Program-made: the position numbers and the translations under genes | In this document: piece after piece, positions 1-64,000 of the stretch | How the letters are laid out: the number at the start of each line of letters is the position of its first letter | How positions within the stretch are numbered: the stretch's first letter is position 1 | Notes under the pieces: generated by a model | Told to the model about the DNA's origin: nothing | What the model saw: only the letters and a program-made list of their open reading frames with translations | Database searches by the model: none | Origin: Bispira polyomma | Lineage: Eukaryota | DNA: 64,000 nucleotides | Assembly (NCBI GenBank): GCA_965649765.1 | Contig: OZ287751.1 | Location: 44,268,001 to 44,332,000, forward strand | Direction: 5' to 3'

Positions 1-552
1 ATGTGTCAAATTTGCATATATTTCTATAATTTTCAATAACTCCCACAACATAGAGTACAGCACTCAATGCCTCCTTTATCTAATTATTCAGACAATTGTG
101 GGTGTATACAGAGAGTTCCCAAGAGCTAACCCAAAAAAAAAGCCACTGTTTGTCAGGCATTTTACAGCGGAATTCATTTCCCTTGTTACACCCAGGATAT
201 TGAAATTGATATTTTTTTCCTTTTCACAAGAATAATTTATATGAGCTTATTTTATGAAAAAAACACTATTTCTTGATGATGTCAGAGATTCAGATAAATT
301 TTTCTCTATGAATATTCAATGGCTTTACATTATGTGGTGTAATAGTTTTTATTTTTGAGTATGTTTGAATGTATTGGAAATCAATTGTTGGTGGATGACT
401 GGCATAATGATTATGGCATTATTATCATGGAAGCCATAATTAGGAAGCCTTTTATGCTGAAGGTCTTCCTGATCTTGAAAGTAGTCAGGAGAAAAAATTA
501 ATCTATCTAAACCCTGACACAGTGCTAGAGTTTTCTCTAAACTAAAAGGAAT

Positions 553-1130
553 GGTGTGTAATATTTCCTGGTGCCACCGGCCGTCACGTTAGAAATCGTT
601 TGAAAATTAATTTGCGTAGGTTTTGCGTGGTATTTGTGAGAGCTGACTTAGTATACATAAGCATACATAACCTGGCGTGAGGGATGAGATGCAAGAAATT
701 TGTAATTTTAAACCGTTTAAAATTTGGACACGCAATACATATAAAAGTATGACGTACTGAAACGTGAAATTTTGCATGACGTTGCGACAGTTCACGTTGG
801 TCAATGTGGATATGCGTCATAGTGTGTAAATGACGTGGTTTAACTTACTTAAACGTACCTAAATGTAAAAAATGACAGCCTCCAACGTCTATTGGCGTAG
901 TCGTATGTGTCATACGAGGGTTCAAATACGTACTTTGTTGTGAACTTATGCATCCCCTGCAAGACTATACAGCTTTTGACTTACTAATACATGATTTCAA
1001 CGTCTGTTGACGTCTGCAACGTGGAGAAAATTGCTAATTCGAGTTTTGCATGACGTTTTGCATCAACTATTTACAAGGCCCTTGCGTGACTAGCCTAACG
1101 TACATCTGGTGGGACCAGGGTATTACCCAT
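553..1130. mobile_element. Possible MITE (CpG-rich insert)
   Basis: Imperfect inverted ends gtaatatttcctggtgccacc / ggtgggaccagggtattac; CpG density far above the flanks. Confidence 0.4.
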
Positions 1131-3499
1131 GATATATGTCTTGGTTATTTTTGTATCTCATATTTGAGTTTAAGCATAAACATTAGTGTAGAGACTTTTT
1201 CTAGTTATGACCGTAGGACAAGAATGGTGACAGTCTGCAGTCATTAATGTTAATTGGAAGAATGCTGGAAAAATCAAAGCACTGAACCAAGACGTTTTCC
1301 AAAAGAAGTACTCTTTATAAATACTCCCCAAAATCTCAAATCTAATTTAGCCAGATTTATTGGTGGTTGAAACCAGTAGAATATGACTGTATATCTCTGT
1401 GAGTACATAAACCACCTACCTAAAGCAAGTACATAACATATTTTCCTAAGTAAAGGAAGAAGTTGCATTGAAACATCGAATGTGAAAAGCATTGAAAAAT
1501 GAATGCAGGCCACTTTGGTTTCAAATGTCATTTATTTATTAATTTTATGAGCATTTTTTGTGACAAAAAGTACGTTTATTGCTATAAAATAGTACTAAAT
1601 AATGCTAAATAAACAAGTATTTAGTGCAAGTACTATAACTTTCAAAATAGTTTTCTATATATAAGATATGCAGTCTCATGATAGATATTAATCATTTGGA
1701 ATTTTGTAAAAACTCATGTGAGAGTTTTCTAAGGATTAGCTTGGTGTAGTAAATCTAGAAATATTGGCTTTTTCTTGACCATGTTTCAGCTATCTGATAT
1801 GTAATATGTATAAATTCAAAACCTTTTAATAATTTGCATGTACGTACGTAGATGTTGATAATACCACTCAAGGCATGTTTATTTTTCTTTACAATAAAGC
1901 ATATTTTCCTGTACTTTAATCATTTATATTCTTAAACTAGCTTATTCTTGCGACAATATTTTCTGTTGTTTTGTTCTTAAAACCATGATGGACAGTATTA
2001 TGACCTGAGTGGTATTATGAATGCTGCTTCATAATGTATCCATTTCCATACACTAGATGTCACTTTTGTTGTAAAAACTTGCTGTCTGAAGGAAATGTTC
2101 ATTGTTTCATTCATAGAGTGGAGGCCCTATATTAAAGTTAGTTTGCTTTTTGCAAAGAAACTACATACTACATGGGACATTGATTCCGTCAGAAATGAAT
2201 GGCTAGGCTTCATTTCATTTGAAACTTAATTGCATCATCTAATCTCTCCAAATGAGTTCTAAAGCGTTCCCCAAAGCCTTTTGACTGACTAGCAAAATAC
2301 TTGAAGGAAAATATGTAAACGACAAAAATATCTTCACATGAAAATATATAAAGGATAAAAATGTCTCCTCAGAAAAAAGAGTAAAATTGCTGAAAAAAAG
2401 TTATTTAATAAAATAAGTTTTTTGTGATGGTTAACTCAATACGAAGCCCCCAAAATACTGAAAACCATGATGCCATCAGAATATGACTATGGGGAACAGT
2501 CATGGGCAACATTTCTTCAGTGCAATAGCAATATCACAAAGAATTGGACTTTTTTTGGAATCCAATCAATCATAAGCAGTGTAGCATTATAATTCTACTT
2601 GATTGCAAGACCGTCTTACGCTGAAAATACCAATACAAGGAGAACTTTTTTTGGCCCCTCATGATTTGCGCCCTATTTGCTTTGTGATCTTGGGGAACAT
2701 AAATTGCCTTTCTTCTCTTTGCAGTGACAAATTATTGGCTCCGTCTAACAATCGTCTTGTGAATAGCCCTTAGCCACTGTTTGCAGTGAAAAAACCCCAC
2801 TAAAGTACATTGGATATTTGGGGCATAGTTACCTTAAAACCCTCTGATAAGAAGATTTGTTTCTTTTAGTGTCAAAGAATGTTGTTCTTTCCCATTTATG
2901 GACAATTTGTGTGATAATGAGGCCATAAATATGTCCATGGGCTTTTATTGAAATAGGATTGTGTCGTAAAAAAAACACACATATCGATCAGTGGTAAATT
3001 TTGTGAATAACTTGATAAGATACAGTAGGAATAACTGTCATATAAAAACATAAAACAAATCCAAAAACTGTAGTCAATATCCTTTGACCCATTTAATAAT
3101 TGTACACACATGTGTATTGTATTTAGGTTCAACGTTATTGCTTGTGATGTAGTGCTTAGTACTTTTTGTCTCTTCATGCTTCAAATAATCCATGGCATCA
3201 ATATTTACAATATAATATATATTAAACCTATGTAGCATAGCGCAACATGTTGCTGGTAAAAAAATCTATTGGTCAGATTGTGCTAAATCTGATCAGGCTG
3301 ACCATGCCCTCAAGCTATATAACAAAACTGATAGTGTCATTTTTGTTGTGAAGAACATTAATTTTGCTAAATAGGAACATAGGTGATGTTAATTTGGCCT
3401 TTGTTTAGAATAACCAGTAAAATCAACAGAAAGTCAATTTAAATATGGGACAATTAGCCAGGTCAGCCACAGTCATTGTATTATATTTTGCAATTTTAA

Positions 3500-3845
3500 C
3501 GCGCCTTATTAATGTGAGACATCTTCTAAAGCGCAACAACAGAATCAATCAACCAATAGGAAAGTTTTAAAAACATAGCCAAATTGTAAGGAAGGGTGTG
3601 GGGTGTACAGGAAGGGTCACCTAAGGGGGGTAAGTGAGTCTGAAGAGATAGGTTTTAAGTTTTCTCCTAAACCCAGAAAGTGTTTCCAGTGATCTAAGCT
3701 TAACTGGGAGACTATTGTATGAATATACTTCATATCTTGTCAACTATACTAAACCGTATTTAGTGGTCTCAGTTATCAGAGTACCAGGCTGGCACTTATG
3801 GGATAGGTTGTGGTCATTATGTAAACCCAGGTCATTACGAATATA
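3500..3845 (-). mobile_element. L2/CR1-clade LINE 3' fragment
   Basis: YNSLP...GFRRKLKTYLF on the minus strand. Confidence 0.65.
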
Positions 3846-4277
3846 TGTCTACTTTAATTCGGTTTTGTTGAACTATCGCTTTTTAAAGGTGATATTATAT
3901 TATTTATTGTCCACTTTAATTGTACATTTGTAGTAGTTTGTAATAAATGTTTAACTGCAATGTTTTCCTGTATTAAACCACCAAGGGTCAAGTTTTTGTC
4001 ACTTGGCTACCAAGGAACTACCAGTAAATATACAAAATCTAAATATATAGACATGCTTATAAGCTACTTTTTGTCTTTTACTTTCTTTACTGAAAGTCTT
4101 TTTGTTGGAGACAGTTGTTATGGTTGTTATATATACAGAATCAGAATCAAAGATCTTGTAAATGAATTTATGTTTGCATACTGTTACAATGTGACTAAAA
4201 TCTGACTGGAAGGTAATAAATGGAATACATCTGGGCTTGACTTTGATGACACTGGCTGAGCCATTGTGAGGTGATGC

Positions 4278-4850
4278 TTATCTAATCTAATCTAGTCCTT
4301 TTTAGGCACTAAATCTTCCCTCTAGGAGAACTAAAAGCACCATTATATCCTAATCATAGGCAAAATTTATAGTAAAAGGGGCATAGCTGAGGTCGTCAAC
4401 AAAAAGATTAGCTTTCAGCCAAGGGAAAGGAGGGCTATGCTGGAAAGGCTTGTTTGAAAAGGTCTCAGAGACTTAAAATATTTTTCAAAAGATGATATCC
4501 TCTTTTTTGTCCTGATGTGGAGTGGGAGATTATTCCAGAGAGAAAGAAAAATATATGACGCTGAGATGTCCAAATGACTACTGTATGGACAGCTGGAGTT
4601 TGCATATTTCAGAAGCTGGAGAAAATTCTGATCAGGGTTACTCACCAGTCACTGTGAATGAACTGTATGGATGTATAATTTGTTTGAAGTAAACTGGTTT
4701 GAAAAATGTATTGTCTTGTTGGCCAGGAGGTGCATTTTAAAAGTATGGAATTTAAACCTGTATTAAGCAGTAATTTGTGTGTGAAGGCCCTATTGTAAAA
4801 GTCTTGCTTTATGTTTACCCTATGTATTAAGGCCACCAAGCTACATATAG
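4278..4850 (-). mobile_element. L2/CR1-clade LINE 3' fragment
   Basis: LWNNLPLHIR...SFEKYFKS on the minus strand, with a (tagat)n tail. Confidence 0.65.
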
Positions 4851-5521
4851 CACATTTCTGATTGCCATGAACGGGTAGTTTGTCTGTACTTGCAGATCTT
4901 TAAGGTTCAGAAATATATCTTCTAATATGACACAGTTTCCTTTAAATGTGCTGTCCATTTGCTGATGTTGCTACTTGATATTTGCTGCAGAGAAAAAATA
5001 GATTGTACAATAAATGTTTCACTGAAAATAATGAAATCTAATCTAATCTAATCAACTCTGTAATGGTGCTTAATCTCCATACCAGCAGATTATAAGGCGC
5101 AACAATCAGAATCATGGTTCAGTAGTGTAAAAAACCATATTTAAAACAGTTCAGTGTAGATTCTACAGTTGTTTAGCTTAGGGTGTAATTTAGAAGCCTT
5201 CTTGGGACATATTTATTGTCAATGATGATAAAGGGTTATAAAAGCAGGGTTATGAATTATACTTTAGAATCTGGTATAGAAACCTTTGGGACCAGAACAC
5301 TGTTTTTATATGCACACATTAAACAGCTGTAGAAGGTCTATGAAAGAAGTGGGAGTTTTATGTATTACTTGGGAAGTTTTTATCTTATTACAAAACATTC
5401 TGGAATGCTATATTTGATAAGACTTTTCACGGTGATGTAATACAAAACAAAGTGAAGTGATAAGTTATAACACTGATAATCTTCTATAAATTATTAAAAA
5501 AAATGACATTTTACATGTATA

Positions 5522-6760
5522 TGTTACAGTCAATCTGTGAAACCAGTCATTACGCGTAATGACTGAAACTTTCAGTCATTTCGCGTAATGACTAATACCA
5601 CCAGTCATTACGCGTAATGACTAAAATTTCTAGTCATTTCGCGTAATGACTGAAAGTATATTAAGCAGACAATAATATTATATATCATGCTCACATATGT
5701 AAATTACAATTAAAGTATGGATAATTACTAAAGTATGGATGTATTGACTAAAGCTCACATACAAATTAAAAAACAAAACAATCTGTTCTTTAGTACTGTT
5801 CTTTAGGAATAAAAACTTTTTTACATGCATCATACTCTTTGTAAAGCTCTGCTTTAAATTGATCTTCAAATGACTCTGCCATTATAACAATCAACACCAA
5901 ATGATGTGTAATTGATGTAGAATTCCAAATAGTTACATTAGACTGTCTTACTGAGGGGCTATTTATACTCAAAAATGTACTCAAGGTTTAGTTGGGCTTA
6001 GCTAAATCCCTACTCAGGCTTTCACGCAGTTCAGAAATTCCATAAAGATAAACTTTTGTTGTTCAGCAACACAAATAAGACAATTACAAAAGAAGGTATA
6101 TGCTGAATTGCACTTAAAGCAATACCAGTGGACAAGATTAACTTCAATGTATTCATCAACTACTTCTGGTTTCTTCGAACTTCGATTTCAAATAAAAAAA
6201 CACATCAGACAAATGGCCTTTTTAAAAATCAAAGAAGTTACACTTACAATTCACTTTTTGAAGACAAATTAAGAAATATTTTCAAATTTTATCTTGTCAT
6301 AAACACAATATATAACCCCACTTGAGATACTTATAATGCATAAAATAATGTTAATTCGCACAATATAATTCACATCTGAGATACTTCTATTACATGAAAT
6401 AATTATGAATTTAAACAATCCTTCATAGAATTTAAGTACACCTGCTTCTGTTAAAAATAAATAAAAAAGTTACAGACAGATGGTTTTGCATTAAAATATT
6501 CAAAGACATACTATATAAATTTAAACAATCTTTCATAGAATTTAAGTCTACCTGCTGCTGTTGAAAGAAATTAAAAAAATGCTGATTAGACAATCTATGT
6601 AAAAACTATTACCAACACCATTACACAGATTGACTGAAATCAAATGATACTGATCAGTCAATCTGTGTAAAAATGAACCATCAATTTTAATCATTACGCG
6701 AAATGACTGGAAATTTTAGTCATTACGCGTAATGACTGGTTTCACAGATTGACTGTAACA
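5522..6760 (-). mobile_element. Non-autonomous DNA transposon, probably Ginger2/TDD-derived
   Basis: Long TIRs tgttacagtcaatctgtgaaaccagtcattacgcgtaatgact..., TGT...ACA ends, TATA on both flanks; minus-strand remnant MAESFEDQFKAELYKEYDACKKVFIPKEQY. The element itself is clear; the family call is less certain. Confidence 0.75.
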
Positions 6761-7649
6761 TATATACCGGTAATACTACCATATATATCTATTCGTAATA
6801 ATTTGGTGTGCAGAAACCAATTTCCTTTCCGGGTTTGTTAGATTAAAATGATTTAGTCAGTATTTAGTCAAAAGATGTTTTATTTTACAATTCTCTTATT
6901 ATTTTGTTATGGATGATGCTTCCAATTGACTTTAATTTGAGAAACATTTTTCAGCAATTTAACTATATGACGTATTCATAGAAAAATAATAGATGAATTT
7001 ATAATATTAGAAAAATCTGCAACTGAAGTCTACTCAATAAGGCACATTGGGGCCAACAATATACGAAGAACAGTTTAGTTATTTCATGTGTCAATTAAAG
7101 TATTTTTTACTTATTGTTTTACATGTCAAATATCATATATGTTCCACTTATTGGGGATTTGAATTATATAATAATTTAAATTTTCCTCAACAAGAAGCAG
7201 AAGCGGAGCATTAAGGCAAAACTTTGTCTTATTCCACGAAGTAATTTGAAAAATGAAGAAGCACAACCATTACATGCATTTGCAACACAACATGTTATAT
7301 TAGTAGACAGCATCTTAATGGTAGAAACCAAAGGTAAAAGCTTTTAGTAACTTGAAGAGAAATGTTAAACTAATAGAATCAAAGACCTTTTGAAAATCTA
7401 ATACAATAAGCAGTCAAGGCTATTTAAATTGATCGCAGTAATTGAGTAGGTCAGTTATAGTACCTGTACTTTCACCTCTGAATCTTCCCTCTAAGGTTAC
7501 CAACCTGATCTGATCTCATCTAGTTTGCACCAAAATGTTTTGCAAATGAGAAGTATAAATTTTAGTCCATGTTTTATAAATGGTACCTAAAATTCTAGTT
7601 AGTCCCAGTTCTCTAGTTGACATAAATATTTTATTTTTGAACTAAGTCA

Positions 7650-7674
7650 ATGATTCCATTTTTTCTAGGTAAGT
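7650..7674 (+). promoter_or_regulatory. Candidate recursive splice site (YAG|GTAAGT)
   Basis: ttccattttttctag|gtaagt: pyrimidine tract, AG and a perfect donor, within the long upstream intron. Confidence 0.45.
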
Positions 7675-8735
7675 GATGACAATTTTATGCAGCATTTGTG
7701 GGGCAATATAGCAAGCTTTTTATGCTTAATTGATAAATGAATGAAAAATGGGTGTTTTTGTGAACAAAATCTTTCTACTGGCTTTGATATGAAACTGTGT
7801 TTACCGAGATGCTTAAAATCTTCCAGTTGCTAAGAATGGGTATTAACCAAAATGAAAGGACTATTTTTACATCTTCACGTCAAAAGGCTTTTAAGGAAAT
7901 GAAACCAGCTTATAAGAAATGGGGAATAATAGAGATGTAGATGGCATGTAATACTTTCTGATGGTTTCAGCTAAAAGAGTTTTGAAACAGAAACAGTTCC
8001 TTTGATAGCAATTTTACTGACAAATAAATAAAATAAATCGTGTTAGTAAGGGCTTATATAAAATGGGCATTTGTAAAAAATTAAAACTAAAGTAAAAGAC
8101 AGGTTGTGGGAGTTTTAGTTATTATTAGTTAGTTTTTCAGGCCAGAATAATTGTAAGTCTTTTAGACAATTGAAACCTTCTGAAAGAAAACGCTACTGGA
8201 ACACTATTACCTTAAGAAATGTCTTAAGGGTGTCATTTCCCCAGATATATACCCCAGTTATAAGTAGCCTATCTATCAAAATGGTTGCCTAAATATATTG
8301 GGCACCAATATGGAAGCCAATTATGTGTTAATGTTTCTTTTAAAAAAGTCCATGAGTATAAGTTAAAATTTCATTCATGACTGTCCAGTTTGTGAAATAG
8401 ACTGCAAAAACTCCACATTGGGCTTTCTACCAATTTAGTTAAACATGGTACCCAGGCTGATGGTACCATTTTGAAATTCAGATATCAAATTCTCTAACCA
8501 GACTGTCTAATGAATTTTATATGGTACAAGATGCATGCCAACGCCTGTTCTGCTGGTAAAAACCTCAATTCTACCAGATGAGAGTTTTTCAACTATGATA
8601 CACAAATGTATGTAGGTAGTCACTGACCAAATGTTTAAAACATGATAGATTGTAATTGGGTTGAAGTTATTTTCTTAACTATGTCAGAGCCGTTACCCGG
8701 TATAGTATATTTATCATAGTTTTTGTTTCTTACAG

Positions 8736-8846
8736 GATTATGTATTAGAAGTGCCGAAGGTTGTGAAGATTGATGGCAACGAAATGATTCGCGAGATGAA
8801 AAAAGATATGGAAGAGATGTTGAGTAAAAAGGTGGATGCTCTCAAA
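8736..8846 (+). CDS. CACNA2D: alpha2delta exon ([37 protein letters not shown])
   Basis: tacag|...|gtaagt, 111 nt, phase 0-0; resembles the IDG...MEEM..KK..A segment of alpha2delta-3. Confidence 0.92.
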
Positions 8847-11800
8847 GTAAGTAACAGTCTTCTACAGACTCTATTTTCAAAATTATATGTCGCAGTAGCC
8901 ATGGCAATCTCCCATTGCAGTTTTCTTAAACATTGTTCTGAACAGGGATTAGAGTTTCAATTGTGACCTTTTTGTAACATATTTACATGTTAGCCTACGC
9001 TTCCTTTCAGCACATTCCGACATTGGCCGATTTGTGTGTGTCAGAGCCGATCCAATGTTGGCCGATGTATTGCTTCCTTTCATCAAATATGTAGTAAATA
9101 TTTTACCCTAATTTTTTTTTTTTTTCTAAAGTTTTATTCAAAAATCGGACAGTCCTCCTGATTTTTCCCCTTCCAGACCGATAAAATATGGTGGCATAAC
9201 AGACGTCGGCCAATGTCTGATCTGATCTGTTCAAATATGCTGAAAGGAAGCACTTGGTTATATCAAATAAGGACTTATAAAATCAGCAGACGTCGCCAGA
9301 GAAAAACATGCTGAAAGGAAGCTTAGGCTTAATGTATTCTGTTTCGAGTGAATTGTATCAATAAACTCTGATTCAGGACAATTTCTCTGTCCAGACTTTG
9401 TCCTAGGAGAAACTCTGATCCTAGTTTGTCCTAGAACAATCTGAGATTGTCCTGAATAAGAGTCTTTTGTGAGACATATATATATGTAAGACATTAACAC
9501 TGCTAAATTGTTATAGTTTTAATTTATTGTAATAAAAACTTTGTGAGGTTTTGTACAGATAGACACTAAACTTAGGACTTTATATTTTAGTTAGCTTTGG
9601 AAATTGTAATCTTATGTTGGTCAGAACCCTGTTTAGATGATTTTGATTCCTGTGGTTGCCAAACCACACAACTGACAAACCACATGTCACTGGAATACGA
9701 TTAGATTATCGTCAGGTTTTACATTTGTTTATGGGGGTAAAATAACACCATCTATTTCCGTCGTGAAAGAATCAAGACCTTTAATATAGCATAACAGTTA
9801 AGACTTTGATCTAGTGATTAAAGGGTCTCCAGTTGGATTACTGGTCATGTCACAGTAGTTCTTGGGGGATAACATTGTTGGGCAAGATGTCAACATACCA
9901 TTGCCTGAACACGACCAATGTTATGTTGTAAGATTGTCTTTTCGTGGACAAGGACCAATAATTTGATGCTATATACATGCTTTCTGATAGCCTGATCATA
10001 CAAATTGTATGGAAGTTGTAGTAATATAATTTTATGATCAATTTATCATATGGAGAGGTATATTATGTGCAATCCATGTCATTGTGCAAATTTAAAAGCC
10101 ATTATATACAGTCAAATCCCTTTAAGTAGAACTCTAATAAGTGGAATTACCTGTTAAGTGGAAGTTATTTTAAGGTTTCATTGCTACATTTCTCAATAAA
10201 ATTAACAGAACTTAACAGGGTTCCACTGTATGTTTAAAAAAGTTGTTTGAGTTATGGATGTAAAAGAGAGACGAGATATAATGAAAATTAAATGATGATC
10301 ATAGAAGTAAGGAGTATTTATGTACTTAAACTACGACAAGATATTGACAACAGTACACTCTTTGTCCTGTACACATCTCTAAATTAATACAATATAGCTT
10401 TTAAGTTAGAGCTTTATCATTGGTGTGTAGGTAGCAGTTGCATGCTGACAATGAGCTGTCCATATCACAGTTTACAAAATTTATCATTTGTTGTTGACTG
10501 TCACAAAACTAAGAGTTTTTGTTTTGTATATCGGCCTTAATGAATACCTTAAGTTCTGATATGCCAATGTTTTTTCCAACTCTTTCCTGTTGCAAGTCAA
10601 TAAAATATTTTTTTCTGTTTTGTTACCAATCAACGGGAAAATAGTGATTTTTCAATCTAAAATTGTATAAAAAATACCCAATTATTTGCAAGCATATTAG
10701 GTTGGTTTTGTTGAGTATTAATTATATTTTTAAATAGATGCCTTTAAGAAGTTGAGTGAAGTACATGTAGTTTGAATCTGTCTTTGTATGGTCAGGTTAG
10801 CTCCAGACATATGCTATCTCCATGTTTTTATGTACTTTGTGGATATATCTAATATCATTCTGAAGGAAATATAACCAAAATAACATTTATTTAGTGACTC
10901 TCTCCATATTGTAAGTTTATGTCTACTAAAAAACAAGTGGAATTCTACATCAACGCCCAGTAATAAAATACAACAATAATACAGCCTTCGTTACGACTTG
11001 GGTCTGTTTTTCCTGGACTATTTCTTGGTTGATCAGTGTTGATGATTTAGACACATTAAAAGTCCATCACATACAATATATCTCATTCTGAGCAGGCTTC
11101 TAGGGTCCTGTATTTTTTATTGTTTTCTATGATGTTGTACATCTGAACCTCGACATCACCTCTGGGTTGTGAGTTAATAGGCTCACCCCAGTGTAATTCC
11201 TTCTACTTGCATGGTTTTATTGACATCAGACAGAACACCAAACATAAACTACACCACTCTGGTTTGCCTTGGAAGTGATGTGTTTTTCCTGAACTTTACT
11301 CCATCTAAGTGTTTAAAAAAATCGCTCGACAAGCCTTTCTATGTTTTATACCTACAGCTATTTCATATAGCAAAACTCATTGTGTCAAGAAAAGGAAAAA
11401 ACTCAAATGATGTTTAGGTTTGTACAAACTAAAAGTTGACATATATGATTTTAATGTTAGAGCAAATATATAATGATTAAGGTATAATTATACTTAAATA
11501 AGTGAAAATTAAATAGAAAGCCGGCTCTAACGATTGTAGTTGGCAAGTGCTAAATGTCCTAGATAATACATTGATGTACTGCTACCCACATTTCCATTGC
11601 AGGGGAAAAAAGGAAACACTAGGCCCAAGAAATTTTAACCTCCCCATTTAGAGCATTAGCAATTCAATGCATTGTCCCATACTAAGACCACTATTGAAAT
11701 AAATTGCCTGATCTGATTACCATCTTTCATAACTGTCCTTGGCAGGGTTAATGGGTTAAAAGCTGTGGAATGCAAATTTTACCAATCTGGGCCTTCGGGT

Positions 11801-14800
11801 TTTTTTGTTTTCTTCTCTCGTTTCTCGCTATTTTTTTTTACTGCTGCAGTTGTTACATGAATTGTTAGAAATTCCATTAGTACTAAGTCTTTGAAGGTCC
11901 AGAGACTTTAAGCAAATGCGGTATGACGTACTTCTAACCAGATTAAAATAAAGATGATGGGTTGTGCTATGTATTATTAAGGTATTATGAAGTACTTCTG
12001 TTAAGCTTGTGTTAAACTTAAGGTAGATATTTACATTGATGACTCTGTTTAAAACATGGCATGTCACTTGTACCCAAGCCACCAAATCTGTTTGCTGTGT
12101 CAACTACAGTCTGATTATTATAAAAGTCCTATAGTGGTCATTAGTGATTTTGGCTTTTTATATTATCCCACTATCTTTCTATAATCTATGGAGTGTTGTT
12201 TTCACCAGATTGTCTGAATGGGCTTTACTGGGAGTCGAGGCAGGCGATCACTGCTTAAATTTGTCCGGGCTAGCTCTCGGAACCATGAGGCTAAAGAACT
12301 GTCACGAGTTTTGATAACGCATGTCGGCGAACCTGAAATTCTTGTTACTTGGTAGTCAATTCTTTGCTTTTCTCCATTACAATTTTTCCATCTATTGAAG
12401 CTTATTATTCGACCCACATGGTGGAGTCGGCTCTAAGATCCTAATGTATTGCTAGATAGTCGCTGACATAATAAAAAAACAAACCATTTTCCCACCCTTT
12501 TCATGGAGTATTATGAAGAATCGAACTTCTCTATCATTCTCCAACATTCCCTGTTATACTCACAGCACCCTCTTCTAGGTGGGACCGAGATATTAACAAT
12601 GGATACTCATCTTTGACTTGCGGTTACAAAAAATGCTCCAAAGAGATTTTTGTGAGTGAATGAATTTCTAGATTCAGTAGACATTTGTACACAATAAATA
12701 ACCTTCTAACCATTTGCTCATTGGAAAGTAAATAAACCCCTCCATCTCTTGGACTGTTATGGTCATGTGACAAAGGATCACATGATTTAAAAAACTTTCT
12801 TAGTGGAACCACAAACTCAGGCTGTAATATGTTTTCTTTAAATTTCAGAATCTTGTCAAGGTTGCAGAACAAGCTTATGCAGACCACACATATAATGCAA
12901 CAATTAAGGTAGGTTGAAACAGTCATTTAAGGTAGGTTGAACAGTCGTTCCAGTGTGTTATTCTTGCATGTCAGGGAATGACATTTGTTGGTACTGCTTG
13001 GCTGTACCTGGGCAGTCAGGTAGAGGTTAATTAAAGCTTTAAATACCAGATAAATGTATTTTAAAGGACATTTTTGTCTGCTGTTTCTTTAACATTCATT
13101 CCAAGTGACAATTTCCACTGGTATACAGTGATGGTGCAGTCATATTTTATCTTTAGACATGTTCCGCTAACTGACAGTTTGTATCTTGAGGCATTTCCTG
13201 CTAATGACTTTTTATGCTTTTCTAATGCCTTGGTTCTGATATGTAGTGTCATTGCCCTTAAGAAATAACAACACATTATTACACTGATATATTTGGATCT
13301 AGTATTCGCGAGCGTATTATAACTCATACTTAACTCAAATCTGGATTTTCTATAACTCTGGAGTAAACATATCTAAAATATCATTTCATATTTTAATTCC
13401 ATGTTCAAAGCTCTATTAAAATGAATGACCACAAGTTTAATGTAATTTACATGTACAATGATTACCACATGGACTATATCTTTAACTTGAGTATGAGTTT
13501 AACCATGAGTTTATTTCAAGAATACCAGGCCTGATTTCTTACAACTTAACAGAAAAAAGTAGCCTAAATCTTCAGAGACTGTTGCATTGTAATGTTTTCA
13601 GATCGAATATCCAAAAGCAAAGAAGTTGAATCTGTCAGAGTTTGAAGTAGAAGAAAATGAACATTTTAACTTCATTGAAGTGAACCTTAATAAAAGTTCA
13701 GTACATGTGCCCACAAATGTATATGATGAGTGTAAGTATTATATCATTACCTTAGATGACATAAATGCAAAATAGTTACTACAGTAGACTCTAGATAACT
13801 TGAACCAGTAGAAGTGGAGTTTCTTCATAACTAGAAGCAATGTTCTGGTCTCAAAATTCAAAACTAGTTATTTTATGTTATGTGGCAGTCCACACTGTTT
13901 CTCGCCATGTTTATACTAGTTTAATCCTGATTATTAGAACTTGGCTGGTCGGGAAAGAATGGGAGGAAAATGTTTATTTGCATTTGCATATATTGAGTTC
14001 ATGCCCCGTTTATGTCATGATTAGCCCTGTTTATGCCCAGAAAATGCCCAGTTTAGACCAGATCTCACCAGTTTATGATGAATTTATGCCAAGACCAGAC
14101 CAGATCTAAGCAGTTTATCACACGTTCATGTATTGTTGCTCCAGATTACACCAAATTACTCCAGTTCTGGCCAGATCACACAACTTTTAAGCAGTTTAAG
14201 CCCTGTTTATGCCCTGTTTAGGCCCCAACCACATCCCTTCTTTCCAGTTCCCTACAGCTGTGCTTTTAAAGCCGACCACCCACAGAAGTTTCAAACATGT
14301 TCAAAATTTTCACATCGAGAGTAAACGGCCCTATAGAATGTGAACAGTGTGACTGTCACACAAAGTATATGTCGACGTCAGCCATAACTCCCCCTAAATA
14401 ATCCTGTGGCTATTTGACATTTGACCTGTATAGAGTCTACTCTCATATAGTTTACATGATGAGACGTGGGGTTTCAAAACGGAAGATATATAAACATTCA
14501 AAAATACTTTATTCCATACTTTTGTGGTGACAAACTTGGACAGTTGGTAAAAGCAAAAGATAGTTACTAATTTTAATTTGAGTCCCACAGAGAGTGCCAG
14601 AGCGTAAAAAATACATAAATCCGCAGAAAAACACTGTCATCTTTAATACACTGACAATTCAAAACACTACCCTGCAGTACATAAGTAGTAGTATTTAAAG
14701 GAAACAGATATCCTTTAAATTTGCGCTATTTGTGTTTTTAAGGAAGATGACAAGTCCACATAATACATATTTTGGCTAAAGAGTACTTTTATACACATTT

Positions 14801-17800
14801 TTTACTTTAAAAGAGTAAAATTGTAACTAGACCATTGGACCAAGTTTGTTAGACAGAGAATTGCATAAAACTACTGGACAAATTCCAAAGGCATATCTAC
14901 TTGAGTTTCACAAAAGCTACTGTTGTTTAGCTAAGGGGCAAAAAGCTGACACGTTTTTGCCATCCGAGTAAATTAAGTCCCCCTCCCACAGCGACAGTGA
15001 AGAAAGTCCACAAGGAGACTTTACAGTAATTAATGGTTGGGGGGTTTTTGTGTCGAGTATTGTATTCTTTTTGAAGATTAGGAAAAGGATCGCAGTATGT
15101 CACATCAGATACAAGTATACTGTGTCGTAATTTACATGTAAAGTGTCTGCCAACTCCCACACTGGGACCATTGGAGCACCCTGAACCCCCCTCCCTTTTC
15201 CTCCCCACACACCCACCCACACCCAACCTCTGAGCACAGAGGCCAATATTGACAAGTCTAAGAGCAGAGTCCCTCACTGTCTTGTATTAGTACAGGGTAA
15301 ATAGTTTACATACCCCCCAAAAAAAATAAACAAAAAGAGAGGGTTAGGTTTCTGTCAAAAATCAATTGCTTTAGAACCTCTATTATCCAAAAATTTCTGG
15401 AGAGCAAGAGCTAATTTAGATAATAGAAGACTAATAAAGGCAGTTTAGCATAAAACAATAAGAAGATGTACAAGTGTGGGAGTAAAAGTGTGTTGTTAAA
15501 ATTAAATATTCATATACATAGGTTAATCCAGGATATTGTACAGCAAGGGGGTGGATGGTTGGGGGTGGGGCTACATAGGGGGTCGTCCTGACCACATAGA
15601 CTCGGATTCGCCTATGACATAATAGAAGTATGGTCTGTGGTTGGTCTGGATATTGGAAGGCCCCCGGTTTAACTCCTACTAATACCGCTAGGGCTGTAGT
15701 GAATAACATCCTTGGGCCAGAGGTGAGCACAACATGGCCCGCGACCTAGGCTATGTTGCAGGACACATGAATATGGTTGATTGATTCGATTCTGTAGCCT
15801 CCGAGGTCACTACACCATTGTTGGTTACTGTTGTGTAACCTCTGAGGTCACTACACCATTGTTTGTTACTGTTGTGTAACCTGTGAGGTCACTACACCAT
15901 TGTTTGTTACTGTTGTGTAACCTGTGAGTTCATTGTACCACTGTTTATGACTATTGTGTGTAACCTCTGAGGTGACTATACCATTGTTTATGCCTATTGT
16001 ACTATTGTCCAGCCTCTGAGGTCCTGAATGGAGTTGATTGGTCTGAAGCCCTGGATCCAGTGTTTGTAGAGAATTACGAGAACGACCCCACCCTAACCTG
16101 GCAGTATTTTGGCAGCTCAGAGGGTTTCTTTAGGAACTATCCAGGTAAGAGATCATGAAATATGAAGATTTTTAAATCAAATAAAGATGGCAATATCAAT
16201 GTTTTCTGTATGTTAAACAAGCAAGTGGGAGCTATTTAAACACAAGATAAGATGTTTTGTTTTTCGAGTTTGAGGAAATTTAAATTTTATTGTTTTTAAT
16301 GCCAAGTTAAAAAAGTGGTGTGACTATTACAGTTTGCAGCTGATTATTTCAACTTAAGCCAGGAGAGCTGTAAAGGTATTTTAGTGGAATTGAAAGACTG
16401 AGTAGACTGTAGCAGTATTACATATTAAAAGGAACAATTAGTGCCGATTTTAATTTTTAAAACCTCAGAGTTTAGTTGTGTTACCAATTAATACAGGGGT
16501 TGGAGGTGAGTCTATAAATACCACTAGACCAGTTAAGCCCCACAAAACTGTACAAATATATATTCAGTATATGGAGTCAGACATGTGACATAATGTCAGC
16601 AATATTATCAGCTGACCTCACAGCTTTTGGAATGTTTGAAAAAAAAATAATCATATTTAGAAAGGTGTAAAATCGTGTTTTATGTACCAAAACATTGTTT
16701 TAGGTTGACATTTTATATTGTGTCAACGTTTTGGGAAACTTTCTCTAAAAAAAATAGAAATTAAAATTGACACTGAAAACCTTGAAAATTTCTGTAACTA
16801 CTAAAGTTTTGGTAGACATTTTCATGGGCGCCGTGTAATAAGAAAACTTAATGGTCCATATACCATCATAGTAGAGTGGGATACGCAGGGTAGTGTGTAA
16901 TAAATAGAATGTTATCTGAGCAATGTTACTGATAAGTTTTTATGCTGTGTAGGGCTGCGTTAGCATCAATTCCCAACCTGACTTTAAAAGAAAAGTCCTT
17001 TTCTCAATATAAAGGGAATTTGACTTAACAGATTTCTTATGGGGTCCAACTGTCTGATATAAAAGTATTCTTTGTGTCGATCCCACTTAAAGTTGCGGGA
17101 GATGGCTGTTTGTCAAAAACTCTTCAGTAATTCTGTAATTTTTTCAATAAATAGACCTTTCAAGTCTCAGTAAATAATGTAAATATTTTTGAGGCCCTTG
17201 TAGAAAATTACACTTGTGTTAGCCATTTGATTACTGAATGTTAACTGTTATACACTTTAAAGGATTAGAGTGGGAATTTGGTACAGTTGATTTATTTGAC
17301 TGTAGGACACGAGGCTGGTAAGACACTGATATAAAGTACTGGTGTATGTAGCCTTTATTTGGGCTCTAGTTTTATCTTTGCAAATTGTTTTGCACTTAAT
17401 AGCTAAAAGCACCCTTGCCGGGTAAACACCATTATATCATTGTGTGAGGGATCCATTAATTACAATAAGGATGTGGGAAACTTTGCACGACATTTAAGTC
17501 AGGACACCTAGTAAGTGTAATCCTGGTAAACCTTCTCTTTTAAGTTCGGATCTGTAAAAACTTTTTGACAATTTAAATGTTGTTTAAGTAATTTAAGCAT
17601 TATTTGTTTTGAAGTAAAGAGTCCTGAGTTAAAACCGTCCTGAGTTTTCATCTCCTTTGGAGTCAATATCTTAACCCCTCTTCCAGGTAGACGAGCACGT
17701 TGTACAAAATCTAATAATAGATTCATTCCTAGATCATCAATACAAACACTTTATGGTTTTAATGTCAAATACCATTGCTGTTAAATTCAAGTCTAGACAA

Positions 17801-20800
17801 TAGTAGTACAGTAGAACCACTATTATGGAAATTTCTGTTATCTGAATATTCCACTTGATGAACTCATTCCTATTTTCCCAATCTCTTCCTATTCTAATAT
17901 ACTAAAAATACCTCTTCTATTTTACGGACCTTCTAATATCCAAACAAAACCATGCTCTTCCAAGATGTTTAAATAATAGAGGTTCTACTGTATTGGAAAT
18001 GTCAATCATATCTATAACATATTGGGAAACTTGCATTTTATGTTTATCCATACTACTTTGCCTGAAGGTATTTGGAATGCATTTTTGTTCTCAAAAATCC
18101 CATTATTTCTCTGAGGATGAATGTGCTCTATTTATAATACAATAGCCAGTAATTCTCAAGATCATTTGTTTAAGGTTTGTTAATACACTTGTTTCATAAG
18201 ATAATCTAGATCACCATCTTCTCTTTTAGACTTTTAAAATAAACTAAAAGTGCCCATCTTTTTCATCTGGCCAGTACCCCGATTGTCTGACATTTTGGAA
18301 CCTCTAGTACAGTTTACGTTTAGTTCAAAATGTACTCATATTTATGATAACTTTCTTTAAGCACTTGTTTAAAATGTACACAGCAATTTATAAACCCTGT
18401 GTAGATATTACGTTATTATTCCTACATTTGTCATCATCAGCATTTATCATTATTCCTGGAATGTTTAATTTTCAATTCTGGTACATTTTAGAAAAACAAG
18501 ATTTTTTATTAATCTGATTTTTAGTTTGACTGTTAAATTACAATGGAAAAACTTTATCTGAAATATTTGGAAATTAAAATTTCAGATCTCAATAACACTT
18601 TAACAAATGCTAAATTACTATTTAAATCTTGCAACATCTTCTCAGTGCCAAACATTGACACTGTGGCACTGTTTACCAGTAAATCCTAAACTTGTCATAA
18701 GTTAACCTCGATCAGCATCTTAATGTAGGTCATCACCAATATAATAATTTCCTTTTCATACAGTCTGTTCGATTACCCTTGTTTCATAAAGATAGCTTAA
18801 TAAAGTTACATATTTTGGAAGAATGAAATGCAAAAACTACATTCCTTAATCCAAGATGGTCTTCAAAATGCGTCCTTTCTAGCTTACACTTATTACTGAG
18901 TCTTGAACACTACTAGTATTTTTACATGGAATGACATCATCTGTAAGTAATGTCATCAATAAGGTCATGAAATTAACTTATCAAGGTATGTAGAATGTCC
19001 ATATCTCTGAGAAAGATAGCATGCTTCAGAATCTCTCAATCACAAAAAGAGACTGCTTTTGGGGGGTCAGGATATGAGGTCCAGTTTAGTCACCAAAATG
19101 TCATGGTTTTTATCTTGGTCTATAAAATTACCTTGATATGACATTAACTGTAAACAATCCTTCCATATTCATATATAAACAGACAAACTTGGCCCAAAAC
19201 AATTCTACAATTCTATGTGCAGCTTTTACTGAAAATGAAGATATATGACCAACACCAGTGTGTTTTGCAAACATGCAGATACATATTTGGGAGAGATACC
19301 ATTTATTCACCCATTTAGCAATTTTTTTTATCTTTTGTTTGGTACCCAGTATTTTTTAAACCTATATCAAGATATTACTTTGTATAAACCCTTGTACAGA
19401 GCTGTAAGTTTGAGGTCTTTGTATATATATATATGTATGTACATGTGTGTAATGTTGTACGACTTACCATTGACCATACACAGGAATTCAGTGGAATACT
19501 ATGGAGATGGTGACCAATAACATAGACATGTACGATTGCAGAACAAGGGGCTGGTAAGGATTATGTCTGACTCCTGTGTGTTTGACCTTTTATAGTAATG
19601 TAGATGTTGTCTTATTTGTAATACTGAAAGAACCTTTATTATCCAATCAAAATGAGGAACATGTGTGATTCTCTTCAGATGACTCCTGTGTGTTTGATCT
19701 TTTGTAGTAATGTAGATGTTGTCTTATTTGTAATTCTGAAAGAACCTTTATTATCCCGTCAAAATGAGGGACATGTGTGATTCTCTTCAGATGACTCCTG
19801 TGTGTTTGACCTTTTGTAGTAATGTAGATGTTGTCTTATTTGTAATACTGAAAGAACCTCTATTATCCAATCAAAATGAGGAACATGTGTGATTCTCTTC
19901 AGATGACTCCTGTGTGTTTGACCTTTTGTAGTAATGTAGATGTTGTCTTATTTGTAATGCTGAAAGAACCTTTATTATCCAGTCAAAATGAGGGACATGT
20001 GTGATTCTCTTCAGATGACTCCTGTGTGTTTGACCTTTTGTAGTAATGTAGATGTTGTCTTATTTGTAATACTGAAAGAACCTCTATTATCCAATCAAAA
20101 TGAGGAACATGTGTGATTCTCTTCAGATGACTCCTGTGTGTTTGACCTTTTGTAGTAATGTAGATGTTGTCTTATTTGTAATGCTGAAAGAACCTTTATT
20201 ATCCAGTCAAAATGAGGGACATGTGTGATTCTCTTCAGATGACTCCTGTGTGTTTGACCTTTTGTAGTAATGTAGATGTTGTCTTATTTGTAATACTGAA
20301 AGAACCTCTATTATCCAATCAAAATGAGGAACATGTGTGATTCTCTTCAGATGACTCCTGTGTGTTTGACCTTTTGTAGTAATGTAGATGTTGTCTTATT
20401 TGTAATTCTGAAAGAACCTCTATTATCCAGTCAAAATGAGGAACATGTGTGATTCTCTTCAGATATCTGATTTTGATGTTTAAGTGGTAACTTTACAGCC
20501 TCTCACCAGAAAACACCTTTCTGTATCAACTCACTTTTACAGCATAGCATCCGCCGGTTTCCACTGGATGCTTTGATAACAGATATGTTTTGTCTATCTG
20601 ACTACTGTTTATTGAATCTTGATTAATATGTGTGTCACATATGATGTCACAAATGATATAACTTAAAGTTTCCAACAAATTGGACATCATGTCATTCAAT
20701 TACATAGAGGTAACTACTATTTGCTTCTCAAGTTTACAGATAAAAGAGGTTGATAGTGTGACATCATCATCTTCTGTAACATCTGCCATATAAATATGAT

Positions 20801-23800
20801 GCCATTATAATCACATGCCATAATATCTGTTTGTGACTTGTGTCAGTAAACAAACATAAACAAACCCAGATTGCTATTATTAGCTCCACCTAAAGGAGGT
20901 AAACATGGTTTTTCTTGTGACCATTGGTTGGTTTGTTTGGTACCTGAATTACACAAAAACTACTGAATCAATTTACATAAAATGTGAGGGATAGGGATGA
21001 GGGATGGGGCAAGTAAGAATCCATACGTAATCCCTAAAATTTGGGTAGAAGGGCAGACCCAGGATTTTTTTTACTTGTTTGACACTGTAGCACCTTGGCA
21101 GAAGTATGCACTCTACTGAGTGCTCTTACTGCATGTAGTTTGTTGCATGTAACTAATATAATTTAGCTGTCATAGCAGTTTCAATATTACCAGTTTGAAT
21201 GTACTTTTATTGGGTTGCCTTTTGTATGTTGTCGTGACTTTTCAATGTCTGTTATACTGAAGTTTGCTAAAGTTAGAACACAAACATAAAATGTAGCTCA
21301 CTTTCAACCCACGCACCACAAATTGTTACCCACATGATGCATGCCTGAAATTAGTTAATTCTTTATGCCCTGTTTGACTTATTTACACTTGTATTTTTGT
21401 GGACAATAAACTTATCTAGCAATGGTATTAACAGTTGCACATATTGGTGGGGGACTATTGCTTGTATTTTGTTGTTTTCTGTTAGATATTGTTTTTGTTT
21501 TCAAACAGTTTTTATGACTTTAGACAGTTTTATATCATAAAGATTTTGTTTATGTACCAAATATATGTTGCAGCATGACGATGGACAAAAAGAATTGTGA
21601 GCGTGTGACTTTTTAAAGTCAAATAAGAGATATTAATAATACATTCTATATGCATTCTACATATACTTACCTTGACATTTAACCTTGATCAATGTCATAT
21701 TGAAAGTTTTTGAATGACTTCATTTTGGCATCATTTGCTTAGAAGCATCTGCTTCGGCGTTGTGGTGGGATTTATAGATAGGTACTATAGAAAGATCTCA
21801 CGCCAATCACTTTTGTGGCCAATGCAAAAAAAAGGGTGACTAAGGGAAATGTTATCAAGGTAATTATTAACCTGTCTATCATTTATCAGTTTCTACAAAG
21901 TCTACAAATGAACTTATTGATTTCGCAACTATCTTGAATATTTAAATTGTGCAGAGGCTCATGGTACATAAAGAATGAGCGATGTTGAGATTATTTTCAA
22001 ACCACCAGGCTGAGGGTACAAAGAGTCTCTAAGTGAACTTAGTGAAGTCTTTATGTACAATGTTGGGTGGTCAGTCTTAATCTATGTGACTTTTACAAAC
22101 ATTTGGGCTAAATTTAGCATCTCAGTTCTTCTATATTTCATTGTAACAAACTATCTTTTCATATTTACTGGAGACACTGTAGTTTTGGGAATGCAAAACT
22201 ACTTTTTTTTAGACCTTTCTGCATATCTATTTAGCCATTTTTGATATATGACTGTGTCATAGTAAACTTGTAATGTGACGTTGTAAGGTGACACATGCAT
22301 TACCCTTGTTAGAGAATGGATGATTTTAATAACCCGCTCACACAAATGCACTAAGTTTAAGTCCTCTGTTTTAAATGTAGAATATTCTATGTATTTATGT
22401 TGCTCTGTGTACCTTATGCAGCTATTACTGTGACATATGTTTTTTTTTTTGTATGGGGTTTTATCATTTTCAAGTAATTTTTTACCTTAGAAATATAATG
22501 TAATTTCTAGTCATTGCTGTTTTCTAAATTCACCACTTTTGATCACTCTGACAATGTGTTAACATTAGCTGTTGTAATGACGGTTTGTCAGTATTAATAG
22601 TATTCAGGTAGCAACAGAAATTAATGAAAAGCAATATTTTTTGTAATTTTCCGTGGCGTGTTCTATTTCATTCTTTTTTTTCCTAATTACTTAGTACATG
22701 TATTATTTTACATTGACAATTAAGTGTACAAAAACCCGAGCAAAGTGGAAGTAGTGATATACGACAGAGTGTTATAGCTACAGTAGAACCTCTGTTATAT
22801 GAACATGTTCAGAGACCAAACAAAACTTTGTTCTGATTCTTTGCTATTTTTTTGGTTCAGTTTTGTGAATTACAGTGATCAAGTAAATGTCAACATATAT
22901 TTCTAATTTTTGGGAAAATTTTACTGACATATCTCTTGCTACAAAAAAAATAAATTAACCTGGCGTTGTGACCCTCTGTAGAAAAGACTATAAATACAAA
23001 GTTAAATTGAAATGTTTTGAAGATAATGGCATTTAGCACAATGTATATGAAAACTCTTCGACCACTGCATGACGTGTATCTTTACATTCCTACCAATTAA
23101 CAAAAGTTGAAGCTGTAAATTCTGTTTATAATAAACATCATTCTAAATTGAATGCGTGCGTTATGACCAGCATCAGGTATCAGTTTCCCCAAGCTGTGTT
23201 CACTAAAACCACTCATTAGGCAAGCCATTGGCGCCAGAATTTCCCGTCAAAATTGTTTACCTGCCCAAGAATAAACAGTGTTGTCCTCATTCTGGAAAAA
23301 ACCTTGAAGGAACAACAACTAAAAAGGAACTACATTCCTTTTTGGGACGCCATCTTAACTATTTAAACACACAAGGATATTTTAACTATAATTTTAATAA
23401 AAGACGTTTACAAATTTATTTACATAATATTTTAAAAAGAAAACGTTATATATTAGTGAGTGTTTTAGTCAAGTGGTGTAAAGTTCTTCTCTACCGTGTG
23501 CCTATATTGTGATTTGAATATGGGCCCGAAACCGGTGAATAAGCAGCACAATACCAGGAGCAAGAGCAAGGAGCAGTGTTATAAGTGTAAATCCAGTCAC
23601 CGTTTGCCTGTGGGAGACCACTGTTTGAGGGAAGGAGCTGCCGACCAGACGCTCACGTCCTCGGGTTCGGATAACCCAGACCAGTCTAACGCGTTGGAGC
23701 AGTCAAGCCAACAACAGGAGGTGAGGGTGACTCACAACTCCACTACTGAAGGTATGGAGCAGTCGCAAGGACAGGCAGCCAAGGGGAAAAGAAAACGAGT

Positions 23801-26800
23801 CGGCAGTGTAGATGTAATGGCCAAGTTAGATAAGTTCATGGAAAAATTCTCTCAGCTAGAGGAGCGAGTATCCAGACAGGAAGAACGACGGGACAGTGAA
23901 CTATCGCTCTCCACCAGGCCGTCGGCGCACAGCTCGCCAAAACGCAAGACCACTAGTGAATGCACTGAGGGATGAGGGCAGTCAGGAAAGACCGCGAAGT
24001 TACCTTCACTGGACTTCCTTCGGGGCAATACTACAATTCAGGAGGAAGTTGACAGGCGGTTGACACAATACCAGGACGTTTCCAGAGATGATCTGACAGG
24101 TATTTTTGTTAATAAGAAATCCATTAAGTCAGGTAGATTGCGTGTCGGTAATCAGAAAGTAAAAGTTTCCGTACCGTGGCCTCATGAGCATTGCATGCTC
24201 AACGAGCATATGAAAATGCCTACGTATGAAGATTTGACATTATGTCAGTGGGTGCAGGGCTATGCCCGATGCGTGTTAGAAGAGTCAGACGAAGAAGTGC
24301 GCAAAAACATGCTGCATTATCAATATCTGTTAATGCAGGATGCCATAGACCTCTCTTGAGCGACAGCAAAACGAGCCCATGCGGCAGTGCTGACCGAGAT
24401 AGAAAGGGAGAATGTCACTTGGGAGGATGTCGGTGAAATTGACCGAATTAGGCAACGCTTCACGCAGAGAACACTAAGGGGGGCCAGCTCGGCTAGTTAC
24501 AACAGGTCTACTAAGGAACAGGCTCAGAACGGTAAAGTAACTGTTTGTCAAAAATATTCAAAAGGGACTTGCAAATTTGATGGAGACCATTTCGAGGGGA
24601 GTAAGATGCAAAAACATTCTTGTGGGTATTGTTACAGGACTGTTCATAAGAATTATGACCATCCCGAGATTAAATGCAACCGAAAGGTAAAGGAAGGTGG
24701 GGCAAAAAGTCGTGAAAGCGGGGACAGGGCTGATCAGCGAGTTTAATGTTGTAAGGGCCACCTCCTACAGTATCACCAGTAGCGGCTTACATAATAATAA
24801 ATCCCAAATCAAAAAGGATATTGTAACAAAAAATCATGTCTGGGGAAGCAAATTTTGGAGTAGCCAACATTTGGGTCTGTGTAATTGTCATTGGTGTGAC
24901 ACCACATATTATATACCAAAAGGGGTGAATACTGTGGGCAGGGGCAACCCGGGATTTAACCCCACTGCAGTAATTAGTGGGAAAAACTCTTACGTCGCAG
25001 ACGCGGCTGGCTTGAGTAGTAGCTATACCAGTGTAGTTCACAATGTTTTCAATGTCAATATAGTGTTACTGAGAGATACAAATGTAAACAGCAGTAATTG
25101 TGGTTCTTTGTTGTATGAGTCCAGTGTAGTCAGTAAGGACAGTAGTAGTAGCTGGAGTAGTAGTGTTTCTGGATCACAGGATTCTTAAGTAGTGAGTCAG
25201 AGCAGTATAACAGATTATAGCTTTACCAAGGCTTGGGTCAAGGACAACTTTAACCCAGGGTTAAGTAGCATAAGGGTCCATGTAGGACATATAGAGAGCC
25301 TCATGTACAATACAGACTCTGACATGTCAAGTCTAGACAGGAAAAGGGGTCAGGCCCAGATAGGTTTCACCAATAAAGAATCAGTTGACGAGTCAGTTAA
25401 TATTAGCATGGCCATTAAGCAGGGTCAGTTTGGTGTTAGCTTTAGAATTAACAATGTCAGGGACACCTCAGTAACAGAACAATTTAGCCCTTGTGCAAGG
25501 TTAGATGGGGGGCTTTACCTGAGGACAAAAGGAGGGAGCCTTCAAAAGTGGCTGAGGGGGTTCATTCCAATTAAACCAGGCCCTTATGTACAAGTTGACA
25601 CACATGTAAAGGGTCTTGAGTTACAGAACAAAGACATGTTACAATGGGTACAAGAAGCACACACAATAGTGACACAAAAAGGCGTGCCAAATTATAAGGG
25701 GGCTAGAGTGGTAGTTCCTTCACAATTAAATATTCCTGCTTGGCGCCTCTACTTAAAGGATTATGACTGTTCGGTCGTTTGTGATTACCTACAATATGGG
25801 TTTCCCTTAGCTCTAGATTACAGTACTTTTCAGTACAACACACAAGTAGATAACCACGCGTCTGCAGTGGCATGTCCAATGGATGTAGACAAGTATATTA
25901 AGACAGAGGTTAGTTACAAGGCAATGGTAGGCCCTTTAACAGCTAGCCCTTTTGAAAAATTACACGTGTCACTTTTAATGTCCAGGCCCAAGCCAAATGG
26001 TACCAGGAGAATAATTGTTGACCTTTCATGGCTACGTGGTAGCAGTGTAAATTCGTGCATACCCCAAAACTTTTTCGACGACATTGAATACCAGCTTAAA
26101 TACCCAACAATTGATAATATAGTGGAGAAAATAGCCAGTTTAGGCCCACAATGTTTGCTTTATAAAATAGATTTACAACGGGCTTATAGGAATTTAAGAA
26201 CGGACCCGTTTGATTATTCTGTACTGGGTCTGGGTTGGGGGGGTAAACTGTATGTGGACGTTACGGTCCCCTTTGGCCTGTCCTCGGGCGCATGCGCGTG
26301 CCAGATGGTCACGGATTGCATAACTTACCTCTTACACATGAATAGTTATTGGGTATGTTCGTACCTCGATGATTGTATCGGGGTTACGCCTCCTGAAAAG
26401 GCTAGTCTGGCTTTCAAAACTTTTTATAATTTAATACAAAAGCTTGGCCTTCCAATTAACCAGGACAAAGTGGATACTCCCACAAGTGAATTGGTTTGCC
26501 TGGGTATACACATAAATGCACACAGGGGGCAACTTACAATCCCCACTGATGAATTAACAGAGGTAAAACAATTATGTCTCCAATGGAAATCTAGAACAAA
26601 AGCCACTCGCCGGGGCTTACAAAAGCTTTTGGGGAAGCTCTTATACATACATCGGTGTGTAAAGCCGGCTCGGCTCTTTGGTAATAGGATATTAGGAGTA
26701 CTTAGGGGAACCCCCCCTTCCACAGCTGTTGCATTGGGTAATGAATTCCCAAAGGATATAAACTGGTTTTGTGAATTTTTGGAGGACTTTAATGGGGTTG

Positions 26801-29800
26801 CACAAATACACCAAGTTGACAGTATTATTACACAAATATACGTAGATGCCTCACAAAGTAGTTTAGGGGCTTACTGGGATAATTAAGTTTATTCAGTACA
26901 TATACCTCAGCAATATAAAGATAATTTCACTATCGTCCATTTTGAGATGGTCAATATAATTGTAGCTTTTAGGTTATGGGGGCCCACATGGGCCAACCAA
27001 AAAATATGCGTACATTGCGACAACTTGGCTGTAGTACACATCCTTAATAGGTTTAAATGTAAGGATTTGTTCCTTAATGCATGTGCACGCACACTATGGC
27101 TTATTCAAGCGACATACAATATTGAAATTTCAGTGCAGCACGTTAGAGGTATTGATAACACCTATGCTGATGTATTATCCAGATGGGATCACTTTAAATG
27201 AAAAGATAAACCTGACGTTGCGTATTTAAAAACGTGTACATTGCATGAAGTTGATCCAACATGGCTCATACCTAACTTCAATATTTAATTATTTGTAGGT
27301 CACCCACTGGTAACTGGCTTGCTTCGAGATGTCAATACACGGGTTTCAAAGGGCTTTAGGCCCCGCACTTCTGCAGCATACCAGGCAAAATTTAGGCTAT
27401 ACATAGCTTTATTAGTACATTTAAAAGTCACATCTTTGTTTCACCATAATTCAGTGTTGCTATTTTTAGAATTCATGGCACAACAGGGCCACAAGGTCTC
27501 AACGCTTACGGGATACATTACAGTATTAAAACACTTCTTTCAGATGTATGACCTCCCTACAGGTGCTTTGCACCACAAAAAAGTGGCTCTTGTCATCAAA
27601 TCAGTCTCAAACAATGCACCACTTGCATACAAGATTAAAGGTGTTTTCTCCCCTAAAACCCTACAGCAGTTAGTGGCCTTAATTTCTGGGTTTCCTGGGG
27701 CCAGCCATTACAAAGCCATCATTTTACTGGGATTTTTCGGGTTCTACAGGCTAGCCACACTAGTTCCCAATACAGCTGCCCAGTTCCAACCATCCCGGTT
27801 TCCAACTGAAAGGTATGTAGTATGGGGGTCGCCTGGGGCACATATACTTACCAAATGTGCAAAGAATATGCAAAAGTCTGGCCAAGTTCAGGTAGTGCAG
27901 ATTCCAAAGCTCCCGGGTTCCCCCATTTGCCCAGTTAAGGCGTTACAATACATTGTCCCAAAGCACACATTTAATAAAATTCCCTTGTTCAAATACTCAC
28001 ATAAAGGTTCAGTGGTTGTCATCACTTCCTACAAAGTAAGGAAAGTACTCACTTCCCTCCTGAAACGGCTTGGCCTGCCTCCAGCCGAATTGGGATTTCA
28101 TGCTCTCCGTCGGTCGGGAGCCTCATGGGCTTTCGACCATAATGTCGAATTGGAACACATTAAGGTCCATGGGGGCTGGCGGTCTGACGCAATTTGGCGT
28201 TACCTCATTAAAACTCCCACAGCAGCGGGTCAGGTGGCAACTACTTTTACTCAACATCTTTCACACACACACTGATACTCCTACTCTTTGGGATTGGTGG
28301 TTTCAGTACATGCATATATATAACTTATATAACAACAATACTGTAAATAGTTTAAGTAGTAGAATAACTAACAAAAGTAGTCGGTAAACCTTAACGCTAG
28401 GGTCATCTATAAACAACAACCGGGGTGACCTCAACTTAAGCTTAAGATAACCCTAAATTCTAGTGTAAGGTCACCTTAAATCCATAGTTAGTGGCTGTTC
28501 ATAGGTTAACCTCAACTTAAGTTAAGGCCAACGTACATTAACAGTTAAGGTAACCATAAAGTCACAAGTAACAGCATAGGCTAGTGAAATCAGATGGTTA
28601 ACCTCAACTCAAGTTAAGGCCAGCATAGGTTAGCAGGTAAAGGTCACCTTAAAGTCAAAAGTTAAGGCCTTAGCCGCAGTTTAAGGGGACCTTATGTTTA
28701 GTAGAGTAGTCTAACACATTTAAGTATATATGTATATTATATGTTGTGTATTTTAATAAAGCCCAAATGATGTAATGAATTTGTTTACTCTGTGTTCCAC
28801 TATATTTTCATTTGGATCACCTTGATCACTATCAGCACAGCTTGGGGGAAACTGTAAATTGAATGCGTGCGTTATGACCAGCATCAGGTGTCAGTTTCCC
28901 CTAGCTGTGTTAACTAAAACCACTCATTAGGCAAGCCATTGGCGCCAGAATTTCAGGCCAAAATTGTTTACCTGCCCAAGAATAAACAGTGTTGTCCTCA
29001 TTCTGGAAAAATCCTTGAAGGAACAACAACTTAAAATGGCCCGCCCACCCACTTCCAGAAGTAAGAGTGTAACGAGTTCAATAAGGGCAATATGTGTTTA
29101 TCAGTACAGTGCTGTTCCGAACTGGGATCTCCACGGCTGGGGCCTGGGCCTCAGGGCGTGTGGCGGTGGGTCCTGTCTCTCAACTTTCCCCTTAGCTGGT
29201 TGAATAGAAGCTCTGAGAGGCAGGACTCCCTGCTGCTAGGCGAATTGGTGCCGTGGACCCGGGGTCCCAGCCCCTGCTTGGGGGTTTTTGGTTCTGAATA
29301 GATTTAATAAGTGTGCGATGTAAAACCGGTCTTTACGAGACCTGCTCCTGTGAGCCCTCAGCCTTTATCAAGGCTCAGTCTTACATGACTGCTTACAATT
29401 TTTGTATTTTCTTTTTGTTAGTGAGCTATAAACACCACAGGTTTTAGGTTTTTAGTGTACATTTTATGTTTTAGCGTTAGTCCCTTTACAACTATAACTG
29501 AGCTTAGCATGTGGTTTCAGTACATACATATATATAACTTAACATACAACAATACTGTAAATAGTTTAAGTAGTAGAATAACTAACAAAAGTAGTCGGTA
29601 AACCTTAACGCTAGGGTCACCTATAAACAACAACCGGGGTGACCTCAACTTAAGCTTAAGATAACCCTAAATTCTAGTGTAAGGTAACCTTAAATCCATA
29701 GTTAGTGGCTGTTCATAGGTTAACCTCAACTTAAGTTAAGGCCAATGTACATTAACAGTTAAGGTAACCATAAAGTCACAAGTAACAGCATAGGCTAGTG

Positions 29801-32800
29801 AAATCAGACGGTTAACCTCAACTCAAGTTAAGGCCAGCATAGGTTAGCAGGTAAAGGTCACCTTAAAGTCAAAAGTTAAGGCCATAGCCGCAGTTTAAGG
29901 TGACCTTATGTTTAGTAGAGTAGTCTAACACATTTAAATATATATGTATATTATATGTTGTGTATTTTAATAAAGCCCAAATGATGTAATGAATTTGTTT
30001 ACTCTGTGTTCCACTATATTTTCATTTGGATCACCTTGATCACTATCAGCACAGCTTGGGGGAAACTGATAAATGAACCAATAGTTAGAAATTGTATTAT
30101 TATTCTCATATAAAAACATAACAGTTTCTGGGAAAATTTGTATTTGTTTGTAATCATACTCAGTATTCATAGCGCAGTAGGTATTCTAGGGATTTATAGC
30201 ACTAATTGACTGACCACGTACATACTGTCCATTCCCCTGACTAAAGACACAAGATTGGTGACCATTTATGAATGTCCCTAAGGTTTGTTTATCCTACGAC
30301 TAGGGATTGGATGCAATGATAGAGGACCCCCGTCATCCTAGCCACTATGTATCTGCCTGTACCTGAGGTTTCCCTGCTGGGTTTGAACCCAGGTCTTCTG
30401 TGTTCCTAAGCAAGTGTGTTACTCATTAGTTCACAGTGAGCCATAAAGCTCATATAAGCATGTTTGTGATGATTAAAGAATTCTAGCCAAAATATAAAAA
30501 TTTAAAAATCTGTGGAATTTTTCAAATTAATTTATATTTAGCATTCAAGTCACTGGTTATAATTCGTCTAGGTACATCCAAGCAGCAACCTCACCAAAAG
30601 ATGTGGTCATTCTGCTGGATGTTAGCGGCAGCATGACTGGCCTTAGGATGGAGATCGCCAAGGCAACAGTGGAGAAAATCCTGGACACCCTTAGTGACGA
30701 TGACTTCTTCAATGTTATGAATGTAAATTGTTAAATTTTGAGAGCTATATTTTAGTGCCACACAAAGAGTATATCATTAATAAGCCACTGTTAGAGCTAT
30801 ATTTTAGTGCCACACAAAGAGTATATCATTAATAAGCCACTGTTAGAGCTATATTTTAGTGGTTCGCAAAGAGTAAATCATTAATAAGCCATTGTTAGAG
30901 CTATATTTTAGTGCCACACAAAGAGTAAATCATTAATAAGCCATTGTTGGAGCTATATTTTAGTGGCTCGCAAAGAGAAAATCATTAATAAGCCACTGTT
31001 AGAGCTATATTTTAGTGGCTCGCAAAGAGTAAATCGTTAATAAGCAACTGTTAGAGCTATATTTTAGTGCCACACAAAGAGTAAGAGTAAGTCATTGATA
31101 AGCCACTGTTAGAGCTATATTTTAGTGGCTCGCAAAGAGTAAATCATTGATAAGCAACTGTTAGACCCATATTTTAGTGCCACACAAAGAGTAAATCATT
31201 AATAAGCCATTGTTAGAGCTATATTTTAGTACCACACAAGGAGTAAATCATTAATAAGCCACTGTTAGAGCTATATTTTAGTGGCTCGCAAAGAATAAAT
31301 CATTGATAAGCAACTGTTAGACCCATATTTTAGTGCCACACAAAGAGTAAATCATTAATAAGCCATTGTTAGAGCTATATTTTAGTACCACACAAGGAGT
31401 AAATCATTAATAAGCCACTGTTAGAGCTATATTTTAGTACCACATAAAGAGTAAATCATTGATAAGCCACTGTTAGAGCTATATTTTAGTGCCACTGAAT
31501 AGGCTTAACCTTTTTCTACACAACATGGCAGTTGAAGATGAATTAAAATTTGTATTGTTTGGCCTGTCTGTGAAGCTCATGCTCCCTGTATTGCAGTCCC
31601 AGTTTGTCATTATTGTTTTCGTTTTACTTCTCAGTTTTCCTCCAATGCACGCTATGTAGATGAATGTTTCAATGGCTCCCTGGTACAGGCTAATGCTGAT
31701 AATAAAAAGGTAGGTTAAAAACAAACAAAAATAACAACAACTATACTACAGCACATATATTAGAATTAGATTATTACTTCTCTCTAAAGTCTATATGATC
31801 AAGAGGGTAGTTTAATTTTATTAGAAATACCCATAGTCAATTTATTAGAAAAAACTCCTAGTCATTGCTATGAATCAATTTCCTGAAGGTAGGACAAGTA
31901 AATTAACATTGGTCTGCGAATCAGCCACACATTGATAATGATTGCTGAAAAATGGCTGAAATTGTATTGTATTGTATTATGGATTTTGATATTATATTGA
32001 TGCAATGTATCTTCTAAATCAGCAATATCAAAATATGTGGGTGTTGCAGTAAAATGTGCAGTAAAATGTACTATGCTGTGCTAAAATAATGCTGCATTAA
32101 AGTTCAATCTGAAGAGATTTTGCAAAAAAAAAATGGTAAGCCTATTGGTATTTGGTTTAATGGCTGTAAATCACATCAGTATTTTGATAACATTAGCACA
32201 CTTGTCTCACATGTTGTTCTTTGCCTGTGTTCTGCTATTTATAATAGAGAATTTCCGAGGCTCTGAAGGACATGGCTACAGAAAACATTGCCAGATTTCC
32301 TGAAGCCCTCACTGAAGCCTTTGAACTGCTGAAAATGGTAAATTGTGTCAACACTGACACTTCACTTCATTGTTCATTGAATTTCTTAAGAATTGTACAG
32401 TAGTAATAATATTTTATTTCGGTGACAAGTGTATATCATACATATAACAGTTTAGATACAGGTTTGTAAAAGACAAACAAAGAAAGAACACCCAACCATT
32501 ATGGCTTATTAGTCACCGTCAAAAATCAATACAGTGTTAAACTTTGGTGAAACAAAATAGAATATAATTACAAAAGTGGTTAAATTAGTGGAAATTTCAT
32601 CCAGCTAAAATTTCTGCTTAGTATATAGCATATAAGTTTATCAGAATATCACACTTGGAACTGGGCATTTGTGATAAAATCATTTGTAAATCATCAAATA
32701 TACTGATAAATAGATGAAACTATTGAAATAATGTCAACAAAGTAAACTACATGTAACTGTAATGCATGTAATCTGTAAGACAGAAATTTCTCTCTGACTT

Positions 32801-35800
32801 ACCAGTGTTTTTGATGTCTACCATTCTAGGTAAATGAGAGTGGTAAAGGTGCCCAGTGTAACAGAGCCATCATGCTGATCACTGATGGGGCTCCAGAGAC
32901 ATACTATGAAATCTTCAGTAAATACAACTGGACTGACAATAATGTAAGTGGCCTTTACATTGTTTTTGTGGATTTTTAATGTCACCTTTATTGATTTGCA
33001 GGCATCATTTAAAGTATTACATCAGAATTGATACTCCTTCATTCATAATCATAATATTTAGCTAATTGGTCGTCTACAGTGGGCCATGGCGTGTTCACAT
33101 CTTGCCCAAAGATGTCATCACCCAATGACTATTATGTTGCTACCAGAGATCGAACCAGCAACCTTCTCATCACTAGACCAAATCCCTTATCACTAAGCAA
33201 TGGGAGACCACACAACAGTGTGACATGTTATAATTAGTATTCAAATCGCTGTAATTTCCTGGATGCTTTGTTATATTGTAGATAACATTGGTTATGATAT
33301 GGTATTATAGATTTTTAATGCGTCTAATTGATGACAGGCATTATCTAAAGCGCAACATTATTGACAGAGTTGTTAAATTCGTAGTTCATTTCCAATGCAA
33401 ATTTGTCATCAGGGAGGCGATGTGGAAGAGAAAGATGGAGGGTAAGCGAGGGTGAAAAGATGGGTCGTTAAGGTTGCTTCTAAAACCAGAGAGGTTTCCT
33501 GAGATCTTATATTGGCTGGTAAAATTATTTCATAAGGTTGGTGCTGCATCAGAGAAGGCATAGAATCCAATCGGTTTACTGGTACTGGTATCAGAGACTA
33601 AAATTTTGTTGGCCTGGTAAGCCTTCTGAAAGACAGCAATGAGGCAAGATATTGGGGCTGACCAAGATGTACAGCTTTGTATGTAGTAACTCTTTGTATG
33701 AACAGATTTTGTATGGAAATCAGGCCTAGTATTTTGTAAAAAACTAAAGCAGCTCCACTCACACTCAACACAAATGACACTGTACATTGAAATTACCTAT
33801 ACCTGTAATCATTCATTTTAATAGAACTTTTAGCACCGATTTCAAATATATGGTCAGATTTGGCCTACCTCTACTCTAGCCAGACATAGGTGCACTTTAA
33901 TTTTGAGCTTGAGTTCTAAGATGTTTAGGGAATACAGCCCCCTGATTGACAGAGAGAAGGACAATGAGAAATGAGAAATTATTCTATTCCTTGTTCTATT
34001 GTTTGAGACTATTAAGTAAGGTTACAGGCCTAAATACAATACACAGAGGTCATGCTTCTGCTCAGATACTATTTATCAATATCCCCCAGATGCTGTTGTC
34101 TGTCACTGGGGATATAGGACTTGATAATGGTGGCAATATTCTCCAAAAGCCTCAAGCTCAACTTAGACCTAAGCTCTATAATGTAAGCTATAGCTATCTC
34201 TGACAAGAGGAAAGAAACAACAAATATGAAAGCATATTTGAATTCAGTGCTGAAAGCTCCTTTAAAATGATGGTTACAAGTAGAGGTCATTTCTATAGAC
34301 AAAGATTTCCATTTATCAGTCACTTGAGTGGAGCTTGAGTGTAAGCTTCAGTTTCTATGGCATTGATGAACCAAAAAATTACCCCGGATGAAACTTTTGT
34401 TGTCAAAATATACAAAACTATACACTCATTTCAAGTAGTTTAAATAATATCTTCTATTGCATTGGAAATTTCCAGCAATTGATTTTCCATTCATTCTCAG
34501 ACAGTATATGTTCATAAAACAGCAAATGTAGGTGGGACGTGAGAATTAAAACTACGAGCAAAAATGTTTTCTGAATAATGACAATGATAAGTAAGGAACG
34601 TTTTCCGAATAACAACGCAATTGATCAGTATCTCATTAACCAGTAAAACCAAGAGAAAAAAATGGACTCAGTCCAATATTTGTATTCTCCATCACCTGAA
34701 AATAACACTATATGAATAAGCAGGTTAGAGTTACAACTCGCTCTATGAGCACAAGTTTAAGTGTCACTGTAAAACCAGCTGTTAAGTGGAAGTGGTTCTC
34801 TTTTGTCTTTATTCTTTGTATAAACTAGGCTTTTTGTATTACTAGTACTCACTCATCTTGAAATTTAAGTAGTTGTACCCTTATTTGTTTCAAAATGCAG
34901 TCAGCTTTAGAAGATACAAACACCTTACAAATTCCTCTTCCAAGATTAGGGAGTGTCAATTTCAGTCTCCTGGGTATTTCAGGATATAGGTGTTGAATAA
35001 AACATCAGTAAGACAGTGTAAAGGGAAACTGTATTTGTGCTGTCTCTTGTTTAAATAAGAAGAAACTCATTTATTACAGCTGGTCTTCTTCTCAGTACTC
35101 TAAACTATCAATAACAGTAGAGAGTATATAGATAATTATAGAGTAAACAGTCCCCACCACCTCTAACAACCCTTCACTAATTCTGAAGCATATATATATT
35201 TTAATTTATTTTGATTGTTACAGATCAAGTGTCACATTATGTAGCAGATATTAGCCATGTTAGTTTAGTTTGAAAACTTAGAAACAATCAAGTCTTGGGC
35301 TTATTCTTAAATTTTTGTCTCAAACAACTTCATTTGCTTAACATTTTACTTAAAAGAATCTAATTGATTGAAAGAATGACAATTCTAAGAATTGTAATGT
35401 TAGCATGTTTATGATTTTGGCTCCTGGACACTTTATACAAGGTAATCAAATCATCAGCACCCAGTTTTTATTTGCCTCATGGCTCTTGTGTTTTATACAA
35501 TTCTCTCGCTGGCATGTATGAATAATGTACTGCAATCGTCTTTTTACTGCCCCTTCACTTTGAAATTTTATCCAGAAATTTGAACCCCAAAAAATCACTT
35601 TTACAACAAGATGCACTGAATTAATTTGTGTCAGCGATGAAGAATGATATTAAGGGGTGGATTGTTGTGGAAAATGAACCGCAAACTGGAGGCTTAATAC
35701 CTTGATTATCTTCAATTTTCTGATTTGTAGAAGTGCGTTTGGCCAGCTTCAATACATATTCTCCGTTTAATGTGATATCTTTCTGTTGGCCATCGTTGTT

Positions 35801-38800
35801 TATTTTCCAAATCGTAGTAAAATAGCTAGTTTTGAGTTGAGCTTGAAGAGCTACAGAAACATATTTAGGCCAGGTCTCCAAACTGACAGAGAGTTTTAGT
35901 GGAAAGAGTGTTTTCAAATAATAAAAAATACCATGCACAATTAATGTACCAAGACTTGTCATGCAAGTGCATTACTCTGAGTAGAAGAAAAATTACAAAA
36001 AGAAAAGAGATTGAAAACCCCCCCTATATATAACCTGGCTTTTCTCAGTACTAAAATCTAACTGTGAGTCCACTGATACTGAATGCTTTCAAAGGAGGAA
36101 GGTAAAAGGGAGAAAATAGAATTCTTTATGTTATAATGGGTTGCGTGCAGTTCAGAACAGACCATTTTTTAAATGCCTGATAGCCAGCGAAAATTGAGAA
36201 CCAATAGTAGTCTTGTCAAGGCTTATATAATTTAACCAAATATGGACGTCTAATGAGCCTTGATCAATAAATCATAATGTGACAGAAAATTGTGGCGATA
36301 GAATGATTTGGGGCTGACAGAGAATATACAGCTAAATATGAAAAAGACAGTCTTAGTACTTGAAAGTTCTTTCTGAGGAAGTTAAGTCATGTAACTTGTG
36401 TGGCCTCCTGTGGTTTAGCAACTGGTCTGGTGATTAGAAGGTGTCCAGTTTGACTCTCGCTAACTTCATAATGGTTACTATGTTAGCTTAAAATAAATGG
36501 GCAAGATGTGAACATGGCATTGCCAACTGGGGATGACAATAGGTCTCTACATCTCTGGGGCCGTATTCACAAAAGATCTTAGTCTTAGCTAAAGATGTTG
36601 GTCTTTGATTATGGTAGAAAACTTTATGATTTTGGTCTTAGTCGTAGTGATAGAAAGAAAAGATACGTTTGCTCTAAACACTGAGACCAACAGTAGGCAG
36701 TCTTACATATTTTACACATAAATAATAAGCTTAAGACTAAGTTAAGATTAAGACCTTTTGTAAATACGATGACGCCTGGGTAGAATGGCAGTGAGAAAAT
36801 TCTGGCTTTTTATCCAGTTTTTATATATCTTCTTTATATACAAATGAAAACATAAAAGACCCGCAAGATCCAACCCTTTACGAGCTCCGATATCAGAAAT
36901 AGACGGTTTGTTTTCCCTGGTGAGCCATTAGATTAGAAACATACATATCAAACAAGAAAAGTCTGCTTACATTGTAGTAACTCGTGTGCTTTGTGTCTCC
37001 AAACATGACTTCATCTTATCATTTGCCTTATCATTTGTCTTAGTATCGCTCTTTATATATAAAAAAAGCAATTGCAATAACAGCATTTCTTGTTTTGTGA
37101 CAAAATTTACTTTTTCATTTGCAGTGAAGTGATTTTGTTTTTTTTGGCACTACAAATAAAAATATAATAGCCCATGGTTTCAGTTCAAGTATGTCAAGCA
37201 CAAAACTCTGGGATCCCTGATGTACCACAAAAACTGGGCTAGTGTTATTAGTGTAACTATAGTCATTACTAATTAGGGAGGAAAATGCTTGGCCTATCTT
37301 TTATAAAAATCTCAACTCAAACTTAAATCTAAAGTCTCTGTTAGATCTCTATCTAAACTGATCTCTAACTGAACTGATCTCTATCTGAACTGATCTCTAT
37401 CTAAACTGATCTCTAACTGAACTGATCTCTAATTGAACTGATCTCTAACTGAACTGATCTCTATCTAAACTGATCTCTATCTAAACTGATCTCTATCTAA
37501 ACTGATCTCTGATCTCTATCTAAACTGATCTCTATCTAAACCGATGATCTCTATCTGAACTGATCTCTAACTGAACTGATCTCTATCTGAACTGATCTCT
37601 AACTGAACTGATCTCTATCTAAACTGATCTCTAACTGAACTGATCTCTAACTGAACTGATCTCTAATTGAACTGATCTCTAACTGAACTGATCTCTATCT
37701 AAACTGATCTCTATCTAAACTGATCTCTAACTGAACTGATCTCTAATTGAACTGATCTCTAACTGAACTGATCTCTATCTAAACTGATCTCTATCTAAAC
37801 TGATCTCTAACTGAACTGATCTCTAATTGAACTGATCTCTAATTGAACTGATCTCTATCTAAACTGATCTCTATCTAAACTGATCTCAAACTGAACTGAT
37901 CTCTATCTGAACTGATCTCTAACTGAACTGATCTCTAATTGAACTGATCTCTAACTGAACTGATCTCTATCTAAACTGATCTCTAACTGAACTGATATCT
38001 AATTGAACTGATCTCTAACTGAACTGATCTCTAACTGAACTGATCTCTATCTAAACTGATCTCTAACTGAACTGAATTGATCTCTATCTGAACTGATCTC
38101 TATCTAAACTGATCTCTATCTGAAATGATCTCTAACTGAACTGATCTCTAACTGAACTGATCTCTATCTGAACTGATCTCTATCTAAACTGATCTCTATC
38201 TAAACTGATCTCTAACTGAACTGATCTCTAACTGAACTGATGCAAAGTCAAATCTGACTGCATATTTGAATTCAGTGTGGACAACTCTTCTAAAATGAAT
38301 AGTTACAAGTACATGTTATTTCCATGTCGAGGTACTTCCACATAGCCTCCAGTTGAGTTTAGTCGGAGTTTTATGATGAGTTTCTTTGGAGAATAACAGG
38401 TCCCTGCTTCAACTCCAACTAAACTCAAATCTCTGGCCTCTAGATCTTAGTCTGCAAAAAACATAGATCAAATCAGAATTCTTATTTGAATTCAGTGTTG
38501 AAAGCTCTTTTTAAAATGTATGGTTCAAAAGTATAGGCTACTTTCAAGACCTTAGTTTTAGTGTAATTTTACTTAAGTTAAAGGTGGAGTTTGTGTTTTT
38601 TTTACGGTGAGAATATCGGTGCCGTGATACTGTGTGATATTTATTATTTCATTTAGAGCACCGGAGTCAGTAATTACTGTGGGTAGTAAATAGCTTTTTG
38701 TTACACCTGTCATCTAGTGTAAGGTGATTACATTACCTACTCCTGTTTGGCTGGGTAATTAGGGAGGTAAAAATAACATGTACTCTGCTGTGTCATTGGT

Positions 38801-41800
38801 CTTTACCATGCTTCTTCTTTCTAAGGGTCATTTTTATGATTAATATACCACACCTCTAATTGTGTTATATGCATCATTAACATGAATAATATACCCTAGC
38901 TATTATTTCACTTGAATTATAAGGACTCTGAAATGTGCCACATATCTGAAAAAAATTACCATCTATAAAATTTGGAATATAAGCCAAGTCAGCATTTTGA
39001 GTACACATGTCCAACTGGTGATAAATAATAGCATGTGTGAGCATATGTGAGTATTTCTAAATCTTGCAAAATATCTGCAATTTTATTTCGCATCAGATTT
39101 CAATATACATGTAAATTAAAACAATTAATATAAAGCAATAACATAAGCAATCTTATTATCTACAGAAAGGTTTTGATAGGAGCTTCTTGATTATAAATAG
39201 ATTTTTACAATTAATTCGACATAATGTAAATACATAATTTGTTTCAGTTATTTTTTAGTGGTTTGTTTATACCGAACCGAACTACACACACAGCGATTTA
39301 TACATGCGCACTCAAAATGCTGAATTGGCTTATCCCTGAAAACAGGATCCTCCTTAGTATCTAAATTTTATAGTGGGTTTCATTGGGCTAGAATTTTTTA
39401 ATTTTGGGATGTTAAAATTCATTCTTAGTAGACAGAAAGGTTGAATAATACTGGTTCTAGTTACAGAGAGTAAATTGTTGACAGTACATATACACCCTTT
39501 TGTTGGTGCCTGCCTATCCAACATAAATATTTTAGTTCTTATTTTATTTTCCGTATCTGTAATATTATTAAATCTTTGGCCTCTTAGCTGTTATTTCCTA
39601 TATTGATTGATTGTACTCACAAAAAGAGCAGGATTGTAGGGGAATCGCTCAATAGATCTATAGAGGTTTAGTGTTTCCCTAGCAGTGTAATGGTATCCAC
39701 TCCCCTGGGGGCCAAATGTGGATCAACAGCAATAAGTGCTGGCCATTTAGGCTGACACTAGTGTTGTCTTTTAATACCATAATGAACACAGTTAAAGACT
39801 TAGTCTGATCACTAACTTTTTGTTATCTTTGTTTTTCGAGGCAACAAAACATTATTGATATTGATATACAGTAGATAAAATGGAAAATGTTTAAAACAGA
39901 TGCTTACATCTCTGTAGTTTTCCTTTATGACTATAAAATTTATAATTCAGCTGAGCCAATATTGATTAAAACCCCCACATATCTTAAATCTCAAATCTGA
40001 TTTTCTTATATGGAACTATATTTAAAGCATGACTGTATACTCAAATTAATTGTGGGTAAAAAATACAAGGCCTTAAGAATGGATTATTTTAAGAAACAAA
40101 AATTTAATTCAGGGCCTTCATTTGAGTTGAGCAAGAGTTTATGAAAAATAACCTGTTGCTGCAGAAGTTTACACCATTCACACTAGTGTGTCAGTAGACT
40201 GTCCTTTGCATAGAACATAGCACTTCAGCATCATGAACTTTCTGTCAATAGACTACATTAATACTCTGGAAATTCTATAAAAATTACAGATTTAAACTAT
40301 AGTAATAGTAGTCCTTAGCATACGAACAGAGCATTTTAGCATCATAAACATTCTATTCTGTAAATCCACAGATAAAAAAACTGCTTTGTCTATGGTACAG
40401 CATTCAGCACCAAAAGTTATTCCTTGTAACTATATCTTTGGTCCAATAGTTGATTACTCTATTTTGTTAAACTTGAGGGTCACATTGGTGTAAATGTATA
40501 TTTATTTATTGTAGATCACTTGAGTTCTGTGCATTTTTATAGTGCTTGTTCTGGCATTTTATGCAATTGCAAAAACAAAAGTATATATGAGGCCATTATG
40601 AAAAGCGAGGCATCTTTGGTGGAGTGTGAGTTTGGAATCTGAAAGTGTTCAGTTCATGGGAATATATACCTATCAGTAGTCAAGTGGTTGACATTAAAGT
40701 GGAAAACCTACATTAGTGCAATTAGCAGGAAATTGATGACAACCTACAGTTATAAGCAAAGACTCATGCAAATGAAAAAAATAAATGAGGTCATTAGGAA
40801 AAGCCAGAAGTATTTCTTTAGTGCGAGTCTAAAATTTGAAATTTTTTTCAATCTGTGGGAATATACCAATATTCAAGGGATTCACATTAAAGTGTCAAAC
40901 CCTTACATTAGTGCAATTAGTAGGAGTAGAATTGCTGTAGTTCTGGACAACCTATATTCAAATTTGAAAGATGTTCTGAACCTGAATCTTACAGATCTAC
41001 ACATAATACAAAGCCTGTGTCGTGAGTTATCAGTACACTTTTTATCTTTTAGTCTGTTAATCTGGATCTTACTATGTCTGAAGGCCATTTCACATTTTGG
41101 GTCCTATGCATCCAACTATATTATAATGTCTAATATTTTCAAATGTTGCCATAAAATATTCGACTTGCTTAGTGCCAATAATATACCAAAGACAGTGGCA
41201 GTATTGACACATAAGTGTCCTAACTAACAGTACAAAACTACATTCTTCATTATATATTCTTCATTGAGCAGCTGCTGTTACTTATTTAGAGAATAATACA
41301 CAGTCTGCACGCGTCATTTTATTTATCAAAATAATGTTGAACTTATTTTGCTCAGATGATTAGAAATATTTAAGTTGTATTTAAAATATATGCAATTTCC
41401 TGTTTTTTTTTACCCATTACTGTAAGTTCTAGATCCACATACAAATACATCTATATAATATATAATAAAAACTCTTAATTTTACAGATACGAGTATTCAC
41501 ATTTCTGATTGGTCGAGAAGTTGGTGAATCTAAGCAAGTGAAGTGGATGGCCTGTGCAAATAAAGGTAACATGATACTCTAATCAGTCTAATGGGAATTG
41601 GATACTGGCCTCTTCACCAAATTGATTGCAGGTTCAAATCCTGTTCGTTCCTTCAAACTTGATTGTTTGCTTGTTACCAAAACTAACCATGTTGTAAAAC
41701 AAGTCTTGAAAGTCATTTGTGAAAGCTTTTTAATACTTACTTTATGCATACACTCAAATTTTAAACATTTTAGAGTTGGCAACAGACTTGCTGAAGTCTG

Positions 41801-44800
41801 GTGGTTTGTAGAGCAGAAATCCTGACCAACTACCCTGTTCCCCTTCCACCCATCACAAATAAGCTGCCTACCATGGCATCATTATTAATGCAAAGATGTT
41901 AAAGGCAACATTGAACCCAAACTAAACGAACACAAACATTTTACTGTTGCAAATGAGCTCTGTGGATATGGGAAAAAGTTTTGAGCAGACAGCCCAGTGT
42001 TATATTAATATAACAAAAAACGGTCTTCACCATCACCTCTATCCTATCCATCCATTTAAAGAGTGACTCAAAAGATTGATCTAACTCACAGTGTGTGAAT
42101 TTTGTATTTTTGTCATGTCATGAGATAAGAAGTAATGGGCAGAAATCAGGAGGTTCGTCCCAGAGATGTAGTGTTGTAAGAGGACTAGACCTTAGGGCCA
42201 CAGAGGGGAGAACCAAGGGCATAGACATAATTACCATTGAGATGCTTCTTCTTTAATGTGACTCAGCTGATCTGTAGCTTCATAAGGTATTCAAGTAGAA
42301 ATCTGAGATAAGAGATTTCAAAGAACACGAGTGTCACAAACACATGCTGCTGATGGTTCCTGGGCATTTAGCTTTTATGTACTTACTGATAGCAAATCAA
42401 GCTTTAATGTTTTTTCACTCAATATGTTCATGCACTTGTCCCTCTTTTTGTATAGGTTACTACTCCCATATTTCAACACTTGCAGATGTTCATGAACATG
42501 TCCAGGTATGTAGTTACATGTAGTACTGAGGGAAATATCATTTGCATATGTCATAATTATATCAATATATTTTTAACAAGTAAGTCAAGAACTTGTAATA
42601 TACTTTTTTAACAAATAAGCGATTTCCATATTATTATTTTCTTTTTGCTTTTTTAATGAAAGTATATAAAACTATTTGATTAAATGGTTGTGTTGGATTT
42701 TAACTAAACAGGTATTGAACATATACCCAGCAAGTTGATATATACATGTAGTTAAACTGTAACACATAGTTTAATAACTCAACAATATGTAAAACTTAGT
42801 TTTTCTTATGTCATTGCATACCATACACGCAGTTTCTTGTAGATTTAAAATGTTCTTCTCTTGTAACATAGAGTGAATTATATAATTGTCATTATAAAAT
42901 AAAATAATGATATCATCGAAGTAACATCAAGAGCAATGTTGGCTGTGTTGAGTACATATAAAATGCATTTTATCATTTTATAGACATCAATATTTTCTGT
43001 ACTAAAAATCCTTAACAAATTACAAAAGGGAGGATGGGACATTGTTAGAGAAAAGGCTGCAGTGGCCTAGTGGCTAGAAGTGTTGGTTTCACAAATGTGA
43101 GTTTGAATCCTGTATGCCCTTTTATATGGGAAAGTTTGCCAGGTACTTGCCGTAGGTCGCTTGTTTGTACAGCGCTTCAGCACTGGCTTCCTCCATCATT
43201 AAGTTTGGCCGTAGTGCTATGACCTAAGCTGTTAACAGCGTTATGAAACCCAACTAAATCCAAATAAAAACTAAAGTTAGAGAAAATAATGTATTTTATG
43301 AAGAGAATGTATGTAACATTGACTTTTTTGTTTAAACTGTACCTTTTATTGTGCAACACTAAAATGACAAAAATACTGCTGGAATGTGAGATTTACTTGT
43401 CTGCCATTATAGTTCAGTATTGTATTTGCTGAAATATTGCCATTCTGAGATCTTAAAATCTTTAAAGAGGGAGGGGCAATTATTAGAGGGTCAGACTTTT
43501 ATTACAGAAAATATGGTGAAGTATGGTATAATATTATTTAAATGACATTCTATATTAGAATTAATAAAAGCTAGAATATAGTGAAAATGCATTTGATTCT
43601 GTAGACACAAAAAATAGTGGAATTTATATTTTATGTTACCTGTCATATAAATTATATTGTAATAAAAATAATGGATATTAAAAAATAAGTAATTCCTTTT
43701 TACTGTAGCTTTATCATAGTTTCCCTTCTACTCTTGATAATAAAATTTTGTATAAATCATTTACTGTTTGGAAATGTTACATTTTACTGGCTTTGGTTGA
43801 TTATGTTGACATATATATATTTTCAGTAGAACCTGTGTCATATGAACTTCTATTATCCAATATTAATTGATCTAAATATTAACTGATTCTGTTGCTGTGT
43901 TTTAGAAATACGTGTTAAAATGCAAAATACAATCCCATATTCAATTTATAAACTCAAGTTTACACTCTCATATAGAAAGTTTTCTACTTTTTGTACCAAA
44001 ATGGCTCTTTTATTTTATAAACCTTGCTCCTATTCAGACATATTTACTTTCCCAAAGTGTTCAGATAAAAGAGGTTCTACTGTATGTAATATTCAGTTAT
44101 CAAGCCAACCTTATTTTGCTTACTTTGTCCTTTTATAGAATACCAATATCTAGTACAAACCCTAGTTGTATTTCAATTTTGTAATGTATCTGCTTATGGT
44201 TTAATATTATTTTGTTAACCTTTTTAAAAATGAATACTTAGATTTTAAGATACATTTTTATTCCCTGTTTAAGACATACCTTAATTTTGAAATATATTTT
44301 ACATATATTTTACTTTTTTTTGTCTCACTGATATAACTAAGGATGTTATTTCTACATATCTAGATAGACTGATCAATAAGCTGAGAGACTTTTCATTGGT
44401 AATTACCAGTAATTAATGACTGTATGTCTATAACCACTCTTTGAAGATGTTCCTCACATTTGGTACAAATATTCATTAGTAACTCCTGGTGTGATCTCAT
44501 TTTGACCTTTGACTTTAAATCAAAGAGCTTGACCTAAAGACATTTTTTCTGAACTATATTAACTACTTCCCATAGAAACTTCCTATTTTGTACAATTATT
44601 TATTAGGGACTGTAGTAGATATGCAGCACCATGCTCTGACCTCATTATGGTGTCTGACCTTGTAGTTATGATCCTGACCTGAAACATTTGTTTTCAGACT
44701 ATATCTCTAACTCCTTACTACTTTATGTCAGCAACTACTATAGGAAATGAATGGTTTCTCCTTCCCTCTTTTATTGTACAACTATTGCACTCAGAAGCTG

Positions 44801-47800
44801 TAGCTGTTGGGTTACAGCTTCGCCCAAAAACTAAGAGAAAATTGTTTACAAAGGTCATGAATTAGAAATCACAAATTTAAGATATTATGGTATCCTTTGT
44901 TTATACTAACTATAATATATTGACCCCTGGTTATCACATATGGATATGAAGCCAGTGATGTGTGTGTGGGGGGGGGGCTTTAGAACTCAGGTGGTAGTCA
45001 ATATACGTATAAAAATAATAATAATCTAGTGTACCCTTTACCTTAGGATTACATCCATGTGATGAGTCGGCCCATGGTTATCAAACGGGCTAGGCCCACC
45101 ACTTGGACCAGTGTCTATGTAGATGAAGCGGTAGGTGGTGGATATGTGTATAGAGTTTAACTCTCTCTGTTACTTAGACAATAACCATCTACACCTTGTA
45201 CAGTAGACTCTGGAGATTGTCTAATATACCCAGGATTGGGTCCTGGCTGTTCAAATTCCACTTATTAATTGAATTAGGAAAATGGGAAAAGATTACAAAA
45301 ATGGCCGCTAGTTGTATAAAAATCCGACTTCTAATGGCTCTAGAGAGTCTACTGTACCTAGGTAGTATTATAAACACACCAGGGATGTGGTATTCACAAA
45401 AGGTTTTAGTCTTAACCATTAATTGGTGGTCTGAGCTGTTGACCATCAATGTCAATATTTTGGTCTTTAACTCCTAGCAACATTAAAAATAGATTTTAGC
45501 ATGGCGCTAACTGTGTTTGTCGGACTAAGAGTCTAAGAAAAATCCAAGGAATTTTGTAATATTCCAAAAAATAATCTCAGGTTTAAGCTTAAGTAAAGAC
45601 TGAGCCCTTTAGTGAATACTGGCCAAGGTCATCAGGCTTTGACTTCTATCTTGTATCAGCTCATGTTGCTTGTGACAATTATATAGTCTTGAATGATGAC
45701 TTTAGAGGGGGGTTGTATAAGGTAGTGTGACAATGTTAGTTAACTTGATGACTTCTTTGTTAATTTGATTATACATACTTATTCTGTGGACATACATTCC
45801 AACCCCTTTCAGTAGAATTCTGCATGGTTCCTTAAGATGCGACTTTTCCATTCCTCTGTTGCTATTTTATGGTGTAACTTTGATATTATAACAATACACC
45901 AAAGTAAGTTTAGATTGAATTCAAAAATCAAGTATTGACTCTACCCATATAAAAGCCTTAACAGGTCTTACAAGTTGCAACTGTAATGACCTTTTCCATA
46001 TAAAAAGTTTTACAATTGGACCCACCTTTTCTCTATCGAAGGTTTTACAACTTGCAAGAGCATGATTGCCTTTTGGTGAAAAAGGTAGGCTTTGTTAGTC
46101 AAAGAGTGAGTCAAAGCTTGGCCAAGTAACCCCTGGAGACTGGGTCACACACATTCTACATGGAGAATAATCAAAATATATATATCCAATCAGTTTATGG
46201 TAGCTTCACAATAATATGACAATTGATCTATCAATTTCCTAGCTATACATTTTTGTGCAAATTATGCAGAAAAAGTTAGGAATCAACTTACCTATAGGGA
46301 GAAAGACAGTAAGATATGTGTCACTGAACTGTTTAAGAGAAGCAGCCATAAACTGAAATAGGTGTACTTAGGAGAGTTAAAATCTTTGTACAATGACATG
46401 TTTTTCTGTTGTATTATCTGCATTCTGTGTGTTAGGGCTGGTATTCTTGAAGTAAATTCATGCTTAAACTCATACTCGGCTCGGATATAGGCTTTTTAGA
46501 AATGGAAATAACCTGTACTTATGACCATTCGTTTTAATAGAGCTATCATCACTGAATTCAAATATAAAGTCAGATTTTATATATGTTTACAGAATCCAGA
46601 GTTGTAGAGAATCCTGATTTGAGTTGAGTTTGAGCTGAATATAGGTCCGAGAATATAGCCCAAGATCTTTTCTACACACAATATTATTCCGTATTGGTGA
46701 CTCTATGTATAATCTGCTTTACATTACACACTCTCCTGCACAGATTATAGTGGTTCTAATTCTCTCTGTTTGCACTACATGCACCCATTTTACTTACAGA
46801 GGCAGATAACTAATACATGTACTTCCAAGGGGTATGGGTGTTATTGTATATTTATTGCACTGCTATTTAAGTAAACTTTGTCTATATCAGAGCAGCATCT
46901 GCCAGTTAGACCACTGTTTTTGGAGGCCATCTTTCCACAAACAACGCTTGTTCCAATTCCCTCAGCAATAACATCTCACATTTTGAACTGAAGACCATAT
47001 TTTTTATCAAACTTTTTACTAAATCTTCCCTTTGTCAGTTTCTGTTTTTGCAAATTTGCTTTTAAATGGACAGTGAATGTCACTGCTTCGTTCATGCGGA
47101 AAACTTCACCAGGTACTTGCCATAGGTTGATAAATTCCAGTAAAAATGGGACTACCTTAACCAGTAAATGCAGCTGTAAGAAAATAGAGAGTACTGTAAA
47201 ATACCAAATAATCATCACTACTCTTTCTGTACGTATTACTATGCATTTTTCCCATGTGGAACTTTAAAATGACAAATTAACTGTAGTTTTGTGTAATATT
47301 GGGGACAAGCTGCTTGTATCTTTGAATGATTGACTGACCATATTTTCTTTCATTTCTGTCTCTAATATGTCTTGATATAAGTGTAAACTTTCTCTTTAAA
47401 TGTGACCTAATGAGAATGAAACTTGTCAAGTACATGTACATTATAGAAAATCCAATCATTTTAATTATGGTGCTTATTATATGATTAGATTTATAATGGC
47501 CTAGAATGTATTACCTGTTCTAGTGTAGATCTCCATCAAGCACATTATATTGCCTTCCTTCAGCGACATCAAAAGACCTTGTTTTCCTCAGTGCTGCAAA
47601 CTATACTTTAACCCAAATGTAGACATATAGCCCTGTAATTAATTTCAATTTAATTTTCTTATAAATTTTCCATTTTTGGTGGAACTACTTTATTGAAATA
47701 ATCAAACACAAATATATATTGGGACGTCTTATTTTTACTCCTAATTCCGCAAATTTTTGTTTCTAATTTCACAAATTTGGTTGAGATATGTGATCACAAA

Positions 47801-50800
47801 AAAAGAGCAAGATACTCATGCACTATTATTGTATGCTAGTTTTGTGGTTTTGTGTCTGTTACTGGTTAGAGGTACCTCTTTTGTTTAGCAGTATAATTCA
47901 TATTGCTGTCTTGTTGTCAAATTTATTTGAAATATGCATATGTGTGTGTATATATATGAAAAACATAACAATGTTTATATGTGAAATATCAGTTTCTACA
48001 TTTCATTTCATCCATCATTGCAAGATGTTATTTAGTTTATGGTTAGTTCATATGGACAATTAAAATATCTGCTGTATACACATGACATACCTATATCTAA
48101 TACTACATGGCACACCTTCTAATGGTACATGACATACCTATATTTAATACTACATGGCATACCTGTCTAATGGTACATGACATACCTATTATATCTAATA
48201 GTAACTGTACATCCCCCACACAGGATTACATTGGAGTGGTCAGTCGGCCTATGGTGATTGCTAGACCTGACATTTCAGTCTGGACACCAGTCTATTTATC
48301 TGCCATTTCAGATAATAGTGAGGTTTGTCACTGATTTCTTTCTGTTCTACTGGAACAGAGTAACTGTATAATCCCTTTAGATATATCTATAGGTGGGGGA
48401 GTTTTAAGTACTTTGTGTATGGTGTTTACTGGTGATAGAATAAATGGTTTATTACTAAAACCTCCATATAGTGAACATTCATGGGACCCCGCCAAAATAT
48501 TACCTATAAAGGGGTGTTCACTATTTAGAGGTACTGTACATTTCACCAGTATCAAAAGGGGACTGTGAAAAAGTGTTCACTATAGGGAAGTCTTGACTAG
48601 TCAGAGTTGTTTTCCCAACAGCTTTATGATATATATTTATGGGCTTGTAAATTAATTATTATTTTATCTGATCCTAAAAAATTTTGTACATACTTTCTGG
48701 TGCAGTTTTTAAAAAGGTTTACATGCAATCAAAGTTTGAATATATGAAGGTAAAGGTAAATATTAGTTGCTGATCAAATCTTTGTAGTGTGAACATTGCC
48801 AACATTTGTTTGAAATGTGTGATACATTTTCAGCAGCAATAGTATTTAATGTATTCTGTGTAGCGCCTCATTACTAAGGGAACAATACCTATATTCTATA
48901 GAGATCTACTTTCTTTATTCTGCTATAAAAGTTTTTAACATATTTTGCATTTATTCATTTATTTGCATGGCAATCAAACGTTATGCTCAAAACAAACTTT
49001 TTTTTAGTTTTCCTGTAAATATGAATAACAATTTTTCTCCCATTTTGCCCTGATTCATAATAAACCCTATTTAAATTTGCCAACTTTTGTATTGGTAAAT
49101 CATTTAGCAATGCAGTTGATCATCAAAAATATTTGAAGGACATTTACAAATCGCTTTCTTTGATGCTGCCTCCTTTTTATTAGGATCCTGTATCAGTTAT
49201 TGCCAGACCATTGATCCAAGCAAGTAAGGATCGCTTCGTTTGGCCTTCTTCTGTCCTAGTAGATGAGCGAGGAGTCTCGGTATACACACATTTTTTCTTC
49301 TCTTATTTTGAATCCCACCAACTTTTTCTGCATCTTATCACCCTACAACCTCTTGTATAAAAAAACAGTCCCTATTTTACTAGAGGTTACCTTTGAATGT
49401 TTATACTCCCACTGAAGGCGAGTGGTTTTTGTTCTCACCTCAATTCTGACTAATAGTCTGCCAGCCTCTTTCTGGCAGCAGCACTTTGAGCGAACTTCTA
49501 CAGCAGAACCTCTATTATCTGAAGACCTTCGAAGAGTATGTTTAAGTATGGTAAATAGAGGATCATTAAAGAGAAGAGGCGGAGATCTAAATATATAAAT
49601 TGGGAGAGTGAAATTGAGTTCATAAAATTGAATATTTAGATTATAGGAGTTCAGATATCAGAGGTTCCACTGTGCCTCTAAAACAAGACTCAAGGATCTG
49701 TATTGCCTGACTCAGAAAACTATTGTTATCTTGGGTAGGATACCTTTTTCAAACATTTTTTTAAGATAGAAATTAGAGGTTACACTTTGATAATAGTGTA
49801 GTATTACCAAATGGTGCAGTGATAGACTAAATGACCTCTGCCAAGGAAGTTATGTTTTTGTCAGGTTCTGTTGAATTGTTTGTTTGTTTTTCATCGGGAT
49901 TACACATAAATTGGTAAGGTATATTCACTCTCCTATAAGTGGCCTTTTACTGGATATTTTTAAAGAAGGAAGCCCTAGTGATAACACCAACCTATTTCAA
50001 ATTTAACAATTATAGCATTGTGCTAAACGTTTTTGCAGCTTCTGGATTGGTCATGTAGTCACTCTTAACTTAAAAATGATTTAAAAAGGTGAACTATAGA
50101 GTTTTTTCCTCCCATCCGTCATAAAAGGTTTTTACTTCACTATAACATACTTTTTGTTTTTGTCTAATAGGGCTATGTATAGTTTCTAAATTTTAAAACA
50201 GTAGTTTGCTTTTATCACGGAAAAGTAAGTAGTTCTTTAAGTTGCCTGAATACCCAAGTCATTTTTGTTTTTAACCATTTTATCCATACATAACTATAAA
50301 ATCACCTTGTATGACACAGGTTGTGCATGACAATAGGTTCTCATCATACATCCAAAATATATCAGCTGACTAGACTAAAATTGTTAAAATTACATCTTAA
50401 ATAGATTCTTACTAACTCTGCATATAAATATATTTTGGAGTATAAAGTGAATCAGAAATTTCATGGTATTATAAAATGAATCTTTGTTTTGAAATATTTT
50501 AGGATTAATTAAGATTAATAATTGAATTGTGACGTTACAAGTTTGTGTTGTCAGAGTTTGTCTTCTTATAGTGTACTAACAATCAATCACATATAATGTA
50601 CACTGAAATCTGTGGTCTCTCTATCTCTCCAAACTAAACATATTCTAAAGAAACAAAGTTACATGAAATCTGACTGTGTATTCAATTTCAGCATTGAAAG
50701 CTCTACTACCAAAGTTGAATGGTTACAAGAATATTATGGCCACGTAGTGGGATCACGTAGTTGGATGTACACAAAATTCCATAAAAGCTTTTATCTGAGT

Positions 50801-53800
50801 GTTCTGTTTTATCTTTAGCTTATACAGAGAGTAGTCTTACATATTACTACACAAATTTTAAAACTAAACAGAGGTCAATTCTCCATTATATCTGTCGACT
50901 GTCTTTATTACTATAAGGGGCCGCGGTGGCCTAGTGGTTAGCAAGCATTGTGCTTCACAATCACTGGTCTCTCACCTCTGGGCGGCGTGAGTTCGAATCC
51001 CGTCGATGCCTATGTGGGAAAGGTGGTAGTTCCTTACTGTTGGCCGCTGGTTTCTCTGCAGAACCTTGACCGACTGTATGCAGTGTTTCCTCCAGCGTTT
51101 CCAACTACCCGTCCCAATATAACCTACTAAAAGGTACTAGAGTGGACGTTAAATATCCAAATTCAAATTCAAACTTTATTACTATAAAAGTTGCTGAGTC
51201 TTTTTGTCAATCTTTAGTACATGCATCTCTTATCTACTGCACATGAGAAAACTATGGCTGAAATATCAAGTCATTTAGCTGGCCATAATGCCAAGGTGTA
51301 GAGGGTAAGATTCTCGCATTTCGCTCCTTTGTAGTCGGGGCTCCATTCTCGGCCACATGTAGCATATGTGCTTGAAAACTGGCAGTTGATGAAGGCAGGT
51401 GGTTTGTAGTGCAGGAAACTTTGACCATCTACCCTGTACAGTACATCCTTCCACCAATAAGCTGCCTTTGGAATATAATATGCAGTTCTTGAAAGCGACA
51501 TTTAACTAAAATAAATCTAACTTTATTACAAGGATTATTGGCATTTGTATCAATATCATATGTCATAAGTTTGCACACCTGAGTAACAAACTGACAAGAG
51601 CAACTCGGTGAACTTATGATGTCAGTATCTTGTGGTAGATGTTATAATATTTACTTGTATATACCACTCTCTCTGAATAGCCCATGGGCTTTTAGCTTAA
51701 ATTTTCAAGGAAATGTAGGGCATGGGCCCTAAAGAGAATGTGCTTTCCAGTTCCAATTTAAACTGTTATGTATAGAAAACTATGGGGTGGTCTATTATGA
51801 AAGCTTGGGCTTTACAAAGAGATCGAGTTCGCTGTATATATACATGTATATATAAATGTTGTGTTAGTAGGTTTTTGTTGTACATTTCACCATGTTATAA
51901 GTTGTACATACACTATTTAAACAATATAAAGCTGGTCAAGCTTGTTGCAGCAATTTGCAATGACCAATTGTTACCAAAAGTAAAAATCATCCAATCTTGT
52001 TCAACGCATTACTTTAATAGCTATAGAAGTGCATGATGTATGGCTTCAGTAATTGATAAAGGCAGCATTTGTATCTAAATTTATTAATTACACATGTTAT
52101 TGGTCCAAAAGTGCTTTGATTTCTATAGAAGCATAACAGTCAAGACGGAATGGTCACCAAAGAATTTCAGCTCTTCTGGTTATGTCTAATAGTTGCTATT
52201 TATAGATACTGCACACTTATTTAATGTTTAAATGTAATTTAAAATTACTGATACGTTGAGCTTCCTATTGTAAAAACAATAATAACTTTTTATGTCTTGA
52301 GAATAAACTATGTTTTTTTTTAAATTCACAAAAATATAGTTACACGTATAAATATTACACATAATGAAACAGTTGATAATTCCGTTTAGTTAAAATGGTT
52401 AAAATGTACTATGTTTTGTCATTGAAAGTAAAAAAACCAAACCTGTGTAAGTTATTTAGTGACATGTATAGCAATATTACTAATGTTACAAAGCTAGGCT
52501 GACTTTGCTGGCATCTGTTAAATAAAACTCAAAGCAAAAGGATAGAAGAAATGCTGAGTAAATTAGAAGTGATTAATAATGCATAAGGTATTCTTAACTT
52601 TTTGTATGTTTATCACTTTCCTTCCTGTTTCAAGTTTTGCACCTTAAAACAAAACTAGTCTTGCATACCATTTTTCTTTAACAATACGGTGTACCTTCAT
52701 AACGTTATATATATTAACATGCATACCTGTATTTTATTCTAGAACAATATTTACATGTTAATAGCTCCTGTTTTCTGTTTTCTTTATTTTTGATCTCTTT
52801 ATTTTGCTGTGGTGTGCGGTTGGACTTAATTTCTACACACTATTATACACACGTTCTGAAAACAGCACGCCAGTGAGGTAAATGATGTGAATGCATGACA
52901 AAGTAGCATGAAGTTAATGCATGAATAGCGTGAAGCCCTGCTTCTATGTAATGTGTGTACATCATCTGTATATATCATATGTATACGCCATATGTATACA
53001 TCATATGTACAGGTCATATGTTCACGTCATATGTACACATCATATGTATACATCATATGTACACGTTATATGTATACATCATATGTACACGTCATATGTT
53101 CACGTCATATGTACACATCATATGTATACATCATATGTACACGTCATATGTATACGTCATATGTACAAGTCATATGTTTGACCTCCTTGTATATAGTTCT
53201 TTACAGTGTTTCCAAGCATCTCTATACATCATCCATTAAAAAGTGTGAGTGATTTTTGGAGACATATAAATGGCATATGATAATTCTGCTGTATATATCG
53301 TGAAGTAATTGATGTTTCTTTATTGGCGGGTTGGTTTGACATAAACGGATGACAGACACACATGGATGAAAACAGGGCTTCACACATAGTGTACTATATA
53401 TGTTGTAATATGTTTTTGTGCTACTACCCTTCAGCTTTCAACTATTTTAACTACTTGCACTTTGCTGTTTGAACTGATTGATGTACACTTACCATTATCC
53501 ATTCTATTTCATTAGATATTACTGTATAGTAGTTAAACTTCAGGACTTAACTTCAAGAGACTCCAGTGTATACAGAAGCCAGAATAGTTACAAACATTGC
53601 TAAATCCTGACATATAACACCTGTTCTCAGAAGTCTTCATTGGTTGCCCATTAGATATCGGGTTATATTCAAGACTGCCACATTAGTCTATACATTTTAG
53701 ACCGTATTTGTCTCCATACACATGTCAAGCCCGGACAAGCCGCACAAGTCTTTTTAATCCTGAGAAGGTTTCCCTTCATAAATATACTTCATGTACCAGT

Positions 53801-56800
53801 CTACTCACCTTCAATTCACAAATCCAAAACTCATTTCGATCACAGATTCTCCTACAATGCAAAACTATTAAACAGTCTGCCGCAAGAAATTTGTGCTGCT
53901 CCTATCTTGTCATCTTTTAGAAGCAAACGTAGGACATGCTTGGATGCCTAGGCTTTATCTCCCTAGTTTCATATTCATTCCGGTATCTCCTGGGATAGGA
54001 CCACCTCCCGGAAAAGGATGTTATGAGACTTAATATGATCACTATATATGTGGCTTAGAATTCACCTTAATGGAGATTAAGCACTTTTGAAGTTTGATTA
54101 GATTAGATTAAGTTAGTTGAAATCTGTGTGAGATCCTGGGACTCAAAGTTAGTTGAAATCTGTGTGAGATCCTGGGACTCATTGCTAGTAACAAGTAGTA
54201 CAACCCATGGCTGTGGGACTTTGGCAAAAAAAAATTACAGAGCAACTTTTAGTAGGTGAAGCTATGGGCTACAATAGTCCAGTGGTTAGAAGTGTCTGCT
54301 TCATATCCAGTAGCCTCTCGCCTTTGAAGCCTGCATTTAAAAAAATTATTTTGGGCTAGGTACTTGCCATAGGTCAGTGGTTTACAGTACCATTACAAAC
54401 AGTTCTTACAGGCCATCACAATATATGAATAAAGATGTTAAAGTGATGTAAAACCCAAATTAATTTAAATGTGCAAACCCATATGGCCAAAATAAATGTA
54501 TTCAGTTTACTAACGTCCACTGTCTCTAATTTATTTCTTGGAAATGTGTTATAAACAAATCTTCTTTTTTTATTATATAAAACCTACTGTTGTTATTATA
54601 ATCTTGCTTCCCATCACATGTTTGGTTAACAAAGGTTCTACTTCGTAATTATTTCATATACATGTAGTTTTTATTCTGTAATGTTAATTATGTACAAAAT
54701 AACTCTTGAGACTTTAAAAACTTTGGTTAATATTTAACATTTTGTTCCATTTAGGTGTGTGATGTATTTTTTAGTGTGTTTATATGAAATCTGACTTTGC
54801 TCTTTCTGACTACCGGTAATTGTCTAGGACATTGTATTTTCATGTATTCTAAATAAAAACATAAAATAAAAGAAAAAATTGGAAAAAGTAATAGAAAAGA
54901 CAAAAGTTGCACATCAGCATAAGTGATGTAGTATAAAACATTTAGAGACATTGTCATAGTTATAAAATTTGTGAAAAAATATTAAGCAAGGTATATGTGA
55001 TTTTAATTTTTTCTGATATAAAAATGTTTTTTTTGGGGTTTTTGAAAAAGTTATAGTCAAACCCTTTTAAGTAGAAATCTCTTGTGTTGGTTTCTGTTTT
55101 AAATGGAAACAAATGTTAGTCCCACAAAAGCCTTTTCTTTTAAAATTTACCCTGTTAAGTGGAAATTCCGCTTTAAGTAGAGATATTTCTCCTGGTCCAT
55201 TGAGGTTTGATTTGAAGGGGTTCAACTGTGGTTAATTTCTGTGTACATATTTATACCATTTGTTGTAACTGATAATGTGGTGTTGATTACTTTATAATCT
55301 GCATTGTATGTATAAATAAAAACTCTGTAAGTTAAATCATTAAGAACAGTTTACTAATACTAACTGTGATGTCATTGATGTAGTCACAATATCTAATTAT
55401 ATTGAAGTCCTGAGCGTATTCCCAAAAAATCGTAGTTTTAACTTAGTCTTTTGACTTTGGCAGAAAATGTTAAGATTTTGGTCCCAGTTCCAGACTGACA
55501 GTAAGAAAAGATCTTTGTTTAATAATTAGTGTTCACTTTGCTCTTAATACTAAGACTAACAGTAGACTTTTTACATCAGATGACCTAAATAGAATGTTGT
55601 ATAGCATCTGTACACTGTCAATTGTCTGCTGTTTGTATCCTTCTTACTGTTTGTACTGTATTTATTGTTTTTCTCATTCATTTTACAAAATAAAGTACAA
55701 ATAACAACTTGTAATGCTTGCTATGTATATTTCAGGGACTCCGTCTTATGACATCCGTGGCACAGCCGGTATTTGACACCAAGAATGATACAGTGAGTGA
55801 CATATTTTAGGCATGGACCTTACTTTATTGAACTTGGATTTGGGTCCCTAATGAACCTAGGTCTGCTATGTTATAACTTGTTAGCATGTTGCCTACTAAG
55901 GCCACAGTGGCTGATAGAAAAAAACATTCACTCCACAAAATCCTCTAAACACTAAATGTTTTCAGGCAAAAACAGGCAAATGTCCTAAACAAATAGATTA
56001 CATTTTATAATGTACATGGCAATTATAACCAGTCAACATACATTTATAATACAAGGCAGTATTCACAAATATTCTTAAAATACAATTCTTTTAAAATTTT
56101 CTTAGTCTCGGCCAATCAAAATCTCTGGAATAATTTTTTGCATCAATCAAATTGGTTAAGACAGAAATGTAAGAATAATGATTTATTTTCCCAGATACAC
56201 GATGGCATCCTGCTGGGTGTAATGGGGACAGACATCCCTTTGAAGGAACTGACTAAACTCACACCACAGTATAAGGTACTTACAGTATGGCCAAATAACA
56301 TATTAAACCTATCCTTTTACTTTCTTGTGTAAAAGTTTTAGGATGTGATTTTATTTTAAAAAAAGGATTTTAGAATGAATTTTAGTACAACTGTAACGTA
56401 TCATTATTACTCAAGTCTATGAAACACTGTAGAACACCTATAGTGCTTAGATTTCGCATAAAATTGAAATTGTGTTAAAACATGAATCACAAAGCATAAA
56501 TCATAAGTCAGTGCAAGAAAGAGATTAACATTAAAAAGATGACTGAGAAAAAAAAGTATCAAGAGTCTGTACATTATTCCTTAAGGAAAAACAAATACAA
56601 TGTACCGCTATTTACATTACGTTAATATATTCCTCTGTGTGGTCTGCTTCTATGTTTATAGCTGGGAGTCAATGGCTATGCATTCGCTATCACAAACAAT
56701 GGCTACATCCTCTTCCATCCTGACTTTAGACCAACAGTAAGTGCATTGTGTCAGCAACTATATAGTCTTTGATGATCTCAAAAATAAACTCCTGAGTAGT

Positions 56801-59800
56801 TAATTGTGTAACATATATTATACCTAGAAACTCATTACCTTTAAAACGTATACTTCCCGCAAACAAGGTTGGCGAGGTATGCGAATACTGGAATTGGTTA
56901 GTCTGTCCGACCATGAACACAATTTTTTTTTGGCCACCACTCGCAAACTAGACTTCCGATTTTGACCATACTTCGTGGAGGGCTGGTACATGGGCTAAAG
57001 AAGACACCAGTAACTATTGGGTCAGATTCAGATAAAAGTAAGTGAATACTGAGTATCTACTTTGTACTTTATTGAGTATTTGCCTTATAAAAACTACTAG
57101 AAATTGGTTGTTTTGCTCAAATAAGTTATTCATCTACTTTTTGATATACCATCAGATGGTAAACTTTGAGAGGTCTAGATCTGTAGCTAAAGCATAGACC
57201 TTTTCAAACCTTTTTAAAAAGCGGTATCCTGTGGTAATTTCCTATCCCTGGCTATCCCTAGATTTTCCTGTTAAATATCAACTTTAGTTGTATTAATCTC
57301 CTCTACAATTTGAAGGTATTTATATTCTTTCAAGCTGTTCAGATAAAAGAGGCTCTATATGTTCTGTGTTTTACAGCAAGGAGATGAGGTAAAGCCAAAC
57401 TACAACAGTGTGGACTTGGATGAAGTAGAACTCTCTGATGTGGATGGTCAGGTAAAGCAGCCATGAGTTCTCTATATATCTGTGTATGGTATTACCTGTA
57501 GGGATATCACGAAATATGATGTGGATGGTCAGGTAAAGCAGCCATGAGTTATCTATGTATCTCTGTGTGGTGTTAAGTATAGGGGTATCACCAAATATGA
57601 TGGGGATGGTCAGGTAAAGCAGCCATGAGTTCTCTATGTATCTCTGTATGGTGTTAAGTATAGGGGAATCACCAAATATGATTTACAATTAGGAATAACC
57701 CATGACAAACTAGAATATACAGCAAGTTTACCAAACTCAGAGTTTGGGTTTTATTATTTTGGTTTTAATTATTTAACCTGCCCTGTAACTATTAAGCAGA
57801 GATTTGGATCAACAGGTGGTGAATTCATCAGTTGTGGCTAGTACCAGACTAGGGACTAATTGGTATACAGTATATACTTTGTATTCTGTTAACACCAACC
57901 CCACAGGTGCAAACATCTACAGATAAAAACATTTTTCTCATCACCACACACCAACCAGATTTTGGTGGACCAAAAGAAGTCATTTCCAAAAACTGGGACT
58001 TCTTAACCAGATCAAATGACGCAAAACACCTACATGATAGAAAGGTCATTTTTGGACACAGACGGAGCAAAAATTTAAAAGACATTCTAGTCAATGCCCG
58101 CGTTCAATACAAACCCAAGGACAAACTGACAGGCATCAACCCGATTGCGCACGTAAACCCTTGCACCACCAAAACCTGTCGCTATTGCCCCAAACTTAAC
58201 CGGTCAGGCAAAATCACCAGTACTTTTACAGGCCGAGACTACTCAAGCAAAATCCGAATTGACTGTAAAAGCGGAAATTTAACATATTGTATCACTTGTA
58301 AAACTTGCAAATTACAGTATGTTGGTCAAACTAAAAGAAGACTAATGGACAGATTCCAAGGTCACTTTTACAACATCTCTACCAAAAACACTAAGGACAC
58401 TATAGACCAACACTACAACCTTCCAGACCGCAACGGACTAGAAGATGTTGAAATACACATAATTGATTTCATTCATGCCCACCCTTTAAGCCCCAACGCA
58501 TTAAATATCAGAAGAACCATAGAGCGCAACTGGCAGCATAAACTTAGAACAAATGCGCCCCAAGGCCTCAACATACAGGAATAATCCAGGACTTACCCAG
58601 CAATCCCTTGCCTCGTTTTAAAAAAAATAAATATATATATATATATTTCAGATTGCTGGTAACTCCATGTCATCTCCATACCCCTTCGGGCTTGGATTCC
58701 TAGGTACCCTTGTGACTAAAAACCCTTTGGTCTGGATAAACCCTTGGTCATCCCCCCATTGTAATCCCCAATCAAACCATGTTACACACCACCGTGGTAC
58801 CATGAGACACTCACTCAGAGTATAGAGTATAAGTGGAACTGGGATAAACCATCCCACACTCTATTCATAAATTACTTTACAATGTACAGTTTTCCCTACT
58901 AAAGGGAAAAATTCCACCTAGTTAGCCTATAACTAACCCCGAACTAATCAGGTGAAACGCGTCTGATGAGCCTCTTCGGCGAAACCGTGTTCAGAATCCA
59001 TATAAATTACCAATAATAATATGGAATGGCAACACCCCTTTAATAAGACCATCATCAGTCTTGTGATGTCACGACCACTATGACATCACAATACTGTGAC
59101 ATCACAGTCACCCCAGTTAAGACTGGTCAATCAACAAATTTATTTAAATATATTGGACACAGGATACTTTTCCAAGGTTACCAGATGTACATGTTTTAAT
59201 CCAAATCATTCTAGCACGGTCACGCAACCGGACAGACGTACTGGAGAGCCATAGTAACTTCTTGCCACGTTTCAATATATATACTTTGTATAGGGTTGTG
59301 TATTCATCAGTTCTTGTGGTGTGGCTAGTACCACACTAGGGACTAATTGGTATACGGTATATACTTTGGATAGGGTTGCATATTCATCAGTTGTTGTGGC
59401 TAGTACCAGACTAGGGACTAATTGGTATACAGTATATACTTGGGATAGGGTTGTGTATTCGTCAGTTGTTGTGGACACCTGACTTCTACTACTTCTAGAC
59501 AGTCTACTGTATCTATTCCACAGTATTCTGTTTGCTAGTCCTATCTGCTATATTTTCTGAGCATACATTATCTTCTATTATGTACATGAATATGGATATA
59601 TGTAACATATCCTCTATCTTAATTTGCTCATTTTATTATTTTCATATGTATTTATCAACTCAAAGTTACTACTGTATTTTAATTTCCTTCAGAGATAATA
59701 TATTCATATTGTGTGAGATTTACAAGTCTGACTTTCTGAGTTTCTGTGTTTGTATTGTGTTATTGGCTTATATTAGTAGATCATACCATCTGTGTCTTGT

Positions 59801-62800
59801 TGCTCTAAATACATGTTTTGTATAACAACTTTGTTGAGGTTTTTGTAATGCCCCACTATATATAGGCTGTAGAACATTACATAACCTACATAGTCCATCA
59901 CTACCTGTATACCAGTGACAGCAGTTGTGTTGCGCGTAACACACACATAACCATGTGGATAAAATCTTCCATTTCAAAAAGATTTGTAGATAATGTTAGT
60001 AATTTGATTTCTACCTCCAGGAAATTTTAGGTAAATGACTAAATGTCTGTTATATATATCTCAATATTCAATTCAGAAAGAGAAGCTGTGTACATCGAAA
60101 AATACATCATCTGTATTCTAGAAGATAATTGAAATTCTTACAGCATTCTAGTTTTAATACCTCTCAAAGTTGCTGCTGCATTTCTTTCCTCATTTAACAT
60201 ACTTAATTACTTGTTATGTTACACATTATTTTCAGGAACAAACTAATACACTGAATTGATTAATTAGTTTTCTTTCTCCTATTATCACTCACCTTATTTC
60301 CAGGCCGATGACTTTGGTGATATGTATCCTTACGAATCAGAGGTTTGATTACTGATAAACTTATGCTTGAACTAATTATTAATTACACAGCTTAAGATTT
60401 AAACAAAAGCTACAAATAGAAGTAATTAAGTAAAATTATTGATAAATAATTTCAAAGATTTAAAATGTTTTTTTAGTGCTTTCTGTGATCAGACTATGCA
60501 CCGGTGAAGTTATTTGAACAAGAACTATCGAGATATTGTAGCTTTTATTTGAATTTGCATTTATTGTTTTGATTCACAATTTCTTGTTAATCTTGGTATT
60601 GTGACTTTTTTTTATCCTAATTGGGTGTGTATAAATAATTCATATGTGGTTTGTTTCAAAATAACAATTTTTTTTCTTGATTGAGTTATTTGCACTTTTT
60701 CATTGTTTTTGATCTAATTATCTAGACTTGATATACAGTAAGTAATTTATTTCTGTGAAAAGCTAGAAAAACTGCAAGGCACTACAAAGCAAAATAAGTA
60801 CTTAATATATGGCTACAATGCAACATACACAAATAACTTTTTTAAGACACTGATGATTATCTCAAATTGAACAAGGGAATTTGACAGAATTTAGCTTTTT
60901 AAAATACTCACATAAATGTCCTACATATTTGGTACAGATACAGAATAGGATGTACCAGTATACAATATTGTTATTCATGATTGGATTGTATTAACCTTTG
61001 GTCATGTAATAAACTTTACGGATTAAAAAAATAACAGTCAGTGGTTTCAACTTTATATTTATGATACATTTGTACAAAATTTCATAAATTGTCTTTTTTT
61101 TAGCCAAGTGATTGTGTGATTTTTAGTTCAATCTGATACCTTATCAGTCACCTTATCTGATAAGTAGGTTTCATTTACACATTTACACGAATTGCTGCTA
61201 GAATGTGTCATGAATAAATCTATGAGAAAAAAGTCGCCCTACGTGTCGGAATGTTTAAGAAACGTTTCTATAATTGAGGACTCCTTGCACCGTCATGAAT
61301 GTTTTAAACTATTCAAAAATAGCATCACAGATCTGCAATTTGTGGCAGGTTTGAGGGGGTTTCCCAATTTTTATTAAAGGTGATGATTTTCATGACAGTA
61401 TGTGCCATAAATGATTCAGTATGTGGCAGAAAGGGGAGGAGGGGGTTCGTTTCCATGTTTCCATAAATCTGCAAAAGTGAGGGGTAGTGACCATAAGTAG
61501 CTAGTTTATGTACATTTTGGTGGGCATTTGTCTGCAAACATGAGAAGTTGTGACCATAAGTAGCTAGTTTATGTACATTTTGGTGGGCATTTGTCTGTAA
61601 AAGTGGGGGGTAGTGACCATAAGTAGCTAGTTTGTATACATTTTGGTGGGCGTTTGTCTGTAAGAGTGGGAGTAGTAGGAAGTAGTGTGCATTAATTCCA
61701 TGTTAGTCACACATTAGTGACCATAAGTGTGCATTTGTGGCATGTTAATGACATATTAGTGACTATTAGTGTACATTCATTTTATGTTAGTGATGTCTCA
61801 GTGACATGTTAGTGTCAAAAGGTAACACAAATGTTAGTTAAAATTTATGATATCATAATGTGATGTCGGTGGGAAATCTACAGGGGCCACTTTCATTTAT
61901 GCCACTTTCATTTGCTACATTCGATTTATGTCAGTTTAGTTCATTCGTTCAACTCAATGAATAGCTTCGTAGGTACAGTGGAACCCCTTTAAGTAGAACT
62001 TTTTATGGTCCCTCGACATTTGACTTAGAGGGGTTCAACTGTACGTGTCAATCCGACCAGGTCATCTGATCAAACTTTGAGATGCTTAATCTCTTTGTGT
62101 CAGTTAATCTAGACCTAACAAATTCATACTACAATTTACTTTATTGCAATAGTTGGCAATAATACTAAATACTCATTAAATAAAGCACAGTAACAATATT
62201 GATTAAACACATGCTTTGTATATTATAACAGATCTGATTACATTTGTTCTTTATATTTTTGTGATCTGTATCATATATCTATTGTAACATCAAGGCTATA
62301 TATTGTATGGTTTGTTTTGTGATCATGTGACTAACAATTAGGGCACTAACACTTCACATTATATATTTTCTGTTTCTTTAATTCTTTTTACTCAATTTCT
62401 CTTGATTTGATATACATATATCTGTCATCACAGCTTCTTTTTTACAGATTAAATTTCATATGATAGACATATATTAGATAGTTAAGAATTTGATCCTTTA
62501 ACAAAAGAACATATTGTTGATCATGAATATTTAATTGTAGTATCTGAAGTAGTTAAAAAGTTTAGATTTTCAATAAAGATCTGCATAAAAAAAAATGGTG
62601 AATGTGTATGTTAAAACTCAAAATATACTTTTAGTTTACATTGTAAACAAAAGATCGTAAAGATTCTTATTCTTAAATTTTTGTCTCAGTCAATTTAAGT
62701 AGCTAAAAATATTGTTCCAAAGAATCTGATTGGCTGAAGCTAAGAAAATTTAAACAATTGTATCCTAAGAATGTTTGTACATATGGCCCCTGTTCTCTAT

Positions 62801-63832
62801 GTGTTATTCAAATTGACATATACTGCATGTCCTCTTTTATCAACATTTATTTTTACTATATTGTTTAAAGTTCTTACACTGACTTTAATATATTTGCACA
62901 GATTCACAGAATTATAAATGTATGATTGTTACTCAAATAAATATGTAAATTAAAACTGATATCTGAGTATTTTCATATTGGCTTATTAAATAAAAACATT
63001 TAAGCATTAATCAGGAACCTTTCTGAAAATTGAAAACATTTAAGCATTAATTAGGAAACTTTCTGAAAATTGTAGGAGGGCATATTTAAAAAAAATACAA
63101 AATAACATGAATACATGATGCAGAGATCTAGAAGACATCAGAGCATCTCTTGAGCCAAGTTTGGATCTCGAAACCAATTCAGCCTTCTTTGTCATTTTTA
63201 TTGAATTTCTTAGTGTTTTACTAAAAAAATTTATAGCTATGACAAGTTTAGATATGTTTTTAATTAAAATTTGTTCTGCTGGTTTTTACACTAATGAGTA
63301 AGATATTGAACAAATGATTAAAACCAAAAGCTACATGTGCAAGTTGTTTTCTGTAATTTTCAATTCTTCGAATCTACCTGTTAAAAATTTTAAAACAGGT
63401 AAAAATGAACTACAGCGCTATATATTTTTGAACCATGATTTTTCAACCATGATATTTCTTTGTGGATCCTTTCTTGAATCTTCTATATTATGATAACTAT
63501 TTGAGAGAGAAATCTGAAGTTCACTGATAATCTAATATTTGCCACCACTTAAAAACTATATATTTATTTAACAATGTAAAATCTTGCTTAATTTGTAAAA
63601 AATTATTTTGTCACCACAAATATGAGTAAAATGGTAGTCAAATACTTTATAGGATGACAAATAGATCATTAGCAGTGAATTTTTGATTTGTAAGTCTCAT
63701 AACTTAAGATTTGTTTTTGTTTTTCCACAATGGTCTAATCTCTGTTAATTGTACTTATAGCTTAAGAGAGCTATGGTTGACAGAAACACAGGATCCATGA
63801 CAATGGATGTCAAAATGCATTATGATGATATG
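8736..63832 (+). CDS. CACNA2D: Voltage-gated calcium channel alpha2/delta subunit (alpha2delta-3/4/straightjacket-like), multi-exon, partial at both ends
   Basis: Exons join in frame with GT-AG sites and give hallmark motifs: [65 protein letters not shown] (VWA MIDAS), [88 protein letters not shown]. Confidence 0.97.
8993..9328. mobile_element. MITE, PIF/Harbinger-like
   Basis: TIR gcctacgcttcctttcagca / tgctgaaaggaagcttaggc, with TTA on both flanks. Confidence 0.7.
12849..12908 (+). CDS. CACNA2D: alpha2delta exon ([20 protein letters not shown])
   Basis: tttcag|...|gtaggt, 60 nt, phase 0-0; resembles RLVEAAEEAH. Confidence 0.88.
13602..13731 (+). CDS. CACNA2D: alpha2delta exon (IEYPKAKK...[17 protein letters not shown])
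   Basis: ttttcag|...|gtaagt, 130 nt, phase 0-1. Confidence 0.93.
13881..14360. mobile_element. MITE-like element with internal gccc(a/t)gttta subrepeats
   Basis: Imperfect TIR tgtggcagtccacactgttt / gaacagtgtgactgtcaca. Confidence 0.5.
15798..16023. repeat. 41-bp minisatellite, 5 units, running into the exon start
   Basis: Units start at 15798, 15839, 15880, 15921 and 15964; the exon begins with the unit head cctctgaggtc at 16013. Confidence 0.9.
16013..16144 (+). CDS. CACNA2D: alpha2delta exon ([45 protein letters not shown])
   Basis: gtccag|...|gtaaga, 132 nt, phase 1-1. Confidence 0.96.
17263..17317 (+). CDS. CACNA2D: alpha2delta alternative exon 1A ([19 protein letters not shown])
   Basis: tttaaag|...|gtaaga, 55 nt, phase 1-2, open frame, carries DCRxRxW. 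Confidence 0.9.
17810..17990. mobile_element. Tc1/mariner-type MITE; related copies near 10110-10228, 43824-44082, 49501-49672, 55056-55228 and 61976-62041
   Basis: ta-cagtagaacc...ggttctactg-ta: inverted ends with TA flanks. Confidence 0.7.
19484..19553 (+). CDS. CACNA2D: alpha2delta alternative exon 1B ([24 protein letters not shown])
   Basis: cacag|...|gtaagg, 70 nt, phase 1-2, open frame, carries YDCRxRxW. Confidence 0.92.
19569..20464. repeat. 112-bp tandem repeat, 8 copies
   Basis: Units start at 19569, 19681, 19793, 19905, 20017, 20129, 20241 and 20353. Confidence 0.97.
23144..23320 (+). repeat. Ngaro repeat A1
   Basis: About 177 bp, near-identical to 28855-29031. Confidence 0.93.
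23520..24746 (+). pseudogene. Ngaro ORF1 (gag-like, C-terminal Cys/His zinc finger), interrupted by two in-frame TGA codons
   Basis: Track ORFs at 23496, 24060 and 24387 share one frame; stops at 23973-23975 and 24357-24359; [17 protein letters not shown]....C near the C-terminus. Confidence 0.85.
24697..27288 (+). pseudogene. Ngaro ORF2 reverse transcriptase-RNase H, with three in-frame stops
   Basis: Track ORFs at 24697, 25192 and 26947 share one frame; RT motifs [16 protein letters not shown]; RNaseH motifs [25 protein letters not shown]; stops at 25186, 26884 and 27199. Confidence 0.92.
27299..28275 (+). CDS. Ngaro tyrosine recombinase (intact frame, no ATG at the 5' end)
   Basis: Catalytic motifs FFGFYR, HALRR, HGGW, WRY; preceded by an acceptor-like atttgtag. 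Confidence 0.92.
28297..29031 (+). repeat. Ngaro internal B1-A2 repeat junction
   Basis: B1 (558 bp) directly abuts A2 at ...ggaaactg|taaattgaatg... Confidence 0.93.
29511..30068 (+). repeat. Ngaro repeat B2
   Basis: 558 bp; about 10 differences from B1 by eye. Confidence 0.93.
30180..30442 (-). mobile_element. Degenerate SINE
   Basis: Reverse B box gggtttgaaccc with a tRNA-like head. Confidence 0.45.
30572..30722 (+). CDS. CACNA2D: alpha2delta exon, start of VWA domain ([21 protein letters not shown]...DDDFFNVMN)
   Basis: tctag|...|gtaaat, 151 nt, phase 2-0, DxSxS motif. Confidence 0.97.
30741..31495. repeat. 52-bp tandem repeat, about 14 copies
   Basis: Unit agagctatattttagtgccacacaaagagtaaatcattaataagccactgtt. 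Confidence 0.97.
31635..31709 (+). CDS. CACNA2D: alpha2delta exon ([25 protein letters not shown])
   Basis: ctcag|...|gtaggt, 75 nt, phase 0-0. Confidence 0.94.
32248..32337 (+). CDS. CACNA2D: alpha2delta exon ([30 protein letters not shown])
   Basis: aatag|...|gtaaat, 90 nt, phase 0-0. Confidence 0.9.
32830..32943 (+). CDS. CACNA2D: alpha2delta exon ([38 protein letters not shown])
   Basis: ttctag|...|gtaagt, 114 nt, phase 0-0. Confidence 0.95.
33070..33212 (-). mobile_element. Degenerate SINE; a plus-strand copy of the same family lies near 36398-36530
   Basis: Reverse B box (atcgaacc); tgttcacatcttgccca is the reverse complement of tgggcaagatgtgaaca near 36497. Confidence 0.55.
33310..33730 (-). 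mobile_element. L2/CR1-clade LINE 3' fragment
   Basis: [17 protein letters not shown] and AFSDAAPTL on the minus strand. Confidence 0.6.
37344..38241. repeat. 16-bp minisatellite, about 55 copies
   Basis: Variants tgatctctaactgaac and tgatctctatctaaac. Confidence 0.97.
41487..41565 (+). CDS. CACNA2D: alpha2delta exon ([27 protein letters not shown])
   Basis: ttacag|...|gtaaca, 79 nt, phase 0-1. Confidence 0.96.
42456..42505 (+). CDS. CACNA2D: alpha2delta exon ([17 protein letters not shown])
   Basis: tatag|...|gtatgt, 50 nt, phase 1-0. Confidence 0.95.
43055..43275 (+). mobile_element. tRNA-derived SINE
   Basis: A box tggcctagtgg, B box gtttgaatcc, 11-bp TSD gttagagaaaa. Confidence 0.85.
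45047..45130 (+). CDS. CACNA2D: alpha2delta alternative exon 2A ([28 protein letters not shown])
   Basis: ccttag|...|gtaggt, 84 nt, phase 0-0; canonical SRPMV...WTxVYxD. Confidence 0.94.
46435..46660. mobile_element. MITE of a GGCxxGTATTC-ended family; related copies near 13300-13530, 36557-36775 and 45387-45625
   Basis: gggctggtattct ... agaatatagccc inverted ends; an internal segment recurs elsewhere in the window. Confidence 0.55.
48080..48200. repeat. 47-48-bp tandem repeat, about 2.5 copies
   Basis: acatgacatacctat at 48080, 48127 and 48175. Confidence 0.85.
48224..48322 (+). CDS. CACNA2D: alpha2delta alternative exon 2B ([33 protein letters not shown])
   Basis: cacag|...|gtttgt, 99 nt, phase 0-0; clear paralog of 2A. 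The donor position is less certain. Confidence 0.85.
49184..49279 (+). CDS. CACNA2D: alpha2delta alternative exon 2C ([32 protein letters not shown])
   Basis: Pyrimidine tract then attag|...|gtatac, 96 nt, phase 0-0, open frame; aligns to 2A/2B at D...V..RP..., W and VDE. Confidence 0.75.
50917..51173 (+). mobile_element. tRNA-derived SINE, full length
   Basis: A box tggcctagtgg, B box gttcgaatcc, (aaattc)n tail, perfect 14-bp TSD ctttattactataa. Confidence 0.92.
51280..51520 (+). mobile_element. Degenerate SINE
   Basis: tRNA-like head; 3' core (ccttccacc..aagctgcc..aaagcgacatt) shared with the copy near 41590-41935. Confidence 0.5.
52955..53178. repeat. 13-bp minisatellite (tcatatgtataca / tcatatgtacacg)
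   Basis: About 17 units; explains the repetitive ORFs in all three plus frames. Confidence 0.92.
53520..54110 (+). mobile_element. L2/CR1-clade LINE 3' fragment
   Basis: Degenerate [27 protein letters not shown] followed by a (gatta)n tail. Confidence 0.8.
55736..55792 (+). CDS. CACNA2D: alpha2delta exon ([19 protein letters not shown])
   Basis: tttcag|...|gtgagt, 57 nt, phase 0-0. Confidence 0.94.
56195..56275 (+). CDS. CACNA2D: alpha2delta exon ([27 protein letters not shown])
   Basis: cccag|...|gtactt, 81 nt, phase 0-0. Confidence 0.95.
56662..56736 (+). CDS. CACNA2D: alpha2delta exon ([25 protein letters not shown])
   Basis: ttatag|...|gtaagt, 75 nt, phase 0-0. Confidence 0.96.
57377..57451 (+). 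CDS. CACNA2D: alpha2delta exon ([25 protein letters not shown])
   Basis: ttacag|...|gtaaag, 75 nt, phase 0-0. Confidence 0.94.
57437..57682. repeat. 81-bp tandem repeat, 3 copies, spanning the exon end and donor site
   Basis: gatg(t/g)ggatggtcag|gtaaagcagccatgagtt at 57437, 57518 and 57599. Confidence 0.93.
57907..58584 (+). CDS. Penelope-like GIY-YIG endonuclease domain (C-terminal ORF fragment)
   Basis: C..C..C linker, [51 protein letters not shown]. Confidence 0.9.
   Translation: MQTSTDKNIFLITTHQPDFGGPKEVISKNWDFLTRSNDAKHLHDRKVIFGHRRSKNLKDILVNARVQYKPKDKLTGINPIAHVNPCTTKTCRYCPKLNRSGKITSTFTGRDYSSKIRIDCKSGNLTYCITCKTCKLQYVGQTKRRLMDRFQGHFYNISTKNTKDTIDQHYNLPDRNGLEDVEIHIIDFIHAHPLSPNALNIRRTIERNWQHKLRTNAPQGLNIQE
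58954..58995 (+). ncRNA. Hammerhead-ribozyme-like motif in the Penelope UTR (possibly degenerate)
   Basis: CTGATGA (58963-58969), stem II GCC-tcttc-GGC, GAAA (58981-58984); an overlapping upstream GAAACGCGTC. Stems I and III are not cleanly formed. Confidence 0.55.
59278..59475. repeat. About 70-bp minisatellite; its first unit (57822-57884) is separated by the Penelope insertion
   Basis: gtggctagtacca(g/c)actagggactaattggtatac repeated on both sides of the element. Confidence 0.88.
60304..60342 (+). CDS. CACNA2D: probable alpha2delta microexon ([13 protein letters not shown])
   Basis: Long pyrimidine tract then ccag|39 nt|gtttga, phase 0-0, in frame; falls in a variable linker, so there is no motif support. 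Confidence 0.6.
61487..61662. repeat. 63-64-bp tandem repeat, 3 copies
   Basis: gtgaccataagtagctagttt at 61487, 61550 and 61614. Confidence 0.88.
63761..63832 (+). CDS. CACNA2D: alpha2delta exon ([24 protein letters not shown])
   Basis: ttatag|...|gtaagg, 72 nt, phase 0-0; resembles LRNAMVNRKTG. Confidence 0.92.
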
Positions 63833-64000
63833 GTAAGGCTTGGAACTATCCTTGATATATTGTTAACAAATATGTCATTGGTTATTAGGGCTGTAATTAG
63901 TCAACTAATGGGTGCTGGTATTGATTAATAGTTATATCTGTACAATTATTTTGAAAGCCGCTCTAAGAACCAGTTTTAGCAGCATGGGGTCTGAAGTAGA

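What the first reader, a model, noticed from the sequence alone, without database searches (positions are those of the whole stretch)
17263..49279. Combinatorial ligand pocket: both halves of the alpha2delta dCache_1 amino-acid/gabapentinoid site lie on duplicated alternative exons (up to 6 variants)
Seen: of the exon positions in this window only two are duplicated, one upstream of the VWA domain (2 copies) and one just downstream (3 copies). Established: in alpha2delta proteins the VWA domain interrupts the first dCache_1 domain and splits the amino-acid-binding motif into YxxxxRxWY and Y-x-D...D (human alpha2delta-1 W223, Y236, R241, W243, then Y450, D452, T461, D491; numbering from memory). 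Seen: cluster 1 carries the W223/Y236/R241 equivalents and cluster 2 the Y450/D452 equivalents, while the T461 (LMT) and D491 (GTD) equivalents sit on constant exons. The copies differ at these residues: F vs Y in cluster 1; YVD vs YLS vs LVD in cluster 2. Only 1B+2A rebuilds the full consensus. Inference: one gene may produce a small Dscam-style repertoire of channel subunits with different or disabled ligand sensing. I know of no description of this for alpha2delta genes but could not search.
Basis: partly seen in the sequence, partly recalled or inferred. Interest (0 to 1): 0.93.

Follow-up and report, generated by a model that had tools for sequence, protein, structure and literature searches.

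The report
Swappable exons in calcium-channel ligand pocket
A marine worm's calcium-channel helper subunit (alpha2delta) has old, conserved spare copies of the two exons that build its amino-acid-binding pocket, so one gene can probably make four to six versions with differently shaped pockets; I found no paper describing this, and its function is untested.

Summary
The exons are real. The gene is an annelid alpha2delta-3/4-type subunit (70% identical to Capitella). Of at least 31 exon positions only two are duplicated: 1A/1B (55/70 nt; skipping or double inclusion frameshifts) and 2A/2B/2C (84/99/96 nt, phase 0). Two cluster-1 copies also occur in Capitella, Dimorphilus, Lingula (both used in RefSeq isoforms) and the hemichordate Glandiceps. 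A 2B copy recurs in four named annelids and one unnamed metagenome contig, is under purifying selection, and always lacks D452 (S, once A). A second paralog in this genome (alpha2delta-1/2 type) also has three copies of the same exon.

The functional reading needs correction. A constant Phe at A215 predicts no gabapentinoid binding. F236 is the family norm, and the conserved 1A/1B difference is loop length. D452 lines the pocket but is not in the published motif, so 1B+2B also completes it. 2C has no ortholog found and may be decaying. There is no RNA for this species.

Best reading: an ancient 2x2(+1) alternative-exon system retuning the pocket rim, not Dscam-scale. Not found in the literature searched; the scan had noted it only on this window.

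The parts
16013..16144 (+). Constant exon c3 (end of VWA_N region, first dCache_1 half); carries W205, and Y207, F215, N217 in place of alpha2delta-1 V207, A215, Y217
   Evidence: Phe215 as gabapentinoid block per PMC9901441
17263..17317 (+). Alternative exon 1A, 55 nt, phase 1 to 2; W223, short loop, F236, R241, first two bases of W243
   Evidence: counterparts in Capitella, Dimorphilus, Lingula, Glandiceps; 55-nt single copy in Ridgeia, Paralvinella, Owenia
19484..19553 (+). Alternative exon 1B, 70 nt, same phases; loop 5 residues longer, Y236
   Evidence: Capitella 1B 73 nt with the same WN...IDxYDCR pattern, pS 0.88 / pN 0.11 over the last 11 codons
30572..30722 (+). Constant exon c4, start of the VWA domain with DxSxS MIDAS
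31635..42505 (+). Five constant VWA exons (31635-31709, 32248-32337, 32830-32943, 41487-41565, 42456-42505)
45047..45130 (+). Alternative exon 2A, 84 nt, phase 0, strong donor GTAGGT; Y450, D452; ancestral form
   Evidence: pN 0.13-0.20 vs pS 0.65-0.98 against four annelids
48224..48322 (+). Alternative exon 2B, 99 nt, phase 0, weak donor GTTTGT; Y450 kept, D452 to S, C-terminal loop 5 residues longer
   Evidence: counterparts in Capitella, Dimorphilus, Paralvinella, Ridgeia (divergent) and contig L029; five of six form a clade at 96/96; pN 0.27-0.32 vs pS 0.78-1.0
49184..49279 (+). Candidate alternative exon 2C, 96 nt, phase 0; divergent (Y426 to P; Y450 to L or V depending on register); no ortholog found
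   Evidence: homology beyond chance; pS 0.7-1.0, pN 0.43-0.58; no second genomic match
55736..55792 (+). Constant exon c10 (LMTS strand, T461 position)
56195..56275 (+). Constant exon c11 with the D491 equivalent (GTD)

Best explanation
Shown: old tandem exon duplications in an annelid alpha2delta-3/4-type gene, kept by selection. Cluster 1 must be used one-at-a-time for a productive mRNA, because any other choice shifts the frame. Inferred: cluster 2 is also one-of-n, with 2A (strong donor) as default and 2B (conserved weak donor) as a regulated minor form, giving four solid isoforms and two more if 2C is alive (about 55%). Inferred function: the swaps keep the fold and, apart from the family-typical F236, the core amino-acid anchors (R241, W243, Y450, D491) but reshape the rim of the first dCache_1 pocket: 1A/1B change the length of the flexible loop after W223, and 2B replaces D452 by Ser, adds a Pro-containing segment before the strand and lengthens the following loop. 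This would shift affinity or selectivity for a small endogenous amino acid and so how strongly the subunit traffics and boosts Cav1/Cav2 channels in different cell types. It is not a gabapentinoid switch. Confidence in conserved alternative exons 1A/1B/2A/2B is about 0.9; the figure given is for the whole statement including pocket tuning.
For: Splice sites and frames. Two cluster-1 copies in Capitella, Dimorphilus, Lingula, Glandiceps, downstream copy longer in all five genomes (55/70, 55/73, 61/64, 55/61, 61/64 nt). Lingula RefSeq X2 uses one copy, X1/X3-X6 the other; the Capitella model uses 1A and the Dimorphilus and Glandiceps models the downstream copy. 2B in six genomes, never with D452, whereas D452 is near-invariant in 30 annotated homologs and 52 of 62 distinct segments. 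pN well below pS for 2B. D452, A453, L454, Y450 line the leucine pocket (10.1101/2022.10.03.510667). Residues 225-231 are unmodelled in a Cav1.2 structure (PMC10981686) and low-confidence in the AF2 model of the Dimorphilus protein. The alpha2delta-1/2-type paralog in this genome has three copies of the same exon, one with Y450 to H. Motif mutants impair trafficking (PMC12303104). Hand arithmetic, post hoc: 5-6 of at least 31 exons carry pocket residues, so two random exons both doing so has about 2-3% chance.
Against: No RNA for this species; no protein with a 2B or 2C segment was found. Cluster 2 has no frame-based exclusion and no shared intronic element was found. Amino-acid binding by alpha2delta-3/4 rests on docking only and the site is called partly occluded. 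Both exons also encode the linkers that join the VWA domain to dCache_1, so effects could be on the hinge or on partner binding. Single-copy exons in several metagenome contigs that I take for gutless clitellate worms have His at 452, so D452 is not essential everywhere. Ridgeia and Paralvinella have one cluster-1 copy; Owenia, Batillaria and Branchiostoma have one copy of each.
Confidence: 0.55

Rival explanations
1. The exons are real alternatives, but what is tuned is a protein-protein surface or the VWA/dCache_1 hinge (contact with alpha1 extracellular loops or a synaptic partner); pocket residues ride along.
For: The shared cluster-1 difference is loop length, not a motif residue; Cache1 and VWA contact alpha1 loops; exon 2 starts with the helix leaving the VWA domain; vertebrate alpha2delta-1 splice regions A-C and optional small exons just after this exon in amphioxus, Lingula, Glandiceps and crabs alter nearby loops.
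Against: The D452 loss is shared by all six 2B copies while neighbouring positions vary; loop 225-231 is unmodelled, not docked, in one Cav1.2 complex; paralog copies also differ at Y450.
Confidence: 0.3
2. Cluster 2 is not mutually exclusive: 2B/2C are in-frame cassettes added after 2A (long loop insertions) or yield non-functional, down-regulating isoforms.
For: All cluster-2 combinations stay in frame; related species insert optional exons at this junction; 2B donors are weak.
Against: 2B keeps the SRP and WTxVY pattern in exact register with 2A across species, expected for a structural replacement and not for a loop insert.
Confidence: 0.08
3. The extra copies are dead duplicates. Unlikely for 1B and 2B; plausible (about 0.45) for 2C alone.
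For: No transcript evidence here; 2C has Pro at the invariant Y426, an ambiguous register, a weak donor (GTATAC), an out-of-frame GTAAGG inside it, and no ortholog in five other genomes.
Against: 2B and 1B are conserved with pN far below pS. 2C has saturated synonymous sites yet keeps acceptor, register, R-P and W and an open frame, which only 14% of 96-nt windows of the neighbouring intron do.
Confidence: 0.05

Closest known systems
alpha2delta-3/4 subunits (CACNA2D3/4, Drosophila straightjacket)
   Same: VWA_N, VWA with MIDAS, split dCache_1; Phe at the A215 position; F at 236 as the common state; best hits are named alpha2delta-3/-4.
   Different: No duplicated pocket exons were found described for them in ten literature searches; the vertebrate isoform proteins retrieved showed no such swap (not tested at genome level).
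alpha2delta-1 splice regions A, B, C (PMC9901441)
   Same: Splicing in the cache domains; the delta-C variant has lower gabapentin affinity.
   Different: Those are cassette exons or an alternative acceptor in loops, not homologous exon swaps carrying pocket residues.
Tandem duplicated exon substitutions / homologous mutually exclusive exons (FGFR IIIb/IIIc; PMC8373072, PMC7954323)
   Same: Same phase, similar length, homologous peptide, ancient, variable residues at a ligand site, which is the general trend reported for such exons.
   Different: Two separate clusters build two halves of one pocket split by an inserted domain; the same exon is multiplied in two paralogs.
Dscam1 exon arrays
   Same: Several clusters that could combine.
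   Different: 4-6 isoforms, not thousands; no docking/selector elements found; no sign of stochastic identity coding.

Membership tests
alpha2delta subunit | VWA_N, VWA with DxSxS MIDAS, dCache_1 split by VWA | tested here: met
   ortholog model folds like alpha2delta-1, TM 0.8, E 1e-40
alpha2delta-3/4 type | No RRR motif; Phe at A215 | tested here: met
   RTR in both copies; FFRNYP
Gabapentinoid-binding alpha2delta (1/2 type) | Small residue (Ala/Thr) at 215 | tested here: not met
   Phe on a constant exon
dCache_1 amino-acid motif (PMC8915833) | Y236, R241, W243, Y450, D491 | tested here: met
   all five in 1B+2A and 1B+2B; F236 with 1A; Y450 lost with 2C
dCache_1 amino-acid motif (PMC8915833) | Actual amino-acid binding | not testable with these tools
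   no docking or binding assay available
Homologous mutually exclusive exons | Tandem, same phase, similar length, homologous peptide, canonical splice sites | tested here: met
Homologous mutually exclusive exons | Conserved across species under purifying selection | tested here: met
   1A/1B/2A/2B; not shown for 2C
Homologous mutually exclusive exons | Each copy spliced, one at a time | tested here: inconclusive
   cluster 1: Lingula isoforms and frame logic; cluster 2: no transcript evidence
Dscam-type arrays | Large arrays with docking/selector RNA pairing | tested here: not met
   2-3 copies; no shared k-mers or conserved complementarity in five genomes (exact-match test, limited sensitivity)

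The most novel reading that the evidence does not exclude
Invertebrate alpha2delta genes use recurrent or very old exon duplication to swap the walls of the amino-acid pocket combinatorially, in both paralog classes, producing channel subunits that sense different endogenous ligands or none; this would be natural evidence that the pocket has a physiological ligand-sensing role and would supply ready-made variants to identify it.
Probability: 0.3. Interest if true: 0.85.

Novelty: new variant of a known kind. Interest (0 to 1): 0.7.

Why it matters
Why alpha2delta has an amino-acid pocket, and whether it matters in the alpha2delta-3/4 class that does not bind gabapentin, is open. A conserved splice choice that removes a near-invariant pocket residue across annelids, repeated at the same exon in a second paralog, suggests selection acts on this site and gives natural isoform pairs to test in Capitella or Platynereis. 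The Capitella and Dimorphilus gene models retrieved here each show only one form, so the extra exons look unannotated.

Tried and rejected
RNA runs: none for this species; the single read-laying run showed only DNA contigs, dominated by repeats, with no usable polymorphism. Protein search with a 2B/2C alignment: nothing (length limits make this blank weak). No 2B-type segment among retrieved proteins. No third copy seen in Capitella, Dimorphilus, Ridgeia, Paralvinella or L029. No conserved intronic motifs or pairings. Cluster-1 tree not possible (19 columns), so one origin versus several for annelid, brachiopod and hemichordate pairs is unresolved. Mercenaria and Asterias loci too long to fetch. 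I could not confirm from papers which Cache1 loop touches alpha1. Rejected: gabapentinoid switch, F/Y236 as the key switch, assembly artefact.
Full report
OBSERVATION. The window holds the middle of an alpha2delta gene on the + strand. Exons were placed with tblastn of retrieved homologs and fixed at AG/GT ends. The five alternative copies are 1A 17263-17317, 1B 19484-19553, 2A 45047-45130, 2B 48224-48322 and 2C 49184-49279. All six one-of-each combinations are stop-free. Cluster-1 exons are 1 mod 3, so double inclusion or skipping frameshifts; cluster-2 exons are phase 0 and any combination stays in frame. Scored only against other species' exons, 2A, 2B and 2C rank first to third among 660 candidate exons in 144 kb, and 2C beats 3000 shuffles. 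A profile scan over the whole gene, extended with neighbouring genome stretches, finds at least 31 exon positions and no other duplicate. DNA contigs reproduce the cluster-2 region.

IDENTITY. The closest retrieved protein is Capitella teleta (70.5%), then Ridgeia and Dimorphilus, so the host is very probably an annelid (inference). RTR in place of RRR and Phe at the A215 position place it with alpha2delta-3/4. HMMER alignments to solved alpha2delta-1 chains give the numbering.

CONSERVATION. Gene loci with introns were fetched for eight species. Cluster 1 is doubled in Capitella, Dimorphilus, Lingula and the hemichordate Glandiceps, single in Ridgeia, Paralvinella, Owenia, Batillaria and Branchiostoma. 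Lingula RefSeq isoform X2 uses the first copy and X1, X3-X6 the second, the only transcript-level support. In all five doubled genomes the downstream copy is longer; F versus Y at 236 differs only in this species and Capitella, and F is the majority state among homologs (77 of 94). A 2B copy follows 2A in Capitella, Dimorphilus, Paralvinella, Ridgeia and an unnamed metagenome contig L029. Five of six 2B copies form a 96/96 clade (31 columns, Ridgeia is a long branch). Against the window, 2B shows pS 0.78-1.0 and pN 0.27-0.32 (Ridgeia 0.53); 2A shows pN 0.13-0.20. Every 2B lacks D452 (five Ser, one Ala) and has a weak donor, three of them the same GTTTGT, while 2A has GTAGGT in four of five; L029 is the exception with a strong 2B donor. 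2C has no counterpart elsewhere; its synonymous sites are saturated, pN is 0.43-0.58, and it keeps frame and register, so it is old and either divergent-functional or recently decaying.

SECOND PARALOG. At G000:C4:15.26-15.31 Mb (minus strand) lies an alpha2delta-1/2-type gene with the RRR motif. Between the same flanking exons it has three phase-0 copies of the exon-2 position, starting at 15290997, 15285058 and 15281794, with YSD, YWD and HLD at 450-452; each beats 2000 shuffles. The middle one is weakest and lacks the Trp. Whether this is shared ancestry or recurrence cannot be told from 28-residue exons, and its conservation was not tested.

THE POCKET. The leucine site in alpha2delta-1 is lined by W205, V207, Y217, W223, Y236, R241, W243, Y450, D452, A453, L454 and D491 (rabbit numbers minus 2), with Y236, R241, W243 binding the carboxylate and D491 the amine (10.1101/2022.10.03.510667). 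The published motif has five residues and excludes D452 (PMC8915833; PMC9901441). So both clusters do carry pocket walls, but the swaps mostly spare the anchors. The constant exon 16013-16144 has Phe215, which PMC9901441 identifies by docking as the reason alpha2delta-3/4 admit only small amino acids and no gabapentinoids. The variable cluster-1 segment matches residues 224-233, largely unmodelled in a Cav1.2 structure (PMC10981686) and below pLDDT 50 in an AF2 model of the Dimorphilus protein, as is the loop after D452; that model matches alpha2delta-1 at TM 0.8.

MECHANISM. Shown: duplicated, conserved, in-register exons; frame-enforced exclusivity of productive cluster-1 mRNAs. Inferred: exclusive use in cluster 2 with 2B as a regulated minor form; mechanism unknown, no docking elements found. 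Inferred: altered pocket rim changes small amino-acid binding and thereby channel trafficking, since motif mutants impair trafficking in mammals. I put this at 0.55, a surface/hinge effect at 0.30, cassette-type use of cluster 2 at 0.08, and dead copies at 0.05 (about 0.45 for 2C alone).

KNOWN OR NEW. Homologous exon swaps at ligand sites are a known kind (FGFR; PMC8373072; PMC7954323). Described alpha2delta splicing is cassette-type. One cluster is present, uncommented, in Lingula RefSeq models. Verdict: new variant of a known kind, interest 0.70.

Noticed in passing
G000:C4:15274000-15302700 minus (L020:4912-4998, L026:976-1059, L021:7712-7795): alpha2delta-1/2-type paralog with three phase-0 copies of the same post-VWA exon (YSD, YWD, HLD); its cluster-1 region is single and fused to the VWA exon.
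   Followed up: partly
window 23100-29900: DIRS-like retrotransposon in the intron after 1B: reverse transcriptase ORF 25189-26883, weak tyrosine-recombinase match 27289-28272, split direct repeats.
   Followed up: partly
window 57853-58581: GIY-YIG endonuclease ORF, probably a Penelope-like element fragment.
   Followed up: no
window 19568-20450: About eight copies of a 112-nt minisatellite starting just after the 1B donor; other arrays at 30730-31600 (52 nt) and 37230-38200 (16 nt).
   Followed up: no
L003:60662-60733 and 61392-61466: Lingula has a pair of homologous optional exons just after the exon-2 position; amphioxus, Glandiceps and crabs also have optional small exons at this junction.
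   Followed up: no
L034-L037, L039-L055: Metagenome contigs that I take for gutless clitellate worms carry a single exon 2 with His at position 452.
   Followed up: no
L006:29954-30186 and 32584-32718: Owenia lacks the intron after the cluster-1 exon and the intron before exon 2, and has no duplicates at either position.
   Followed up: no
G000:C4:32664310-32665740 minus: Intronless 1197-codon open frame with distant VWA/cache similarity, possibly a retrocopy or CACHD1-like gene; similar long frames on C1, C2, C7, C8.
   Followed up: no

Follow-up and report, generated by a model that had tools for sequence, protein, structure and literature searches.

We find that a predicted alpha2delta-3/4 (straightjacket)-type gene of Bispira polyomma carries two adjacent homologous exons, 1A and 1B, which lie in one intron interval on the same strand and in the same phase, and which are very likely mutually exclusive in use. 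Our explanation, which we consider probable as a whole, is that one ancestral phase 1-2 exon of this gene was duplicated in tandem, that each productive mRNA takes precisely one copy, and that the choice modestly tunes a ligand pocket or a nearby loop. Copy A would have retained the ancestral short loop, and copy B would provide a longer loop together with, in this species, a hydroxyl-bearing Tyr able to hydrogen-bond the carboxylate of a ligand. Regulated exon selection would pick the copy, transcripts with double or zero inclusion would be removed by nonsense-mediated decay (NMD), and the outcome may be a change in small amino-acid affinity, in access, or in surface contacts. A second duplicated cluster probably joins in this tuning by altering the amino-side strand of the pocket (Asp454 to Ser).

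The window, meaning the whole 64,000-nt stretch analyzed, contains no N. Exon-by-exon tblastn of homologues placed the in-window part of the gene at 8736..63832 on the forward strand, which is the strand of all features below, and the gene extends past the window. Besides the exons described individually, further exons were located by tblastn near 8736, 12849, 13602, 31635, 32248, 32830, 41487, 42456, 55736, 56200, 56662, 57377, and 63761. Placement in the alpha2delta-3/4 clade, based on exon-by-exon similarity and diagnostic residues, is indicated by the VWA_N, VWA, and Cache architecture, by the clade-type residues Tyr209, Phe217, and DCR, and by the exon that follows 1A/1B, which shares 35 to 38 identities over 50 positions with vertebrate alpha2delta-3/4. 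The gene resembles CACNA2D3/4 and straightjacket in domain order and in the clade-type residues around the duplicated exon, and its intron phases are the same as those of the amphioxus and millipede genes. Unlike the gene described here, with its two versions of the segment, the vertebrate, amphioxus, and insect proteins examined have one version each.

The two copies are flanked by a constitutive 132-nt exon at 16013..16144 (phase 1-1; end of the VWA_N region, Pfam VWA_N E 6.7e-19, splice sites) and a constitutive 151-nt exon at 30572..30722 (phase 2-0), which finishes a Trp codon and opens the VWA domain. Exon 1A (17263..17317; 55 nt, phase 1-2) is the ancestral-length copy and encodes W-x7-F, and exon 1B (19484..19553; 70 nt, phase 1-2) encodes W-x12-Y with a loop five residues longer. 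Rechecking the sequence reproduced the coordinates, lengths, GTAAG donors, and DCRTRG-W ends given in the preliminary description. Both copies have AG acceptors, and both lengths are 3n+1. A profile scan of the full 14.4-kb interval gave 36.4 for 1A, 31.2 for 1B, and 0.7 for the next candidate; thus, the two exons are not chance matches, and no third copy of the exon was found in this interval.

A frame check between exons 16013-16144 and 30572-30722 confirmed that including both copies or neither breaks the reading frame. In this local join, the frame is kept with 1A alone or 1B alone, joining 1A to 1B leads to a TAA at 19518 within 1B, and skipping both leads to a TGA at 30634, 86 nt ahead of the next junction. 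A frameshift coupled to NMD is therefore a plausible filter for exclusivity. Because the 3n+1 length was inherited from the ancestral exon, the frameshift by itself is no evidence of selection for NMD. Steric or U2/U12 exclusion was rejected, as the intron between 1A and 1B is too long (2166 nt; 195 to 2615 nt for its equivalents in other species) and the donors of 1A/1B and their relatives are all U2-type GT. Exclusivity might instead be imposed by competing pre-mRNA structures, with a docking site and selectors, a mechanism common in such exon arrays (PMC6071210). An inverted pair does surround 1A (17159-17182 with 18884-18907, about -22 kcal/mol). However, the best duplex that the actual introns can form with each other (-26.4) falls within the range of shuffled sequences (-24.0 to -30.2), and the intron elements shared between species are chance-level AT-rich matches only, and so we consider this mechanism unlikely. 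With long introns, donors that are all U2-type, and duplexes no better than shuffles, the candidate that remains is regulated choice together with NMD. The arm of the inverted pair upstream of 1A is not a common repeat.

Comparison of 1A with 1B over 13 ungapped codons revealed saturation at synonymous sites (9 differences for 7.2 sites) and 6 nonsynonymous differences for 31.8 sites (pN 0.19), in agreement with the purifying selection on both copies proposed in the preliminary description. Conservation of both exons in relatives, set beforehand as a test, was also borne out. The exon is duplicated at the same place and in the same phase in Capitella (55+73 nt), in Dimorphilus (61+64 nt), and in the brachiopod Lingula (55+61 nt), and it is present in three copies, again at the same place and in the same phase, in the annelid-like ENA contig L002 (55+55+85 nt). 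In Lingula and in the nemertean Lineus, the RefSeq isoform models X1 and X2 differ by a swap of precisely the segment equivalent to 1A/1B. First copies are similar to one another and to single-copy orthologues, and exon 1B of the window and the second copy of Capitella are reciprocal best matches. A 4.7-kb Logan contig (P0161) codes without interruption for a 1172-aa homologue whose segment is of the long B type. There is one genomic copy in amphioxus and millipede, no second copy was seen within 10 kb downstream of the exon in Elysia, and a single copy is likewise present in Ridgeia and the Owenia gene examined, which indicates that the duplication is dispensable in some annelids.

Could one copy be an unused relic here, or the pair an assembly artefact? 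The gene models of Capitella and Dimorphilus, which we correct here, each use one copy and miss the other, as might be expected if one copy were a relic. Against this stand the open frames, canonical splice sites, and selection signatures of both copies, as well as the retention of both positions in distant annelids. In addition, Logan DNA contigs from three DNA-type runs of one study, possibly the assembly's own source, carry both exons in the same order and at equal single-copy depth, and without exon junctions, as DNA should; the pair is therefore not an assembly duplication. We regard a relic or artefact as highly improbable and infer that both copies are used in Bispira polyomma.

Judged by sequence, the 1A/1B segment encodes the half of the dCache_1 amino-acid pocket on the carboxylate side. 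In rabbit alpha2delta-1 numbering, the pocket-lining residues Trp225, Tyr238, Arg243, and Trp245 all map onto it. Exon 1A carries the equivalents of Trp225, Arg243, and Trp245 with Phe at position 238, and the Tyr238 hydroxyl, Arg243, and Trp245 are all present in 1B only. Relative to the dCache_1AA motif YxxxxRxWY ... Y-x-D (PMC8915833), 1B has the complete first half, and in 1A the first Y is replaced by F, as it is in alpha2delta-3/4. This F/Y site does belong to the pocket: of the five differences between gabapentin-sensitive and -insensitive isoforms listed by Chen, Mondal and Minor, one is Y238F (10.1101/2022.12.05.519047). Aligned with alpha2delta-1 chains, the upstream exon, common to both isoforms, has Tyr in place of Val209, Phe in place of Ala217, and Asn in place of Tyr219; the small residues at Val209 and Ala217 and the Tyr at 219 were not found in it. 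Unlike dCache_1AA sensors, both isoforms thus carry the bulky residues that, in docking, leave room only for small amino acids in alpha2delta-3/4. Both would be alpha2delta-3/4-like, and gabapentinoid binding is not expected of either.

In the version drawn from the preliminary description, splicing would toggle the pocket between an alpha2delta-1-like state, accepting gabapentinoids or bulky amino acids, and an alpha2delta-3-like state, standing in for separate vertebrate paralogues. In its favor are the place of Y238F among the five listed differences and the F/Y difference that separates the versions of this window, of Capitella, and of Lineus. Two of its comparisons stood in part: the F of 1A matches alpha2delta-3, but the loop has 7 residues rather than the 9 of vertebrate alpha2delta-3/4, and the W-to-Y spacing of 1B equals that of alpha2delta-1 without indicating kinship, as loops of the long copies range from 9 to 17 residues (9, 10, 10, 12, 13, and 17) and the match is coincidental. 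The proposal itself was for the most part not supported. The steric blockers Tyr209 and Phe217 lie in the constitutive upstream exon and are therefore present in both isoforms. A separate alpha2delta-1/2-type paralogue with the motif YDVRRRPWY exists in the same genome, although it likewise has Tyr at the 209 position. Moreover, F/Y is unswitched in three of the six species with at least two versions (Dimorphilus F/F, Lingula F/F, ENA contig L002 Y/Y/Y) and varies freely among homologues, mostly single-exon genes (33 F versus 20 Y distinct loops). We therefore find this toggle very doubtful.

These counts bear also on what selection has acted upon. Loop length differs between the first and last versions in all six species, compared with three of six for F/Y, and in AlphaFold models of the Lineus isoform pair the fold is unchanged and the variable part is coil in both. 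A first-Cache loop of alpha2delta-1 touches repeat III of alpha1 (PMC9901441). The copies could thus be exclusive with loop length or surface as the selected property, for contact with alpha1 extracellular loops or another partner, and with F/Y incidental; we give this a substantial chance, though one below even. The literature searched does not name the 1A/1B loop as an alpha1 contact, nor were the residues of the Cache1-alpha1 contact found named there. In addition, the long loops have little common sequence, and the second cluster and the loss of the motif Arg from the long version of Lineus implicate the pocket itself. On balance, ligand-pocket tuning seems to us as good a candidate for the selected function as all others together.

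The second cluster maps to the other half of the same pocket, so that both duplicated clusters of the window fall on pocket strands. Exon 2A (45047..45130; 84 nt, phase 0-0) carries the Tyr452/Asp454 strand, exon 2B (48224..48322; 99 nt, phase 0-0) keeps the Tyr and has Ser for Asp454, and candidate exon 2C (49184..49279; 96 nt, phase 0-0) is diverged, has lost the motif Tyr, and is uncertain at its 3' end. With respect to the second half of the dCache_1AA motif (Tyr452 ... Asp493), the Tyr is thus present in 2A and 2B, and the exon near 56200 has, within its GTD segment, an Asp whose location makes it a candidate for Asp493. The Asp454-to-Ser change is common to four annelid-type loci, namely 2B and its second-copy counterparts in Capitella, Dimorphilus, and ENA contig L002; no third copy was seen in the latter three. 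We suggest only tentatively, and with more doubt than conviction, that annelids rebuild both pocket halves through two independent clusters of mutually exclusive exons, which here would give as many as 2 x 3 versions, and that the first site is used again in brachiopods and nemerteans.

The splicing mechanism is known and ordinary, and the gene is apparently new for it. Calcium channel alpha1 genes (CACNA1A-E, Drosophila cacophony, Ca-alpha1D) likewise have neighboring homologous exons that share a phase and of which each mRNA takes one, and such events, in which tandem duplicated exons substitute for each other, are old, under purifying selection, and enriched in channel genes (PMC9741552). 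In contrast to alpha1, the gene here encodes the auxiliary alpha2delta, and its copies are of unequal length and encode part of a ligand pocket; CACNA2D is not mentioned in the text of that catalogue. Regions A, B, and C of alpha2delta-1 and exon 23 of alpha2delta-2 are also spliced inside Cache domains, and alpha2delta-1 without region C has lower gabapentin affinity (PMC9901441). However, splicing there involves cassette exons or an alternative acceptor, in loops off the motif, whereas here homologous exons swap motif-bearing segments. No description of a 1A/1B-type duplication was found in the literature searched, whose coverage left out most subscription journals.

The alpha2delta pocket is the gabapentinoid target, and matched natural isoforms would allow one to ask whether it senses anything, and what. 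The putative switch has been retained in several spiralian lineages, and it would alter only pocket-lining residues and the adjacent loop. If both pocket halves are indeed rebuilt by two clusters, as tentatively suggested above, the long-kept, repeated duplication of exactly the pocket-lining exons would imply that an endogenous ligand is sensed there with a selectivity that depends on the isoform, and the isoforms would be natural variants, in on/off state and in specificity, with which to study the drug-free role of the pocket.

The intron following 1B contains a DIRS/Ngaro-like tyrosine-recombinase retroelement (23100..29330, ends approximate), with RVT_1 at 25189-26883, a weak Phage_integrase match at 27289-28272, and repeated ends near 23220 and 28931. 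It makes this intron longer and has no part in the exon switch.

Two tandem copies of one phase 1-2 exon, 1A (17263-17317; 55 nt) and 1B (19484-19553; 70 nt), lie between an upstream exon at 16013-16144 and a downstream exon at 30572-30722. Each copy is bounded by AG at the acceptor and GTAAG at the donor, with coordinates, lengths, and splice sites as in the preliminary description. The flanking exons had Pfam matches to VWA_N and VWA and also matched the solved chains of alpha2delta-1, and homologues, searched for one exon at a time, located 15 or more additional exon positions in the window. The nearest named proteins were those of Capitella, Ridgeia, Dimorphilus, and Paralvinella, which makes an annelid source probable. 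Homologues with names are labelled alpha2delta-3 or -4, the type to which the diagnostic residues of the window gene also belong.

The reading frame between the flanking exons was kept with 1A alone or 1B alone. Inclusion of both copies led to a stop at 19518 and omission of both to a stop at 30634, so that the frame is lost in either case, as had been claimed; by the usual rule relating premature stops to downstream junctions, the junctions downstream of both stops are distant enough for nonsense-mediated decay. A profile built from the final 11 codons of the exon scored 36.4 and 31.2 for 1A and 1B versus 0.7 for the next site in the 14.4 kb scanned. Between the copies, synonymous sites are saturated and pN is 0.19 (13 codons compared). 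Both exons were also found, in the same order and at equal depth, in DNA contigs (three runs from one study). As the assembly may have been built from these same runs, they speak against a mis-join but give the pair no independent support. From these sequence features we infer that 1A and 1B are alternatively spliced in Bispira polyomma.

What does the duplicated exon encode? The leucine/gabapentin pocket of rabbit alpha2delta-1, whose residue numbers we use, is lined by Trp207, Val209, Tyr219, Trp225, Tyr238, Arg243, and Trp245 and also by Tyr452, Asp454, Ala455, Leu456, Thr463, and Asp493 (10.1101/2022.12.05.519047). Mapping to this protein placed the equivalents of Trp225, Tyr238, Arg243, and Trp245 in exon 1. 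Both Trp residues and the motif Arg are kept in the two copies, which differ at position 238 (Phe in 1A versus Tyr in 1B) and in the loop from 225 to 238 (7 versus 12 residues).

The preliminary description took 1B as alpha2delta-1-like and 1A as alpha2delta-3-like, with splicing mimicking a difference between vertebrate paralogues. The pocket difference itself is real: Y238F costs the ligand carboxylate a hydrogen bond and belongs to the five changes that separate drug-sensitive from drug-insensitive isoforms (10.1101/2022.12.05.519047). However, the steric changes, Val209 to Tyr in drug-insensitive isoforms (10.1101/2022.12.05.519047) and Ala217 to Phe (PMC9901441), are constitutive here, as Tyr at 209 and Phe at 217 are encoded upstream of the pair and hence in both window isoforms. 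Among species with at least two versions, F/Y was switched in only 3 of 6, versus loop length in all 6. Across the distinct loops of the fetched homologues, position 238 is F in 33 and Y in 20, and residue 217 is bulky in every case. The same genome also carries a separate alpha2delta-1/2-type paralogue (L017, G000:C4 ~15302550-15303880, about 15.30 Mb, minus strand), in which a single exon encodes the alpha2delta-1-type motif YDVRRRPWY; its loop is W-x7-Y, and positions 209 and 217 are Tyr and Met. Given the constitutive changes, the partial F/Y switching, and this paralogue, splicing is no stand-in for a missing paralogue. Because the paralogue also has Tyr at 209, its motif does not imply gabapentin binding. 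C3 carries two VWA_N genes that are more distant (L019 and L020).

The expectation that both exons would be conserved in relatives was borne out. A duplicated exon in the same interval and phase was found in four other loci: Capitella teleta (55 and 73 nt), Dimorphilus gyrociliatus (61 and 64 nt), Lingula anatina (55 and 61 nt), and an ENA contig that ranks with annelids (L002:2281-3866; three copies of 55, 55, and 85 nt). Exactly the exon 1 segment is exchanged between isoform models X1 and X2 of Lingula (RefSeq) and likewise of Lineus longissimus, and a 4.7-kb Logan contig encodes a homologue that runs without interruption and has a long exon 1 segment (P0161). The exon is single in amphioxus, millipede, Ridgeia, and the one Owenia gene fetched, as it is within 10 kb in Elysia, and mollusc, insect, and vertebrate isoform sets each showed one version of the segment. 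In Owenia (L005:29454-29539), exon 1 is fused to the next exon, the intervening intron being absent, which rules out a 1A/1B-type switch in that gene.

In each of the five loci for which DNA was available, the last copy exceeds the first in length. First copies resemble the single-copy orthologues (W-x7), and window 1B and Capitella B each have the other as best match, a pattern suggesting that the annelid pairs stem from one duplication. Neither Lingula nor Lineus has a second version close to the annelid B type; thus, the deeper history may equally be one spiralian duplication with losses or independent repeats.

AlphaFold models of the short and long Lineus isoforms share the same helices and strands, the variable part being coil (mean pLDDT 76 and 84). 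In the long version (P0274 versus P0273), used by most Lineus isoform models, the motif Arg is replaced by Gln; this Arg is also missing in cephalopod, Tubulanus, and some other homologues. In mammals, its loss abolishes binding (PMC8915833), and the Arg-less Lineus version is possibly a natural binding-off form.

A second set of duplicated exons encodes the strand on the amino side of the ligand pocket: 2A (45047-45130), 2B (48224-48322; Asp454 to Ser), and a diverged candidate, 2C (49184-49279), all phase 0-0 copies of the Tyr452/Asp454 exon. Copies of the 2B type, with Ser for Asp454, were found in Capitella (L004:7259-7351), Dimorphilus (L006:10396-10491), and the ENA contig (L002:12435-12521), with a weaker candidate in Ridgeia; the Lingula, Owenia, millipede, and amphioxus loci had none. 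Both duplicated clusters found in the window therefore fall on pocket-lining exons. Together with the Arg loss in Lineus, their placement would favor pocket tuning over drift. Variable inserts directly follow the Tyr452/Asp454 exon in isoform models of Lingula (P0155 versus P0153) and Branchiostoma (P0281-P0287), marking this junction in brachiopod and amphioxus as a recurrent splicing hot spot.

How might exclusivity be kept? The intron between copies (2166 nt in the window and 195-2615 nt in other loci) is too long for steric exclusion, and all donors are U2-type, which argues against U2/U12 incompatibility. A 24-nt inverted pair surrounds 1A (17159-17182 with 18884-18907; 83% complementary); intron duplexes, this pair included, were no stronger than shuffled controls, and no intron element was common to the species compared. 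The most likely route would be regulated choice of one copy, with frameshifted products then cleared by decay. This route cannot extend to the second cluster, where every exon length is divisible by three and a frameshift could not make the choice exclusive.

Mutually exclusive exons that are homologous to each other are a familiar arrangement, with enrichment in calcium-channel alpha1 genes, and the human catalogue of such exons makes no mention of CACNA2D genes (PMC9741552). Known alpha2delta splicing is of the cassette or alternative-acceptor type (PMC9901441), whereas the window pair consists of homologous exons. Our literature search, with most subscription journals outside its coverage, returned no report of the 1A/1B event. 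The duplication is real, old, and apparently undescribed, and the two predicted isoforms would be a useful natural means of asking what the alpha2delta pocket senses, not the proposed paralogue mimic.

Several repeats occupy the introns of this gene. A very high-copy short repeat lies between 1A and 1B (17905-17994), and tandem arrays of 112-bp (19568-20464) and 52-bp (30741-31495) units begin 15-20 nt past the donors of 1B and the downstream exon. The intron after 1B holds a DIRS/Ngaro-like retroelement (~23100-29330) on the gene's strand, with RT, tyrosine recombinase, and repeated ends. An intronic ORF at 57853-58581, with a GIY-YIG match below the Pfam cut-off (E 1.2e-5), is probably a fragment of a Penelope-like element.
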